From NCBI GenBank assembly GCA_031285625.1, contig JAITVV010000007.1:32001-96000 (forward strand): 64,000 nt of DNA, in the 5' to 3' direction. Both the position numbers and the translations under genes were made by a program. This stretch comes from Prevotella sp. (GTDB lineage: Bacteria > Bacteroidota > Bacteroidia > Bacteroidales > Dysgonomonadaceae). How positions within the stretch are numbered: position 1 is the first letter of the stretch; each line of letters begins with the position of its first letter. The notes under the pieces are model-generated. The model had not been told where the DNA came from, did not search any database, and worked only from the letters and a program-made list of their open reading frames with translations. This document shows positions 1 through 64,000 of this stretch, piece by piece.

Positions 1-1
1 A

Positions 2-1231
2 ACTGAAAAACTGAAGGAAAAACTTACAGCTATCGGTACCGATCTGAATATGAAAGGTATGAGAGTATTAGGAGTCGCTCAAAAGAGCTGGGTGGAGAAA
101 GAGCATTCTTTTGCAGTCGAAGACGAATCGGAAATGGTGCTGATTGGTTATCTGGCTTTCCTCGATCCACCAAAAGCTTCTGCCTCGGAAGCTATTAAAG
201 CCCTGTATGAACATGGAGTGGAAGTAAAAGTGCTCTCGGGGGATAATGCGCTGATAACTAAAAATGTCTGTCAACAAGTCGGTATCAATATTGAAAAAAT
301 ATTGTTGGGAAACCAAATAGAAGAGATGAGCAGTGAGGAACTTGAAAGGGAAGTTTCCGGGACCAATATTTTCGCTAAACTGACTCCCTTGCAGAAGTCG
401 AGAATAATACAGATTCTTCAATCGCAGGACAATACGGTCGGCTTTTTAGGTGACGGGATTAATGATGCAGCCGCACTTCGTCAGTCAGATATAGGTATTT
501 CGGTAGATACCGCAGTGGATATAGCCAAAGAATCGGCGGATATTATCCTGCTCGAAAAAGACTTGATGGTACTGGAAAGAGGGGTTATAGAAGGACGTAA
601 AATATTTGGAAATATTACCAAATACATCAAGATGACTGCCAGTTCCAACTTTGGAAATATGTTCAGTGTTTTAGTGGCCAGCGCGTTCCTGCCTTTCCTT
701 CCCATGCTGCCGATACACTTATTAATACAGAATCTGCTTTATGATATTTCACAGATAACCATACCGTTCGACAATGTAGATAAAGAATATTTGCAAAAAC
801 CGCGCAAATGGGATGCTTCCGACCTCAAACGCTTTATGATACGAATAGGGCCTATCAGTTCCATATTCGATATTGCGACCTATCTGGTGATGTGGTATGT
901 ATTTAAATGCACTATGCCCGAAGACCAGTCTCTGTTCCAGTCTGGTTGGTTTATCGAAGGGTTACTTTCTCAGACACTCATTGTGCATATGATACGTACA
1001 CGTAAAATACCATTCATACAAAGCCGGGCTTCTCTGCCGGTAATGATAACCACTTTTTCTATCATGGCAATAGGCATCATCATTCCGTTTACAGCTCTTG
1101 GGGCATCTATCGGCTTTACTCCGCTGCCTTGGTCGTACTTCCCGTGGCTGGTAGGAATACTTATGAGCTATTGTTTCCTCATTCAGTTTATCAAGAACTG
1201 GTACGTGCGCAAGTTTCAAAGATGGTTATAA
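2..1231 (+). CDS. mgtA: Magnesium-translocating P-type ATPase (5'-truncated by the window edge)
   Basis: Frame is open from position 2. P-type motifs FLDPPK, SGDN, GDGINDA and KYIKMTASSNFGN. C-terminal FQSGWFIEGLLSQTLIVHMIRT is typical of MgtA/MgtB. Followed by mgtC. Confidence 0.93.
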   Translation, partial: TEKLKEKLTAIGTDLNMKGMRVLGVAQKSWVEKEHSFAVEDESEMVLIGYLAFLDPPKASASEAIKALYEHGVEVKVLSGDNALITKNVCQQVGINIEKILLGNQIEEMSSEELEREVSGTNIFAKLTPLQKSRIIQILQSQDNTVGFLGDGINDAAALRQSDIGISVDTAVDIAKESADIILLEKDLMVLERGVIEGRKIFGNITKYIKMTASSNFGNMFSVLVASAFLPFLPMLPIHLLIQNLLYDISQITIPFDNVDKEYLQKPRKWDASDLKRFMIRIGPISSIFDIATYLVMWYVFKCTMPEDQSLFQSGWFIEGLLSQTLIVHMIRTRKIPFIQSRASLPVMITTFSIMAIGIIIPFTALGASIGFTPLPWSYFPWLVGILMSYCFLIQFIKNWYVRKFQRWL

Positions 1232-1245
1232 GAAGATGAATAACA

Positions 1246-1947
1246 ATGATCTCATTCACTATTAACATAGGATTGGCCCTTCTGCTGGGTATGTGCATAG
1301 GGCTCGAACGCCAGTTGCGCCAACGGGTGGCGGGGTTACGCACCAATACGCTGGTATCTCTGGGAGCAGCCATATTTATGGTCATTGCCTGCAAAATAGG
1401 TGGGGATGCACAGGGACGCATCGCATCTTATATCATAAGTGGCATGGGCTTTCTGGGAGCAGGCGTCATTATTAAAGATGGAGCAACAATAAGAGGGCTT
1501 AATACAGCCGCAACCCTTTGGTGTACGGCTGCTATCGGGGCATTCTGTGGACTCGGTTATATCTACGAACCTTTGATAGGAACAGCTTTTATTATTACAG
1601 TGCATCTCATTTTACGCCCCTTATCGAATAGGATAATGAAGTCTACAGCTTTTGTCGATAAGGAAACCGAAGAATATCGCTATAAGTTCGTCACCTGCTG
1701 TAAAGAAAATGTAGAAAACCACATACGAGTATTATTTATCCAGTATATCGGAAACACCAACGACCTGATGCTGAGTTCCCTTACGAGCTACAATGCAGAT
1801 ACTCCTACATCGGCTGTGATAGAGGCAGATATTATCAGCTTCTCTAAACAAGATGCCGCAATAGAAAAGATTGCTTCTTTCCTCACTCTGGAAAGTGGTG
1901 TAACTTCTATTAAGTGGGAAGTAAGCAGCATGGATGCACATTCATGA
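1246..1947 (+). CDS. mgtC: MgtC/SapB family membrane protein
   Basis: GLERQ, AGLRTN, GMGFLGAG and GLNTAATLW motifs, plus a C-terminal ACT-like domain. Confidence 0.93.
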   Translation: MISFTINIGLALLLGMCIGLERQLRQRVAGLRTNTLVSLGAAIFMVIACKIGGDAQGRIASYIISGMGFLGAGVIIKDGATIRGLNTAATLWCTAAIGAFCGLGYIYEPLIGTAFIITVHLILRPLSNRIMKSTAFVDKETEEYRYKFVTCCKENVENHIRVLFIQYIGNTNDLMLSSLTSYNADTPTSAVIEADIISFSKQDAAIEKIASFLTLESGVTSIKWEVSSMDAHS

Positions 1948-1953
1948 AATATA

Positions 1954-2025
1954 GGATTAAGAAAGTCGCAGGTGTGAGAAATTATTAACTCCTACTCATC
2001 GCTTCCCGCTTTCTTAATCCTTTTT
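1954..2025 (+). terminator. Hairpin/intrinsic terminator after mgtC
   Basis: Perfect 12-bp inverted repeat GGATTAAGAAAG (1954-1965) / CTTTCTTAATCC (2009-2020), followed by T5. The loop is large. Confidence 0.6.
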
Positions 2026-2093
2026 CTAATAGTTTTCTAATAACTTTCTAAGACTTCTCTAACAGGCTGAAAAGAATCAACTCCCTACTTTTG
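2024..2093 (+). promoter_or_regulatory. OmpR-type direct-repeat operator plus Bacteroidota -7 promoter for RND system 1
   Basis: YTCTAA at 2024, 2035, 2046 and 2057 (11-bp period). TACTTTTG (TAnnTTTG) at 2086-2093. Confidence 0.7.
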
Positions 2094-2124
2094 CCGCAAA
2101 AAATAATTCTAAAAACAGAAAAAT

Positions 2125-3234
2125 ATGAAGAACAGGAAACCATTACAGCTCATATTGCTATTGTCGGTAATATGCCTTGCCGCTTGTAAAAGCAAAGATG
2201 TAGAAAATGAAGCGAATGCTTATCAGATAAAGGGAGATACAGTGTATGTAGATAATAACAACATTCTTATTTCGAAAATAAAACTATCAGAGGTAGAAGT
2301 TGAACCCTATTCAAAAGAAGTAATAACGGCAGGAACCGTTCAACCCATCCCTACACAATTTGCTTACGTAGCACCGCCTTTCTCGGGAAGAATTATAAAG
2401 TCATATATTAAATTAGGGCAACGGATTGCGAAAGATACTCCTTTATTTGAAATAAATTCCCCCGATTTTACTGCTGCTCAGAAAGATTTCTATCAGGCTC
2501 AATCGTCGAGGGAACTCGCTCAAAAGGAACTCAAACGTAAAGAGGATTTAATAGAAAACGGAGTCAGCTCGCAAAAAGAACTGGAAGAGGCTTTAAGCGC
2601 CTTACAGATTGCGGAGAAAGAATATGAGAATGCTCATGCGGCTTTGCTGGTCTATCAGGTAAACCCCGAAGATATGGTATTGGGACAATCGCTTATAGTG
2701 CGTTCCCCGATTTCGGGCAATGTAATAGAAAATAACATTGTTACGGGTCAATATATCAAAAACGATTCGGAACCGATTGCCACTATTGCCGACCTTTCGC
2801 AGGTATGGGTTACGGCACAGGTAAAAGAAAAAGATATCCGCTTTATACACGAAGGCGACAGCATAGAAATGTTTATGTCGGCTTATCCCGAAGAAATCAT
2901 CAACGGGAAAGTTTTCCATGTCGAAGAAGCGGTAGACGAAGCTACCCGCTCGATAAAAGTGCTGTCTGTCTGTGATAACAAAGAAGAACTCCTCAAGATA
3001 GGCATGTATACTACCGTGCACTTTCTGGACAAATCGTCCGACTTTGTCCATGTCCCCGAAAAAGCATTGCTGCAAGGAGAGAAAGACAGCTACGTATACG
3101 TGGAATCGGCGCCTAATACATATATCCGCACTCCTGTAGAAGTCGAAAGTTCAAAAAATGGGAAAGCCGTAATCGCAAAAGGACTCAGGGCTGATTGTAA
3201 AATCATTAGTGAAGGAGGGTACTATTTAAAGTAA
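2125..3234 (+). CDS. RND efflux periplasmic adaptor (CzcB-like lipoprotein)
   Basis: Lipobox LAAC, helical hairpin, VRSPISG and IADLSQVWV motifs. Lies upstream of a heavy-metal RND gene. Confidence 0.9.
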   Translation: MKNRKPLQLILLLSVICLAACKSKDVENEANAYQIKGDTVYVDNNNILISKIKLSEVEVEPYSKEVITAGTVQPIPTQFAYVAPPFSGRIIKSYIKLGQRIAKDTPLFEINSPDFTAAQKDFYQAQSSRELAQKELKRKEDLIENGVSSQKELEEALSALQIAEKEYENAHAALLVYQVNPEDMVLGQSLIVRSPISGNVIENNIVTGQYIKNDSEPIATIADLSQVWVTAQVKEKDIRFIHEGDSIEMFMSAYPEEIINGKVFHVEEAVDEATRSIKVLSVCDNKEELLKIGMYTTVHFLDKSSDFVHVPEKALLQGEKDSYVYVESAPNTYIRTPVEVESSKNGKAVIAKGLRADCKIISEGGYYLK

Positions 3235-3332
3235 AAGTCGCAGACCTTTTTATTTACCCGAGAAGTCAAACCACAGGCATGTTGTAATCAGAAAATATGC
3301 CATTTAATTCCAACTTTCATTCAAGTTATATT

Positions 3333-6300
3333 ATGAAAAAAGATTTAATGTTGACGGTTATACAAAAAAGATGGGTGCTGCTGTGCCTATTCATTATACT
3401 CTGTTTCTTCGGTTATTACTCGTGGAAACAACTATCCATCGAAGCTTATCCTGATATTGCGGATGTTACTTCACAGGTGGTTACCCAAGTGCCAGGATTG
3501 GCTGCCGAAGAGGTGGAGCAACAAATAACGATTCCTCTCGAAAGGGCTTTAAACGGGTTGCCGGGTATGCACGTTATGCGAAGCAAAAGCACTTTCGGGC
3601 TATCGATGATAACTATCGTTTTCGAAGATGGTACAGAAGATTATTGGAGTCGCCAGAGAGTACAGGAAAGGCTCGACGAGGTGGAACTACCTTATGATGC
3701 CGTACCAGGACTAGACCCGTTAACCTCTCCTACAGGAGAGATTTACCGCTATATTATCGAAAGTGACAAACACTCGTTAAGGGAACTAACCGATTTGCAG
3801 AACTGGGTAATTATTCCACGTATCAAGCAGGTTTCGGGAGTAACTGATGTCAGCAATTTCGGAGGGATAACTACACAATATCAGGTAGAAATTGACCCAC
3901 AAAAACTTGAACAATATCATATCTCATTAGACCAAGTCATGGAAGCCATCGAGAACAATAATTCCAATGTCGGAGGCAGTGTTCTCAATCGGGGTGACCT
4001 CGGATATGTGGTAAGGGGAATCGGGCTTATTTCCGATTTGGAAGACTTAGGCAAAATTGTTGTCAGTTCCGAAAACGGAGTACCTGTTTTTCTTAATGAT
4101 ATAGGTAAACTAAAATACGGAAATCTCGAACGTAAAGGTGTTTTCGGATATACCGACCGCAAACGTGAGTATTCGGAAAGTATAGAGGGTATTGTCCTTT
4201 TATTGAAGCATGAAAATCCTTCTATTGTGTTGGAGGGTATCAAAAATGCAGTGGATGAACTGAACAGCGAAACACTTCCCGAAGGTGTGAATATTCACGT
4301 ATTTCTCGACCGTACCCAGCTGGTCGATACAACACTCCACACTGTATCGCGTACACTGCTCGAAGGTATGATTCTGGTTATTATCGTACTCATTGTTTTT
4401 CTCGGAAGTTGGCGCGGGGCACTGCTCGTAGCCGTTACGATTCCCATATCGTTACTTATTGCATTCATACTGATGCATCTCACGAATATTCCTGCAAACC
4501 TTTTATCACTGGGGGCTATCGATTTCGGTATCATAGTAGATGGTGCCATTGTGATGATGGAAACCATACTAAAGAAGAGGGAAGACCATCCGCAGGAATA
4601 TCTGGAAGAAAAAAGTATTTCGAAACGTGTAATAGAAGTTGCTAAACCGATTGCATTTGCCACTATAATTATCATCACGGCCTATTTGCCTCTTTTCGCA
4701 TTCGAACGTGTCGAACGTAAATTGTTCACTCCGATGGCATTTACGGTAAGTTATGCTTTAATCGGCGCTTTGCTGGTAGCCTTGTTTCTCATTCCGGGAA
4801 TCGGATATGCGCTTTACCGCAAACCGAAAAAGATATATCATAATAAATGGCTCGAAAAACTGACCTTGAAATATTCGGACGCAGTAAGCAAAATACTGAA
4901 AAAACCGAAAAAAGTAATCGTATCCGTCGCTGTCATTTTTGTTTGTGCCATCGGACTGTCTGTCTTTGTTGGAAAAGATTTCCTACCTGTGTTGGACGAA
5001 GGTTCTATCTGGATGCAGGTAAATCTCCCACCGGGAATATCAGTGGAAAAATCGAGGGAGCTATCCGATACACTACGGCAACGGACTATGAAGCATGGTG
5101 AAGTCACCTACATTGCCGTTCAGGCAGGGCGTAACGATGACGGTACAGACCCTTTCACTCCATCACATTTCGAGGTTTCCATCGGTATCAAGCCGTACAG
5201 TGAATGGCCGAGCGGAAAAACCAAGAACGATCTGATAGACGAATTAGCAAAAGAATATGAGTCACTGGCAGGCTTCCGTGTCGGATTCAGTCAGCCGATG
5301 ATCGACGGAGTGATGGATAAGATTGCAGGTGCGCATAGTGAACTGGTAATCAAAGTGTATGGCGACGAATTCAAAGAAACCCGACGGATTGCCGAAGATA
5401 TTATGAATACCCTGAAAAACGTGGAAGGTGCCGTCGATTTGGATATCGACCAGGAACCGCCCCTGCCTCAATTGCAGGTACATATGAACAGGGATGCCAT
5501 TGCGCGTTACGGGTTGAATGTTTCGGATGTGAGTAACCTGATTGAGGTGGCAATAGGAGGCAAAGCCATATCCCAGATTTATCAGAACGACAGAGTATAT
5601 GATATTACCTGCAAGTACGATGAAAATTCGCGCAACACCCCCGAAAAGATTGCTGCGCTGATGCTGACCTCCGCTACAGGAGCTAAGATACCGTTATCAC
5701 AGGTAGCCGATATAAAATTAAGTACAGGTGAAAGTACCATCACACGCGAAATGAACAAACGCCATCTGACCGTAAAGTTAAATCTTCGTGGGCGTGACCT
5801 CGGTTCTTTTCTTGAAGATGCCCAACATTCAATAGAAAAAAAATATAAAATACGACCACGAAAAATATCATATAAAGTGGGGCGGACAGTTTGAAAATCA
5901 ACACCGCGCCTATTCACGCTTAGCTGTTATTGTTCCTTTGGCTCTGGCAATTATGTTTATCTTGCTGTATGCCGCTTTCGGAAAATTCCGTCAGGCAGGA
6001 TTGGTTTTGACCATTGTTCCGTTGGCTTTGTTCGGCGGCATGCTCGCCCTCAATCTAAGAGGAATGACGCTGAACGTATCTTCTGCAGTCGGTTTTATCG
6101 CTTTGTTCGGTGTCGCCATTCAAAACGGCGTGATTATGATTTCGCATATCAATGGTTTACGCAAAGACGGAATGCCATTACTAAAAGCGGTTTCTGATGG
6201 TACACGTCATCGTTTCCGCCCGATACTGATGACTGCGACAGTTGCTATATTGGGATTATTGCCTGCTTCTCTTGCTACGGGTATAGGTTCTGATGTACAG

Positions 6301-6438
6301 CGTCCCCTTGCCACCGTTATCGTATACGGTCTGATGTTTTCGACTATTATTACCCTGTTTGCCTTACCTGTCTTTTATTACATGATAGAAAATAAAGCAG
6401 AAAAATCAAAAAAAGAATCGGAATATGAAAATAAATAA
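3333..6438 (+). pseudogene. czcA: CusA/CzcA heavy-metal RND permease, frameshifted (+1 A in A8 run 5836-5843)
   Basis: EAYPDI and AIDFGIIVDGA motifs. Removing one A joins ORFs 3297-5894 and 5938-6438 through EKNIKYDHEKYHIKWGGQFENQHRA. Could be a sequencing error. Confidence 0.85.
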
Positions 6439-7678
6439 AGTACAATCCATAATAGTAATGAGTATTCTCATCCTGATGAATTTTGCGGCCTTTGCACAGT
6501 CGCAGAATTCTATGGATGGAATGAATCCAATTTTATCTTTCCACGAATATTTAAATCAGGTGGGAAAAAAGAACCTCAATTTTCTGGCTGAAAAATACAA
6601 TGTAGATATTGCCGAAGCCGAAATGATTGCACAAAAAGTGCTTCCCGACCCCGATTTGGAGTTTGAAGCGGCGGACGAAACTTTTACTCTGGGATTAGCT
6701 TATAACCTTGAACTGGGTAATAAACGCGGTGCGAGAGTACGTCTTGCCAAAAGCCAGTCGGAATTAGAAAAGCTGGTTCTCGAATATTATTATCAGGAAT
6801 TGCGTGCCGAGGCTGCCAATTTGTTTCTGGATGCCATACAACAGCGGGAGCTGCTGACTGTGAAGAAAAGCTCTTATGAATATATGCTGCAATTGAGCCA
6901 TTCGGACAGTATCCGTTTTCGTTTGGGAGAAATAACCGAAACCGATGCCCGTCAATCGAAACTGGAAGCAGCCACTTTACTCAATGATGTTTTTGAACAG
7001 GAAGCTGTATATAAATCGACATTGGTGTTACTCAATCAATTTATGGGCAGAACCTCTGATACCCTGAATATTCCTTCTGGAAAGTGGGATACATTGAATA
7101 GGGAATATATACTTCCTGAGCTTACGTCCTTAGGACTAACTACTCGTATAGATTTGTTTGCTGCAAACAAAAACATTGAAGTGGTAACGAACCAACATAA
7201 ACTGGTAAAAGCCGAACGAAAAATGGATTTAGGTTTGTCACTTAATTACGAACGGGATTGGCATGGATTCCTTCCGCCATCCCGTTCATTTACGGCAGGT
7301 ATTTCTATTCCGCTTAAGTTCTCCAACCTGAATAAAGGCGCAGTGAAAGCGGCACAATTCGGGATAGAACAATCGAAAATCCAGCAACAGAATATGGAGT
7401 TGCAAATCAAATCCGAAATATCACAGGCATTTTTTCATTTCGAGGCTGCCAAGAAAAAATTAAGGCAGTACCAGTCAGGACTATTAGACGAATCCCATAA
7501 AATACTGGATGGTATGGTTTATAAATACAAACGCGGCGAAACAAGCATTATGGAAGTCCTGATTGCTCAACGTACCTATAATGAAGTTCAGGAGCAATAT
7601 CTGGAAACCATGAAAGGATATGTTTCGTCTTTAGTCGAACTGCAAAAAACATGTGGTATATGGGACATTGAGTTCTAA
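6425..7678 (+). CDS. TolC/CzcC family outer membrane efflux protein
   Basis: Signal peptide, coiled-coil OEP repeats and YKRGETSIMEVL. Position in the RND operon. Confidence 0.88.
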   Translation: MKINKVQSIIVMSILILMNFAAFAQSQNSMDGMNPILSFHEYLNQVGKKNLNFLAEKYNVDIAEAEMIAQKVLPDPDLEFEAADETFTLGLAYNLELGNKRGARVRLAKSQSELEKLVLEYYYQELRAEAANLFLDAIQQRELLTVKKSSYEYMLQLSHSDSIRFRLGEITETDARQSKLEAATLLNDVFEQEAVYKSTLVLLNQFMGRTSDTLNIPSGKWDTLNREYILPELTSLGLTTRIDLFAANKNIEVVTNQHKLVKAERKMDLGLSLNYERDWHGFLPPSRSFTAGISIPLKFSNLNKGAVKAAQFGIEQSKIQQQNMELQIKSEISQAFFHFEAAKKKLRQYQSGLLDESHKILDGMVYKYKRGETSIMEVLIAQRTYNEVQEQYLETMKGYVSSLVELQKTCGIWDIEF

Positions 7679-7684
7679 AAAGTT

Positions 7685-7692
7685 TATCTTTG
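7685..7692 (+). promoter_or_regulatory. -7 promoter element for two-component system 1
   Basis: TATCTTTG ends 25 nt before the ATG at 7718. Confidence 0.55.
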
Positions 7693-7717
7693 CTTTATAG
7701 CCTTTATTCTATTTGGT

Positions 7718-8407
7718 ATGAAAAAAATATTGGTCATAGAAGATGAAAAACGGATAGCCGAAATTTTGCAGAAAGGCCTTTATGAATTCGGCTTCGAAGT
7801 TAGTGTCGCTTTCGATGGAGATACAGGTAAAAGACTCATTAATTCGAATTCTTACGACCTCATCATTACGGACATCATTCTTCCTCATCACAATGGCTTT
7901 GAACTGACAAAGGTAATTAAGGATAAGAACCCTCATACGCCTGTAATCATGCTGACGGCACTCGGTGCGACAGACGATAAGCTGGACGGATTCGATGCTG
8001 GAGCCGACGATTATATGGTAAAACCGTTTGACTTACGGGAATTGAATGCACGGATAAATGTGCTGTTGAAAAGACATCCAAACCAGAACGAAAATGTTGT
8101 AATGAATGAACTGAAGTATGATAGTTTAACTATGCAACTGGACACCAGAAAGGTCTTTCGTTCAGGAAAAGAAATAAAACTAACCCCCAAAGAATTTAAC
8201 CTGCTGAAATACCTGCTCGAAAATCCCGAAAGGGTTTTGCCCCGTTCCGAAATAGCCGAAAAAGTATGGGACACGCATTTCGATACGGGTACTAATTTTA
8301 TAGATGTGTATATCAATTACCTGAGAGGAAAAATTGATAAGGCTTTCGATAAGAAACTCATTCATACTAGTCCCGGCATCGGATTTATTCTAAAATCGGA
8401 AGAATGA
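7718..8407 (+). CDS. OmpR/CusR-type response regulator
   Basis: IEDE, DIILP, GADDYMVKPF, LTPKEF and TNFIDVYINYLR motifs. Confidence 0.93.
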   Translation: MKKILVIEDEKRIAEILQKGLYEFGFEVSVAFDGDTGKRLINSNSYDLIITDIILPHHNGFELTKVIKDKNPHTPVIMLTALGATDDKLDGFDAGADDYMVKPFDLRELNARINVLLKRHPNQNENVVMNELKYDSLTMQLDTRKVFRSGKEIKLTPKEFNLLKYLLENPERVLPRSEIAEKVWDTHFDTGTNFIDVYINYLRGKIDKAFDKKLIHTSPGIGFILKSEE

Positions 8408-9774
8408 AGATAAAGACCAAAATAGCGCTTCGATACTCGATTGTCACCGCCATATTAATGGCGGTTTTCGCTACTATTGTCTATTTTGTTTCAGCTCACG
8501 ACAGGGAAATCGAATTTTATGATGACCTCTACAAAGAAGGCGTATCGAAAGCTAATTTATATTTCGAAGCGAAAGCCAGTCCCGAAACCATGCATTCCAT
8601 CTATAAGAACAACATAGAATATATCGACGAAGTGGAAGTCGCCATTTACAATACGCAGTTCAGCCTTTTGTATCATGACGCAAAAGATATAGATATTGTA
8701 AAGGAAACGCCTGACCTTATCACAAGAGTTATCAATTCAAAAAAGAACATTGATTTTTATGTGGAGAAATATCAGGCAGTCGGTTTTATCTTTCATCACA
8801 ATAATTCTCAGTATATAGTTACGGCAGCAGCTTTTGACGGTTACGGTTATAATAAATTGCACAGGCTTTTTGTCAATTTACTTATCCTTACCCTCCTTTC
8901 TATAATTACTTCTTTTATTGTCGGTTACTATCTGGCAAAGAGAGCCCTGAAACCTGTATCGGAAATCTCAAACAAGATGAAAGAGATAACCGCCAATAAT
9001 CTGGATTTAAGATTACTCAGCTACAATGAGAAAGACGAATTCGGAGAATTGGCGACTTCCTTCAACAAAGCTCTGGATATTATAGAATCTTCTTTCGAAT
9101 CGCAGAAAATGTTTGTCAGTAATGTGTCGCATGAATTGCGGACTCCGCTGGCTACCTTAATCGGTGAAATTGATTATGCTTTGTTGAAAAAGCGTACCAT
9201 TGAAGAATATATCCATACACTCCAAACATCGAAGCAAGATACTGTACGCCTGATAAAATTGGTGAACGGTTTACTCGATTTGGCCAAAGCAAGTTATGAT
9301 GAAAGCAAAATATCGATGGGAGAAGTACGTATAGACGAGATACTCCTCGATGCGAGGGAAGAGGTTTTAAGGTTGAATCCTGATTACAAAATCGATTTAC
9401 AATTTACACATCCTACAGAAAACGATTCCGAATTAATTGTTTCAGGTAATGAATACCTTTTGAAAACCGCTTTCTCTAACCTAATGGAGAATAATTGCAA
9501 ATTTTCTGCCAATAGAACATCGACCGTGAAAATATATTCAGTGGAAAACTCATTGCATATAAGCTTCTCCGATACGGGTATTGGTATCCCGTCTGAAGAT
9601 TTGGAGAATATCTTTAAACCATTCTACAGGGGAAGAAACAAAGAATTCATTGATGGCAACGGTATAGGTCTGGCTCTGGTCGATAAAGTTATCAAGATTC
9701 ATAAAGGAAAGATAGGAATAGATTCAGTTATTGGCGTCGGCACGGTTTTTAATATTGAATTCTTTGTCCTTTGA
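8404..9774 (+). CDS. HAMP-domain sensor histidine kinase
   Basis: Two TM segments, HAMP, H-box SHELRTPL, N-box NLMENNCKF and G boxes. ATGA overlap with the response regulator. Confidence 0.93.
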   Translation: MKIKTKIALRYSIVTAILMAVFATIVYFVSAHDREIEFYDDLYKEGVSKANLYFEAKASPETMHSIYKNNIEYIDEVEVAIYNTQFSLLYHDAKDIDIVKETPDLITRVINSKKNIDFYVEKYQAVGFIFHHNNSQYIVTAAAFDGYGYNKLHRLFVNLLILTLLSIITSFIVGYYLAKRALKPVSEISNKMKEITANNLDLRLLSYNEKDEFGELATSFNKALDIIESSFESQKMFVSNVSHELRTPLATLIGEIDYALLKKRTIEEYIHTLQTSKQDTVRLIKLVNGLLDLAKASYDESKISMGEVRIDEILLDAREEVLRLNPDYKIDLQFTHPTENDSELIVSGNEYLLKTAFSNLMENNCKFSANRTSTVKIYSVENSLHISFSDTGIGIPSEDLENIFKPFYRGRNKEFIDGNGIGLALVDKVIKIHKGKIGIDSVIGVGTVFNIEFFVL

Positions 9775-9843
9775 ATATAAAGTAGTAAATTATATTCCAA
9801 AGAATACAAGTCAACTCTAAGCCAAAAGTGGCATTTTGAGAGA

Positions 9844-10147
9844 CAATCCAAAGACAGAAACTGTTACTAAATCGTTACTATTTGGATTGCATATATTAAG
9901 TAAATGACTGACAATTATCAATTTAAAATATAAATTGGTTGATCCATATGGGATCACTAGGCGAACCGAACCTTCGGGGACAGTTCAAAGCCAAAAGCAC
10001 AGGAAAGTCTTCTAAAGTATTAGTTTAGAAGACCTTTTTATTTAATAAATTCTCCTGAGAGACTTCACCAAGACATAAAAAGCCTTCAAAAAATCGAAAA
10101 TAACTACTAAATCACTACTGCTTTAGTTTCGAGTAAAAACAGTAGTT
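9844..10147. mobile_element. Putative tyrosine-integrase attachment junction (arm repeats plus palindromic core resembling a tRNA 3' end)
   Basis: GTTACTAAATCGTTACT (9863-9879) and ACTACTAAATCACTACT (10103-10119) flank the core TGATCC-ATATG-GGATCA (9940-9956). No integrase in the window. Confidence 0.5.
10007..10039 (+). terminator. Intrinsic terminator
   Basis: GTCTTCTAAA / TTTAGAAGAC inverted repeat followed by CTTTTT. Confidence 0.65.
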
Positions 10148-10220
10148 GTCTTTGGATAAAAACTCTCATTTACTGCTCGTTTTGACAGTCAAGAGAAAGA
10201 CATAAGTCTTTATTTAATTT

Positions 10221-10299
10221 TCTAATCTATTTTTAATCTACCTATAATCCTCATCTAATATAACTCAAAGAAACGTCTAATCTTTGGGAAATATATTTG
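10221..10299 (+). promoter_or_regulatory. 11-bp periodic operator and -7-like elements for RND system 2
   Basis: TAAT(C) at 10223, 10234, 10245 and 10256. AATCTTTG at 10279 and TATATTTG at 10292. Confidence 0.6.
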
Positions 10300-10323
10300 C
10301 ATCATAAAAATTGTATGCGTGCA

Positions 10324-11613
10324 ATGAAAAAATATTCTCTTTTTATTCTTTTGTTTTTCAATATACTAGCCGGATATTCCCAAGAACAGCAGTCACAGTC
10401 ACTGAAATTGAGTCGTGAAGAAATCGAGGTACTATTTCTGAAAAACAATCTCCAGCTTATAGCCGAAAAATTTAATATAGACATAGCCGATGCAGCCATA
10501 GTACAGGCTAGACTATGGGACAACCCCACTTTATCAATAGAAGGAATGAACCTATGGAGTACAAAATCGCAACGAGATGAAATAGAAGATATGGTAACCT
10601 CATCTTTTGTTAAAAACACAGAGTTCAGCATTGAACTAAGCCAGTTAATCCTAACTGCCAATAAACGAGGGAAACTGATTAGGCGGGAGAAAGTCTCGAA
10701 AGAAATCGCCAGACAAGAATTTGAGAAGATATTGCGCGGGCTGAAAGCCGAACTGAGAAAATCAATTTACGAAACACAATATTTACAAGCCTATCTCAAT
10801 ATACTGATGAATCAGCGTCAATCAGTAAACCAATTAGTCGAATCTCATAGAAAACAAGTTCTGCAGGGAAACATTGCAAAAAGCGAACTGCTTCGTCTGC
10901 AATCGTCCCTTCTCGATCTGGAAAACGAAATAAATGACACTCAACTCGATTTGGAAGAGCAGAGAAAAACTTTAAAAATCTTATTGAATATAGACCCGTT
11001 TACTCATATTGAGGTTGCAGATGATCCGGATACTGAAAAAAATCCTGATAATATCATACTTTCAGATTTATTGTATATAGCGGACGAATCACGCCCCGAT
11101 ATGAAACAATACAAACTTCAAACGCAATATTATCAAAGATCACTGGATTATGAAAAATCACAAAGAATCCCCAATATAAACATCAGTGCCAGCTATGACC
11201 GTTACGGGGGAGTATGGAAAGACTTTGTAGGGTTTGGAGTAAGCATAGACCTTCCTTTTTTCAATCGGAACCAAGGAAATATCAAAGCAGCAAAATTAAG
11301 TATAGACCAAAGCCAGTATTTATCACAACAGCAGCACAGCATTATCCGCCACGAAATTACTACCGCTTATAACAGCTATCTCCATACATACAATTTCTAT
11401 AAGAAAATAGAGAACAACAGTTTGTTTTCCGAATTAGACGGCATGCTGGACGTATATACCAAAAATCTTCAGTACAGGAATATCGGTATGCTCGAATATG
11501 TAGATTTTATGGATACATACAAATCAAGTAAGCAGACGATGCTTACCGCTAAAAAGAATGTAAGTATACAGTTCGAAGAATTACAATATACAGTAGGAAC
11601 AGATATAAAATAA
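10324..11613 (+). CDS. TolC/CzcC family outer membrane efflux protein
   Basis: Signal peptide from MKKYSLF, ARLWDNP and LPFFNRNQGNI motifs. The start could alternatively be 10315. Confidence 0.88.
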   Translation: MKKYSLFILLFFNILAGYSQEQQSQSLKLSREEIEVLFLKNNLQLIAEKFNIDIADAAIVQARLWDNPTLSIEGMNLWSTKSQRDEIEDMVTSSFVKNTEFSIELSQLILTANKRGKLIRREKVSKEIARQEFEKILRGLKAELRKSIYETQYLQAYLNILMNQRQSVNQLVESHRKQVLQGNIAKSELLRLQSSLLDLENEINDTQLDLEEQRKTLKILLNIDPFTHIEVADDPDTEKNPDNIILSDLLYIADESRPDMKQYKLQTQYYQRSLDYEKSQRIPNINISASYDRYGGVWKDFVGFGVSIDLPFFNRNQGNIKAAKLSIDQSQYLSQQQHSIIRHEITTAYNSYLHTYNFYKKIENNSLFSELDGMLDVYTKNLQYRNIGMLEYVDFMDTYKSSKQTMLTAKKNVSIQFEELQYTVGTDIK

Positions 11614-11616
11614 GCC

Positions 11617-12714
11617 ATGATTAAAAAACATATCATAAAAACATTCTGGATTATGGGTACTATCTCCATGATATCCTGTTTGGGAGGCGATACCCCAAAA
11701 GAAGAAGATATAGAAGCGGGTAAAATCAATGAGACATTTCTCAAAAGTGTAAAAACAACAAAAGCCATATTAAGCAACCGAAATGAAGAGCTTACCCTCA
11801 CTGGTAAAGTCGAATATGATCCCGATAAGATTATTAATTATGTGTCTTTGGTAAACGGTATTGCAGCCCGCACATATTTTTCTTTGGGAGACAAAGTACA
11901 GAAAGGTCAGACCTTACTTGATATAAGGAGTGCTGACCTGAGCTCCTTGCAATCGGAAGCTGTCACCTCCGAATCGGAAGTAAAGATTGCACAACGCGAA
12001 TTACAGACGTCCCAATCCATGTACGAAGACAATATATTATCCGAAAAGGAATTGCTGGAAGCTCAGGCTAAACTGAAACAGGCTCAGGCAACACACAACA
12101 AGATACAGAATGACATCTCTGTACTTGGTACCAATAAAGGAAATGGAGCATTTTCTATCAAATCGCCCATGACTGGATATATCGTAGCTAAAAACGTTTC
12201 TTCAGGAAGTACTATATCCACCGACAGTGACCCGCTTTTCACGGTAGCCGACCTAAGTACCGTATGGATAACAGCCAATATATATGCCAGCAACCTGCAA
12301 TTTGTAAAGGAAGGCATGGAGGTTGCGATAACTACTTTGTCTTACCCCGGCGAGATATTTCAAGGCAGAATAAATGTACTTTCGCAAGTCTTTGATCCCG
12401 AAGAAAAAGTATTGAAGGCACGTATTGTCATGAGTAATAAAGAGCTAAAGTTCAAACCCGAAATGTCGGTTGTAATCCGACTGAAAAACGAAACGAATGC
12501 TCAATTTGTCTCAGTACCTTCCGATGCCATCGTTTTTGATGATGACCGCTATTTTGTCATAGTACAGGATGCAACTGGTAATTTCAAAATAAAGGAAATC
12601 AAACTGGAGGGGCACAATAATAAAACTACCTATATCGCTTCCGGTTTGTTGGAGGGCGAAGAGGTAGTAACAAAGAATCAATTACTCATATACTCAGGCT
12701 TAAAAGAAGATTAA
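11617..12714 (+). CDS. RND efflux periplasmic adaptor (CzcB-like)
   Basis: Lipobox MISC, IKSPMTG, VADLSTVWI and FKPEMSV motifs. Confidence 0.9.
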   Translation: MIKKHIIKTFWIMGTISMISCLGGDTPKEEDIEAGKINETFLKSVKTTKAILSNRNEELTLTGKVEYDPDKIINYVSLVNGIAARTYFSLGDKVQKGQTLLDIRSADLSSLQSEAVTSESEVKIAQRELQTSQSMYEDNILSEKELLEAQAKLKQAQATHNKIQNDISVLGTNKGNGAFSIKSPMTGYIVAKNVSSGSTISTDSDPLFTVADLSTVWITANIYASNLQFVKEGMEVAITTLSYPGEIFQGRINVLSQVFDPEEKVLKARIVMSNKELKFKPEMSVVIRLKNETNAQFVSVPSDAIVFDDDRYFVIVQDATGNFKIKEIKLEGHNNKTTYIASGLLEGEEVVTKNQLLIYSGLKED

Positions 12715-12717
12715 TCC

Positions 12718-15700
12718 ATGCATAAGTTTGTCGAAAATATTATTGCATTCTCATTACGGAATCACATACTTGTACTTTTTCTTAGTGCCCTTCTGTTTAT
12801 TACCGGAATCATTTGTTATCTATATACCCCCATTGAGGCATATCCGGATGTGACAAATACACGTGTACGGATCATTACTCAATGGCCGGGAAGAAGTGCA
12901 GAGGAAGTTGAGAAATTTGTAACCCTTCCTATAATGCGGGAAATGAACACAATTCCCCGTAAGACAGATGTCCGCTCTACTTCTCTGTTTGGCCTATCGG
13001 TAGTTACTGTAGTTTTTGAAGATGGCGTCGACGACTTTTTTGCACAGCAATATTCATCCAACAGAATGCAAGGTCTTGACCTTCCCGAAGGCGCTGATCC
13101 ATCTATTGAGCCACCTTCGGGAGCTACCGGTGAAATATATCGCTATGTATTGAAGAGCGAATTACCGATCAGAGAAGTAGCAGCTATAAACGAATGGGTT
13201 GTAGAACGTGAGTTACTTTCGGTACCGGGTGTTGCTAGCATTGCAAGTTTTGGTGGAGAAGAAAAAATGTTTGAGATAAAAGTCAATCCTGCCGAATTGA
13301 GCAATTATGACTTATCTCCATTAGAAGTATTCGATGCAGTATCGAAAAGTAATATCAATGTAGGTGGAGATATTATTCAGAAAGGGAGTCAGGCTTATGT
13401 TGTAAGAGGGATAGGCCTGCTCGAAAGTATCGAAGATATCGAAAACATACTGATAGAAGTAAAAGGTGGAACACCCATCAGGGTAAAGCAGGTAGCAACT
13501 GTTAGCATCTCATCTAAACCGAGATTAGGGCAAGTAGGATTAGACGATGAAGATGATATAGTACAAGGAATCGTCATTATGCTACGGGGGCAGAATCCGA
13601 GTGAAGTCATTAACAACCTGAAAGAAAAAATAGGAGAACTCAACAACCGGATTTTACCCGAAGATGTTAAGATAGAACCTTTTCTCGACCGCACAACGTT
13701 AGTGGATTCGACAGTGCACACAGTAATGAAAAATTTGCTTGAAGGCATCTTATTAGTTTCCATAGTAGTCTTCATTTTTCTTTTCAATTGGCGTACAACG
13801 GTAATTGTAGCCACTGTGATTCCACTATCGTTTTTGTTTGCAATTATTATGTTACGGATACAGGGACTGCCTGCAAATCTCATTTCGATGGGTGCACTCG
13901 ACTTTGGTCTTTTACTGGAAGGTACCCTGGTCATAGTTGAAGTTATATTTGTAGCAATGGTAAAACGTTCCGGAAAACTGGGGACACGCTTTACAAATAT
14001 CTCAAAAAATGGTATAATAAAGAAAAGTGCGGGGAGTGTAGCATCTCATATCTTTTTTGCACAAATTATCCTTGTAGTAGCATTATTTCCTATCTTCTCA
14101 TTTCAGAAAGTAGAAGGGAAAATGTTTTCACCATTGGCTTTCACACTCGGATATGCATTGCTTGGCTCACTTATGCTTTCCCTCACTTATGTACCTGTAA
14201 TGTGTAAGGTTTTACTGATCAAGCCAGTCAAAGAGAAAAGTAATTTTATCAGCAGATTTTTCATAGAGATACTCAACAAAATATATCGGTTCAGTTCACA
14301 TTACAGAAAGGGTACGATTATTGCATTTTGTGTATTACTGGTAATTTGTATTGTACGGTTTGGATTCTGGGGAACAGAATTTATCCCGAGTATGAACGAA
14401 GGCGCAATATATATACGTGCTACATTGCCCAACAGCGTTAATTTGGACGAATCGATGAGGATTACACGACAAATGAAACAAAAGCTCCGTAAGTTCGATG
14501 AAATTCAATTTATCCTGTCCCAAACCGGGCGCCCGAATGATGGAACAGATCCGACAGGGTTTTTCAATATAGAGTTTCACGCCCAGCTAAAACCCGAAAA
14601 AGAATGGAAACGTAAAGTAAAAAAAGATGACTTGATTGCTGAAATCAAAGATTCACTTGACATTTATCCCGGAGTTATTCTTGGCTTCAGTCAACCGATA
14701 CAAGACAATGTAGAAGAATATGTTGCCGGAGTAAAAAGCTCACTTGTTATCAAAATATATGGGAACGATCTGCATCAACTCGAAGACTTGGCTGATCAGA
14801 CTGCTGCTACAATAAAAAATATACGTGGGGTAGAAGATATTAATGTTTTCCGAAGCATCGGCTTGCCTGAACTACAAATCAAACTGGAAGAGTCAAAAAT
14901 GGCCCGTTATGCTGTTTCGATGGCAGATGCACAGGCTGTAGTAGAGATGGCAATCGGTGGAAAAGCTGCTACCAAATTTTATGAAGAAGAACGTACTTTT
15001 GATGTACAAATACGTTTTCAGAAGGAATATAGAGATAATGAAGACAAGATTGGTAACATACTAATTCCTACGATGGACGGAAAATATGTACCTCTTAAAG
15101 AAATAGCAGACATAAAGTTCATCTCCGGACCTACATTTATTTATAGAGATGGGAGTAGCCGCTATGTAGGAATCGGGTTTAGTATTCGCGACAGGGACTT
15201 AGGTTCCACTATTGCCGAAGCTCAAGCCAAAGTAAAAGAAAAAGTACAACTCAAAACAGAAAACAAAATGGTATGGGCAGGTGAATTTGAGAGCCAGCAA
15301 CGTGCAACTAGCAGATTAATGGTTATTGTTCCTGCTGTATTATTACTTATTTTATTTTTATTGTATCTGAACTTCGGGACAGTGAAAGACACGCTTATTG
15401 CTGCAAGTGCCATTCCTTACGCTTTTATAGGAGGTTTTATATCGTTGTGGGCAACAGGTACGGTATTCGGAATATCAGCCGGAATAGGCTTCATTATTTT
15501 ATTCGGTATCACAGCTATAAATAGTATATTGCTCATTGTCCTTATGAAAGAGAGAATGCAACGTACCAAAAACCTCCGTCTGGCTATAGATGATGCTGTA
15601 ACCAATCGTATAAGACCTGTCTTAATGATTGCCCTAATGGGCTCGATGGGACTGCTTCCCGCAGCTCTATCGCACGGCATGGGCTCGGAGATACAAAAAC

Positions 15701-15816
15701 CTTTGGCTATTATGATCGTAGGAGGAATACTTATTTGTATGATACTCTCATTTACTGTATTACCACAGGTGTTTTATTTTGCTTACAGAAGAGACAAGCG
15801 ATTGAAAGATAAGTAA
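12718..15816 (+). CDS. czcA: CusA/CzcA heavy-metal RND permease
   Basis: 1032 aa with EAYPDV, TM4 ALDFGLLLEG, RIRPVLM and GSEIQKPLA motifs. Confidence 0.92.
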   Translation: MHKFVENIIAFSLRNHILVLFLSALLFITGIICYLYTPIEAYPDVTNTRVRIITQWPGRSAEEVEKFVTLPIMREMNTIPRKTDVRSTSLFGLSVVTVVFEDGVDDFFAQQYSSNRMQGLDLPEGADPSIEPPSGATGEIYRYVLKSELPIREVAAINEWVVERELLSVPGVASIASFGGEEKMFEIKVNPAELSNYDLSPLEVFDAVSKSNINVGGDIIQKGSQAYVVRGIGLLESIEDIENILIEVKGGTPIRVKQVATVSISSKPRLGQVGLDDEDDIVQGIVIMLRGQNPSEVINNLKEKIGELNNRILPEDVKIEPFLDRTTLVDSTVHTVMKNLLEGILLVSIVVFIFLFNWRTTVIVATVIPLSFLFAIIMLRIQGLPANLISMGALDFGLLLEGTLVIVEVIFVAMVKRSGKLGTRFTNISKNGIIKKSAGSVASHIFFAQIILVVALFPIFSFQKVEGKMFSPLAFTLGYALLGSLMLSLTYVPVMCKVLLIKPVKEKSNFISRFFIEILNKIYRFSSHYRKGTIIAFCVLLVICIVRFGFWGTEFIPSMNEGAIYIRATLPNSVNLDESMRITRQMKQKLRKFDEIQFILSQTGRPNDGTDPTGFFNIEFHAQLKPEKEWKRKVKKDDLIAEIKDSLDIYPGVILGFSQPIQDNVEEYVAGVKSSLVIKIYGNDLHQLEDLADQTAATIKNIRGVEDINVFRSIGLPELQIKLEESKMARYAVSMADAQAVVEMAIGGKAATKFYEEERTFDVQIRFQKEYRDNEDKIGNILIPTMDGKYVPLKEIADIKFISGPTFIYRDGSSRYVGIGFSIRDRDLGSTIAEAQAKVKEKVQLKTENKMVWAGEFESQQRATSRLMVIVPAVLLLILFLLYLNFGTVKDTLIAASAIPYAFIGGFISLWATGTVFGISAGIGFIILFGITAINSILLIVLMKERMQRTKNLRLAIDDAVTNRIRPVLMIALMGSMGLLPAALSHGMGSEIQKPLAIMIVGGILICMILSFTVLPQVFYFAYRRDKRLKDK

Positions 15817-15854
15817 TCCAAAATTCTTATCTTTATAATTCGAATATTCTTATT

Positions 15855-16538
15855 ATGGAATTATTATTAATAGAAGATAATAGCCGGATCAGCGAATTCG
15901 TTATAAAGGGACTGGAAGAAAGTGGTTTCGCTGTGGTTTTGGCCGATAACGGAGTTGAAGCCCGTAGACTTATCGGACAGAAAGAATGGGATCTTATCTT
16001 GTTGGATATAATGTTGCCTGATATTGATGGCATAGAATTATTACAATATACCCGTTATAAAAAGATCCAGACTCCTATACTTGTTATCAGTGCTCTGGGT
16101 GATCCCGATGATAAGATAAAAGCTCTCGATTATGGGGCTGATGATTATCTGACTAAACCCTTTTTATTACGCGAATTGATTGCTCATATAAATGCCCTTA
16201 CACGTAGGGCAAAGCTAAAATATGACGAATCTTCCGATATTCTGGAATGTGATAACCTAAAAATTTATCTGGACAGGCATCGCGTTGAAAGAGGAGGAAA
16301 AGAGATAAGACTCACATTACAAGAATTTAAGCTACTCAGACTACTGATAGAGAATGAGAATAAAGTATTATCTCGCACACAGATTTTGGATACGGTATGG
16401 GGGGTAAACTATGATACCAATACCAATGTAGTGGATGTGTATATTTCTTATCTGAGAAATAAGATAGATACGGAAGGATATACAAAGTTGATAAAGACTA
16501 TAAAAGGACGTGGTTATATGATACAATCTCAAGAATAG
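15855..16538 (+). CDS. OmpR-family response regulator
   Basis: IEDN, LDIMLP, GADDYLTKPF and TNVVDVYISYLR motifs. Confidence 0.93.
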   Translation: MELLLIEDNSRISEFVIKGLEESGFAVVLADNGVEARRLIGQKEWDLILLDIMLPDIDGIELLQYTRYKKIQTPILVISALGDPDDKIKALDYGADDYLTKPFLLRELIAHINALTRRAKLKYDESSDILECDNLKIYLDRHRVERGGKEIRLTLQEFKLLRLLIENENKVLSRTQILDTVWGVNYDTNTNVVDVYISYLRNKIDTEGYTKLIKTIKGRGYMIQSQE

Positions 16539-16546
16539 TTTCTATA

Positions 16547-17893
16547 ATGAAAGTAAAAACCCGTCTTAGTTTATACTGCTCCCTGATATTCGGAATTGTT
16601 TTCGCTGTTGTATCATTCCTGATATATAGCTTATTTTATAAGAATACTGAAAAGGCCATCTTTAGCGATTTAGAAAAGACCGCATACATTTCCGCTCTGT
16701 TTTATCTGGAAGAGGACGAACTTAGTGCAAAGGAATTTTATAAGATTAGGATGCAATTTGAGGAAATTGTATCCGATTCATCTTACCAGGTCTATAATTC
16801 AGAAAATAGAATTATTTATGGAATACAGTCGTTTGATGTACCTGTATCTATTTTGGAAAAAACACGAGAAAATGGCCATTTATCCTTTTCCACAGACCAT
16901 TTTTTATGTTATGGTATATTTTATGTCGACAATCAGGGTGATTTCGTAGTTATAGCCAAAGAAGATAAAGCTGTATTGGATGGTCAGATGAATATATTAT
17001 TATGGATATTGATCCCTCTATTTATAATAGCACTCACTGCTATTGTCTTCTTGAGCAGATGGGTTGCCAACATTGCTTATAGTCCTTTCAGCGAGGCCAT
17101 ATCAGAGGTAAACAATATATCTACGAACAATCTGGATGTCCAGATCAAGTCTCCTCAGACCAATGATGAACTACAAGACCTCATCGATACATTCAATAGT
17201 TTGCTGACAAAAATATCGGAAACCGTAATCATTCAGAAAAATTTTGTCAGGTACATATCACACGAATTTAAAACCCCTCTAGCCTCTATGATTGGAAATC
17301 TGGATTTATTTTCCTTGAAAGATCGGAGTCCGGCCGAATATCATCAACTTTCGGTAAAGCTTATGCAACAGATATTTCAGATGGAAGAAATATTGGATAC
17401 TCTTATTATTATATCCGACCTGAGAAAAGATGAAAGAAAAACAGGAGAAACCCGTATAGATGAACTAATTTGGGAAATAATAAACAAAATCAAGGATATC
17501 CATCCTTCTTCAAAAATTCTGGTGAATATTAATATTGCTCCCGAAGATGAGTCATTAATGCTCGTAAATATAGACCGCACCCAACTACTTATCGCTTTAT
17601 TGAACCTGATTGAAAACGCAGTAAAATATTCACAAAAGGAAAACATTGAAATCGACCTTATAAAAAAAGAGAATATTCTTTGTTTATCTATTATGGATAG
17701 AGGTATTGGAATTCCGAAAGAACAATTATCGTATATAAGCAAGCCGTTCTACCGGGCTGATAATACTGACAGAATACAGGGTAATGGGATCGGTTTGTCT
17801 TTGGCCTTACGTATTTTTGATAAAAACAATATCAACTACAAAATTGAATCTGAACTAAATAAGGGTACTAAGATCATGATATATTTTGTGTAA
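16547..17893 (+). CDS. HAMP-domain sensor histidine kinase
   Basis: Two TM segments, SHEFKTPL, NLIENAVKYS, GIGIP and GNGIGL motifs. Confidence 0.92.
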   Translation: MKVKTRLSLYCSLIFGIVFAVVSFLIYSLFYKNTEKAIFSDLEKTAYISALFYLEEDELSAKEFYKIRMQFEEIVSDSSYQVYNSENRIIYGIQSFDVPVSILEKTRENGHLSFSTDHFLCYGIFYVDNQGDFVVIAKEDKAVLDGQMNILLWILIPLFIIALTAIVFLSRWVANIAYSPFSEAISEVNNISTNNLDVQIKSPQTNDELQDLIDTFNSLLTKISETVIIQKNFVRYISHEFKTPLASMIGNLDLFSLKDRSPAEYHQLSVKLMQQIFQMEEILDTLIIISDLRKDERKTGETRIDELIWEIINKIKDIHPSSKILVNINIAPEDESLMLVNIDRTQLLIALLNLIENAVKYSQKENIEIDLIKKENILCLSIMDRGIGIPKEQLSYISKPFYRADNTDRIQGNGIGLSLALRIFDKNNINYKIESELNKGTKIMIYFV

Positions 17894-17917
17894 TTGTCTT
17901 GTATTATAAAAGATATT

Positions 17918-19054
17918 TCAAATCACATCATATACTCCTTTAGTCAAAACTTTAGTATCAGAATTAAACTCTTCACCAGGAATAATTTCGATCCAGTCAC
18001 CGTTTCGTTCTCCGGTCTTTATTAAAGTCTTGCGGAAAGTATAAAGTCCCTCTTTTTCCGATTCCAGAACCAAGAGGAAGTTATTGCCTTCTTCTGTTGT
18101 GACAGCATCAAAAGGTACGCTCAGGGCATTTCGTGAGTCGGCTACAAGCTGAGCTTCTACAAACATACCCGTCAATAGTTTTTGCTTTGTACTGGCATCT
18201 AAAGAGGCATAAACATTAATAACGCGGTCGTTCCCTCCAACTGATTTTCCAATCTGTGAAACCTTTGCTTCAAACTCATCCGAACCTACCTGTGGAACCA
18301 TAAACTTTATTTTTTGTCCGTTTTTTAAATTGAATATATCTTTTTCGAATACGGCTAATTCCAGATGCATAGCCTGTGTTTCTACAACTTCCATGATAAC
18401 ATCGACAGGGGAAATTGCTATTCCCACATTAGCATTGATAGCTGTAATATCGCCAGAGATAGGAGAATAGACAGTAATATAGGAGGAGAATTTGCCCTGC
18501 TCCACCTGTGACGGGTTGATGCGAAGCATATTCAGTTTTTGACGGAGGCTTTCATAAGTTGCTTTCGCACGTTTATAACCGCTCTCTGCTTCAAGGTACT
18601 TTTTTTTGGAAGATATTTTTTCATCGAATAGTGTCTTTTGTCTTTCATATTCCGATTTCAGATATTCCATTTGACCTGCTATTTCCAGATATGATTGTTG
18701 GAGGTCAATATATTCAGGACTTTCGAGAGTAATGAGTGGCTGCCCTTTAGAGACCTTATCGCCTACAAGTAAAGAAATGGATTTGACATATCCTCCCACA
18801 AATGAAGTCACTTTCGCCCTGTTTTTGGGTGGTACATCTATTCTACCCGATGCTTTTATAGTATTGTCAAATTCTCTTTCCTGTAAAGGGCTAATCTCCA
18901 TTTTCATAGAGTTGAACTGCTCTTGTGTAATCTCTACTAAAGAGGCATCTTCCTGTTTGGCGTTTTCCCCCTCCGAAGGTTTGTTTTCTCCTCCACAAGA
19001 ACTTAAAAAACTAATTATCAATGTAAACAGTATATAATAAGAATATCTTTTCAT
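17918..19054 (-). CDS. RND efflux periplasmic adaptor (CzcB-like lipoprotein)
   Basis: Lipobox LSSC, GRIDVPP, VYSPISG and LTGMFVEA motifs. Confidence 0.9.
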   Translation of the reverse strand: MKRYSYYILFTLIISFLSSCGGENKPSEGENAKQEDASLVEITQEQFNSMKMEISPLQEREFDNTIKASGRIDVPPKNRAKVTSFVGGYVKSISLLVGDKVSKGQPLITLESPEYIDLQQSYLEIAGQMEYLKSEYERQKTLFDEKISSKKKYLEAESGYKRAKATYESLRQKLNMLRINPSQVEQGKFSSYITVYSPISGDITAINANVGIAISPVDVIMEVVETQAMHLELAVFEKDIFNLKNGQKIKFMVPQVGSDEFEAKVSQIGKSVGGNDRVINVYASLDASTKQKLLTGMFVEAQLVADSRNALSVPFDAVTTEEGNNFLLVLESEKEGLYTFRKTLIKTGERNGDWIEIIPGEEFNSDTKVLTKGVYDVI

Positions 19055-19057
19055 CGC

Positions 19058-20260
19058 TTATTCGTTAAAATTGAAGTAATGTAACTCTAAATAGGATTTA
19101 TTGTAAGAAAGAACATTATCCAGATAATCGGATTCTATGCTGATAGCATTCTCCATACTCTGGATATACTGGAAAAAGTCTATCTCTCCGTTTTTATAAC
19201 TCATATCGGCGGTCTTTATGATTTCTTTCGAAAGTATCTGTCCGTTTTCTGTATAGTATTTAATCATCTCCTTATGCTGGTTCAGTTCGGCCTGCTTTTG
19301 CATATAGAAACTTTCCATCTGTATCTCACGGTTACTCCGCATAGCTTCCCAACTTTGTTGTTCCAGTTTCGCAGTTTTTCTTTTCGATATATTTCCGCTA
19401 AAGAATAAAGGGATGGCTACCCCTATCTGAAAACCGTTCTGCCTGTATCCCAAACCTTTATTTGTTCCTGTGAATAATTCAACACTCAGGTCGGGCAGCC
19501 AGTTCTGATTCTGTAATTTTAGTTGGGAAGAATAAGTGTTGCTGACAGTCTCCATATAATTTTTCTGCAATTCCTTACCTATACTGACATTATCGAGGTA
19601 CAACAGATTCAGTTGATTGTTAGATACCTGAAAGTCTTCCTCACTTTGTACCAGTGATTTCAGTTGTTCATATAAAGCCTGTCTCTGACTTTTTAGTTGA
19701 ACCAGTGTTGTATAAATCTGTTTTGATTTGGCTTCCGCTGTAATTTTTTCCAGATAATTGGATTCGCCTAACTCAAACTTACGGCTTCCTGCCTTCGAAA
19801 AAGCGGAATAAAGGCTATCCAGTTGAGCATATAAGACTTCTTTATTTTGTGTATAAACAATCTGTTCATATACAAGGGAAATTGCGAGTATAAGCTTGTT
19901 TTTTTGAATTTCGAACAATGCCTTATTTTGCTCCCATTGCGATTTATATACTTTTTTCTGAGCACCATAAACAGTAGGAAACGAAAATGTCTGTTCAATA
20001 CCAAATACCCTTAATGCCTTGTCATTGGGTGCGACATTATTTTCATCATATCCGTAATAAACAGTCGTTTTATCAAAATCGAAGGCTGTATTGATATTCG
20101 CCTTAGAGGCCTGTGTCTGCAATTGATACGAACTAAGTTCTTTATTGTTGGCAAGTGCTGTCGCTATCAGTCTGTTCAGCTCAGGGTTGTTTTGCGAGCA
20201 GACAACCGGACTAAATGCCAATAACGAGACGAACCATATATTTTTAAATATCTTCTTCAT
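19058..20260 (-). CDS. TolC/CzcC family outer membrane protein
   Basis: Signal peptide, FELGESNYLE and YKNGEIDFFQY motifs. Overlaps the upstream RND gene by 17 nt. Confidence 0.87.
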   Translation of the reverse strand: MKKIFKNIWFVSLLAFSPVVCSQNNPELNRLIATALANNKELSSYQLQTQASKANINTAFDFDKTTVYYGYDENNVAPNDKALRVFGIEQTFSFPTVYGAQKKVYKSQWEQNKALFEIQKNKLILAISLVYEQIVYTQNKEVLYAQLDSLYSAFSKAGSRKFELGESNYLEKITAEAKSKQIYTTLVQLKSQRQALYEQLKSLVQSEEDFQVSNNQLNLLYLDNVSIGKELQKNYMETVSNTYSSQLKLQNQNWLPDLSVELFTGTNKGLGYRQNGFQIGVAIPLFFSGNISKRKTAKLEQQSWEAMRSNREIQMESFYMQKQAELNQHKEMIKYYTENGQILSKEIIKTADMSYKNGEIDFFQYIQSMENAISIESDYLDNVLSYNKSYLELHYFNFNE

Positions 20261-23200
20261 CCTGAGTCAGATTTTTGTCAAACATTTTAAATAAGATAGG
20301 CAAAACTACCATTGTAAGAAGGGTTGCTGTAAATAAGCCGCCAATGACTACCGTTGCCAGAGGACGTTGTACTTCCGCTCCTGCCGAAGAAGAAATTGCC
20401 ATAGGAAGGAAACCGAGTGCTGCGGCTGCGGCTGTCAGCGTAACAGGGCGAAGCCTGTCGGTAGTACCTTTCAGTATCAGTTCATCTACATTTTTCATTC
20501 CTCTGTGTTTTAATTCTTTCAGATGCTCTACCAATACAATTCCGTTCAATACAGCAATACCAAACAGAGCAATAAAACCCACTCCTGCCGAAATACTAAA
20601 TGGCATTCCTCTCATCCAGAGCAATAACACACCACCCACAGCCGAAAGAGGTATCGCCGTGAAAACAAGCATCGTCTCTCTCATTGAGCCAAAAGCAAAA
20701 TACAAAAGGATAAAAATGAGGCATAACGCAACAGGAACAGCTATCTTTAAACGGATTATTGCGTTTTGCATATTTTCGAACTGCCCACCGTAAGTCACAT
20801 AGTATCCCGGAGGAAGATTTATTTTCTCAGTAATAATTGCTGAAACATCTTTTACCACACTTTCCATATCGCGGTTACGCACATTCACTCCAATGACAAC
20901 CCGGCGTTTGGTATCGTCACGGGAGATTTTGGCAGGTCCTTCGGTATATTCCACCTTCGCCAGTTCCCGAAGAGGAATTTGTCCACCATTCGGTAGCGGG
21001 ACATACAGATTACGTAAGTCTTCGATATCATTCCGAAGATTTTCTTCCAGACGTATTACCAGATCGAAACGGCGTTCTCCTTCAAATACATTTCCTACAG
21101 TTGTCCCTGCGAAAGATAATGCTACAATATCATTGATGTCGGATATATTCAGGCCGTATTGCGCAATGCGTGTGCGGTTATATTCGACAGTCATTTGCGG
21201 AAGTCCGTCTATTTTTTCTACTATAATGTCGGCAGCACCATCTACATGAGCTATCGCTAACTTAATTTGCTCAGCTTTTTCAGCCAATACGCCTAAATCT
21301 TCTCCGAAAATTTTAATGGCTACATCGGAACGTGTACCCGAGATAAGTTCGTTGAAGCGCATCTCGATAGGTTGGGTAAACTCAATTTCCATGTTTGGGA
21401 TAGTAGCTTCCAGTTCTTCTTTTATCTTGTCGGCTAACTCGTCTTTCGAACTTGCCGATACCCATTCGCTTTTTGGCTTTACTTTTACGATGATGTCGCT
21501 TTCCTCCATCGACATAGGATCGGTAGGTACTTCGGCTGCACCGATACGGCTTACTATTTGCTCTACTTCAGGGAATTTATCCAGAATTGTCTTTTCTATT
21601 AATGTAGTTGTCTCAATTGTCTTTGCTAAAGAAGTCCCTGTTTTGAGAACAGGTTGAATTACAAAATCGCCTTCGTCCAATTGAGGTATAAACTCTCCTC
21701 CCATCCGAGAAAATATAACGAGTGCCAAAATAAGCAAACCAACTGCTCCTGCCAATGTTTTCTTAGTATGCTTTAGAGCCCATGTGATAACAGGTAAATA
21801 AGAACGGGTCAGTAACCTCATTATACGGACTGTTATTCCGTTTCTTTTTTGTACCTGCGGTTTTATAATGAGAGATGAAGCTACGGGAACATAGGTAAGG
21901 CAAAGCAACATTGCCCCTATAAGTGCAAAGCTGAAAGTGAGCGCCATAGGGCGGAACATTTTCCCTTCCACACCCGAAAGAGAGAGTATAGGAATAAATA
22001 CTATTAAGATTATAAATTGTCCGAAGATGGCCGAGTTCATCATTGTAGATGAACTGCTTAGCGTTATCCTGTCAGTTTCTTTCTTTCTGTCGGATATGGG
22101 CAGATGGCTAAGTTTAGAAGCATTTGCCGTCATTTGGGCTGAGACAAATTCTACGATGATGACCGCACCGTCTATAATGATACCGAAATCAATTGCGCCC
22201 AGACTCATCAGGTTGGCGTCTATACCGAATATCCTCATCAGGGAGATGGCGAACAAGAGTGAAAGCGGTATAACTGATGCGACAACAATTCCCGAACGGA
22301 AATTACCAAGTAAAAGCACTACCACAAATACCACAATCAGACATCCCAGAATAAGGTTTTCGGCAACTGTGAAAGTTGTTTTAGCTACCAACTCACTACG
22401 TTCAAGGAATGCATTAATATATACACCTTCGGGAAGGACTTTCTGTACTTCCTCTACACGTTCTTTTACGGCATTGATGGTTTCTTTTGAGTCTGCCCCT
22501 TTGAGCATCATTATCTGACCAAGCACTTTTTCGCCTTCGCCATTGCCTGTGATTGCTCCAAAGCGGTTAGCACTGCCAAAACGTACTGTGGCAATATCTT
22601 TAACTAAGACGGGAATACCATTTTTGACTACAATATTTTCAATATCCGCAATGGAACTTATTTTTCCTTCGCCACGAATGAAATAACTTTGGTTGACTTT
22701 TTCGATATATGCTCCACCAGCAATACTGTTATTCTTCTCTAAAGCATTTACTAAATCGCTGGTAGTTATAGACATTGCCTTCAATCGGGACGGATTGATA
22801 GCGACTTCATATTGTTTAAGATAGCCTCCCCACGTATTGATTTCGACTACTCCGGGAATACCTGACAGTTGTCGTTTTACTATCCAGTCCTGTATAGTGC
22901 GCAGGTCGGCAACGGAATACCTGTCTTTATATTCAGGTTTTACATCTAAAACATATTGATAAATTTCGCCCAATCCTGTTGAAATAGGCCCCATTTCAGG
23001 AGAACCGAAACCTTCGGGTATGAGTTCGGATGCGGTTTTTATCTTTTCGGCTATTAGTTGCCGTGGAAGGTAAGTACCCATACCTTCATCGAAAACAATA
23101 GTTACTACCGACAGCCCGAATTTGGAAACAGAACGTATTTCCTGTACACCTGGCAGGTTAGCCATTTCCATTTCGATGGGGTAAGTAATAAACTGCTCGA

Positions 23201-23381
23201 TATCTTCGGTAGAAAGGTTAGTGGAAGTAGTAATAACCTGTACCTGATTGTTTGTAATATCGGGCACAGCCCCGATGGGTATATGGAATACGGAATAAAT
23301 GCCATACATAAATATGGCTGAAGTAAACAATAAGACAATAAGCTTGCGGTTGAGACTGAACCGTATAATCTTTTCTAACAT
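20244..23381 (-). CDS. czcA: CusA/CzcA heavy-metal RND permease
   Basis: 1045 aa with GAVPDITNNQVQ, AIDFGIIIDGA, RLRPVTLT and GAEVQRPLATVVIGG motifs. Confidence 0.93.
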   Translation of the reverse strand: MLEKIIRFSLNRKLIVLLFTSAIFMYGIYSVFHIPIGAVPDITNNQVQVITTSTNLSTEDIEQFITYPIEMEMANLPGVQEIRSVSKFGLSVVTIVFDEGMGTYLPRQLIAEKIKTASELIPEGFGSPEMGPISTGLGEIYQYVLDVKPEYKDRYSVADLRTIQDWIVKRQLSGIPGVVEINTWGGYLKQYEVAINPSRLKAMSITTSDLVNALEKNNSIAGGAYIEKVNQSYFIRGEGKISSIADIENIVVKNGIPVLVKDIATVRFGSANRFGAITGNGEGEKVLGQIMMLKGADSKETINAVKERVEEVQKVLPEGVYINAFLERSELVAKTTFTVAENLILGCLIVVFVVVLLLGNFRSGIVVASVIPLSLLFAISLMRIFGIDANLMSLGAIDFGIIIDGAVIIVEFVSAQMTANASKLSHLPISDRKKETDRITLSSSSTMMNSAIFGQFIILIVFIPILSLSGVEGKMFRPMALTFSFALIGAMLLCLTYVPVASSLIIKPQVQKRNGITVRIMRLLTRSYLPVITWALKHTKKTLAGAVGLLILALVIFSRMGGEFIPQLDEGDFVIQPVLKTGTSLAKTIETTTLIEKTILDKFPEVEQIVSRIGAAEVPTDPMSMEESDIIVKVKPKSEWVSASSKDELADKIKEELEATIPNMEIEFTQPIEMRFNELISGTRSDVAIKIFGEDLGVLAEKAEQIKLAIAHVDGAADIIVEKIDGLPQMTVEYNRTRIAQYGLNISDINDIVALSFAGTTVGNVFEGERRFDLVIRLEENLRNDIEDLRNLYVPLPNGGQIPLRELAKVEYTEGPAKISRDDTKRRVVIGVNVRNRDMESVVKDVSAIITEKINLPPGYYVTYGGQFENMQNAIIRLKIAVPVALCLIFILLYFAFGSMRETMLVFTAIPLSAVGGVLLLWMRGMPFSISAGVGFIALFGIAVLNGIVLVEHLKELKHRGMKNVDELILKGTTDRLRPVTLTAAAAALGFLPMAISSSAGAEVQRPLATVVIGGLFTATLLTMVVLPILFKMFDKNLTQDEEDI

Positions 23382-23413
23382 TTACCTTTTCTTTTACCTG
23401 TTTTAATAACAAA

Positions 23414-23462
23414 CAAAATTAGAGGTATGTTAAAATAGTTTGCTTAAGATTTGCTTAAGATT
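23414..23462 (-). promoter_or_regulatory. Direct-repeat operator plus -7 promoter for RND system 3
   Basis: AATCTTAAGCA twice (+ strand 23441-23451 and 23452-23462). TAATTTTG on the - strand at 23414-23421. Confidence 0.7.
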
Positions 23463-24840
23463 GGGGAATCTTTAGTTTGACTGTAGTCCCGTCACCCTCT
23501 TTGCTGAACAGTTCTATCTGAATATTGAGAAGTGAACAGAATCTTTTCACGATGGATAATCCTAAGCCAAAGCCTTTGATGTCAGCGTGATCGGTAGAAC
23601 GGTAAAACTTATCGAAAATCTTTCCCTTGTCTTTTTCGGGAATACCTATGCCGTTATCCTTAATTTCGCAGAAAATATATTTATCCTGTTCTTTGACCTT
23701 AATCTCGATTTCTCCATCCTGATGCGAATACTTAATAGCATTGGAAAGAATATTATTGATGATGGTAGATAACAGGTATACATCAGTTTTCAATAAGATG
23801 TTCTCAGGTAAAATATCAGTTTTTATATGGATATTTTTCTGTTGTATATTTTCAGAGAAAAACTTAATAATTTCATCGATAGTCTGCTTAATATTTATAT
23901 CTTCTGGCTTTAAAGTTTGCTTTTGGTTTTCATACCGGGTAAGGATAAGCAATTCATCTACCAGATGATTTAAGCGGTCAATTTCTTTAACACAATATCT
24001 TACTTTTTTTTCGTATTCTTCCTGTTGACGCGGTTTCCGAATAAGTACTTCAAGAGTCCCTTTCAGTACAGCCAAAGGTGTGCGGAATTCGTGCGAAGCA
24101 TACGATGTAAAAGATTTTTCCCGTTCTATTGCTTTTTCTATACGGTCGAGAAGCTGATTGATAGTATCCGAAAGAATATACAACTCGTCTTTGTTGTGAG
24201 GTAGAGGAATACGCTCTGTCAGGTTATCCCGTGTGATTTTATTGGACGTATTTATTATTTCATTGATTGGCTTGATACTTCTGCCGGCAATAAAACGGGC
24301 CACGAAAAACAATATTATGAGAATTACAGGAAAGGTGATAAGCATAATATGCCTTAACGTTTCCAAAACGACCTCCGAACCTTCACGGGCAACTGCCACT
24401 AAAAGATGGCCTACACGTTTTCCGTTCTCATCCAAAATCGGAACCTGTACCTGCCTTATTCGCTTTTCGGCAAGTTCGCCATTAAAAAAGACATTATCTT
24501 TTTGGGTCGAATCATATAATAAATGGCTTTCTTTCAGGTTGGGAGATTTATCTATAAGATTGCCATCTATATCGAGGAACTCAATAAATACAGGATCAAC
24601 GCCAACTGTATTATGTTCTCTTTCCATCCATTCCTTATGTCTCTTCAAAGCGATTTTCCCATCTTTGACTTCTACCTCCTGCGAATGACGGTCTACTTCG
24701 CGTTGCAAATCTTCATTCAGATGACCTGACACACTAAATTCCACAACCAGATATATAGTGACAAATACAAAACCAATCAGCAAAGCCGTTGTGATTATGT
24801 AATTGAGAGCGATCCTATTCCTAAATGAAAAATTCTGCAT
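23455..24840 (-). CDS. HAMP-domain sensor histidine kinase
   Basis: Two TM segments, SHEFRTPL, NILSNAIKYS, DNGIGIP and GFGLGL motifs. Confidence 0.92.
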   Translation of the reverse strand: MQNFSFRNRIALNYIITTALLIGFVFVTIYLVVEFSVSGHLNEDLQREVDRHSQEVEVKDGKIALKRHKEWMEREHNTVGVDPVFIEFLDIDGNLIDKSPNLKESHLLYDSTQKDNVFFNGELAEKRIRQVQVPILDENGKRVGHLLVAVAREGSEVVLETLRHIMLITFPVILIILFFVARFIAGRSIKPINEIINTSNKITRDNLTERIPLPHNKDELYILSDTINQLLDRIEKAIEREKSFTSYASHEFRTPLAVLKGTLEVLIRKPRQQEEYEKKVRYCVKEIDRLNHLVDELLILTRYENQKQTLKPEDINIKQTIDEIIKFFSENIQQKNIHIKTDILPENILLKTDVYLLSTIINNILSNAIKYSHQDGEIEIKVKEQDKYIFCEIKDNGIGIPEKDKGKIFDKFYRSTDHADIKGFGLGLSIVKRFCSLLNIQIELFSKEGDGTTVKLKIPQS

Positions 24841-24842
24841 AT

Positions 24843-25508
24843 CTAATCGTTAGCTATATATCCTACTCCTCTGATGGTTTTGATATATCCGTTGTCTTTA
24901 TCCAAATTGAGTTTCTTACGTATGGCATTAATAAATACGTCTATTACACCAGTGTCATATTCAAAATTAATACCCCATACTTTCTCTATAATTTCATCCC
25001 TTTTGCACACACTTCCCTTATTTTTAATAAGGAATTCCAACAATTCAAACTCTCGCTGCGTAAGGGCAACATCCAGAGAATCGACCTTTACTTCATATGT
25101 TTTTAGGTTAAGAGAAATATTACCCAAAGTAAGGTTTGATCTTCCTTTATAATTTCGAAAATGAATTTTTATTCTTTCCAGCAATTCTTCAAAGCTAAAC
25201 GGCTTTTTGATATAATCATTTGCACCCGACTGTAACCCTTCTATTGTTTCCTGTATTGTATCTTTAGCAGTCAAAAACAGAATAGGTACCTCAGCATCTA
25301 TTTCACGGATCGATTTACACACTTCAATCCCTGTCATTTGGGGTAACATCCAGTCAAGAAGAATAAGGTCAGGCTTCTCCGATTGGAAAAGTTCGATCCC
25401 TTGTTTACCGTTCGTGGCAATAGCTACCCTGTAACCTTCTTCTTCAAGTCCCTGCTTCAGAAAATTCCAGATTCCCGGCTCATCTTCTATGATAATGATA
25501 TACTGCAT
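24843..25508 (-). CDS. OmpR-family response regulator
   Basis: IEDE, LDWMLP, GANDYIKKPF and LTQREF motifs. ATG at 25508 is preferred because the TTG at 25517 lies inside the -7 box TATCTTTG (25515-25522). Confidence 0.9.
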   Translation of the reverse strand: MQYIIIIEDEPGIWNFLKQGLEEEGYRVAIATNGKQGIELFQSEKPDLILLDWMLPQMTGIEVCKSIREIDAEVPILFLTAKDTIQETIEGLQSGANDYIKKPFSFEELLERIKIHFRNYKGRSNLTLGNISLNLKTYEVKVDSLDVALTQREFELLEFLIKNKGSVCKRDEIIEKVWGINFEYDTGVIDVFINAIRKKLNLDKDNGYIKTIRGVGYIAND

Positions 25509-25585
25509 AATGTGCAAAGATATGATAAATATGTTTTATAATTTAATCTTCTTGATAAGATAGAAGGTTAAGACAATCATGAGTA

Positions 25586-25921
25586 CTATAAATTAAAAGT
25601 CTCATCTATAGCCTTTACAATTTCTACATGTATATCAATTTTATCTCCTATAAAACGAGGTACATTATCTATTGTTTTTTTAAATAAAGTAGATGCAAAA
25701 TCCGGGCAATTCTTCAATTCACTTGATGTAATTTTATAAGAACCTCTCAGCCTATTATTATTCCATCTGTAAATTGAAATAAAATACAATTTCATATTTC
25801 TCTCTATAAAGCAAATTAGCTCCACATTACCAACAATTTTGTTATATACACAACTAGTATTCTTTTCTTCTTTTTTAAAATCATGAAGAGCTAATTCGTG
25901 TTCTATATACCGAATGATCAT
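25586..25921 (-). CDS. Hypothetical protein (111 aa)
   Basis: ATG-started ORF in AT-rich DNA, with an ECF-like promoter about 40 nt upstream. No family recognised. Confidence 0.6.
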   Translation of the reverse strand: MIIRYIEHELALHDFKKEEKNTSCVYNKIVGNVELICFIERNMKLYFISIYRWNNNRLRGSYKITSSELKNCPDFASTLFKKTIDNVPRFIGDKIDIHVEIVKAIDETFNL

Positions 25922-25962
25922 ATCTAATATAATTTTATGTAATCAGGGAAATATATTATATT

Positions 25963-25987
25963 AACAAATAAACAACTCCTCTTGTTC
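25963..25987 (-). promoter_or_regulatory. ECF-sigma-like promoter copy 1
   Basis: - strand GAACAAGAGGAGTTGTTTATTTGTT fits RAAC-N17-YGTT. Confidence 0.6.
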
Positions 25988-26557
25988 ATAGCCCTTTCAA
26001 GAGAACATCATATATCATACATATTATCAATAAATTAGATTACACCACAATGAATTAACAAATTTATCACTCGATAAAAAACTGTGAATAATAATAACTA
26101 TTAATTTGTTATAAATAGTTAATTGCATCTTTTTATCAAAGATTATTTACCAAAATTTTATCAAAAAATGTACTGTTGTTAACATTAAGGTATTAAAAAC
26201 CTATACAATTTTATCAAATTTAACATTATTTAATATTTAAAACCGTATAAAAATAGGTCTCTTTCATATTAATTAACATATTTATAGCTAATAAATCATA
26301 CACTATTGCAACCTCCTTATTCGCAAATTATTTCACTTAATATACAACTATACACAAATGATTTATTCTTTGAGAAATCACTGTTCCAGCGCTTATTCTT
26401 TCTCTCTTACTAAATATTTCCTGAAATTAAATATTCACAACATCTATCTTTATTTACGAAGAATAGAGCATATTTATTTTTTTTATAGATGAAAAAATTT
26501 ACATAAAACACTGTTGAGATATAAAAAGTTCAAGTTAAACACAACTAAATATTCCAT

Positions 26558-26582
26558 AAACAATACACTGAAAAATACTGTT
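26558..26582 (+). promoter_or_regulatory. ECF-sigma-like promoter copy 2
   Basis: AAACAATACACTGAAAAATACTGTT, upstream of the glsB-like gene and the pilus operon. Confidence 0.6.
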
Positions 26583-26763
26583 AAAAACTACGAAAATCAA
26601 ATGTGATTAGAATCAAAAAAACGTAAGAAAGATATAAAATCATCTTATCATATTTTTCTATCTGAGTATTTCAGGTATAAACTATTTTGTGCCTAATTTG
26701 ATTAAGAGCATTCACAAACACAAAATAAACAACTGATTTTAAATCATTTAATATAAATAAATT

Positions 26764-27027
26764 ATGGAAGGATTAGGTATTATTTGGTCGATTATAATCG
26801 GCATTCTGGCTGGAGCTATTGCAGGCTGGCTAATGAAAGGGAGCGGTTTCGGATGGATTATGAATCTGGTTGTGGGACTGGTAGGCAGTGTGCTTGGTGG
26901 CTGGATTTACGGTTTACTTGGATTTCACACAGATAGTATATTAGGTGTACTCCTAATGTCGATAGTAGGTGCTGTAGTATTATTAGGTATACTATCGTTG
27001 TTTATGAGAATTAGAAATAGAGATTAA
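26764..27027 (+). CDS. GlsB/YeaQ/YmgE family stress-response membrane protein (transglycosylase-associated)
   Basis: Three Gly-rich TM helices: IIGILAGAIA, VGLVGSVLGG and SIVGAVVLL. Confidence 0.9.
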   Translation: MEGLGIIWSIIIGILAGAIAGWLMKGSGFGWIMNLVVGLVGSVLGGWIYGLLGFHTDSILGVLLMSIVGAVVLLGILSLFMRIRNRD

Positions 27028-27047
27028 ATAACTAAAAAAATTAAATT

Positions 27048-27257
27048 ATGAAAAAAGTAATTATGGGTACGGTTGCCGGTATAGCTACTGGATATTTTCT
27101 TCGCAAAATTCAGGAAAGAGCATATTTTCATGAAATGTGTGATGATATAAGCGGATTAGGGTTTAAGGCAAAAAAGAAGTTCAAAAATGCAATGGACAGA
27201 GGAATGAATGAGGCTGAATATATAAAGGATCAAGTCGAAAGTAAAGCAAACAAATAA
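27048..27257 (+). CDS. Small YtxH-like membrane-anchored protein
   Basis: N-terminal GTVAGIATGY anchor followed by a charged helical tail. Confidence 0.65.
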   Translation: MKKVIMGTVAGIATGYFLRKIQERAYFHEMCDDISGLGFKAKKKFKNAMDRGMNEAEYIKDQVESKANK

Positions 27258-27309
27258 CTAAAATCAAGAGGTGGGGAAAGTTTAATATTAATAATAAAAA
27301 AAAACAGAA

Positions 27310-28494
27310 ATGAAGACTTCACTTACTATTATTTTCATGGTATTCGTAGGTTTATTAATGACTGCCTGCCAAAGTGAGAATGATGATTTAAACATCGGTA
27401 CTGATACTGGAATAGAAGGTAAAACATCAGTAAAATTTGAATTAGATGCAAGTGCAATTGGTTATGAAGTATCAACTAAAGCAGCACAATTTTCCCCAAC
27501 CTATACGAAAGATGGATTTAGTATTTATGCCTTCAGGCAAGGAGTTGGAGGAACAGATTATGTATATGAAAAAACAATTAGCCTGACTAATCTAAGTTAC
27601 TCTTCTTCAACAAAAAAATTAACGGGTAGCGATTTATTACCTATCGGTACGTACAAATTTTTGCCTGTCTATGGACTAGCTAATCAATCAACTCTGCTGA
27701 CTATACCTACATGGAGCACTCAAACATTAAGTAACGATTTTACAATCAAATATAGTGGAGGCAGAGGCTTAACAGAAATATTTCTGCCTATCACCATAGG
27801 AAACATCGACGCACTAACCTCATATGATATGGGATTAACAAGTACTGCTAACGAAACAGTTACAGCCTCTTTACAAAGGGCAGTATCACGTGTGGATGTT
27901 ATGTTTATCAAAGCTACAAAAGCCGATGATGGTACATATACAGAAACTGCTTATCCTACCGGCAAAGACGTATTTGGTCAAAAAGCCATAAAAACATTGC
28001 AAATGCGTTATAAAGGGCTAAATAATCTGATGAGTTTCTTTGGGACAAACCTCACTACTACTGTTTTCAATGCAAACATAAACCTCGACCTTTCAAAGAA
28101 TATTATTCTTAAAGGAGAGCATCCGACAGAAACAGCTATAGGTAAAGGGTCTTATCTGAGCTATGATAACATTAGTTCTAATGACTTGATATTCGGAGGA
28201 GCACACATATTTGGAAATTATTTATTCCCTAATAGTACTGCAGATAAAACAACTTCCTTAGAAATATATATTGAGCCGGAAGGTGGGATTGGAAGAACAA
28301 TAAATGTAAGTTATGACAATGATCATAAATTGCCAATAGAACGAAACAAAGTAACAATTGTGAAAATCTATGTATTAGACAGTGATCCTGATAATCCAAA
28401 TCCACCGACAGTATTTGATACCACAGTTAATTTTGAGGTAGAAATCGAAACAGTTTGGAATGGTAGTAATGAAGTTACAGGAGAGATAAACTAA
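27310..28494 (+). CDS. Type V pilin lipoprotein (FimB/Mfa2-like fold), probable major subunit
   Basis: Lipobox LMTAC with acidic export signal, STKAA processing-like site, LQRAVSRV, ERNKVT and C-terminal FEVEIETVW strand. Confidence 0.78.
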   Translation: MKTSLTIIFMVFVGLLMTACQSENDDLNIGTDTGIEGKTSVKFELDASAIGYEVSTKAAQFSPTYTKDGFSIYAFRQGVGGTDYVYEKTISLTNLSYSSSTKKLTGSDLLPIGTYKFLPVYGLANQSTLLTIPTWSTQTLSNDFTIKYSGGRGLTEIFLPITIGNIDALTSYDMGLTSTANETVTASLQRAVSRVDVMFIKATKADDGTYTETAYPTGKDVFGQKAIKTLQMRYKGLNNLMSFFGTNLTTTVFNANINLDLSKNIILKGEHPTETAIGKGSYLSYDNISSNDLIFGGAHIFGNYLFPNSTADKTTSLEIYIEPEGGIGRTINVSYDNDHKLPIERNKVTIVKIYVLDSDPDNPNPPTVFDTTVNFEVEIETVWNGSNEVTGEIN

Positions 28495-28558
28495 TATCAC
28501 TTTCCGAAATAGATAAATGTATTAATAAGTTTTTACAAGAGATTAAAACCGAAACAAC

Positions 28559-29518
28559 ATGAAAAAACGCTATTATATAATATGGATGTGGATGTTGATT
28601 GTCTTGCTAACAGCATGTAGCAATAAAGATGAAGATGTGTTTGATCATGGTAATCCTACACTGGATCACAAAAGTGAGGCCATAACTTTTTCCCAGGAAA
28701 TGGGAGGTGTTTCGGTTTTAATTTTCAATGAAAGCAATGATAACTTTAAATATCTGAGAAGTATTGTTTCCGGCTGGTCTACTGATGGTAAAGTCTCGAC
28801 TCGATTAAATTTAGGTAAATATAAGTTTTTGTTCTTAAAGTCAGCCGGAACAAGTACTTCTCTATATCCTGCTTCATTTGATGATAACACATCCTTTGAT
28901 GACATAAAAATCATAGCTAAAACTGATACCCAAAATGAAAATTATGTTCTACCTGTTGACGAAATATGGTTGCCTGAAACGGAGGAGTTAGCCAAAACCA
29001 TTTATACAATAGTAGATGAAACCACTGTTCAGAATAAACTGACCCGTGCAGTAAGCCAAATAATAGTTCATGTAAAACGTGTAGCGAACGAAAGTGGAAA
29101 GATAACAGAACTTCCATTTCCTCCCGGAAAAAACATTACAGATGATATTAAAGAAATAAAACTTGATATAAATGGTGTCGGAGAAGCTGTAAATATCAGA
29201 GGAGGAATAGGATCTACAAAAACAAAAGATATCTTAGATGAAGTAACTGATATTGATGATTACGGATTTGCGACATATAATGGTCCATTTGTTTTTCCTA
29301 AAGAAACAGCCGGACAAAGTACAATAAATATATCAGTTATACCTTCTGAAGACAGTGTATTTCCAGATATGAATACTTCTGTAAACGGCCGGCTCGAAAG
29401 AAATAAGAAGCTGGAAATTACACTCTTGGTAACTGCAACATATCAACTCATAGATATTACTGTGGACACAAATCCTATGAAAGAAATAGCCCAGGGTGAT
29501 TCTGGAATATGGGAATAA
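28559..29518 (+). CDS. Type V pilin lipoprotein (FimB/Mfa2 family)
   Basis: Lipobox LTAC, GKYKFL, LTRAVSQI, GPFVFP and LERNKKLEI motifs. Confidence 0.78.
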   Translation: MKKRYYIIWMWMLIVLLTACSNKDEDVFDHGNPTLDHKSEAITFSQEMGGVSVLIFNESNDNFKYLRSIVSGWSTDGKVSTRLNLGKYKFLFLKSAGTSTSLYPASFDDNTSFDDIKIIAKTDTQNENYVLPVDEIWLPETEELAKTIYTIVDETTVQNKLTRAVSQIIVHVKRVANESGKITELPFPPGKNITDDIKEIKLDINGVGEAVNIRGGIGSTKTKDILDEVTDIDDYGFATYNGPFVFPKETAGQSTINISVIPSEDSVFPDMNTSVNGRLERNKKLEITLLVTATYQLIDITVDTNPMKEIAQGDSGIWE

Positions 29519-29538
29519 TAAAGCTTAAAAGAAAAAGG

Positions 29539-30861
29539 ATGAAAAATAGATTTATAAGATATGCTATCTTCTTCTTTGCAAGCCTGGCCTTGTTTTCATG
29601 CTCTAATAATGAGTACGAAGAAGACTATAATACCAATGTTGATATAGCCGAGGGTATACCGGTTATTACAGCCTTAGCAAGCAAACCATTGCCTGAAAAT
29701 TTGCAATGTACTATGTACATTTTCTGGAAATCGGCAACTGATACAGAAAATGAATATGCCTTAAAAGAAATAAAAATACTGGAAAATACAGCACAGAATA
29801 AGCTTAAATTTATGAATAATGAATTGGAGAACAAAACATATCGTTTTCTATTCGTTGCTACCCCTTCCAGCACTAAAGAAATTGAATTAGTGAAATCGGA
29901 TGAAAATAACCTACAAATTGGGGATAAATGGGAAGATCTGATGATAAGATCATTTGACCCAATAGTATCAGCAGATAACTATCAAGGATTTGTTGATAAA
30001 ACCGGAACAGAAATATTGAACGGAAAGACAATAAATTGTACTCTGAGCAGACTGGTCGGTCAAATAATATTCGATATATATAAAATATTAAAGGAAGGAA
30101 ATACAACTGTCAGCCAGGATGTTTCTTTACCACATTTCACAGTTTTAGACCGTGTGTATAAAATTGAGATAGAGTATAGTGACCTTACAAAAGGTGTTGT
30201 TTACAATAACGATAATGAAATAATACATCAAAGCTTGTGGAACGATTCATATAAACAAACCATAGAACCTAAACTATATGAAAATGAAATTCCATGGTTC
30301 CGGAATTTTAAGGTAAATGCTTCTCAACCTGTTACTAATCTTACATTTTCGGAAGAGAAGAATGGAAGTGCCCACATAAAAGGAATTTATTGTATGCCCT
30401 CTAACGAGAATCTGAAAATAAAAATGACATTCTATTATTATGATACAACTCCACTGTGTGAAAACACAGAACATATACATTCAAAGTACTGCTACACCTA
30501 TCTGGATACATATAACAATACACAGTTTCTACCCTCAATATGTGGTATAGCTGAACATACCCATATGAATAGCTGCTATAAAGACGGCGTATTGATCTGT
30601 ACCAAAGAAGTTCATATACACAGAGTAGGGTGCTACGATATAGATCCGGTATGCGGAATGAATGAATATGTTTACACCAGCGATTGTTTTACAAAGAAAT
30701 TCATTGTACTTAATCTACCGAAGAAGGATGCAACTCCATTAAGTGTTATTCCTAATCACTATACCCTAAATACAGCTAAGATCAGATATGATAGGATTAT
30801 AGATGTTGGCGCTAATTTCTCCTTTGAATTTGATACAGCTTGGAAAAATGATAATAACTAA
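29539..30861 (+). CDS. Type V pilin-like lipoprotein with four Cys/His repeats
   Basis: Lipobox LFSC, TYRFLFVA, LSRLVGQI and C-terminal FEFDTAW. Carries a C-x4-H-x-H-x3-C insertion. Confidence 0.72.
   Translation: MKNRFIRYAIFFFASLALFSCSNNEYEEDYNTNVDIAEGIPVITALASKPLPENLQCTMYIFWKSATDTENEYALKEIKILENTAQNKLKFMNNELENKTYRFLFVATPSSTKEIELVKSDENNLQIGDKWEDLMIRSFDPIVSADNYQGFVDKTGTEILNGKTINCTLSRLVGQIIFDIYKILKEGNTTVSQDVSLPHFTVLDRVYKIEIEYSDLTKGVVYNNDNEIIHQSLWNDSYKQTIEPKLYENEIPWFRNFKVNASQPVTNLTFSEEKNGSAHIKGIYCMPSNENLKIKMTFYYYDTTPLCENTEHIHSKYCYTYLDTYNNTQFLPSICGIAEHTHMNSCYKDGVLICTKEVHIHRVGCYDIDPVCGMNEYVYTSDCFTKKFIVLNLPKKDATPLSVIPNHYTLNTAKIRYDRIIDVGANFSFEFDTAWKNDNN
30457..30687 (+). repeat. Four protein-level C-x4-H-x-H-x3-C-[YF] repeats
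   Basis: CENTEHIHSKYC, CGIAEHTHMNSC, CTKEVHIHRVGC and CGMNEYVYTSDC (H>Y in the last copy). Confidence 0.9.
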
Positions 30862-30876
30862 TAAAACCGCACTATT

Positions 30877-32085
30877 ATGATACGTAAAATAATTTTGCTA
30901 TTGGGCATAGCCATGTGGATAATATCTTGCCAGCAGGATGATCAGGAACTTGATATGAGTGGCGGTAACACAAATAATGGGGATGGTATTCCAGTAAAAA
31001 TATCATTATCAATAGAGGATGGAATAGACAATCAAACCGGGTATATTCCGATGAAAGTAGGTACTGAGGATGAAGTTAAATTAAAGATATCCAATTTATA
31101 CCGGATCATTATTATGAAGAAAATCGGAAATAAAATAATAATAGACTCTTTAGCTACAGGTATTGCTGATAATTCTTTAAGAGAATGGGATGCCGCCAGT
31201 TTCAAAAAAGGAGATAATCTTAGCGACCTTTCATTAGTTCTCACTCCCGGAGAGTATTATTTATCCATTTTTACCGGATTTAATAAGCTAATGTGGAATT
31301 CCCACATTAAAAAAGGAGGAGTTGTAGCTGATGATTCATCCGATGGAACCCATGACTACGCCTGTACATACGGAATCGGAGCAACAAGCTACTCTAATGT
31401 AGGTGTAAAGTACGTTTCGGAAGAAATATTCAGTGGGACAACACATTTTATAGTAAATAAGACCGAGGATCTACATTCCAATCCTGATCCCGTACTAGAG
31501 AATATAAAAGTGACCTTGAAACGCAATGTTACCAAATACAGGATGGTACTGCATGATTACGATGGAGTTGATCCTAACGATGCTTTTGAAAGCAATTTTT
31601 CTGAACCGATAATTAGAGGTAATATGACGGCCCTTAATGGGACTAAATTCGTAGATGGACTTGATATCTGGGGAGATCCATGGTATGATCAGGATACACC
31701 AACAACTGAAATGGAGTATTGTACTGAAACAAAGAGTTCAATGATTACCTTCGGAAATGAAAGATATTACTTCAGTACACATGGAACGAGAGTACACGCT
31801 CCTTACTTCTTCTCAAAAGAAGGGGATGAAGTAGAAGTACGCTTTTCAAATTTAAGAGTCTATTTTGGTTCCAACTCAAGATATTACAGATACAATGAGA
31901 CCATTGATGCAACACTGATGCATAACAATGTAGATGGCATAATATTCACTCCCGGGAGTGAAACCGACGATAATGTCTGGCCTCCTGTAACCAATATGAA
32001 TCTGGAAATGAATGGAGCAAAACCGAAAAACCCATTAGATATATTCAATAGTTATGCAGAATTTAATTTTCTCCAAACCCCTTAA
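30877..32085 (+). CDS. Pilin-like lipoprotein (minor/tip subunit candidate)
   Basis: Lipobox IISC-QQDD, LTPGEYYL and LKRNVTKYR motifs. Operon context. Confidence 0.65.
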   Translation: MIRKIILLLGIAMWIISCQQDDQELDMSGGNTNNGDGIPVKISLSIEDGIDNQTGYIPMKVGTEDEVKLKISNLYRIIIMKKIGNKIIIDSLATGIADNSLREWDAASFKKGDNLSDLSLVLTPGEYYLSIFTGFNKLMWNSHIKKGGVVADDSSDGTHDYACTYGIGATSYSNVGVKYVSEEIFSGTTHFIVNKTEDLHSNPDPVLENIKVTLKRNVTKYRMVLHDYDGVDPNDAFESNFSEPIIRGNMTALNGTKFVDGLDIWGDPWYDQDTPTTEMEYCTETKSSMITFGNERYYFSTHGTRVHAPYFFSKEGDEVEVRFSNLRVYFGSNSRYYRYNETIDATLMHNNVDGIIFTPGSETDDNVWPPVTNMNLEMNGAKPKNPLDIFNSYAEFNFLQTP

Positions 32086-32089
32086 AATT

Positions 32090-32992
32090 ATGGCTAAAAG
32101 TATAAAAATATTTGGAATATTATTATTGCTGGTTTTCTTCTCGGGCTGCGTAAAAGACGGAGAAGATCTTTGTCCTCCGGCAGGAAATGTAAAGATGGAT
32201 TTCTTTGTTGAGAAATTTCGTAATAAATCAGAGAATCCGCTAGATGACAGAGAAGAAGATTTTTTAAATAGAATCAATCATCTGCGCTATTTTATCTATA
32301 AAGAGGGCAATTTATATCAACAAGGCATAATAGATAATTTCACCAAAACTTCTAGTCCTTCATATTCTTTTCGTTTCACAGGTTTAGATTATGGAAACTA
32401 TAATATGGTTGTAGTTGCAAACTGTACGAAAGAAGCACTATCCGGTGACCCTGTTAATGCAGATAATCTATTGTTGACTTTCCCCGGTTGTATGGATACA
32501 GAAGACTTCTTTACTGCAGTATTCCCTTTCAGTATACAATCTGATGAAGTAAAAGAATATGAAGTAGGATTAATGCGTACACATGGCATTATTCGCTATA
32601 CGTTTAAGAATATGCCAGATAATATAACTGACATGGAAGTTGTGATGAAGAATGTAAGCCAGGAAAAATGGGTAACGGGAGATTATCGGACTACTTGCGA
32701 AGCATCCCGGCGATATGCAGTAATACCCTTGGTAAAAAAAACGGAAGCAGATGATTATATTATAGGCACCTTCCCTACCCTCACCAATGAAAAATCTGCT
32801 TATTACCTTAATATGTACAAAGAAGGGGAAACAACTCCATATATAAGCCAGATGATAACAGATGACCTTACAGTTAAAAGGAATCAACTTTTGGATATAG
32901 CTGTAACATTCAATGATGGATATCTGAGTTTCGAGATAGATATGGATAGCGATTGGGGCGGTTCTTCTTCCGGCGAAGTAGGTATAGAATAA
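32090..32992 (+). CDS. Mfa2/FimB-like anchor pilin
   Basis: Lipobox FSGC-VKDGEDLC, INHLRYFIY, GNYNMVVVAN, VKRNQL and IDMDSDW motifs. Confidence 0.8.
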   Translation: MAKSIKIFGILLLLVFFSGCVKDGEDLCPPAGNVKMDFFVEKFRNKSENPLDDREEDFLNRINHLRYFIYKEGNLYQQGIIDNFTKTSSPSYSFRFTGLDYGNYNMVVVANCTKEALSGDPVNADNLLLTFPGCMDTEDFFTAVFPFSIQSDEVKEYEVGLMRTHGIIRYTFKNMPDNITDMEVVMKNVSQEKWVTGDYRTTCEASRRYAVIPLVKKTEADDYIIGTFPTLTNEKSAYYLNMYKEGETTPYISQMITDDLTVKRNQLLDIAVTFNDGYLSFEIDMDSDWGGSSSGEVGIE

Positions 32993-33017
32993 TAAAGCAA
33001 CATAAAGAAAATATACA

Positions 33018-33584
33018 ATGAAAAAAGGAATTTTAATATTGATTTCATTAATATGTTCGGTGTCGATATTTCCACAGTATGTTGGAATTAAGAACAACCT
33101 TGTATATGATGCAACATTAACCCCAAATCTGGGAATCGAATTCGGATTAGGAAAAAAGTCGACTCTTGATATGAATGTAGGTTATAACCCATTCACATTC
33201 AGCGACCATAAAAAGTTCAAACATTGGTTAGTACAACCTGAATTTCGTTTGTGGTTTTGTGAAAAATTCAATGGAACATTTTTCGGAATCCATGCCCATG
33301 GAGGAGAATTCAGTGTATCTGGTAATCATTTGCCTTTTGGTATATTTCCCAACTTAAAAGGCTATCGATACGAAGGTTATTTCTATGGAGGAGGTATCAG
33401 TATTGGCTACCAGTGGATACTTAGCAAACGTTGGAATCTAGAAACATCTATAGGTGCAGGTTATGCCAGGCTAGAATATGATAAATACAATTGTCCTGAT
33501 TGCGGACCTAAGCTAGATTCGGGACACTACAATTATTGGGGGCCCACTAAAGCTACTATCTCGTTTATTTATATCATCCACTAA
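33018..33584 (+). CDS. DUF3575 outer-membrane beta-barrel protein
   Basis: IKNNLVYDATLTPNLGIE, HWLVQPEFRLW and YWGPTKA motifs. Typical companion of pilus operons. Confidence 0.88.
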   Translation: MKKGILILISLICSVSIFPQYVGIKNNLVYDATLTPNLGIEFGLGKKSTLDMNVGYNPFTFSDHKKFKHWLVQPEFRLWFCEKFNGTFFGIHAHGGEFSVSGNHLPFGIFPNLKGYRYEGYFYGGGISIGYQWILSKRWNLETSIGAGYARLEYDKYNCPDCGPKLDSGHYNYWGPTKATISFIYIIH

Positions 33585-33595
33585 ACATCGTAAAC

Positions 33596-35044
33596 ATGAA
33601 AAAAATAAACTTATACATTCTTGCCTTCTCACTATTACTTCCTTTAATAACAAGAGCTCAGGCAATATCGCCAAGTGGAATAAAACCGGAGCAGGTACAA
33701 ATAGGAAGAAATGGAGATTATATACAAATAGGAATGAGAATTAATCTGGATAATATTGATCTTGATTCTCAGGAAATGATAGTTCTAACCCCTGTAGCAA
33801 TGTCAGAAGACAGAGTGACGATGCACACCTTTGCTCCCGTAGTTATAACAGGAACAAAAAGGAACAAGGCACTGAACCGGGCTTTAGAATTCGGATCTTA
33901 TGAATTTCCAAATCCACCACAGCAGATAGTCCCTAAAAACAGCGTACAATATATACCTTTAAATCTCAGTCTTCCATATAATCAATGGATGCATAGTGGT
34001 ATTTTGGCATTTAAGGAAGAAAGAATAGGATGTGCCTGTGAAAATGAATATATCAACAACTATGATATTGCTCAGATACTACCTCCGGTATTCAATCCGG
34101 AATATACACTATCCTATATAACACCTCCTGTAGAAGAAGTGAAAAGGAGAAGTGAAACTTATAGTGCCCGTTTAAACTTTAAAGTAAATAGGTATGAAAT
34201 ATTGCACGATTTCAAAAATAATGCACAGGTATTATCTGAGGTCGGTCAGATTATAGAAGAGGTGCGGAACGATCCTAATCTGACAGTATCCGAATTCCTG
34301 ATTACCGGATATGCATCACCGGAAGGTAATTTTCAAAGCAATATGACTCTCTCAGAAAATAGGGCAAAGTCATTTGTCAATTATCTAAGCAATACATATG
34401 CGATAGACCCTTCAACTATCAAAACGGATTGGAAAGGCGAAGATTGGGATGGATTAAGAAAAGTGGTTGCTGACCTGCATATATCAGACAGGCAAAATGT
34501 ATTGGATATCATAGATAATGAACCAGATATACTGACTCGTAAAAATAAACTAAAACAGCTGTCGGGCGGAGAAACGTATAGAATGTTACTTCAAGACTAT
34601 TACCCCCCACTTCGTAGAAATGAATATACTATTTCATACGTTGCCCGCAGCTTTAGTATAGATGAAGCTAAAGAAAAAATAAAAACAAAACCTCAGCATC
34701 TCAGCCTTAATGAAATGTATCTGGTAGCAAATTCGTATACCAAGAATAGCGAAGATTTTAAACAAGTTTTTGAAATTGCTACCCGAATATATCCGGATGA
34801 TCCAGTTGCACGATTAAATTCGGCTACATTATCCCTGGAAAACAAAGATACGAACGCTGCCATCAAACAATTGGAAACAGTAAACTTACCTGAAGCATGG
34901 AATAACCTGGGAATAGCTTATATTCAGAAAGAAGAATATGAGATGGCTAAAGTATATTTTGATAAAGCAGCTAATATGGGATTAAATACGGCAACATATA
35001 ATTCTGAGCAATTATCAAAATGGCTTGAAGCACAACAATGGTAG
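33596..35044 (+). CDS. DUF3868 + OmpA-like + TPR protein
   Basis: VLTPV, GYASPEG, LSENRA, GEDWDGL, YPPLRR, LSLNEMY and C-terminal TPR AWNNLG. Confidence 0.88.
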   Translation: MKKINLYILAFSLLLPLITRAQAISPSGIKPEQVQIGRNGDYIQIGMRINLDNIDLDSQEMIVLTPVAMSEDRVTMHTFAPVVITGTKRNKALNRALEFGSYEFPNPPQQIVPKNSVQYIPLNLSLPYNQWMHSGILAFKEERIGCACENEYINNYDIAQILPPVFNPEYTLSYITPPVEEVKRRSETYSARLNFKVNRYEILHDFKNNAQVLSEVGQIIEEVRNDPNLTVSEFLITGYASPEGNFQSNMTLSENRAKSFVNYLSNTYAIDPSTIKTDWKGEDWDGLRKVVADLHISDRQNVLDIIDNEPDILTRKNKLKQLSGGETYRMLLQDYYPPLRRNEYTISYVARSFSIDEAKEKIKTKPQHLSLNEMYLVANSYTKNSEDFKQVFEIATRIYPDDPVARLNSATLSLENKDTNAAIKQLETVNLPEAWNNLGIAYIQKEEYEMAKVYFDKAANMGLNTATYNSEQLSKWLEAQQW

Positions 35045-35052
35045 AATCATAC

Positions 35053-35088
35053 TATAGCTTACATATTTTATACAATATGTAAGCTATA
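35053..35088. terminator. Hairpin ending the pilus operon
   Basis: Perfect 15-bp inverted repeat TATAGCTTACATATT / AATATGTAAGCTATA. Confidence 0.6.
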
Positions 35089-35224
35089 ATCCCATAAAGC
35101 AAGTAATCATTTCATATTAAACCAAACAATAAAACTTAAAAATTACAATAGAGAGAAACGCTCCACATATGTTAATACATGTTTGTCTGTCACAACTGGA
35201 ATTATTAACTAAAAGATTAGAATT

Positions 35225-36073
35225 ATGAGATTAGGTTTAGATATTGGCTATAAAAGCATTAGCATGGCAATAGTCAAGAATAATGAAGTTCTGGATTTAA
35301 TTGATAAACCGATTGCGACTTCCAAAAGGGATTGCAACAGAACAATAATGGACAAAATGTTAGCATCTATTCATAGTGTTTCCAAATCCAAAATAAAAGG
35401 TATTGGTTTAAGTTTACCCTCACGGATAGACGAAAAGAAAGGTGTGATATATGATATCAGCAGTATACCCTATTGGAAAGGGATGGGTATAAAGAAAATA
35501 TTAGAAGACGAGTTTAATACCAAAGTATGGATAAATAATGACGTCAACTGCTTTATCTTAGGCGAAAAATATTATGGAATGTGTAAAGATTTCAAAGACA
35601 TTGTTTGCATCTCATTAGGTCCTAATGTGGGCGCAAGCATTATTGTGAATAATAAATTATTTTTTGAGAATAACTATACATTCTATAATGCGAAATGTTT
35701 ATCTGTTCCTTGCTATGACTGTGTACGTATATATAGAAGCAGTTTTATACGAACAATGGAGGAACTTAACTTCTTACTCAAAGGCTACAAAGATGATATG
35801 GCAGATAATCCTGATCATGAAATATGGGCTGATTTGGGAATACTGGTCGGTAGACTCGTTTCTATCCTTCTATGCAACTATGATCCTCAAGTAATAGTAT
35901 TAGGCGGTCATTTAGCTAAACATTTTGTTCATTTCTCAGAATCAATGGATAGATATCTTGAAAAATTTATTCATCCGCAAGTACTATTAAATATGATAAT
36001 TTTTGCCTCTATTGTTGATCATCAACAAGCGTTAGGCGCAACGGCAATGGTAAAACAGCAAATATTAGTATAA
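35225..36073 (+). CDS. ROK-family protein with degenerate kinase motifs
   Basis: LGLDIG, INNDVNCFILGE and DPQVIVLGG are present. GGT, GTG and GE(I)G motifs are altered or absent. Confidence 0.8.
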   Translation: MRLGLDIGYKSISMAIVKNNEVLDLIDKPIATSKRDCNRTIMDKMLASIHSVSKSKIKGIGLSLPSRIDEKKGVIYDISSIPYWKGMGIKKILEDEFNTKVWINNDVNCFILGEKYYGMCKDFKDIVCISLGPNVGASIIVNNKLFFENNYTFYNAKCLSVPCYDCVRIYRSSFIRTMEELNFLLKGYKDDMADNPDHEIWADLGILVGRLVSILLCNYDPQVIVLGGHLAKHFVHFSESMDRYLEKFIHPQVLLNMIIFASIVDHQQALGATAMVKQQILV

Positions 36074-36174
36074 TAGAGCATCCAAATATTTGTTCATTTA
36101 TTAACCAATAAAAACATTTTGGATTAATAAAAATGAAAAATGTATTGTTTTTTAGTTAAAGTAAAATATAAAGG

Positions 36175-36199
36175 AAACAATCGGTTTATTACCAGTGTT
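36175..36199 (+). promoter_or_regulatory. ECF-sigma-like promoter copy 3
   Basis: AAACAATCGGTTTATTACCAGTGTT, upstream of the OMP-META-LEA-BON-LysM cluster. Confidence 0.6.
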
Positions 36200-36464
36200 T
36201 TTAATAAATACAAGATATTGAGGATAAAATAAGTATTCACAAATTACTAAAAACATCCGATATGATTATTTCCTTAATATACCATTATTTAGAATCTGCA
36301 TAGTAGGATTATGTAGTTTCTTCAAAAAGATACCCATCTAATTATACTAATGTCCATTTGTAAGTGATTCTTACAATAAGGGGATTTTTTGTGTTCCAGA
36401 ATTAAGTAAAATAAATATAAATATTTGATTTTTAGTATATTATTTAATTTAAAAGATAAGTTTT

Positions 36465-36995
36465 ATGAAAAAGATTTTATTATTAGCAGTTTTTATTGCT
36501 GCCGTATTTGGTTTGTCAGCTCAGACATCTTCACAATTCAGATCACCTCAGGCAAGTGATTTTGCTGTAGTAGGGCATGTAGGCTATCAAACTAATTTTA
36601 AAAGATTTGGTATCGATCTTCAGGGACGTTATAACCTGATGAGAAATATACGTATTGCTCCGGACATTGCATTTTATTTCCCAAAAGATAAAGTAACAGG
36701 ACTGGATGTAATGCTGAATGCTCATTATGTATTCTATTTTCCACAAGACAGATTTTCGGTTTATCCACTAGCTGGCTTTGGGATGCAAAATAACTTCTAT
36801 GGTAAACAAACAATTGTTGTTGACGGAAGCGAGGTGAAGGCTGACTCACACAGTAGTACCGATTTTGCATTCAATCTGGGAGGCGGTATAAGCTATCAGA
36901 TCAGTCCGCAAGGCTTCCTCAATGCTGAAGTGAAATTTATGCTTGGAGATAATGATAATGCAGCTATTATGTTGGGTTATGGATATAGATTTTAA
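36465..36995 (+). CDS. Small outer-membrane beta-barrel (porin family) protein
   Basis: Signal peptide, alternating beta strands, FNLGGG and C-terminal YGYRF. Confidence 0.85.
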   Translation: MKKILLLAVFIAAVFGLSAQTSSQFRSPQASDFAVVGHVGYQTNFKRFGIDLQGRYNLMRNIRIAPDIAFYFPKDKVTGLDVMLNAHYVFYFPQDRFSVYPLAGFGMQNNFYGKQTIVVDGSEVKADSHSSTDFAFNLGGGISYQISPQGFLNAEVKFMLGDNDNAAIMLGYGYRF

Positions 36996-37021
36996 GATTG
37001 TAAATTGAAAAATAAATAATT

Positions 37022-37774
37022 ATGAAAACCTTGAAATATATATTCCTTATTATTAGTATATGTCTTTTTTCGCAAGCTAATGCTCAGGATGTTTCGAAAG
37101 AACAATTAGTAGATAAATGGGTATTAAAAACGATCAATAACCGCCCGGCTAATGAATTATTCACCAATAAGACTCCATATCTTCTGTTCAATTTTGATGT
37201 AGAACAGGTTTCCGGCAATAGCGGATGCAATACATTTAGTGGAAAGTTTAAATATAGTGGAGGTAAGTTTGAGGCACCTAACATAGAATTAGGAGATATC
37301 ACTTGTCCGGGAAGTAGCGATGAGACTCTTCTTGTTAAATTATTGAACAAATCTTCGAAACTTTCAATTATGAATGGTGAGTTGATATTTACTCAGGATG
37401 ACAAACCTGTATTGGTATTTTATCGGGCACAACCACTCACTGCTACCGATCTTTCGGGTATATGGAGATTACAATCCATCAAAGGCGATGATGTAAAAGC
37501 AGATGCTCCATTACAAACCCCAACATTAGAACTTAATTTTTCTGACAACAGACTGACTGGAAATACAAGTTGTAATTCTTATAATGCACCATTTACTTTT
37601 TCCAAAAATGTACTCGAGGTTCAACCTCTAATCACAACCAGAATGGCATGTGATAAGATGGACCTGGAAAACAAATTTGTAAAAACGTTTACAGGTCGTA
37701 TGGATATTGATCTTGAAAATGGCAAATTAGTTGTCAGAAAAGAAAATAAAGAGATAATGACATTTACTCGCTAA
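37022..37774 (+). CDS. Tandem META/HslJ domain protein
   Basis: Two repeats of W-x-L...GNSGCN / GNTSCN, and TTRMAC. Confidence 0.88.
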   Translation: MKTLKYIFLIISICLFSQANAQDVSKEQLVDKWVLKTINNRPANELFTNKTPYLLFNFDVEQVSGNSGCNTFSGKFKYSGGKFEAPNIELGDITCPGSSDETLLVKLLNKSSKLSIMNGELIFTQDDKPVLVFYRAQPLTATDLSGIWRLQSIKGDDVKADAPLQTPTLELNFSDNRLTGNTSCNSYNAPFTFSKNVLEVQPLITTRMACDKMDLENKFVKTFTGRMDIDLENGKLVVRKENKEIMTFTR

Positions 37775-37790
37775 TTAAACTATAAAAGGA

Positions 37791-38066
37791 ATGAAAAGAA
37801 TATTAAGTATATTATTTATTAGCGGAATATTACTTAGCTCGGTTTCTTGTAGTAATAAAACTAAAAAAGATGCAGAGGACACCTATGAAGATGCAAAAAA
37901 AGAGGTGAATGATGCAGCTAACAAAGCCGGAGATAAAGTAGAAGAAGGAGCTGATAAAGCTAAAGATGCATGGGATGATACCAAGAAAGATGTAAAGGAA
38001 GGTGCTGATAAAGTAAAAAAAGAAGTTAAGCAAGCTGCTGATACAGTAAAGAAAAAGCTTAATTAA
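37791..38066 (+). CDS. LEA-like hydrophilic lipoprotein
   Basis: Lipobox SVSC followed by K/D/E/A-rich helical repeats with roughly 11-residue spacing. Confidence 0.75.
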   Translation: MKRILSILFISGILLSSVSCSNKTKKDAEDTYEDAKKEVNDAANKAGDKVEEGADKAKDAWDDTKKDVKEGADKVKKEVKQAADTVKKKLN

Positions 38067-38072
38067 TAGATA

Positions 38073-38129
38073 ACTGGGAAGAAAGCTGGAGGTACAGATA
38101 TTTTATTTGTACCTCTTGGTATCCCCAGT
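38073..38129 (+). terminator. Intergenic hairpin
   Basis: GAGGTACAGATA / TATTTGTACCTC core stem with outer ACTGGG / CCCAGT pairing. Confidence 0.45.
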
Positions 38130-38154
38130 CAGGACAAACAATAAAATTACCATT

Positions 38155-39135
38155 ATGAATAATATAGATAAGGCTCCGGATTATTTGGATGATCCGCATT
38201 TAAGCCAACAAACTAAAGAATACCTGAAAGTTCTAAACTCTGGCGACAAACCAGTAGAATCCCTACCGATTGCAGATGCCCGCAAAGTTCTCGAAGATGC
38301 ACAATCGTCGGTGAATGTAGATCTATCAGGTATAGAAGAGAGTGAAAAAACAATAACTCAAGATGGATATACGATAAAACTTAACATCGTACGTCCTCAA
38401 GGGAATAAAAACAAATTACCTGTTTTCATCTTCATACATGGAGGTGGATGGGTTTTAGGAGACTATCCTACACATAAACGCCTGGTACGTGATCTTGTTG
38501 TTACATCCGGTTTCTGTGCAGTCTTTGTAAATTATTCACCTTCACCTGAGGCCAAATATCCTACAGCAATAAATGAGATATATGCTGCAACCAAATGGGT
38601 TTCGCAACATGGAGAGGAAATAAATGTCGATGGGAAGAAACTGGCTGTTGTAGGTAATAGTGTGGGTGGGAACATGTCGATAGTGACCAGCCTGAGAGCT
38701 AAAGAAGAGAATGGACCTGAGATAAAAGTACAACTATTACTCTGGCCTGTTACTGATGCCACTTTTGACTGGGACTCTTATACGTTATATGGTAAGCAAA
38801 GATTTCTCACTACTCCATTAATGAAATGGATGTTTGACCAATATACGACCAATGAAGAAGAACGGAAGAATATACATCTTTCTCCACTGCAAGCATCTAT
38901 CGAAGAATTGAGAGGCTTACCTCCAACTTTAATAACAGTTGCAGAAAACGATATTCTGAGAGATCAGGGAGAAGCATTGGGCCGTAAACTAGATGAGGCC
39001 GGAGTAAGAGTTTCTACTATTCGGTTCAATGGAGTAATACATGATTGGGGAATGCTTAATGGTTATGCCAGAATACCGGAGACTTGTTCATTAATAGGAA
39101 TCTCTGCAGCAATGCTCAAATATTATCTTCAATAA
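38155..39135 (+). CDS. Alpha/beta hydrolase (HSL-family esterase)
   Basis: HGGGW oxyanion motif, GNSVGG nucleophile, ENDILRD and IHDW. Confidence 0.92.
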   Translation: MNNIDKAPDYLDDPHLSQQTKEYLKVLNSGDKPVESLPIADARKVLEDAQSSVNVDLSGIEESEKTITQDGYTIKLNIVRPQGNKNKLPVFIFIHGGGWVLGDYPTHKRLVRDLVVTSGFCAVFVNYSPSPEAKYPTAINEIYAATKWVSQHGEEINVDGKKLAVVGNSVGGNMSIVTSLRAKEENGPEIKVQLLLWPVTDATFDWDSYTLYGKQRFLTTPLMKWMFDQYTTNEEERKNIHLSPLQASIEELRGLPPTLITVAENDILRDQGEALGRKLDEAGVRVSTIRFNGVIHDWGMLNGYARIPETCSLIGISAAMLKYYLQ

Positions 39136-39155
39136 ATATTGTATTAAATAAATAA

Positions 39156-39653
39156 ATGATTATGAAAAAAATGCTTTTTATTATTACCTGTATTCTTATA
39201 TCGGGTATAGCAATGCAGTCATGTAAACAAAGTGACGAAAATCTGAAAAAGGATGTGGATAAAGCAATTCAGGGACGTTACAACAGTACCATTAGTACTT
39301 CTGTTAAAGATGGAGTAGTAACACTTATAGGCACAGTAGAATCACAACAAGAAAAGACATCAGTTGAAAGTGAAGTGAAAGCTGTAAAACATGTAAAAAC
39401 GGTAGTAAATAATATCTCGGTTCGTGAAAGTAATATTACCTCACAGCAACCTGTGATAAATCCTGATAATACTATTAAATCCTCTATTGAATCAAGACTG
39501 GCAACAGAAGGGTTTAAAGATGTTAAGGTCGATGTTAGCAATGGAGAAATTATCCTGAGCGGAAACCTTAAGAGAAGTGACCTTACTAAAGTAATGCAGA
39601 TAGCTAACGAGTCGAATCCTAAAAAAGTTACTAACAATCTAAATCTGAAATAA
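39156..39653 (+). CDS. Double BON-domain lipoprotein
   Basis: Lipobox MQSC, VKDGVVTLIG...VKTVVNNI and VSNGEIILSG...VTNNL. Confidence 0.88.
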   Translation: MIMKKMLFIITCILISGIAMQSCKQSDENLKKDVDKAIQGRYNSTISTSVKDGVVTLIGTVESQQEKTSVESEVKAVKHVKTVVNNISVRESNITSQQPVINPDNTIKSSIESRLATEGFKDVKVDVSNGEIILSGNLKRSDLTKVMQIANESNPKKVTNNLNLK

Positions 39654-40021
39654 TGGACTTAAAAGATAAATACAGCAAAATAATTGATTTTTCCTCAAAA
39701 CCAAATGTAGATAATCTTTCTATTAGCGAGAATGATGGAGTATTGTATATTTCAGGTACAGCAAGTGAGTCTGTAAAAGAAAAACTATGGGATCTGTATA
39801 ACCAGATAGATCCGGATATGCGATCCGGAGATATGGTACTGGATATAAAATCGACTGGAGGAAGCGAACAGATTTATGAAATTAAACCAGGAGATAGTCT
39901 AAGTAAGATAGCTCAACACTACCCCGGAGTGACATGGCAAAAATTATATGAGGCAAATAAAGATGTAATAAAAGATCCGAATGTAATACATCCCGGCCAA
40001 AAGATTAAAATTCCTAAATAA
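39653..40021 (+). CDS. BON-like + LysM protein (Kbp/YgaU-like architecture)
   Basis: DGVLYISG followed by LysM YEIKPGDSLSKIA...LYEAN...IHPGQKIKIP. Confidence 0.88.
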   Translation: MDLKDKYSKIIDFSSKPNVDNLSISENDGVLYISGTASESVKEKLWDLYNQIDPDMRSGDMVLDIKSTGGSEQIYEIKPGDSLSKIAQHYPGVTWQKLYEANKDVIKDPNVIHPGQKIKIPK

Positions 40022-40078
40022 TCACTTATCCCATCTTGGAGAATATTGATTTTTAGTACGAATTTTAAATAAACGATT

Positions 40079-40303
40079 ATGTCAAAAGATGATATAGGAA
40101 CTGAATCCGGAACTATTTGGTTATTACTTTCAGACAAAGGGAAATTATCTATAAGAGAAATCGGTGAATTTACAAATTGTAAGGACTCACTTATCTTTTT
40201 AGCATTAGGATGGTTATTAAGAGAAGATAAGATTCGTTTTTTTGATGAGAATGGTATTTTGTATGCTGAACTAAATAGGTGTGGATCTGAATTATATTAC
40301 TAA
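40079..40303 (+). CDS. Winged helix-turn-helix protein (DUF2582-like)
   Basis: IGTESGTIWLLL...ALGWLLREDKI signature. Confidence 0.85.
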   Translation: MSKDDIGTESGTIWLLLSDKGKLSIREIGEFTNCKDSLIFLALGWLLREDKIRFFDENGILYAELNRCGSELYY

Positions 40304-40361
40304 ATAATCTATCTCGATTACACATTATATCTATCTTAAACTAATGAAAGTAATTTCTGAG

Positions 40362-40392
40362 AAAGAGGTATAGATAGTTCTATACCTCTTTT
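40362..40392 (+). terminator. Intrinsic terminator
   Basis: AAAGAGGTATAGA / TCTATACCTCTTT inverted repeat. Confidence 0.7.
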
Positions 40393-40401
40393 ATATATGA
40401 G

Positions 40402-40426
40402 TAACTTAATTGATATTAGTCATGTA
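40402..40426 (+). promoter_or_regulatory. Weaker ECF-like promoter copy 5
   Basis: TAAC-N17-TGTA directly after the terminator and 58 nt before ATG 40485. Confidence 0.35.
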
Positions 40427-40484
40427 TAAGATAATTTATAGACATACCAGATATGCCATATTTAAAACTGTAAAGCATTGCTTT

Positions 40485-40748
40485 ATGAAAACAAGAAATA
40501 AAATTTCTCATAAGTTAGACGCTGATGACAGGAATAAATTACGTTCATCGGATTTTGGAATTCCAGATCAACGGGAGTATCCGATGCCCGATGCTGCCCA
40601 TGTACGGGCGGCAGAGTCTTACTTTAGGTATTCATGTGACGAAAAGAAACCGATATTAGCTCACCGTATAATTCTAAAAGCGAGAAAATTCGGAGTAAAG
40701 GTAGAAAGTCCCATTATATTAGAATGGGCAGAAAAATTTAAAAAATAG
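40485..40748 (+). CDS. Small DUF6582-like protein
   Basis: DRNKLRSSDFGIPDQREYPMPDAAHVRAA motif. ATG 40485 is preferred over the TTG at 40410. Confidence 0.7.
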   Translation: MKTRNKISHKLDADDRNKLRSSDFGIPDQREYPMPDAAHVRAAESYFRYSCDEKKPILAHRIILKARKFGVKVESPIILEWAEKFKK

Positions 40749-40751
40749 TTT

Positions 40752-41159
40752 ATTAAAAAAGGTTTAATTTATAGCCTGTTACTTATAGGCTTAACGATGG
40801 GTTTTATCTCATGTGGAGATGATGACGATGCTCCTGTATTAGGAGCAAATGTAAAGGTAACTGTAAAAAATATTGCAGGAGTAGTACAGGAAGATGTTGA
40901 AGTGTATATGTTCAAAGACCTGGAACCAGAAGAATCGACTGATCCTGGATCGGCATCGAAAAAAGAGGTTACAGATGCAGACGGAGTAGCTTACTTCAAA
41001 CTAAATCTGACCGAATTGAATATTACAGAATCTAAAACAAATCTCTATTTTGCTGTTTATTACAGAGTTGGTGATGACCTTATATTCAAGGCCGGAGATG
41101 AATCTGTGACCGTAAAAAGAGATGAAGAGAAAGCAATTACATTGACAATACCAATTTAA
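40752..41159 (+). CDS. Small beta-sandwich lipoprotein; its signal peptide begins at ATT 40752
   Basis: In-frame (I)KKGLIYSLLLIGLTMGFIS-C-GDDDD. The ATG at 40797 would lack a signal peptide. Confidence 0.7.
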   Translation: MKKGLIYSLLLIGLTMGFISCGDDDDAPVLGANVKVTVKNIAGVVQEDVEVYMFKDLEPEESTDPGSASKKEVTDADGVAYFKLNLTELNITESKTNLYFAVYYRVGDDLIFKAGDESVTVKRDEEKAITLTIPI

Positions 41160-41183
41160 TATTGCTCACTTCATAAAAATGAT

Positions 41184-41214
41184 AAAGCCCTGACATTTAA
41201 TATCAGGGCTTTTT
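41184..41214. terminator. Bidirectional terminator between convergent genes
   Basis: AAAGCCCTGA / TCAGGGCTTTTT inverted repeat. Confidence 0.75.
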
Positions 41215-41230
41215 ATTTGGAAAACGAAGA

Positions 41231-41425
41231 TTATTCCCTGTCACTTTTTCCTGATAACTTACCAATATAAAAAATCGCAAATCCTATCAGGGAAATTACT
41301 GCTATAGCACCTACAACATAAAGCACAATAGTAGATACTACTTTTACTCCTATAACAAGGAGGGTAATAAAAAGCAAAATAGATATTACACCTATCGCTA
41401 TTAAAATATTCTTCAATATATTCAT
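41231..41425 (-). CDS. Small two-TM membrane protein
   Basis: 64-aa hydrophobic ORF following the OmpA gene on the same strand. Confidence 0.65.
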   Translation of the reverse strand: MNILKNILIAIGVISILLFITLLVIGVKVVSTIVLYVVGAIAVISLIGFAIFYIGKLSGKSDRE

Positions 41426-41450
41426 ATTATTTCTTATTTATATTAATACA

Positions 41451-42650
41451 TTATTTTTTCACAAAACGTAATGCTATATCTCTGTCTTCAGCTCTTTTTG
41501 CTTCAGATTCGGAAGCACTATGTTTTGCAAATTCATCTCCATATCCCTGAACTTTAACAATCTGGGAACCTACTCCCCTCTTCTCAAGCAATGATTCTAT
41601 TGTTTTTGCCCGTTCCTGCGAAACTTTCAAGTTAGCTGCTTCAGTTCCTTTCTTATCAGCAAAAGCTGCTATTTTAATTCTAGCGTCCTTATAATTCTTC
41701 AAAATAGAAGCAATATTATCCAATTGAGTTTCAGATTCCGGCTTTAATTCGGTAGAGCTTCCAAATCCAAATGCAATATTGTCAAATTCAAACCATTTCT
41801 CTTTGAGCTCACTGTCTTTTGCTTTTTTATATTCATCAGATTGCAGGAACTTTACCATAGCATCTTCTACTCCTTTTTCATATACATTTATTTTTGTACT
41901 ATCAGGTAATCTCAATACATTAGACGCTCTGTTCGCTGAAGATGAAGATTGTTGAGAAGTAGGAGTTTGAGCTATAGTGTCTGTGGTAGCCACCTGTTCA
42001 ACAGGTCTTTCGGTCTCATTACTCCGACAAGATCTCCAACCCCAAAGAAGTAAGAGTAATAAGACGACAAGTACCACCCATATAACCCAATTATTCTTTT
42101 TATCTTCTTTTTTTGTATCTGTATTTAATACAGATGAGAGCCCGAATGATTTAATCAAATCAGAGGGAATCATTCCTATTAAGTCATTCTTCTCACTCCT
42201 TATTTCGTTCAGTAACATTGACATAGTCTTATTCTCCTTCACTAACTTATTACCTAGAAATCCGCAAAACAAAGGGGCAATCATAGCTATAAGTTTGTTT
42301 GCTGCTACATTTGATATTCCATTATTTTTTGCAATTGGATCTGTAAAGTCGACAGCTTTGTCACCTAAAAGGTGTTGCAAAAAATCATCACCGATTTTAA
42401 GCTGTTCGAGAGTTGGTTGCTCAGCCCATAATTCTCTGAATTCAAGAAGTAAATTTCGTCTACCGGCATCTTCAAGTATATTCATTATCTGTGGAGTACC
42501 TCCGTTCTTTAGCATAACACCTAACAAACTAGCAATAATAGAAGATGAAGTACCCGATATTCTTTCTTCACTTTCATCTAGTACTGTTGCTGCCTTTGAT
42601 ATCATTTCGTGACTTACAAGGCTTCTTAATGAGTTGTAATAATTATTCAT
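41451..42650 (-). CDS. DUF937-like + TM + OmpA C-terminal domain protein
   Basis: Helical N-domain, central TM segment, and FDNIAF...ANLKVSQERA...QGYG...DRDI OmpA-like domain. Confidence 0.85.
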   Translation of the reverse strand: MNNYYNSLRSLVSHEMISKAATVLDESEERISGTSSSIIASLLGVMLKNGGTPQIMNILEDAGRRNLLLEFRELWAEQPTLEQLKIGDDFLQHLLGDKAVDFTDPIAKNNGISNVAANKLIAMIAPLFCGFLGNKLVKENKTMSMLLNEIRSEKNDLIGMIPSDLIKSFGLSSVLNTDTKKEDKKNNWVIWVVLVVLLLLLLWGWRSCRSNETERPVEQVATTDTIAQTPTSQQSSSSANRASNVLRLPDSTKINVYEKGVEDAMVKFLQSDEYKKAKDSELKEKWFEFDNIAFGFGSSTELKPESETQLDNIASILKNYKDARIKIAAFADKKGTEAANLKVSQERAKTIESLLEKRGVGSQIVKVQGYGDEFAKHSASESEAKRAEDRDIALRFVKK

Positions 42651-42721
42651 AAGTTATTTATCTTAAGTTATCTGATATGTGAAGAATGTAGGTTGTGAAT
42701 ATCAGTACATAGAATAAAGGA

Positions 42722-43621
42722 CTAACCTAGATGATTTCCGCCTGTAACTCCGAATACTTCTGCTGTTATATAGCTGGATTCTTGTGATGCCAGAAAAACA
42801 TATATTCCAGCCAGTTCTGCTGGTTGTCCGGCTCTTTTAAGAGGCGTTTCTTGTCCAAATTTTGGTAATTTCTCTTGTTGCTGTCCACCACTTATTTGTA
42901 ATGGAGTCCATATAGGACCCGGCGCAACACAATTTACCCTTATACCTTTTGATGCAATTTGTTTTGCCAGTCCACGGGTCAAATTCAAGATAGCACTCTT
43001 TGTTGCTGCATAATCTAACAGGTCAGGACTAGGTTGATATGCCTGAATTGATGAACATGTGATAATTGAAGCTCCGGGAGGCAATAATGGTAAAGCTGCC
43101 TGTACTGTCCAAAATAATGAAAACACATTAATCTTAAATGTATTGGTTAATTGTTCGGTCGTTATTTCCTCTATATCCTTTTTAGATACTTGTTTACCTG
43201 CTATTAAAGCTAAGATGTCTAATCTTCCCAACTTCTCATGGGCTTCTTTAATCATTTGCTTATTAAACTCCTCGTCGCTTAAATCTCCTGGAATAAGTAT
43301 TACTTTTTTTCCTTCTTTTTCCAATAATTTAACGAGCGACTCCGCATCTTTCTGCTCTGATTCCAGATAGTTAATTGCAATATCAGCACCTTCGCGCGCA
43401 TAGGCGATTGCAGTAGCCCTTCCTATACCCGAATCACCTCCGGTTATAAGGGCTTTTCTTCCTTTTAACCTGCCATTGCCGACATAGCTTTCTTCACCAC
43501 AATCAGGAACGGGATCCATTTCACATTGAATACCCGGATATTCCTGAAGTTGTTTTGGAAAACCGTCCTGTCTGTATTGAGTCAGAGGATTTTGCATTTC
43601 GTTTTGTGATTTAATTTCCAT
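42722..43621 (-). CDS. SDR oxidoreductase (YghA/YhdF general-stress type)
   Basis: [38 protein letters not shown] and RAGQPAELA motifs. Confidence 0.92.
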
Positions 43622-43651
43622 ATTTTTTGTCTTTAATAATTAATAATCAAT

Positions 43652-44863
43652 TTATTTCCCTCTTTCAAATCCAAAAACTTTTTCTCTTTCATCTTTTACA
43701 CCACTCAGCTTATTTTTTATAAGTTGTGCAGCAATCATACTAAATGTGATACCGTTTCCCCCGTATCCTAATGCATAAAACATTCTTTTTTTGCCTGGCC
43801 AATTTCCTATATATGGTAAGCCATCTTTTGTCGAACTAAATGTCCCGCACCATGCCATATCTGTTTTAAAAGGTATATGAGGAAATAGCTTTTTTATCTT
43901 TCGCTCTAATATTGAAACCTTTTTTCTTAGTAATTCATCCCTTTTTACAGGATTTCGAAATTCTTCATCTTCCCCACCTACTATGATCCGGTTTTTGTTA
44001 TCTGTACGAATATATAAGTACGGCTCTTGGGTTTCCCATATGAGGCTCCGTTTGTGCCATATATACTTTTCATCGACAGGCTCAGATATAATTGCATATG
44101 TAGATGTCAGATTCATTACCTGTTTAGGCAGGAATTTTCCTGCTTCAAACCCTGCAGCAATGATTACATTCTTACACTTAATCTTATACCCGTCTATAGT
44201 AAGCAGTTCATATCCTTTTGGCGTTTCTGAGTATTTATCAACTTCAGTATGTGTAAAAACACTCAGATCATTTTTAGCCATATGATAATCTATGAGATGG
44301 GTAGCAGCTTTATAAGCATCTATCTGAGCCGATACATTATTTTCCAGACTACCCAATGCTTTAATTCCATATTTATTAAGTAATTCCTTTTTATCCAGAA
44401 AGTCCACAGGCAGTTTATGCTTCTTTCTTATCTCGTATTCTTTTTTTATAAGTTTTTCTCCTTTTTTGTTACTGGCATAATATACACTGGGTACTTTTTC
44501 AAAATCGGGATCGAAGTTAATACTCTTGAAAACATTTTCAATATCTGTTATTGACTGTAAACAAGCTTTATAAGCCATTACAGCTAAATTCTCATCTATT
44601 ATTTTTACCATCTCACACAATGGTGTATCAATCTCATATTGCAACAAAGCTGTACTGGCAGTAGAACTACCAGCTGTAATGCTTCGTTTATCAATTAATG
44701 TACATTTCATTCCTGCCCGACATAATTCATGAGCAACTAAAGCTCCTGTAATACCTCCTCCAATAATTACTACATCTGCAGCAATATTGGATTTTAGCGG
44801 ATTAAAATAATTATACAATTGGTTTTTAGCCATCCAATAGGGAAGCCCTGAATACAAATCCAT
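43652..44863 (-). CDS. FAD-dependent oxidoreductase (DAO family)
   Basis: IIGGGITG, STASTALLQYEID, DGLPYIG and GYGGNGITF motifs. Confidence 0.9.
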   Translation of the reverse strand: MDLYSGLPYWMAKNQLYNYFNPLKSNIAADVVIIGGGITGALVAHELCRAGMKCTLIDKRSITAGSSTASTALLQYEIDTPLCEMVKIIDENLAVMAYKACLQSITDIENVFKSINFDPDFEKVPSVYYASNKKGEKLIKKEYEIRKKHKLPVDFLDKKELLNKYGIKALGSLENNVSAQIDAYKAATHLIDYHMAKNDLSVFTHTEVDKYSETPKGYELLTIDGYKIKCKNVIIAAGFEAGKFLPKQVMNLTSTYAIISEPVDEKYIWHKRSLIWETQEPYLYIRTDNKNRIIVGGEDEEFRNPVKRDELLRKKVSILERKIKKLFPHIPFKTDMAWCGTFSSTKDGLPYIGNWPGKKRMFYALGYGGNGITFSMIAAQLIKNKLSGVKDEREKVFGFERGK

Positions 44864-44873
44864 AGAGTTACTT

Positions 44874-46316
44874 TTATTTTTTTACCCAAACTGCTACTTT
44901 ACCACCATGTACCTTAAAGAGAGCTTTACCATCATCTCCTATAATAACTTCATCATCAATACTGCCTGTAATTTCGTGCCATGTCTCTCCTTTGTGATGT
45001 TCTCCAACATACATCACTTTATCACCATCTTCCCCGTTTGAAAGAAGCAAAGCTAAACCTGAGTCTTCACGTATATCATCACCTTCACGGGTGAGACCTA
45101 CAGTATTGGGATGATCAAAATAATAATTTTGCTTTCCATAGGCATATCTAGCACGTGCATCAAGAAGAATGTCTAAAATCTTCCGATGCGGAGATTCCTG
45201 ATCCCCCATTTTGTAATAATCTCCATAAAAAATACACGGATATCCTTTTTCCATAAGTAAGATAATACCATAGGCCAAAGGCTTAAACCACGATTTTATC
45301 TGTGACTCCAACGAACTACCATGCTGAGAATCATGATTATCAACAAACGTAACGGCTTTATCAGGGAGCTGAGATACTAATGTTCCATCAGGTAGATTGG
45401 TTAAGTCAAAATCGCGTCCCTGCTGTGAAGCCTGATAGAATTTATAATGTAAGGGTACATCAAACAGATTGAGCTTATGATCAGTGATATCCAAAAATTC
45501 TTGTAATGCATCAAAATCTTCTTTCCAATATTCACCAACAGCAAAAAAGTTATCTCCTCGTTCTGAACGCACTTCATCCATAAATTTCTTAAGAAAATGA
45601 GCATCCATATGTTTGATTGCGTCTAATCTCATTCCATCCAGATTAAGTTCTGTAGAGACCCATCTTCCCCATTTTCCCAATTCTCCAACAACTTCCGGAT
45701 GGTCTAAATCCAGGTCATTGAACATCAGATAGTCGTAGTTGTTATTTTCACCATCTACAGCCTGACTCCAATTCTTGCCTTCACCCAAAATACGATAAAT
45801 AGCAGTCTTTTCATTAGCTGCATTATAGTCAGTACCTGAGAAGTGATACCAGTGCCATTTAAAATCCGAATATTTATCTTCCCTTCCCGGGAAATTATAC
45901 CCTGTATATGCTTCTATTTCATAAGGATCACTTACAGTTTTGGTCCTGTCATCAAAATCTACTTCCTGAGCCATAAATTTTTCAGTGTATTCGCCTCCTG
46001 CTTTATGATTCATTACAGCATCGAGATAAACTGATATCTGATATTTATGCAATTCAGTAATAGCATCAATCAGTTCCTGTTTAGTACCATATTTAGTTCT
46101 TACAGTACCTTTTTGATCAAATTCACCCAAATCGAAAAGATCATAAGTTGCATAACCCTCATCTTCTTGCTCATCAGCTTTATACGCAGGAGGAATCCAT
46201 ACTGAAGTTACACCGATCTCACTCAGATGTTTTGCATCATTTTTCAATTGCTTCCAGAACTTACCATCATTAGGTAAATTCCATTCGAAGTATTGCATCA
46301 TTACACCATTTTTCAT
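44874..46316 (-). CDS. amyA: Cytoplasmic alpha-amylase (GH13, AmyA type)
   Basis: MQYFEW, WIPPAYK, DAVMNHK, RLDAIKH, AVGEYW and FVDNHD motifs. No signal peptide. Start at MKNGVMM. Confidence 0.92.
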   Translation of the reverse strand: MKNGVMMQYFEWNLPNDGKFWKQLKNDAKHLSEIGVTSVWIPPAYKADEQEDEGYATYDLFDLGEFDQKGTVRTKYGTKQELIDAITELHKYQISVYLDAVMNHKAGGEYTEKFMAQEVDFDDRTKTVSDPYEIEAYTGYNFPGREDKYSDFKWHWYHFSGTDYNAANEKTAIYRILGEGKNWSQAVDGENNNYDYLMFNDLDLDHPEVVGELGKWGRWVSTELNLDGMRLDAIKHMDAHFLKKFMDEVRSERGDNFFAVGEYWKEDFDALQEFLDITDHKLNLFDVPLHYKFYQASQQGRDFDLTNLPDGTLVSQLPDKAVTFVDNHDSQHGSSLESQIKSWFKPLAYGIILLMEKGYPCIFYGDYYKMGDQESPHRKILDILLDARARYAYGKQNYYFDHPNTVGLTREGDDIREDSGLALLLSNGEDGDKVMYVGEHHKGETWHEITGSIDDEVIIGDDGKALFKVHGGKVAVWVKK

Positions 46317-46436
46317 ACTAATACTCTTTTTATATTTTGATCTAATTCTGTCGTATAAAGGATAATAAATTATTAGGTAGTTTTTCTTTGTCTTATGGTA
46401 TGAAGTGTAAATCAAGCTCTGATCATACTAATACAA

Positions 46437-46461
46437 AACGCATATAAAATCTATTTTGTTT
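46437..46461 (-). promoter_or_regulatory. ECF-sigma-like promoter copy 4
   Basis: - strand AAACAAAATAGATTTTATATGCGTT, upstream of the amyA operon. Confidence 0.6.
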
Positions 46462-46887
46462 AATACCCAGCTAAGACATTCTTTTTTGAACTTTCTGGTT
46501 TTGAGATTGTTATATACAACTAATCTGATTTTTAAGTCTTACCTCGATTAATCTTCAAAATGATCCTATCTAACTAATACTGAATTTAGTATAGAGCTAA
46601 AGAGGTATATTAATAATTCAAAAAAATTAAGTCCACTCTTGAGAAAAATGAATAAATCAAATAGCAAACTTGTTGTTTAATTGTGATTTTTTAACTTAGA
46701 GTTACTGTTCTATAAATGGCATTCATATTCGCTATTCTCCTGATTACATCTATTTCCATCTTTCTTGCGAACCTGGCAATAAAAATGCGATTAAAACTTT
46801 TTTACCATGTTATTTATATAGAATTTTCAGTCATTGGCCCCCTCTCGATATTTAAGAAAGTTTTTACTTGCAGTTTGATAAACTTGT

Positions 46888-46922
46888 TGACATGCTGTTG
46901 TCATCTTCATATAATACTTTTG
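46888..46922 (+). promoter_or_regulatory. Palindromic operator plus -7 promoter of the WYL operon
   Basis: TGACA-TGCTGT-TGTCA (46888-46903) and TACTTTTG (46915-46922). Confidence 0.7.
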
Positions 46923-46951
46923 TATGGTAGTTAAACTAAAAACTTTATAAT

Positions 46952-47356
46952 ATGAAAATTAAACCTTATTTGGCTTTTAATGGTAATGCAGAAGAAGCGC
47001 TAAACTTTTATGCCGGAGTATTTAACGGAACTGTCGGAGAAATCTATCGTTATGGAGAATATCAGGAAATGGAAAGCCCTGCAGAATACAAGGACAAAAT
47101 AATCCATTCCTGCCTTACCTTTAGTAGCTGTACCATCAGCATAGCAGACACAATGCCTGGCACAAAATCCGACTTCGGCTCTTTGGGGCATACAATTACA
47201 GTATTTTGCGACACAGATCAACAACTTAAAGATATTTATGCAAAATTATCTGCAAGCGGGCAAATTAAATGCGAACTTTGTGAGCCCAGCTGGGCGAAAC
47301 TATATGCTGAAATTTTAGATAAATTTGGCGTACTTTGGGCACTGATTATAGAATAA
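46952..47356 (+). CDS. VOC/glyoxalase PhnB-like protein
   Basis: PYLAFNGNAEEALNFY, KIIHS and DKFGVLW motifs. Confidence 0.88.
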   Translation: MKIKPYLAFNGNAEEALNFYAGVFNGTVGEIYRYGEYQEMESPAEYKDKIIHSCLTFSSCTISIADTMPGTKSDFGSLGHTITVFCDTDQQLKDIYAKLSASGQIKCELCEPSWAKLYAEILDKFGVLWALIIE

Positions 47357-47396
47357 CAGTATGCCTCACTGATTCGGATTAAAACAATAAAGCAAA

Positions 47397-48338
47397 GTGG
47401 ATAAAGACCTAAACCGGATTGACCGCATATCGGCACTATTAGTACAATTACAATCGCGACCGATTGTAAAAGCCTCAGAAATGGCAGAACGTTTCTGTGT
47501 GAGTTTACGCACTATCTACCGGGATATGCGAACTCTATCTGAAGCCGGAGTACCTATATGCGGAAATTCGGGAATCGGTTACTCTCTGGTGGAGGGTTAC
47601 AGGTTGCCTTCACTAATGTTTACTAAAGAGGAAGCAATGGCTTTCCTCACTGCCGAAAAAATTATTGAGCAGCTAACCGATACCCAGAACAGCAATTATT
47701 TTCGTCAGGGAATGGATAAAGTCCGTGCGGCATTGCGAGGTGTGGATAAGAAATATCTCCACGATATGGATGATACTATTGCTGTGTATAAAAGCCGGAA
47801 TACAAAGGAAAGTTTACCCAACCTGCTACAAATAATATTAAGTAGTATAAACGATCGGTTAATCGTAGAGATCGACTATATAAATGCTGAAGAAAGTACC
47901 AGTAAAAGATCACTGGAAGCTGTTGGGGTTAGTTATTCACATCCCTGTTGGTATCTTGCAGCATGGTGTCATTTACGAAAAGAATACCGGATGTTCAGGC
48001 TCGATCGTATTAATAATATAAAAATAACGGGTAATGAACAAACTAGAGTGCATCCTCCTTTAGAATCACTTCTTGGATGCGATGTTTCCCAATGTTTGAT
48101 AGAGGTCGTTTTGCTAACAAGCAAAGAGGTATCCAAACGTTTTGCCGACAGGTGCCATTTTATGGGACTGACTAAAGAAAGAGAGCTTGCAAACGGTCAG
48201 ATAGAACAAACCTATATGGCCTATTCTCTCGAAGGTCTGGCAAGGTGGGTATTGGCTAATGCTGATACAACAACAGTGATTAAACCTGTTGAGATAAAAG
48301 ATATTATAAAACAAATTATTAAAAACTTAGACTTATGA
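47397..48338 (+). CDS. YafY-type HTH-WYL-WCX transcriptional regulator
   Basis: VSLRTIYRDM HTH and WYLAAWCHLRKEYRMFRLDRI. GTG start. Confidence 0.93.
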   Translation: MDKDLNRIDRISALLVQLQSRPIVKASEMAERFCVSLRTIYRDMRTLSEAGVPICGNSGIGYSLVEGYRLPSLMFTKEEAMAFLTAEKIIEQLTDTQNSNYFRQGMDKVRAALRGVDKKYLHDMDDTIAVYKSRNTKESLPNLLQIILSSINDRLIVEIDYINAEESTSKRSLEAVGVSYSHPCWYLAAWCHLRKEYRMFRLDRINNIKITGNEQTRVHPPLESLLGCDVSQCLIEVVLLTSKEVSKRFADRCHFMGLTKERELANGQIEQTYMAYSLEGLARWVLANADTTTVIKPVEIKDIIKQIIKNLDL

Positions 48339-48808
48339 AAATAAATAGCACTGAAATAAAAAATCTTGAACCGCTTAAAACATTAGCAATTTCACACATT
48401 GGAGATTATGCTGGTATCTGTGGAGCATTTGAAAAATTAGCCGCATGGGCAGAGGCCAATAACCTTTGGGCGGCTGCACCTAAAATGGCAGGTGTCTATC
48501 ACGACCATCCGGAAGATGTACCTGCTGATAAACTTCGCTCAGAGGCTTGTTTGGAAGACTTATCCGGTATTGAACCCGGAGAAGGGATGAAACACTATAA
48601 TATAAGCGGTGGTAAGTATTTTGTGATGCAAGTAGCGGTTACTATGGCGGAATATAATGAAGCTTGGAACAAAGTGTATATTATCCTCCATGAGCAAGGG
48701 TATGAGATTGATACACGAGATCATTATGAGTTATATATAAGTTGTGTTGGTGATACTCAGGATGCTGATGCCCCATGGATAGTAGAATTGCGTATTCCAG
48801 TGAAATAA
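48335..48808 (+). CDS. GyrI-like small-molecule-binding protein
   Basis: HIGDY, YHDHPEDVPADKLRSEAC, GGKY and ELRIPVK motifs. ATGA overlap with the WYL gene. Confidence 0.88.
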   Translation: MKINSTEIKNLEPLKTLAISHIGDYAGICGAFEKLAAWAEANNLWAAAPKMAGVYHDHPEDVPADKLRSEACLEDLSGIEPGEGMKHYNISGGKYFVMQVAVTMAEYNEAWNKVYIILHEQGYEIDTRDHYELYISCVGDTQDADAPWIVELRIPVK

Positions 48809-48840
48809 ATATCTTTATAATAAAAAGGGAGATTACATAT

Positions 48841-48880
48841 AAAATAGCTGTGCCACTTATATTTAGTACAGCTATTTTTT
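48841..48880. terminator. Intrinsic terminator
   Basis: AAAATAGCTGT / ACAGCTATTTTTT inverted repeat. Confidence 0.7.
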
Positions 48881-48896
48881 ATATTAATTTTAGCAT

Positions 48897-49373
48897 ATGG
48901 AAACTGAAAAGCCATTGGTAGATAAAAATTACTTATTACAAAAATTTGAAGGTAAAGGGGGTTGGACTTATGTCGAAATACCGGAAATCCCTATGCCTAA
49001 ATCATCTTTTGGAATGCTAAAAATAAAAGGGAAAATAGATGATTATGAGTTTTCGAATGCACACCTGATGCCTTTAGGAAATGGTAATATATTTCTACCT
49101 ATCAAATCTGAAATAAGGAAGAAAATAAAAAAAGAAGCCCCAGATATAGTACATATCGTTCTGTATGAAGACAAAACATCATTGAGAGTGTCCGAAGAGC
49201 TACTTTTATGTATGGAATATGAAGATGGCATTCTGGATAAATTTGAGACTTACACCGATGGTCAGAAAAAGGCATTTATAGATTGGATTAATTCTGCCAA
49301 AACAGAACAGACCAAAGCCGACCGCATAGCTAAAGTAATAGCCATGGTACAAAATGGTGAGAAGTTTTATTAA
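48897..49373 (+). CDS. DUF1905 + YdeI/OmpD-associated protein
   Basis: GKGGWTYV, LMPLGNG...LPIKSEIRKK and WINSAKTEQTKADRI motifs. Confidence 0.85.
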   Translation: METEKPLVDKNYLLQKFEGKGGWTYVEIPEIPMPKSSFGMLKIKGKIDDYEFSNAHLMPLGNGNIFLPIKSEIRKKIKKEAPDIVHIVLYEDKTSLRVSEELLLCMEYEDGILDKFETYTDGQKKAFIDWINSAKTEQTKADRIAKVIAMVQNGEKFY

Positions 49374-49419
49374 GTATAATCGCCATAATCATCTAAAACT
49401 ACAAATAATAATAAACAAC

Positions 49420-49767
49420 ATGGAAGACAAAAAAACATCCAAATTCCTGATTATTTATCAGGATATAAATACCGAAGATACTTTTACTCAGGAACAGATA
49501 ATAGATGCCACAAAAGCACATGTAGAACATTGCAGGGAATTGGACTTTAAAGGAATCCTTTTCTTATGCGGACCGTTACTAGGCAAAGAAGAAAAAGGAA
49601 TGTTCATCCTGAACGCTCAATCTTATAAGGAGGCTGAAGAGTATGTATTACGTGATCCGCTTATTGCCCGGAAAGGTTATAATACTTACCTTATCTATGA
49701 GATACAGGAAGCCAACGCTGAAAACAACTATCTTCTGGAGTTTTATACAAATATGGAAATGCAATAA
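49420..49767 (+). CDS. YciI-like dimeric alpha/beta barrel protein
   Basis: AHVEH, LCGP, GMFILNA and DPLI motifs. Confidence 0.75.
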   Translation: MEDKKTSKFLIIYQDINTEDTFTQEQIIDATKAHVEHCRELDFKGILFLCGPLLGKEEKGMFILNAQSYKEAEEYVLRDPLIARKGYNTYLIYEIQEANAENNYLLEFYTNMEMQ

Positions 49768-49886
49768 GAAGAATATCAAGAAAGCCCTTTTTAAGCTAAA
49801 AAGAAAAACCATTTGAACCAAACAGAAAATCTCTTTGATGAAATACAACCTACCTTTGTATTAGATAAACTATCAAAGAAAAAACT

Positions 49887-50440
49887 ATGAATAAGAAAAG
49901 AATTTTAGTCATCACTGGAAGTCCCAGAAAGAATGGCAATAGTGATATCTTGGCAGAATCCTTCATTGAAGGAGCCCTACAAGCAGGACACACAGTAGAT
50001 CGCTTCGATGGTGGTCGCAAAAAGATCAGGGTGTATAGCCTGTGATAAGTGTTTCACAAAAGGAACTGCATGCGCAGTCAAAGATGATTTCAATGAAGTT
50101 GCACCTCTGATAGCACAAGCCGATATGGTTGTATTCAGTTCCCCGTTATATTACTTTTCTTTTACAGCACAGATAAAAGCAGTCATAGATAAGTTATACT
50201 CATTCAATTCGAGTCCTGAATCGCTCAATGAGAAAGAGTCTGTTTTACTTTCGTGTGGGGAAACAACAGACCTTACCGGACTTCGATGGAATGGTTAAAA
50301 CATACGAAAAAACAATCGATTTTCTGAAGTGGAATGATAGAGGACAAATACTCGTACCTGATGTTTATAACAAGGCCGAAGTAAATACCAAAGGCCAGGG
50401 CTATCTAAAGTTAGCGAAAGAATTAGGACTCAAAGCATAA
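49887..50440 (+). pseudogene. Flavodoxin-family (iron-sulfur flavoprotein-like) gene with two frameshifts
   Basis: MNKKRILVITGSPRKNGNS frame, shift near 50028 into GCIACDKC...SPLYYF, then shift at 50278-50279 into DFDGMVKTYE. -7 box TACCTTTG at 49851. Confidence 0.85.
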
Positions 50441-50442
50441 TA

Positions 50443-50480
50443 ATCTAAAGCGGAATAGTTTTCTCTAATCCGCTTTAGAT
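50443..50480. terminator. Hairpin between convergent genes
   Basis: ATCTAAAGCGGA / TCCGCTTTAGAT inverted repeat. Confidence 0.65.
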
Positions 50481-50500
50481 CTCCAAAGTATATTGAAAGT

Positions 50501-50839
50501 TTATTCAGGTACATAAATAATCTCTCCATTCTCTAACTCATAAGCAATGCCTACTTTTTTGCCTTTCTTCTGTGATGAAGACTGGTCTTGCGATGGAGTA
50601 TATTTTTCTATTTTATTTCCTTCTTTAGTAATGATTTCCATATTATCCTTTCCCGGATTCTTTACTATAGTATAATCCTCCTGAGTGAAAACCTCTGTCA
50701 TATTCATATGCATCACCATCGCTACCATCAGGGCAACAGCAAATACCATCGCCACATCGAACAGATTGACGATCACACTTAGCGGATCGGTATCTTCTTC
50801 TTTCGAGAATTTACTGATTCTTCTCTGTCTGCGTCTCAT
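50501..50839 (-). CDS. hmuV: DUF2149 protein (HmuV)
   Basis: DPLSVIVNLFDVAMVFAVAL, KNPG and GEIIYVPE motifs. Last gene of the hmu operon. Confidence 0.88.
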   Translation of the reverse strand: MRRRQRRISKFSKEEDTDPLSVIVNLFDVAMVFAVALMVAMVMHMNMTEVFTQEDYTIVKNPGKDNMEIITKEGNKIEKYTPSQDQSSSQKKGKKVGIAYELENGEIIYVPE

Positions 50840-51438
50840 AGTTGTACTTCTTTTTCAGTCAATACTCTCGATACATAATCCAGATTATTCACATCTTTAG
50901 CATACCAGCGTTGTTTAAACTGTAATGTAACCAAACCGACTGCACTGACTACAAGCCCGACTACAGTGGTTGCAAACACAACCTGCATATTGTAAGCCAT
51001 TCCCGAAATGTCACCCGTAGACAGACCTACCAAAGCCGGACTCATTGCAATCAATGTTCCGATAAGCCCAAGTACAGGTCCCATTTTAGCCAATAATTTA
51101 GACAGCGATGTATCTTTTTCGGCTTCATTCTCGAAGTTAGAGATCATGAAGTCGGAATATGCCTCGCTAGGCGTAGTGGTCAATAAATCTCTCATATATC
51201 TTGTAAAAAGGGAATTATCCTTTTCAGGTAATGAGTTTTTCAAAGACTCTATATTTGAAGGATTGAGGTTCTTTATTTTATCATTCAATTCTTTATCATT
51301 CTTTCTTTTTACCATAAACTGATTGTAAAAACTACCTATTAATAAGAGTGAACGGGCAAAGAGAAATAGCAGGATGATAATATCAGGTATAAGTAAACTA
51401 TTCGCTACCCAGAATAATACTTTTGAAATTGCTTCCAT
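50836..51438 (-). CDS. hmuU: MotA/TolQ/ExbB proton channel protein (HmuU)
   Basis: GPVLGLIGTLI and NMQVVFATTVVG motifs. Confidence 0.88.
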   Translation of the reverse strand: MEAISKVLFWVANSLLIPDIIILLFLFARSLLLIGSFYNQFMVKRKNDKELNDKIKNLNPSNIESLKNSLPEKDNSLFTRYMRDLLTTTPSEAYSDFMISNFENEAEKDTSLSKLLAKMGPVLGLIGTLIAMSPALVGLSTGDISGMAYNMQVVFATTVVGLVVSAVGLVTLQFKQRWYAKDVNNLDYVSRVLTEKEVQL

Positions 51439-51446
51439 TAATAAAT

Positions 51447-52163
51447 TTATTTAGTTGATTGTAATGATTTTCTTTTTAATTCTTTCTTTTGACGTATAAT
51501 CCATTTTATCTTATTCCATGCATAACCTATAAGGAAAGCACCAGCGAATAAGCCTAAGGATAACAACAGTGCTTTTATATTCAGAGGTTCTTCTACAGCA
51601 GCATATGTCACATTACCATTTACTGTAGTGATCAGTCCGATAATGCATACAAAAAGGCTTACCAGGAAATAAACCTCGAGCCGCAATTCTTTTTCGGGAT
51701 AGAGATATCTTACCAGATAACTCAATGCAGGTAAACCAATAAATACACCCACTGCCAGTAAATAAGATATGGTTGTAAAATCTGTCCCCGGCATAGCAAA
51801 AATAATCTGCGTAAGGATGTAGAATAGTACAGGGAACAACAGCAAGCTTGGATACCAATACAATGGTTGTACCCATCGTTTGATTTTCTTACCGAACATA
51901 TTCCTCAATGCAGCAAAACAAAAAGCAAAGCAGATAGCCGACTCAATAGTAATCAGCACTGCTGAATCCTGCATTATCTTTGTATTCTTAAGGTAATCAG
52001 CCAACTGTGTTTTGGACTGTAGTATTGCATATTGGTAACCCCAGATAACGAAGACAGCACAAATAAGACCGAATATAGCCGCTTGCCAGGGTTTCCAGAA
52101 GCTTAGCTTAATGATGCAGTTTATAATGATAAACAGCATAAGTATTTGAATAATCAGTTCCAT
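51447..52163 (-). CDS. hmuT: Multi-pass membrane protein (HmuT)
   Basis: About 7 TM helices, QSKTQ motif and synteny between hmuS and hmuU. Confidence 0.8.
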   Translation of the reverse strand: MELIIQILMLFIIINCIIKLSFWKPWQAAIFGLICAVFVIWGYQYAILQSKTQLADYLKNTKIMQDSAVLITIESAICFAFCFAALRNMFGKKIKRWVQPLYWYPSLLLFPVLFYILTQIIFAMPGTDFTTISYLLAVGVFIGLPALSYLVRYLYPEKELRLEVYFLVSLFVCIIGLITTVNGNVTYAAVEEPLNIKALLLSLGLFAGAFLIGYAWNKIKWIIRQKKELKRKSLQSTK

Positions 52164-52189
52164 AATTAATCTACCTATTTGAATAATCT

Positions 52190-52260
52190 AAAAAGTAACA
52201 AAGGTGACAAAAGTGACACTTTTTATGTATATTTTATTTGTCACCTGTTTGTTACTTTTT
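52190..52260. repeat. Palindromic element built from GTRACA subrepeats
   Basis: AAAAAGTAACAAAGGTGACAAA (52190-52211) pairs with 52237-52260, with a 2-nt bulge. Confidence 0.7.
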
Positions 52261-52311
52261 CTTATTACTTCTCTAGTATATAGATAAATAAATTCTTAAT
52301 TTATTATTCTT

Positions 52312-52420
52312 TGTCATCCTGAGGGACGAAGTATCTCTTAGCTTCTTTCCTTGACAACCAACGGTCACAGGAGCATAGCGTATGTAAATGGGTCGGGATG
52401 CTTCCTCCGTCAGCATGACA
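52312..52420. repeat. 109-bp palindromic (REP/MITE-like) element
   Basis: GC-rich ends TGTCATCCTGAGGGACGAAGTATC and GATGCTTCCTCCGTCAGCATGACA form an imperfect terminal inverted repeat. Confidence 0.75.
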
Positions 52421-52436
52421 AAAGTGTGTCAACAAT

Positions 52437-55400
52437 TTAAGAATTCGACTTACGTTTCTTTTTCAACACAACCAAAAGAATAACAAAAACTACCAGAACC
52501 ACAGCGACCACAATAATACCGTTCAGTGAGTTTTCTTCACCATTATCAGACTGTGAAATACCATCCTTTTTAAGGACTGTACCATTCTTGTTAATATCCG
52601 AAGAATCATCTGCAGTCTTCATTTTTTGAAGTTGCTGCTTGTATTCCGGTACGCTTTCAGGTGTGGTTTTCTGCGCAATAAAATCCTGCAACTTCACATT
52701 CGATCCTGCAAAACCGGAGCCGCTGGCACCAAATTCCTTAACCAGGTCGGTATGTAATTTTGCAATATCAGTCAACTGCTGATCAGATGCTTTCCACATC
52801 CCTTTCCGGGCTGTTTCGAGCATCACAGCAGTAATTTCCTGCATAGCCGCCGGATTTTGTTGTTTAAAGAAGTTTTGTACACCCAGATTATGCGAATCCT
52901 TTACATACACATCGTATAGTTGATCCCACATCTCATTATCAATCACGTCGGGCTTCATCACATTCCATGCATAGGTATTAGTTACTACCTCAGTAATCTG
53001 TGATGCGCTCGATGCTTTGCCTTTCATTACCTCTCTGATATACGCCGGATTGAAGACCGTAGAACGGGACTCCACTCCTATTGCTTCCTTTAGTTCCTGC
53101 ATCTTTACATTGTTGCGGTTACGGTAATCTGCAAAATAAGCATCCGGATCTTTTCCTGTCACATCACGAACAGCCAGGTTAAGACCTCCCATAAATTCGA
53201 ATACATGGTCTAAGCTCAATGCTCCCCATGTATTACTTTGGCGAGGCTGAACCACTACATCCGTATTATGGAGAACAGCACGCAACAGGCCTGCTTTGTA
53301 TTCTCCCCAGTCTTTGTCACTACCATAGACTGCACCCATATTACTAATATAAGTATCAGCTATCTCTTTCTCATTTTCCCATTTATCTCCACTTTTCACC
53401 ATTTCCTGAATACCTGTTCCATACATACCGTTTACTCCTCCGAATACACGCTGCGTAGACATCTCGCGTGCATTTTTAGGTGGTATACCTTGTTCTACAA
53501 GTTGGTGCTCGATTTCGGTGGCGCTTGATGCAACAAAATTTCCAAGTTTATCATCTTTAGCCGATGCTGCCATTTCTACAGCCCGGGTGATCAATGACAA
53601 ACGGGATGCTGCCAGATCACGGAACTGCCCTGAAGTTTGTACAACAACATCAATACGCGGACGACCTAATGTTTCGGATGAAATAAGTTGTATATCGGAT
53701 ACACGGCCAAAGGCATCACGCACCGGTTCTACCCCAAGCATATAAAGTACCTGTGCAATAGTAGTCCCTTCACTCTCGATAAACTCACTACTCCAGAAAG
53801 TATAACTCACCTTTTTAGGATATTCGCCATGTTGTTTTTTATATTGTTCCAATGTTGCATTCACCAAAGATACCCCTTTATCCCAGGCCACTTCCGAAGG
53901 TGTAGCTTCTGCATTAATAGAGTACAAATTACGTCCTGTAGGTACGGCATTGGGATTAGCAACAGCATCGCCACCTGATGACGGTGCAATATATCCTCCT
54001 GCAAGGGCATCCAATACAGATTTAATCTCCAGTTCAGGGCTTTGTTGCAAAGCATTCTTATAATTCGTAATGTTATTAATAGTACGCTCTACCTCTGTAA
54101 TGGCACGTGCACGGTCTTTTTGTTCTTTGGTATATTCCGGCATCTGCGGTTTACCACCCATTGGTTTTTGTTGACCCGCTTTGGTAGAATCCATACCATG
54201 CGGATGCTGAGGCTTTTCTGCCTTATCCGCTCCGGAAGGATGGCCTCCTTTAGTTTCAGCCGGCCTGGTTCCTATTTTAGGAATCCATGAAGGATGACCT
54301 CCTGATTTACTACCTGGCTTGCTTCCCGAATTTGCACTTTGCATCATTGCCATCATTGCAGCCATTCCATTACGTGGAGTAAGTATCTTTTTAGCTTCAG
54401 CCAGATCTTTAGTAGCAATTCCTGCAACATTACAGATTAATGCGCTGTCTACAGTTCTTCCATTCAATACCTGGTTTACTAACGACTTGGCAGGCTCTAA
54501 ATAGCGTTGGGTAAAGAATACTTTATTCTTCAATTGTTTATCGGTAACCTTACCCCTTTGCTTATCCAAAGCTGCGAGGCTATACGCTATAGGATCGGCA
54601 CTCATGGCCAGTACCGATGTCTTTATCTTTTCGGTTTCGTAAGGTACTCCTGTAGTATAAAGTTGACCTGTCATTTTCTCATTGGCAATTTCCTCTGCGA
54701 AGTTTTCAATGCGTTCAATTTCTTCTGTCGAATATGGATTAGCCAGAACACTATCCAGACGAAGTTCACGGTGCAGCCCTATCTCTATGGCGATTTTCTT
54801 TACGGCTAAAGAAGCTTTTGGCTGAGCGACTTCATCCGTTTTATAATAACCACGTATCTTATCCTGCAGAGCCTTAAACTGAGAACGGGTCTCGCTTTCC
54901 ATAAACGGAGGAGTAAGATAGGATATAGTTGTAGCATACGAACGGCGCTTAGCCATCATGCTTTCACCTATATTTCCGATTGTATAATAATAGAAATGAG
55001 GTATTGTACCTACCAGACGATCAGGCCAGTCGTTACTGCTCAGAGCCACTTGCTTCCGGGGAGTGAATTCGAGACTTCCATGTGTACCGAAATGCAACAT
55101 GGCATCCGCTTTAAATGCATATTGCGACCAGAGATAAGCACCAATATAGGTGTGTGGCGGAGCAGATTTAGCTCCGTGGACAATAGCAAAAGCATCACTA
55201 CCGAGTCCTGCCATAGGCTGAGGCAATAGAGCTATATTACCCAATTCGATACGGGCAACAGCCAAATAATATTTATCATCTTTATGTACACTCATATATC
55301 CTCCGGGCGCTTCACCATAAGTATCCACAACATCTGCATAAGATTCTTTCGAGAGGGACTGATTAATCCATGATTCGTATTCTGATTTTTCTACCAAGGC

Positions 55401-56720
55401 CGGTTTTCCGTTTTTCAGATAATCATCAAACGCTCCTTCGGCATAGGTACTTAATACTGCACCCTGTGTCATTAGCAGTTTTTCAAATTCCTGCTCGGTT
55501 GCAGGCAGATTGTCAACCTTATACCCTTCCGCTCTGAGTCGTTTTAATAGATTATATAATGATGGAACCGTTTCCAATCCTTGTGCAGTCAGCGTTTCCT
55601 GTCCGGCTCCTTTGAAATAGTAGATTGCAACTTTCTTATCTGCATTACTTTTTCGTTGCAACGATATAAAATTATTTATAATTTGGGTAAAGCTTTTTAG
55701 CCTGTCTGGAATTGCTTTAAACAAATAAAGTCCGTCCTTATCTACTTCCTGAGCATTGACTACATACGGATAAATAGCACCATCCAATTCGGGCATCACT
55801 ATACTTTGCGACATAAATCCACCGAACATTCCCATCGGGTCTTTCATCCAGTCTTCCTTAGTCTGCAAAATAGTTAATGGAGAAAACACAGGGATATTTC
55901 TTTGCTTAAGCCATTCTACCGCAGCATCAGCTTGTCCCATTGCCATACGTCCGTGCGCATAGTAAACTACTGCATCAGGTTGTATTTCTTTAAGAAAATT
56001 AAGACGTTTCATTGCCGAAACCACAGGATAAACGTTCATTCCTGAGTTCTGGAATGCGACAATCATACTGTCTATATTGTCCCTGTTTCCACTAAAAGGG
56101 TCATTCAATCCACCCACTATAGCTATTTTAGGGCCACCTTCTTTATAAAAGTTATTCTTTTTCAAATATTGTTCATATTCCTGAACAGTATTGAAAGACA
56201 AATCCTCATTCAGATGATAAAGTACATCCGAGGCACTCTCCACGACAGAATCTGCTGGCGCAACAAAGAATGTTTTTTTGTTTATATTCTGACGTATATA
56301 TTTTGCCAGATTTCTATAATTCTTTTTATTCCCGTTTTTCAGATAGCTTCCAATATCTTCTTTTGGTATACTATCAAGGTTGCATATATTATTATCGGGA
56401 TTAGTAGCTGCATATATATAGACAGGAGTGCCTTTATCAGCCGTCGATTGTATAATCTCACGCTCTTCGACAGATATATTTAACCCCATACCGAAAGCAA
56501 GAACGAAATCATAGTTCTTTAGTTTATCTACGTCTTCAACCGAAACAATCTCGTATTTTACGAAATTATCATCATTAGCTTTGATAATACTGGTAGTCTG
56601 AAATTGCTGAAAATTGACCAATGCAATTTTTGTAGTCGATGCCAGCTTATTCCATGTAAACCAACAGGCTCCGGCAACAATAGCAATTATAAGGATAGTT
56701 ATTAGTTTCTTTTTAGTCAT
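52437..56720 (-). CDS. hmuS: CobN/magnesium-chelatase-family protein (HmuS)
   Basis: HFGTHGSLEF, AKRRSYA, PTGRNL, RPRIDVVV and SLDHVFEFMGG motifs. N- and C-terminal TM anchors. Synteny with hmuYR and hmuTUV. Confidence 0.9.
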   Translation of the reverse strand: MTKKKLITILIIAIVAGACWFTWNKLASTTKIALVNFQQFQTTSIIKANDDNFVKYEIVSVEDVDKLKNYDFVLAFGMGLNISVEEREIIQSTADKGTPVYIYAATNPDNNICNLDSIPKEDIGSYLKNGNKKNYRNLAKYIRQNINKKTFFVAPADSVVESASDVLYHLNEDLSFNTVQEYEQYLKKNNFYKEGGPKIAIVGGLNDPFSGNRDNIDSMIVAFQNSGMNVYPVVSAMKRLNFLKEIQPDAVVYYAHGRMAMGQADAAVEWLKQRNIPVFSPLTILQTKEDWMKDPMGMFGGFMSQSIVMPELDGAIYPYVVNAQEVDKDGLYLFKAIPDRLKSFTQIINNFISLQRKSNADKKVAIYYFKGAGQETLTAQGLETVPSLYNLLKRLRAEGYKVDNLPATEQEFEKLLMTQGAVLSTYAEGAFDDYLKNGKPALVEKSEYESWINQSLSKESYADVVDTYGEAPGGYMSVHKDDKYYLAVARIELGNIALLPQPMAGLGSDAFAIVHGAKSAPPHTYIGAYLWSQYAFKADAMLHFGTHGSLEFTPRKQVALSSNDWPDRLVGTIPHFYYYTIGNIGESMMAKRRSYATTISYLTPPFMESETRSQFKALQDKIRGYYKTDEVAQPKASLAVKKIAIEIGLHRELRLDSVLANPYSTEEIERIENFAEEIANEKMTGQLYTTGVPYETEKIKTSVLAMSADPIAYSLAALDKQRGKVTDKQLKNKVFFTQRYLEPAKSLVNQVLNGRTVDSALICNVAGIATKDLAEAKKILTPRNGMAAMMAMMQSANSGSKPGSKSGGHPSWIPKIGTRPAETKGGHPSGADKAEKPQHPHGMDSTKAGQQKPMGGKPQMPEYTKEQKDRARAITEVERTINNITNYKNALQQSPELEIKSVLDALAGGYIAPSSGGDAVANPNAVPTGRNLYSINAEATPSEVAWDKGVSLVNATLEQYKKQHGEYPKKVSYTFWSSEFIESEGTTIAQVLYMLGVEPVRDAFGRVSDIQLISSETLGRPRIDVVVQTSGQFRDLAASRLSLITRAVEMAASAKDDKLGNFVASSATEIEHQLVEQGIPPKNAREMSTQRVFGGVNGMYGTGIQEMVKSGDKWENEKEIADTYISNMGAVYGSDKDWGEYKAGLLRAVLHNTDVVVQPRQSNTWGALSLDHVFEFMGGLNLAVRDVTGKDPDAYFADYRNRNNVKMQELKEAIGVESRSTVFNPAYIREVMKGKASSASQITEVVTNTYAWNVMKPDVIDNEMWDQLYDVYVKDSHNLGVQNFFKQQNPAAMQEITAVMLETARKGMWKASDQQLTDIAKLHTDLVKEFGASGSGFAGSNVKLQDFIAQKTTPESVPEYKQQLQKMKTADDSSDINKNGTVLKKDGISQSDNGEENSLNGIIVVAVVLVVFVILLVVLKKKRKSNS

Positions 56721-56771
56721 TGTCTCATCACAATTATATATTTGAATATTTATATTTTCACACCTTATCAA

Positions 56772-58916
56772 TTATCTTTTAAATAATTTATCTATATCCA
56801 GTGAAATACCGGCCGAAAATGTTGTTCCCGTTGTATAAGGTGAATTACTATAGTAATATGACGGTACATAATTAAAGAGGTTATCTACTGCCAGTGTCAC
56901 ATTTATTCCTTTCCAGATATTCTGCAAAAGGCTGAGTTTCCAAATCATATATCCCGGATAGGTAACTTTCTCGGTTTCCTCATATGATGTCAGGGAAGTA
57001 TATTCATTCGTCGTCACTTTAGATAGGAAGCGCCCGTTTAACGAAAGATTAAAACCATAGTTTTTCCAGTCTTTACCATATTCAATACGGGCTGTAGCCG
57101 CATGAGGACGTGTCTGGGACATCAAAGGTTGCCCCTTTTTTATATGTTCGTAGGTATATGTATAAGACAAGCGGGCACCAATGCCACATGGATATTTAAC
57201 TGAAGCATTCGCATCTATACCGGTAATATCTATTTTATCAATATTGGTATATAACATTCCTTTCAACTCCTGACTCCATGCAGTTGTAATGCGATTATCC
57301 ACCAGATTATAATAGCCTGTCAGGGAAAAATTATAATAGTTATTAGTATATTCAGTAGAAACAGAAAAATTGTGGCTTGTTTCAGATTTCAGGTCAGGAT
57401 TACCATAAATCATAAACACACTTGCCATATCGAAAACCATATACATTTCTTTGAGAGTCGGGGCACGGAAACCAGCAGAATACGACCCACGCAAAGAACA
57501 GTTGCCTACTTTGTACATTAACCCTAGCTTAGGTGAAATGCGACTGATATCATTCTCTGAAAAATAATCGTAACGCAATCCGGTGATTACATTAAACCTG
57601 TCGACAGGAGTCCAGTCAAACTGAGCAAAAACATCTGCCACATACTGCCGGTAGCTCCCATTATCTTTGAACTGATAACTCATCAGATAATCACGCATAT
57701 AATCCCCTCCTACTGTCAGGGTATTTTTCTGATCGAACGAATAATTATATAATCCTCTTATACTATGTTGTACATTACTATAATCGCGCACATCATTCTC
57801 CGTACTCATAAGATATTCACTCTTATCGTATTGGTCGAATGAATAAGCCAATTCCATATTACTTTTTTCGTTAAAAGCATAATCGCCTTTCAAACCTCCG
57901 CTAAAGCCCCGGTAACGGTCTTTACTGGTTACTTGCGAATCTCTTTCCCTAAAGAAATAACCTGCACGTCCGGTAAGTTTAAGCTGATCATTCACATTAT
58001 ATTGCAGACGCTCCTTGATATTCCATGTGCGATTACCAAACAACTGGGAATAGGCGCCTTCATTTTTCATTTTGTATCCGTCCTCAGAAGTATGTTGTAC
58101 ATTGGTTATACTATTGAAGCGTCCTGTATTGAAGCTTACACTTCCTCCATGCCGTTGCTCATTATGTGCAGCAAACCGGCTATTAATATTCGCAGTCCAT
58201 GGCTCAGTTGCCGTTTTACTAATAATATTCACAACACCACCAACAGCATTCGACCCATAAAGAGATGATGCTGCACCTTTTACGATCTCTATACGCTCTA
58301 CATTATCAAGATTGAGCCTGCTATAATCTATATTATCCAGTGTTTCTCCGGCAACACGTTCTCCATCGACAAGGAAGAGAACAGAATTTCCACCAAAACC
58401 TTGCATATTAAGCGATACCTGCTGATTCATGGAATAAGAAAATTCAACTCCCGGAAGTTCCGATTGTAGTAAGTCACCAATATGTGTGGCATCGACTTTT
58501 TTTATCTCATTTTCAGTAATCACCTTTGTTATGATAGGTGAATTTTTCAATAGTTTAGGTGTACGTGTTGCGGTTATTACTACCGTACCTAAATCCACTT
58601 CTTTTTCCTTCAGGTAGAAATCTGCTGTTTCCGACTGATGTGGTCTCAACTTTCTATCTTGTTGTATATATCCTATGAGAGAAACCTGCAAGGTATATTC
58701 TTTATTATCGTCCGGTAAAGAAAGTGTATATTGTCCTTTAGAGTCGGTTGAGGTTGCTATACCATTTCGTTCTTTCAACCAAACAGCGACCCCTGCAAAT
58801 GTTTCATTATTATTATCGTAAACTGTTCCGGAAACAATCCGTTGAGAAAAGGCCGGGGCAGCTATAAAACAACAAAATATCAGGCATACTGTTGCTCGTA
58901 ATTTTCGCTTATCCAT
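56772..58916 (-). CDS. hmuR: TonB-dependent heme receptor with N-terminal carboxypeptidase-regulatory-like domain (HmuR)
   Basis: VVITATRT TonB box, ERIEIVKGAASSLYGSNAVGGV plug, GFRAP and GNPDL motifs. Confidence 0.88.
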   Translation of the reverse strand: MDKRKLRATVCLIFCCFIAAPAFSQRIVSGTVYDNNNETFAGVAVWLKERNGIATSTDSKGQYTLSLPDDNKEYTLQVSLIGYIQQDRKLRPHQSETADFYLKEKEVDLGTVVITATRTPKLLKNSPIITKVITENEIKKVDATHIGDLLQSELPGVEFSYSMNQQVSLNMQGFGGNSVLFLVDGERVAGETLDNIDYSRLNLDNVERIEIVKGAASSLYGSNAVGGVVNIISKTATEPWTANINSRFAAHNEQRHGGSVSFNTGRFNSITNVQHTSEDGYKMKNEGAYSQLFGNRTWNIKERLQYNVNDQLKLTGRAGYFFRERDSQVTSKDRYRGFSGGLKGDYAFNEKSNMELAYSFDQYDKSEYLMSTENDVRDYSNVQHSIRGLYNYSFDQKNTLTVGGDYMRDYLMSYQFKDNGSYRQYVADVFAQFDWTPVDRFNVITGLRYDYFSENDISRISPKLGLMYKVGNCSLRGSYSAGFRAPTLKEMYMVFDMASVFMIYGNPDLKSETSHNFSVSTEYTNNYYNFSLTGYYNLVDNRITTAWSQELKGMLYTNIDKIDITGIDANASVKYPCGIGARLSYTYTYEHIKKGQPLMSQTRPHAATARIEYGKDWKNYGFNLSLNGRFLSKVTTNEYTSLTSYEETEKVTYPGYMIWKLSLLQNIWKGINVTLAVDNLFNYVPSYYYSNSPYTTGTTFSAGISLDIDKLFKR

Positions 58917-58921
58917 GTCTG

Positions 58922-59584
58922 TTAGAATTCAAGTGGATATATGTATTCGATAGTCATAAAGCCTTTCACCCCGGATGCATCCATAAAGTTTTTGAGGCGT
59001 ACTGCTGCTACAGTATTATCTTTCAACTTTACTACATATACTTTATTAGACGGATTATAATTGGGAGGCATACTACTGGTATCTACGAATAGCCATTTAG
59101 AAAGTTCCGTGTTATAGAAAGATTCAGTATATTTCAGTTCTCCTTCCATCATACCCGACATATCAATAACGATTTTCTTGGTAGTCCATTCATCTTTGAT
59201 GTAAGTTCCTCCGGGAATTTCCCCACTGGCCCTGAGTGTTGACAATCCGGTAAATCCTGTTTCAATTACAGATGCTCCATTTGTTTTTACATCATATCGG
59301 TGAATAGCAATATCCCATTCTGCAGGCTCAGTCATACCTTCTGTAATTTCCAGAGAATCTATGGTAAGGGTATGAAAATCTATATAAGTCCATTTAGTAT
59401 AACTTGTAGCATCAATGTAAATCGTGCCGGATTTATTTTCCTTATCTATCTCTATAAATCCAAAATCTGCCCTATCCTCAGCGGATGGTTCGTCATAGAT
59501 GTTATCCAATATGCCATTGCACGCCGGGAATGACATCAGAGTCATTCCCAGCATGATTATTTTAAAAAAGAAAGTGTATTTCAT
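58922..59584 (-). CDS. hmuY: HmuY-family heme-binding lipoprotein
   Basis: IDATSYTKWTYIDF, WDIAIHRYDVKTNG and MPPNY motifs. Met-pair ligand type is likely (MSGMM). Confidence 0.9.
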   Translation of the reverse strand: MKYTFFFKIIMLGMTLMSFPACNGILDNIYDEPSAEDRADFGFIEIDKENKSGTIYIDATSYTKWTYIDFHTLTIDSLEITEGMTEPAEWDIAIHRYDVKTNGASVIETGFTGLSTLRASGEIPGGTYIKDEWTTKKIVIDMSGMMEGELKYTESFYNTELSKWLFVDTSSMPPNYNPSNKVYVVKLKDNTVAAVRLKNFMDASGVKGFMTIEYIYPLEF

Positions 59585-60411
59585 TCTTCTTTGCTAGTAA
59601 AAACAGCAGTAATGTCCATTGGCATAGCGCCCGGTTTCATAGTAAATGTTATATTGGCTTTACCTTCTTTTATTGTTCCTTCCAGGCTACCGGTAACCTT
59701 TGTAGTACCACTGGTCGTATCTATTGTACCAGTCAACGTGTAAGAACCATCCGTCTCTGCAACAACTTCTACATCAGCTATTGTCATATCCTGGAAAGCC
59801 ATTGCCCCTTCTCCAAATCCAGCCAATAATACCTCTGCTTTTTCGTTCTCCTGACTCTTGATTGTAACTTTGCTATTATATGTTCCTTGCCCGGAGCCTG
59901 CAACAGATAGTGCCAAATTACCTTCGTACACACTGGCAATAACCATATTGGCAGGGGCATCACCTAATATAAATGATACTTTAAGCCCACCCATCACAGA
60001 AGGTACATTAAATACAATAGAAACTGTTTTCTTATCTTTACTTATAGTTCCCTCTACTGTACAATCATACTCTTTCTGAGATGCAGCATCCATACCCATT
60101 ACAGTCTTTCCACTACCTGTTACTGTGTAAGTATCGTTTTTTAATGATACAATTGCATCGGATATAGTGAATTTACCCCATGTGGTTGAAGAGAATGAAA
60201 CTGTACTTTTTCCATTTTCGTTTGCTACTATAGATACAGTCTCATCCGGTGTGGTCATTGGTATAGCTGTATACTTAAACTCTGCAACAGTATAACCGTT
60301 ATATGTATCTGCTACATCTTGGTCGGGAGTAGTAGTTGGATCATCATCACTGCTACATGCTGCCATAAATAATACGGCAGCCATCATAATTAAACTAAAC
60401 TTTAATTTCAT
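59581..60411 (-). CDS. Two-domain beta-rich (calycin-like) lipoprotein, first gene of the hmu operon
   Basis: Lipobox MAAC-SSDDD and two similar beta domains (Y-x-G...YT-x-TG...EGTI). ATGA overlap with hmuY. Confidence 0.75.
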   Translation of the reverse strand: MKLKFSLIMMAAVLFMAACSSDDDPTTTPDQDVADTYNGYTVAEFKYTAIPMTTPDETVSIVANENGKSTVSFSSTTWGKFTISDAIVSLKNDTYTVTGSGKTVMGMDAASQKEYDCTVEGTISKDKKTVSIVFNVPSVMGGLKVSFILGDAPANMVIASVYEGNLALSVAGSGQGTYNSKVTIKSQENEKAEVLLAGFGEGAMAFQDMTIADVEVVAETDGSYTLTGTIDTTSGTTKVTGSLEGTIKEGKANITFTMKPGAMPMDITAVFTSKEE

Positions 60412-60633
60412 GTTAGAATTATTTTTAAAATGTGAATATTGTGTGTATTAAAATAAATTCAAAAGAGTTTTTAATATTGATTTTCAAAAAATAAAGCAAA
60501 GCTCCGCCATACGACAATTTATCACTATCGTTAATTATTTTATTTACAACATATTGCTAATGTGGGCCTTTTATATTTTTCTCATTCAAGGAATAGCGAT
60601 TTAAAAGTTCTATATATATTAGTTTCAATGATA

Positions 60634-60641
60634 CAAAAGTA
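60634..60641 (-). promoter_or_regulatory. Candidate -7 promoter of the hmu operon
   Basis: TACTTTTG on the - strand about 220 nt upstream of ATG 60411. Confidence 0.45.
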
Positions 60642-60795
60642 TGGTGAACGTATATGATGTACAATCCCTAAAAATGATGAAATAAAATATTAGTGATACC
60701 TACATCTTGTTATAGATGAAATCTTTCATCAATCTATATAATCTATTTCTAAAAATCCGATAAACAGCTAATATATACCACTATAATAAAAAAAG

Positions 60796-60825
60796 AAAAG
60801 GAGTCTCCTAAAGAAGACTCCTTTT
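60796..60825. terminator. Intrinsic terminator after the efflux operon
   Basis: AAAAGGAGTCT / AGACTCCTTTT inverted repeat with an A-run giving a U-tail on the - strand. Confidence 0.75.
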
Positions 60826-60855
60826 TACTAAATCTGCGAATAACAACCAAATAAA

Positions 60856-62265
60856 TTATTCTATGCCCCCACCCAGGGCTTTATACAGATTCACAGTATA
60901 TTGTAATTGTTCGAGTTTGTCACTTACCTGATTCAGCAAGGCTGATAATAAGTTCTGTTCAGCCGTTAAAACTTCGGTATAATTTGCATCCCCGGCTTTC
61001 AATAATTCCTGAGTAAAGTAAACCGAGTTTTTACAAGATTGTACTTGCTCTTCCCTGATTCCATTCTTTTTCAAAGAAGACTCAAAAGAGAACAATATAT
61101 CTGTTACTTCCTGTCCGGCTGTTAACACAGTTTGTTCAAATCCCAATAAAGCTTCCTGTTGTTGCGCCTTGGCTATTTTCAGATTTCCCGTCAGTTGTTT
61201 CTTTGCAAAAATTGGTTGCGTTAGTCCTCCTATAATACTTGCAAAAATATTTTCCGGCTTAAAGAAATTAGATAAAGTATTGGTCGTTCCATATCCTATC
61301 GAACCGGAACTAAGAGTTATCGACGGATAAAAACTTGCCTGAGCTGCGTTCGTCAACTCAAATGCCGAACGGAATGTTAGTTCTGCTTGCTGCACATCGG
61401 GCCGCTTTGCCAACATTTGAGCAGGTACGCCATAATCCAGTTGGTCAGGATACTTTTGATCGTATATTGTAGAACGGCTTATCGTTTCAGCTTTTTGTCC
61501 TAACAGTGTACATATAGAATTTTCCAGTTGTCTGATCTGACTTTCCAAATCGGGAATACTAGCCTGTGTACTGTACAATAATGATTTACTTTGTTCTACT
61601 GCCGCACCATTTTGTAATCCTGCATTTTTCAAGTCTTCCATTGTTCTTACATTCTCTTCCAGCAGCTTTACCGTTTCTATTGTTATAACCAGTTTTTCAT
61701 CCAGTGCCAGTAATGAATAGTACGATGTAGCTATATTAGCAACTAAAGATGTCTGTATTAGGTTCTTGTATGCATAGCTATTTAAAAACTGGGCATACTT
61801 TGATTTTGACTGCCTGTTCAGTTTTCCCCATATATCCAATTCCCAGCTGGCAGAGATGCCCAAAGAATAGTTTGTAGAATGATAGCCTAGCACATCTTTA
61901 CCTCTCTGACCATCACTGCTTCGTGAATGATTCACCTGTCCTACAAGCGATACATCCGGAAAATAAGCTGCCTTTGCCATACCCAAACTGGCTTCAGCCT
62001 GCTGAATACGGGTATATGCTATCTGCAAATCATAATTTTTCTCTATTCCTTTATCTATCAGAGAAATCAGATAAGGGTCAGTAAAATATTCTTTCCACGG
62101 GATATTAGCTATAGTAGTCGTATCAGTACTATTATTATCTCTAAACAACTTTTCTGTACTCACTTCAGGTGTTTCATACCGGTTCATCACCTGACAGGAT
62201 GGAAATCCTATCAGGGCTATGAGCCCCAATAGAATAATTCCTTTTTTATATTTGTTCATAATCAT
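60856..62265 (-). CDS. NodT/TolC family efflux outer membrane lipoprotein
   Basis: Lipobox FPSC, SWELDIWGK, KRPDV and LYKALGGG motifs. Confidence 0.92.
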   Translation of the reverse strand: MIMNKYKKGIILLGLIALIGFPSCQVMNRYETPEVSTEKLFRDNNSTDTTTIANIPWKEYFTDPYLISLIDKGIEKNYDLQIAYTRIQQAEASLGMAKAAYFPDVSLVGQVNHSRSSDGQRGKDVLGYHSTNYSLGISASWELDIWGKLNRQSKSKYAQFLNSYAYKNLIQTSLVANIATSYYSLLALDEKLVITIETVKLLEENVRTMEDLKNAGLQNGAAVEQSKSLLYSTQASIPDLESQIRQLENSICTLLGQKAETISRSTIYDQKYPDQLDYGVPAQMLAKRPDVQQAELTFRSAFELTNAAQASFYPSITLSSGSIGYGTTNTLSNFFKPENIFASIIGGLTQPIFAKKQLTGNLKIAKAQQQEALLGFEQTVLTAGQEVTDILFSFESSLKKNGIREEQVQSCKNSVYFTQELLKAGDANYTEVLTAEQNLLSALLNQVSDKLEQLQYTVNLYKALGGGIE

Positions 62266-63998
62266 TTCTTATTTTGTTGTGCTATAAATTCATCATTAGA
62301 ATTAATCATACCCGATTTACTAAACTTGTCTTGTATAGACTGGAATATGATATAGAGAGAAGGAATTACCAATACCCCGATAAGTGTACCAATAAGCATA
62401 CCTCCGATTGCACTGATACCTATCGAACGGTTACCGATTGCTCCCGCCCCGGTGGAAATAGCCAATGGCAATAATCCGAATATGAAGGCAAAGGATGTCA
62501 TCAGGATAGGACGGAAACGGGCTACTGCTCCATTTACAGCTGCATCAATAATACTCATTCCCTGTTGCCGGCGTTGTATAGCATATTCTACAATCAGAAT
62601 AGCATTTTTGGCTAACAATCCGATAAGCATAATCAGCGATATCTGTACATAAATATTATTAGTAATACCCTGACTCAAACCAAATGCTGAAAGGAATATA
62701 AATACTCCTGCAAGCCCTACAGGTAATGAGAAAATAACGGCCAACGGTAAGATATAGCTCTCATACAGAGCTGCCAACAGCAAGTAGACGAATATCAGAC
62801 ACAACCCGAATATAAGTACTGTCTGACTGCTGCTTTCGGCCTCTTCACGTGTCATACCTGAAAATTCATAACTATATCCTGATGGCAATGCTTGCCCTTT
62901 TACTTCCTCTATAGCTTTGATTACATCACCTGAACTGAATCCACCCTGATAATTAGGTATAATGGTCAGTTCCATAGATGAATAGAGGTTGAAACGTGTA
63001 CGGGTTTCTGGTCCGGTAACATCAGTTATAGTAAGGAACTCTGTTACAGGAGCCATTTCTCCACTCGCAGTTTTTACAAATAACCCGTCCAAATCTTCCA
63101 ATTTCGAGCGGTATTCAGGTGCAGCCTGTACCATTACCCTGAATTGTTTCCCATACAAGTTGAAATTTGATATATACTGACTGCCTATATATGCCTGTAG
63201 GGCTCCCATAACATCACTGAGTGTTATACCGGCATCTTTAATTTTAGGCATATTTGCTTCCAGCTGTTTTTGAGGGAAATTGGGATTAAACGTTGTCATA
63301 GCCATCATCACCTCTTCCCGCTGATTCATCCTTGCCAGGAAGTCATTTGTAACGTCATAGAACTTATAAATGTCGCCACCTGTACGGTCTTGCAGATTTA
63401 CTGATACCCCGTTACTCAAACCAAATCCCATAATAGTAGGCGTACCGAAGAACATAAAGGTAGCATTATTAATAGATTTTGTTTTCTCAGTCATAATAGC
63501 AGCTATTTCATTTGCTGTGATTTTTCGTTCGTCCCAATGATCCATCTTGATGATAACAGACCCATATGAACTACCCATCCCACTCATAAAACTAACTCCA
63601 CTAAGGCTACCTATATTCTTCACTTCAGGGATTTCGTTTGCCATTTCGTTGATTACCTGTACTATCGAGTCAGTTCTTTCCAGAGATGAACCGGGAGGCA
63701 GTGTTATCATACCCATTACTCCACCACTATCTTCCTGTGGAACAAATCCGGTAGGTAATACCTTCATTAAACCAAAGAGTATAATAGAGCTTACCAGTAT
63801 AATACCAACAGTTATCCAACGATGCCCTTTTTTGCCTAAGAAAATAAGAGATTTCTTATATTTTGAAGTTGTCGCATTAAAACCTATATTGAAGAAATAA
63901 TAAAATCTCCTGATAAAACTCTTCTTCTCATGGCTTTCATCATGTGGTTTCAGGAAAAGAGCGCACAATGCAGGGCTCAGTGTCAATGCATTTACAGC
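62262..63998 (-). CDS. HAE1 (AcrB-like) RND multidrug efflux permease (5'-truncated by the window edge)
   Basis: ALTLSPALCA, LAALYES, IGLLAKNAILIVE and RFRPILMTS motifs. Confidence 0.92.
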   Translation of the reverse strand, partial: AVNALTLSPALCALFLKPHDESHEKKSFIRRFYYFFNIGFNATTSKYKKSLIFLGKKGHRWITVGIILVSSIILFGLMKVLPTGFVPQEDSGGVMGMITLPPGSSLERTDSIVQVINEMANEIPEVKNIGSLSGVSFMSGMGSSYGSVIIKMDHWDERKITANEIAAIMTEKTKSINNATFMFFGTPTIMGFGLSNGVSVNLQDRTGGDIYKFYDVTNDFLARMNQREEVMMAMTTFNPNFPQKQLEANMPKIKDAGITLSDVMGALQAYIGSQYISNFNLYGKQFRVMVQAAPEYRSKLEDLDGLFVKTASGEMAPVTEFLTITDVTGPETRTRFNLYSSMELTIIPNYQGGFSSGDVIKAIEEVKGQALPSGYSYEFSGMTREEAESSSQTVLIFGLCLIFVYLLLAALYESYILPLAVIFSLPVGLAGVFIFLSAFGLSQGITNNIYVQISLIMLIGLLAKNAILIVEYAIQRRQQGMSIIDAAVNGAVARFRPILMTSFAFIFGLLPLAISTGAGAIGNRSIGISAIGGMLIGTLIGVLVIPSLYIIFQSIQDKFSKSGMINSNDEFIAQQNKK

Positions 63999-64000
63999 CG

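What the first reader, a model, noticed from the sequence alone, without database searches (positions are those of the whole stretch)
25586..46461. Island-wide ECF-like promoter links a type V pilus to a general-stress gene set
Seen in sequence: four intergenic sites match RAACAA-N15-YGTT with identical spacing, each oriented into a transcription unit of this AT-rich ~21-kb block. They are 25987-25963(-) before an orphan ORF, 26558-26582(+) before glsB and the pilus operon, 36175-36199(+) before OMP-META-LEA-esterase-BON-LysM-wHTH, and 46461-46437(-) before amyA-DAO-SDR-OmpA. A weaker TAAC-N17-TGTA lies at 40402. The outermost copies sit at the two ends of the island. The flanking operons use the Bacteroidota housekeeping TAnnTTTG element instead. 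Established: AAC...CGT is the classic ECF-sigma -35/-10 architecture, and YeaQ/YmgE, BON, YgaU, HslJ, YghA and AmyA are osmotic/stationary-phase (largely RpoS/SigB-type) genes in other phyla. Inference: this is a physically clustered general-stress regulon, controlled by an alternative sigma factor encoded outside the window, that also switches on a pilus. The motif was derived post hoc and I did not scan the whole window exhaustively.
Basis: partly seen in the sequence, partly recalled or inferred. Interest (0 to 1): 0.8.

Follow-up and report, generated by a model that had tools for sequence, protein, structure and literature searches.

The report
Conserved alternative-sigma promoter on stress genes
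The four look-alike sites are real copies of a stress and stationary-phase promoter already described in gut Bacteroides, here heading a conserved cluster of stress genes in a Dysgonomonas relative, while its control of the neighbouring pilus genes is unproven.

Summary
RAACAA-N15-YGTT occurs exactly four times in the 64-kb window, at the stated coordinates and only in intergenic DNA.

Window statistics alone cannot settle a motif derived post hoc. An independent test can. In 57 related loci from other Bacteroidales the same pattern is about 15-fold enriched in intergenic DNA, and only at spacers of 15 and 14. It recurs upstream of orthologues of the same genes (OMP, glsB, amyA) and of other stress-type genes.

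The element points toward genes. It rarely co-occurs with the housekeeping TAnnTTTG box.

It fits what the text says of PM2, the non-canonical promoter of Bacteroides thetaiotaomicron. PM2 is near-palindromic, has boxes at -30 and -10 with TGTT at -10, marks stationary-phase and oxidative-stress genes (PMC7366714), and was recently tied to the ECF sigmas SigH-1 and SigW-1 (PMC12596196).

A sigma that looks like the SigH-1 orthologue lies beside the stress cluster in three related loci.

Pilus control is unproven. The pilus operon is a lineage-specific insertion behind glsB.

The 40402 site is unsupported.

Verdict: a new member of a known kind.

The parts
26558..26582 (+). Site 2: AAACAA-N15-TGTT, 182 nt upstream of glsB. 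Predicted start of transcription is the A at 26593 (inferred).
   Evidence: One search gives an exact match. Counterparts lie upstream of glsB homologues in L001 (2 sites), L005, L008 and L029 and in L002. No exact TAnnTTTG faces glsB.
36175..36199 (+). Site 3: AAACAA-N15-TGTT, 266 nt upstream of the OMP gene that leads the OMP-META-YtxH-esterase-BON-LysM-wHTH unit. Predicted start is the A at 36210 (inferred).
   Evidence: The same element is found at 266-269 nt in L003 and L004, 214-220 nt in L008 and L021, and 61-88 nt in Bacteroides and Phocaeicola loci. It is absent in L001 and L002. This is the only window site in a co-directional intergenic region, and it points the right way.
46437..46461 (-). 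Site 4: AAACAA-N15-CGTT, upstream of amyA-DAO-SDR-OmpA. It is the least palindromic of the four sites.
   Evidence: It lies 22 nt from the TTG of the longest ORF. The alpha-amylase model NF006969 aligns only from residue 34 and the Bacteroides orthologues are 482 aa, so the true start is probably about 100 nt further on. A motif lies about 200 nt upstream of amyA in L011 and L027, 2 of 7 amyA homologues.
25963..25987 (-). Site 1: GAACAA-N15-TGTT, a full palindrome (AACAA-N14-TTGTT), 42 nt upstream of a 111-aa ORF of no known family.
   Evidence: The ORF has no Pfam or NCBIfam family and no tblastn match better than E = 0.13 in the 57 loci. Two exact TAnnTTTG boxes also face this ORF, ending at 26059 and 26215. 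Its function is the least certain of the four.
25654..25677 (-). Exact N14 variant AAACAA-N14-CGTT inside the 111-aa ORF, 137 nt upstream of the response-regulator gene 24843-25517. Of uncertain meaning.
   Evidence: Spacer 14 is the second enriched spacing in related loci. Not followed up.
26764..27257 (+). glsB (GlsB/YeaQ/YmgE family, 87 aa) and a 69-aa small ORF.
   Evidence: Pfam Transgly_assoc 5.1e-10, above the cut-off. The arrangement glsB, small ORF, fimbrillin is shared with L001 and L002.
27310..35044 (+). Seven-gene type V pilus-like operon: putative fimbrillin, Mfa2-like, DUF5031, a 402-aa protein, Mfa2-like, DUF3575 barrel, DUF3868-OmpA-TPR.
   Evidence: Pfam Mfa2 twice above the cut-off, plus DUF5031, DUF3575 and DUF3868. 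The first gene has no Pfam family and no PDB relative by sequence. The protein atlas puts it nearest to fimbrial-subunit clusters at score 0.97, which is a lead only. The operon is present in the window, L001 and L002 and absent between glsB and OMP in L005, L006 and L008.
36465..40303 (+). Stress-type unit: OMP beta-barrel, META/HslJ-like, YtxH-like, Abhydrolase_3 esterase, BON, LysM, DUF2582 wHTH. It ends at a hairpin plus T-run near 40362-40395.
   Evidence: for the families. The hairpin GAGGTATAGA/TCTATACCTC followed by TTTTAT is read.
41231..46415 (-). Unit amyA, DAO-family oxidoreductase, YghA-like SDR, DUF937-OmpA and a 64-aa membrane ORF. It ends at the two-way terminator 41184-41212.
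   Evidence: alpha-amylase NF006969 scores 748.8 bits, above its cut-off; the SDR scores 506.9 bits on PRK07985, just under its cut-off of 538. Terminator. In L008 glsB-DAO-SDR-OmpA forms one minus-strand string next to the motif.
23408..23431 (+). Fifth AACAA-N16-GTT match, outside the block. It overlaps the canonical TAATTTTG box of the RND pump gene and is probably chance.
   Evidence: It fails the full pattern because it has T where R is required.

Best explanation
The four sites are promoters of the PM2 type, the non-canonical promoter class first found by TSS mapping in Bacteroides thetaiotaomicron.

How it most likely works. RNA polymerase carrying an alternative ECF-type sigma factor contacts RAACAA around -32 and YGTT around -12. 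The two boxes are separated by 15 (sometimes 14) non-conserved bases. Transcription starts at a conserved A 11 nt after GTT. The housekeeping sigma, which needs TAnnTTTG, is not used.

The sigma is encoded outside the window. The best candidate is the orthologue of B. thetaiotaomicron SigH-1 (BT1197). In that species SigH-1 depends on (p)ppGpp and starvation and is repressed by Cur.

The units headed by sites 2, 3 and 4 form a conserved, physically clustered stress and stationary-phase gene set of Bacteroidales: glsB; OMP-META-YtxH-esterase-BON-LysM-wHTH; amyA-DAO-SDR-OmpA.

The type V pilus operon was inserted between glsB and the OMP unit in this lineage. It may be read through from the glsB promoter.

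Shown: presence of the sites, enrichment, spacing specificity, cross-genus conservation, directionality, and depletion of the housekeeping box.

Inferred: identity with PM2, the start sites, the sigma, co-induction, and pilus read-through.
For: 1. Independent enrichment with sharp spacer specificity. N15 gives 42 hits against 2.83, and N14 gives 18 against 2.90, in 132.5 kb of intergenic DNA from 57 loci. This holds without the anchor's own upstream region: 22 against 2.43 and 16 against 2.35. Coding DNA (872 kb) holds only 17 N15 hits.

2. Conservation upstream of orthologues in different contexts. The motif faces the OMP homologue within 500 nt in 21 of 57 loci; two more, L035 and L048, are seen. 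It precedes glsB in L001, L005, L008 and L029 and in L002, and amyA in L011 and L027. It also sits before a BrkB/YihY-family gene in 9 Bacteroides loci, an unnamed 344-aa gene in 4, and OmpA-like, YtxH-like, YceI and Pirin genes.

3. Only the two boxes are conserved among 44 unique sites. An A at +11 after GTT occurs in 34 of 44 sites, including all four window sites, and is not mirrored upstream.

4. Directionality. In co-directional intergenic regions, non-palindromic sites are 14 sense and 2 antisense.

5. Housekeeping box. Genes with the motif upstream carry an exact TAnnTTTG in 7 of 47 cases, against 207 of 612 without it (Fisher p = 0.009). None faces glsB, OMP or amyA in the window.

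6. Literature (passages read).
- PMC7366714: PM2 is 'near-palindromic', with elements centred at -10 and -30, upstream of 75 coding genes enriched for oxidative stress, and linked to stationary phase.
- PMC12596196, Fig. [quoted passage not shown] The SigH-1 and SigW-1 regulon promoters resemble it. The SigH-1 regulon is rich in unknown, envelope and acid-resistance genes.

7. Candidate sigma. An ECF sigma lies directly upstream of glsB-OMP in L006. It is 52% identical to sigmas in L011 and L027. Those two are followed by a gene like pyruvate carboxylase subunit B. PMC12596196 names that same pairing for BT1197 and BT1196.
Against: - There are no transcript data for this organism. The start sites and co-induction are unverified.
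Identity with PM2 rests on three text statements. The -30 half is inferred from 'near-palindromic'.
- Conservation is partial. 34 of 57 loci lack a strict site before the OMP homologue, including the two closest relatives L001 and L002. Only about 5 of 24 glsB homologues and 2 of 7 amyA homologues have one.
- The 57 loci share ancestry, so hit counts overstate the number of independent events.
- The core is palindromic. In Bacteroides the OMP site extends to a 9-bp inverted repeat, which would suit a dimeric regulator.
- PMC11697453 still calls the PM2 factor 'an elusive transcriptional factor'.
- The SigH-1-like sigma genes show no such motif upstream. L006 has a canonical TAAATTTG, and L011 has no motif in its 270 upstream bases.
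- L006, where that sigma sits beside the operon, has no strict site at all.
- Within-window statistics are not significant family-wise.
Confidence: 0.7

Rival explanations
1. The element is the operator of a dimeric transcription factor that binds the inverted repeat AACA-N16-TGTT. That factor activates or represses these genes, and transcription comes from some other promoter.
For: - The core AAC-N18-GTT is self-complementary, and site 1 is a perfect AACAA-N14-TTGTT.
- Several sites in divergent regions are fully palindromic: L001, L005, L007, L008 and L029.
- Bacteroides OMP sites extend to AACAAATGT-N6-ACATTTGTT.
- PMC11697453 (passage read) speaks of 'an elusive transcriptional factor' recognising PM2.
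Against: - The left box is 6 nt and the right box only 4 nt. The flanks are not mirrored: the A at +11 occurs in 34 of 44 sites on one side only.
- Non-palindromic sites in co-directional regions point toward the gene 14 times and away 2 times.
- The housekeeping box an operator would need nearby is depleted: 7 of 47 against 207 of 612.
- PM2 was discovered at a fixed distance from mapped start sites, which is the mark of a promoter (PMC7366714).
Confidence: 0.17
2. The promoter element is real, but the pilus operon is not under it. The pilus genes have their own control, and the link to stress genes is only physical neighbourhood created by an insertion.
For: - glsB abuts the OMP operon with no pilus genes in L005, L006 and L008.
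- A conserved box (GAGGTGGGGA, a few bases, then GTTTAATATTAATAA) sits just before the fimbrillin start in the window, L001 and L002. It could be a separate control site.
- The motif is 728 nt from the fimbrillin start.
Against: - The gaps are only 20 and 52 nt.
- No exact TAnnTTTG and no motif copy lies between glsB and the fimbrillin gene.
- The scan flagged only one weak terminator-like hairpin, inside the small ORF at 27076-27091.
- The region folds no better than shuffled sequence, z = +1.41.
- The order motif, glsB, small ORF, pilus is kept in all three genomes that have the operon.
Confidence: 0.5
3. The four matches are chance products of AT-rich intergenic DNA, picked out post hoc.
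For: - A family-wise scan of comparable motifs in the window's intergenic DNA finds equally extreme motifs in a sizeable share of shuffles.
- One-mismatch variants are at chance level.
Against: The pattern, fixed in advance from the window, is about 15-fold enriched in independent loci and only at spacers 15 and 14. It also recurs upstream of orthologous genes in other genera.
Confidence: 0.03

Closest known systems
PM2, the non-canonical promoter motif of Bacteroides thetaiotaomicron (Ryan et al. 2020, PMC7366714; passages and section 8 read)
   Same: - It is a two-box, near-palindromic element at about -30 and -10.
- TGTT sits at -10 (stated in PMC12596196).
- It is found where the TAnnTTTG box is not.
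- It is associated with stationary-phase and stress genes and with long leaders or small RNAs.
   Different: - This copy is in a Dysgonomonas-like genome, with no start-site data.
- I could not see the logo, so exact spacing and the -30 box are not compared letter by letter.
- Here the sites head a contiguous gene cluster, whereas the published set is scattered genes.
SigH-1 (BT1197) and SigW-1 regulons of B. thetaiotaomicron, ECF114 group (PMC12596196; passages and section 28 read). P. gingivalis SigH belongs to the same group (PMC7826278, passage read).
   Same: - An ECF sigma is proposed to read PM2-like -30/-10 boxes.
- The regulon is rich in unknown, envelope and stress genes, and is linked to starvation and (p)ppGpp.
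- A sigma with the same neighbouring gene (like pyruvate carboxylase subunit B) lies within 10 kb of the stress cluster in L011 and L027. Its 52% relative abuts the cluster in L006.
   Different: - Orthology to BT1197 is inferred from synteny only.
- The regulon lists are in supplements I could not open.
- The sigma is not in the window.
- No motif was found upstream of the sigma genes.
SigR/SigH-type ECF promoters of Actinobacteria (GGAAT-N18-GTT; recalled from memory, not from any call)
   Same: - The geometry is the same: a -35 box ending in AAC/AAT, about 17-18 bases, then (Y)GTT.
- NCBIfam places the L011 and L006 sigmas near the actinobacterial SigH model, but below its cut-off (88.8 and 80.0 bits against 251.55).
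   Different: - The phylum is different.
- The -35 box reads RAACAA rather than GGAAT.
- The sigmas do not qualify as family members.
RpoS (Proteobacteria) and SigB (Firmicutes) general stress regulons
   Same: Gene families overlap: YeaQ/YmgE (GlsB), OsmY-like BON, YgaU-like LysM, HslJ-like META, YghA-like SDR, cytoplasmic alpha-amylase, YtxH.
   Different: - The sigma class differs: ECF rather than group 2 or 3.
- Here the genes are clustered rather than dispersed.
- Most NCBIfam matches are below the equivalog cut-offs, so these are family-level relatives, not orthologues.
Cur (BT4338) box wwwTATGTTnTAnAACATAwww (PMC6989115, passage read)
   Same: It uses the same TGTT and AACA words. Cur represses SigH-1 and part of its gene set (PMC12596196).
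   Different: - The half-sites are in the opposite order and 4 nt apart, rather than AACA first and 16 nt apart.
- Cur-like boxes are not enriched in the window: 76 against 66.8.

Membership tests
PM2 non-canonical Bacteroides promoter | Two near-palindromic boxes, with TGTT at about -10 and the partner box at about -30 | tested here: met
   The RAACAA and YGTT boxes are the only conserved positions in 44 unique sites, and the core is self-complementary. Caveat: the published logo is a figure I could not see. The comparison rests on text in PMC7366714 and PMC12596196.
PM2 non-canonical Bacteroides promoter | Fixed position relative to mapped transcription start sites | not testable with these tools
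   There are no transcript data for this organism. The only indirect sign is the A at +11 after GTT in 34 of 44 sites.
PM2 non-canonical Bacteroides promoter | Used in place of the TAnnTTTG housekeeping box | tested here: met
   7 of 47 genes with the motif also have an exact box, against 207 of 612 without it, p = 0.009. None faces glsB, OMP or amyA.
PM2 non-canonical Bacteroides promoter | Downstream genes are of the stationary-phase or oxidative-stress type | tested here: inconclusive
   The gene families are stress-type by homology. No expression data exist, and the published PM2 gene list could not be opened.
ECF sigma-dependent promoter | -35 box with AAC and -10 box with CGT/TGT, 16-18 bases apart | tested here: met
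   17 bases separate AAC from YGT in all four window sites. Enrichment is restricted to spacers N15 and N14.
ECF sigma-dependent promoter | Expression depends on a cognate ECF sigma | not testable with these tools
   The candidate is named by synteny only.
ECF sigma-dependent promoter | The sigma gene is preceded by its own promoter motif (autoregulation, common but not universal) | tested here: inconclusive
   No motif is present before the SigH-1-like genes of L006 and L011. A different ECF sigma in L022 has a palindromic copy 48 nt upstream.
Dimeric-regulator operator | Symmetric half-sites and no preferred orientation | tested here: not met
   The boxes are unequal (6 and 4 nt), the flanks are asymmetric, and orientation is 14 sense against 2 antisense.
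Type V (FimA/Mfa1) pilus operon | Fimbrillin and Mfa2-type anchor or accessory subunits in one operon | tested here: met
   Pfam Mfa2 scores 29.5 and 28.4 bits, above the cut-off of 21.2, and DUF5031, DUF3575 and DUF3868 are present. The putative major subunit has no Pfam or PDB match and only a protein-atlas lead at 0.97.
Horizontally acquired genomic island | Integrase, tRNA target, flanking repeats, or presence/absence between relatives | tested here: not met
   There is no tRNA and no integrase family among the 59 ORFs. Only weak AT-rich inverted repeats are found. Only the pilus module with ROK is variable between relatives. The stress genes are a conserved chromosomal cluster.

The most novel reading that the evidence does not exclude
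PM2 is the promoter of a general stress regulon shared across Bacteroidales and read by the SigH-1-type ECF sigma. Its ancestral core is the compact divergent cluster glsB(-DAO-SDR-OmpA) / OMP-META-YtxH(-amyA-esterase-BON-LysM). In one Dysgonomonas lineage a type V pilus operon was captured directly behind the PM2-driven glsB, so surface pili are made as part of the starvation and stationary-phase response.
Probability: 0.3. Interest if true: 0.6.

Novelty: new member of a known kind. Interest (0 to 1): 0.4.

Why it matters
Bacteroidota have no RpoS or SigB, and how they run a general stress response is still being worked out. The factor that reads PM2 was called 'elusive' in January 2025 (PMC11697453) and was assigned only tentatively to SigH-1 and SigW-1 in November 2025 (PMC12596196).

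This locus and its relatives add three things:
- The element is conserved beyond Bacteroides.
- It marks a recognisable, clustered set of envelope and osmotic-stress-type genes.
- A SigH-1-like sigma gene sits next to that cluster in some genomes.

These points give a simple comparative handle for defining the regulon and its sigma. The possible coupling of a pilus to this response would link adhesion to starvation, but it is unproven.

Tried and rejected
- Rfam scan of the whole window at gathering threshold: 0 matches. The long leaders are not a known RNA family.
- tRNA scan: none.
- Sigma-70-type promoter scan: at chance level, 93 against 95. This is expected for this phylum.
- Consensus folding of the glsB leader (5 sequences) and the OMP leader (5 sequences): 0 predicted pairs each.
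- Search for an invertible-promoter structure upstream of the pilus genes: only weak AT-rich inverted repeats, 73-93% complementary.
- Cur-box scan of the window: not enriched, 76 against 66.8.
- One-mismatch motif searches for further weak sites: at chance level.
- PDB sequence searches for three pilus-operon proteins: no hits.
- The EcfO paper (PMC3536166) is not held. The statement that the EcfO motif differs from PM2 is taken from PMC7366714 only.
- Literature searches for a described Bacteroidetes general stress regulon with BON-type genes, for the motif spelled out in text, and for SigH promoter consensus in P. gingivalis found nothing beyond the papers cited.
- Not checked: the rest of this genome, which is not available; the metagenome and viral contig collections, which are closed; and paper supplements, which are closed.

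Full report
**1. The observation**

All four are intergenic. Whole-window shuffles expect 0.84, and 1 of 100 reached 4. Shuffles of intergenic DNA alone expect 0.07, and 0 of 2000 reached 4.

The motif was chosen after looking, so I scored every 5-mer / gap / 3-mer motif in the window's intergenic DNA. AACAA-N16-GTT came second, with p = 1.6e-6. The best motif in shuffled sets had a median p of 6.6e-6, and 19 of 100 shuffles gave a best p of 2.6e-7 or lower. The window alone is therefore not conclusive.

The core AAC-N18-GTT is its own reverse complement. Site 1 is a perfect AACAA-N14-TTGTT, sites 2 and 3 are AACA-N16-TGTT, and site 4 shares only AAC/GTT. Three sites lie in divergent intergenic regions, so only site 3 carries information about orientation.

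A fifth AACAA-N16-GTT at 23408-23431 overlaps the canonical TAATTTTG box of an RND pump gene and is probably chance.

The weak site at 40402 is present in the sequence. It is not recovered with one mismatch allowed, and one-mismatch hits are at chance level: 26 against 24.64, and 29 against 24.75 for N14.

**2. Gene content**

- glsB
- two Mfa2-like proteins, DUF5031, DUF3575 and DUF3868-OmpA-TPR (the pilus module)
- a ROK kinase-like protein
- OMP beta-barrel, META/HslJ-like, YtxH-like, esterase, BON, LysM and a DUF2582 wHTH
- DUF6582
- DUF937-OmpA, a YghA-like SDR, a DAO oxidoreductase and an alpha-amylase

None of the 59 ORFs scanned has a sigma-factor domain.

Exact TAnnTTTG boxes lie close upstream of flanking genes (2086, 7685, 23414). 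None faces glsB, OMP or amyA.

**3. Independent test in related genomes**

The OMP protein has a graded series of relatives. I aligned it with 20 of the 120 listed and used the alignment to fetch 57 loci with 10-kb flanks. The loci include:
- Dysgonomonas: L001-L004 and L006-L008 (65-93% identity), plus more distant Dysgonomonas loci such as L021, L043 and L050-L055
- L005, a record titled Prevotella sp. 10(H), at 68%
- Bacteroides and Phocaeicola, at about 57%

None is identical to the window.

In their intergenic DNA (132,543 bases, window excluded) a spacer scan from N9 to N21 gives the following:
- N15: 42 hits against 2.83 +/- 1.77 (maximum 7 in 40 shuffles)
- N14: 18 hits against 2.90
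- All other spacers: 0-14 hits. N11 = 14 and N18 = 11 are unexplained.
- Coding DNA (872,250 bases): 17 N15 hits

Without the intergenic region next to the anchor gene, the counts remain 22 against 2.43 (N15) and 16 against 2.35 (N14). The loci are related to each other, so the hits are not all independent events.

**4. Where the sites lie**

Sites facing a gene within 500 nt:
- **OMP homologue:** 21 of 57 loci. The distance is 61-88 nt in Bacteroides and Phocaeicola, 266-269 nt in L003 and L004 (as in the window), and 214-220 nt in L008 and L021. L035 and L048 add two more.
- **Misses:** 34 of 57 loci. These include L001 and L002, the closest relatives, where the intergenic region is shorter and the site is gone. 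They also include loci where OMP follows another gene closely.
- **glsB:** L001 (two sites), L005, L008 and L029, plus L002. That is about 5 of 24 glsB homologues.
- **amyA:** L011 and L027, 2 of 7 homologues.

Other conserved cases:
- a BrkB/YihY-family gene in 9 Bacteroides loci, at 18-22 nt
- an unnamed 344-aa gene in 4 loci
- OmpA-like, YtxH-like, YceI and Pirin genes

**5. Promoter or operator?**

Four results favour a directional promoter.
- Among 44 unique N15 sites only RAACAA and YGTT are conserved.
- An A 11 nt after GTT is present in 34 of 44 sites, including all four window sites, and has no mirror image upstream.
- In co-directional intergenic regions, non-palindromic sites point at the gene 14 times and away 2 times.
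- Upstream regions with the motif carry an exact TAnnTTTG in 7 of 47 cases, against 207 of 612 without it (p = 0.009).

The palindromic core, and the 9-bp inverted repeat in Bacteroides OMP sites, keep an operator reading alive.

**6. Comparison with the literature**

PMC7366714 (passages and section 8 read) reports a second promoter motif in B. thetaiotaomicron, PM2. It is 'near-palindromic', with elements centred at -10 and -30. It lies upstream of 75 coding genes enriched for oxidative stress, is tied to stationary phase, and drives the GibS small RNA.

PMC12596196 (passages and section 28 read) makes three relevant statements:
- A 'TGTT' motif at about -10 matches that non-canonical promoter.
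- SigH-1 (BT1197) and SigW-1 regulon promoters resemble it.
- SigH-1 depends on (p)ppGpp, is repressed by Cur, and controls unknown, envelope and acid-resistance genes. BT1196, a pyruvate carboxylase subunit B, also falls when SigH-1 is depleted.

PMC11697453 (passages read) still calls the PM2 factor elusive.

With the conserved A as +1, RAACAA centres at -32 and YGTT at -12.5. This matches the published description. I could not see the logo or the supplementary gene lists.

**7. A candidate sigma**

Pfam on 85 representative locus proteins of 150-215 aa found three ECF sigmas.
- **L006:** the sigma sits directly upstream of glsB-OMP. It is 52% identical to sigmas in L011 and L027.
- **L011 and L027:** each sigma is followed by a gene like pyruvate carboxylase subunit B. 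This is the BT1197/BT1196 arrangement.
- **L022:** a different sigma has a palindromic motif copy 48 nt upstream.

The SigH-1-like genes themselves show no motif upstream. L006 has no strict site anywhere.

**8. The cluster and the pilus**

In L008, glsB-DAO-SDR-OmpA and OMP-META-YtxH diverge from one intergenic region that holds two sites. In L005 the OMP unit also carries amyA, esterase, BON and LysM. The stress genes are thus a conserved chromosomal cluster.

The pilus operon lies between glsB and the OMP unit only in the window, L001 and L002. ROK follows it there; in L005 a ROK homologue lies upstream of glsB on the other strand. There is no tRNA and no integrase family in the window.

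Read-through from site 2 into the pilus genes is possible for these reasons:
- The gaps are 20 and 52 nt.
- Neither promoter type occurs between glsB and the fimbrillin gene.
- Only one weak terminator-like hairpin is flagged, inside the small ORF at 27076-27091.
- The region folds no better than shuffled sequence, z = +1.41.

A conserved box just before the fimbrillin start could be a separate control site. I put co-transcription at about even odds.

**9. Verdict**

However, the element is most likely the known PM2, the pilus coupling is unproven, and site 1 and the 40402 site are weak. This is a new member of a known kind, of moderate interest.

Noticed in passing
window 3297-6438: An RND pump gene is split into two ORFs. 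The first (865 aa) covers AcrB model positions 4-842 of 1021, and the second (166 aa) covers positions 871-1020. This is a frameshift, a stop, or a sequencing error in one of four RND efflux modules in the window.
   Followed up: no
window 50008-50298: A 96-aa ORF matches only positions 48-115 of the 152-position FMN_red model. It is probably a gene fragment.
   Followed up: no
L009, L010, L014-L018 (about 9912-9936 in most): In Bacteroides and Phocaeicola the spacer of the OMP promoter holds a box like ATGTA-N4-AACAT. It matches the published Cur (BT4338) consensus ATGTT-N4-AACAT (PMC6989115) at 9 of 10 half-site positions in L010, L014, L017 and L018. This would fit Cur repression of part of the SigH-1 gene set. 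The window's sites have no such box, and Cur-like boxes are not enriched in the window.
   Followed up: partly
window 27262-27300; L001 about 955-1000; L002 about 1015-1045: A conserved box (GAGGTGGGGA, a few bases, then GTTTAATATTAATAA) lies just upstream of the first pilus gene in all three genomes that carry the operon. Its function is unknown.
   Followed up: no
window 36245-36400 and L001, L003, L004 leaders: The long OMP leader holds conserved blocks, including two short inverted repeats (CTGCATA/TATGTAG and TTGTAAG/CTTACAA). They are kept even in L001, which lacks the promoter site. RNAalifold predicted no consensus structure.
   Followed up: partly
window 40362-40395: A perfect 10-bp hairpin (GAGGTATAGA / TCTATACCTC, 4-nt loop) is followed by TTTTAT, right after the wHTH gene. 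It is a likely terminator that the consensus scan did not list.
   Followed up: partly
57 related loci, intergenic DNA: Spacers N11 (14 hits) and N18 (11 hits) of the same two boxes also exceed the shuffles (about 3 expected, maxima 11 and 6). This is unexplained. It may reflect repeated orthologous sequence or overlapping AACAA words.
   Followed up: no
L022 17416-18048: A second, unrelated ECF sigma gene of Bacteroides faecichinchillae has a palindromic motif copy 48 nt upstream. It is followed by a 430-aa protein with an OMP beta-barrel domain. This is a possible self-regulated sigma using the same box type.
   Followed up: partly
window 52437-60411: A CobN-like chelatase, a TonB-dependent receptor and HmuY lie together in one minus-strand string, with a calycin-like protein. 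MotA/ExbB and DUF2149 genes lie downstream after a 273-nt gap. This is a haem-uptake (hmu-type) cluster unrelated to the finding.
   Followed up: no
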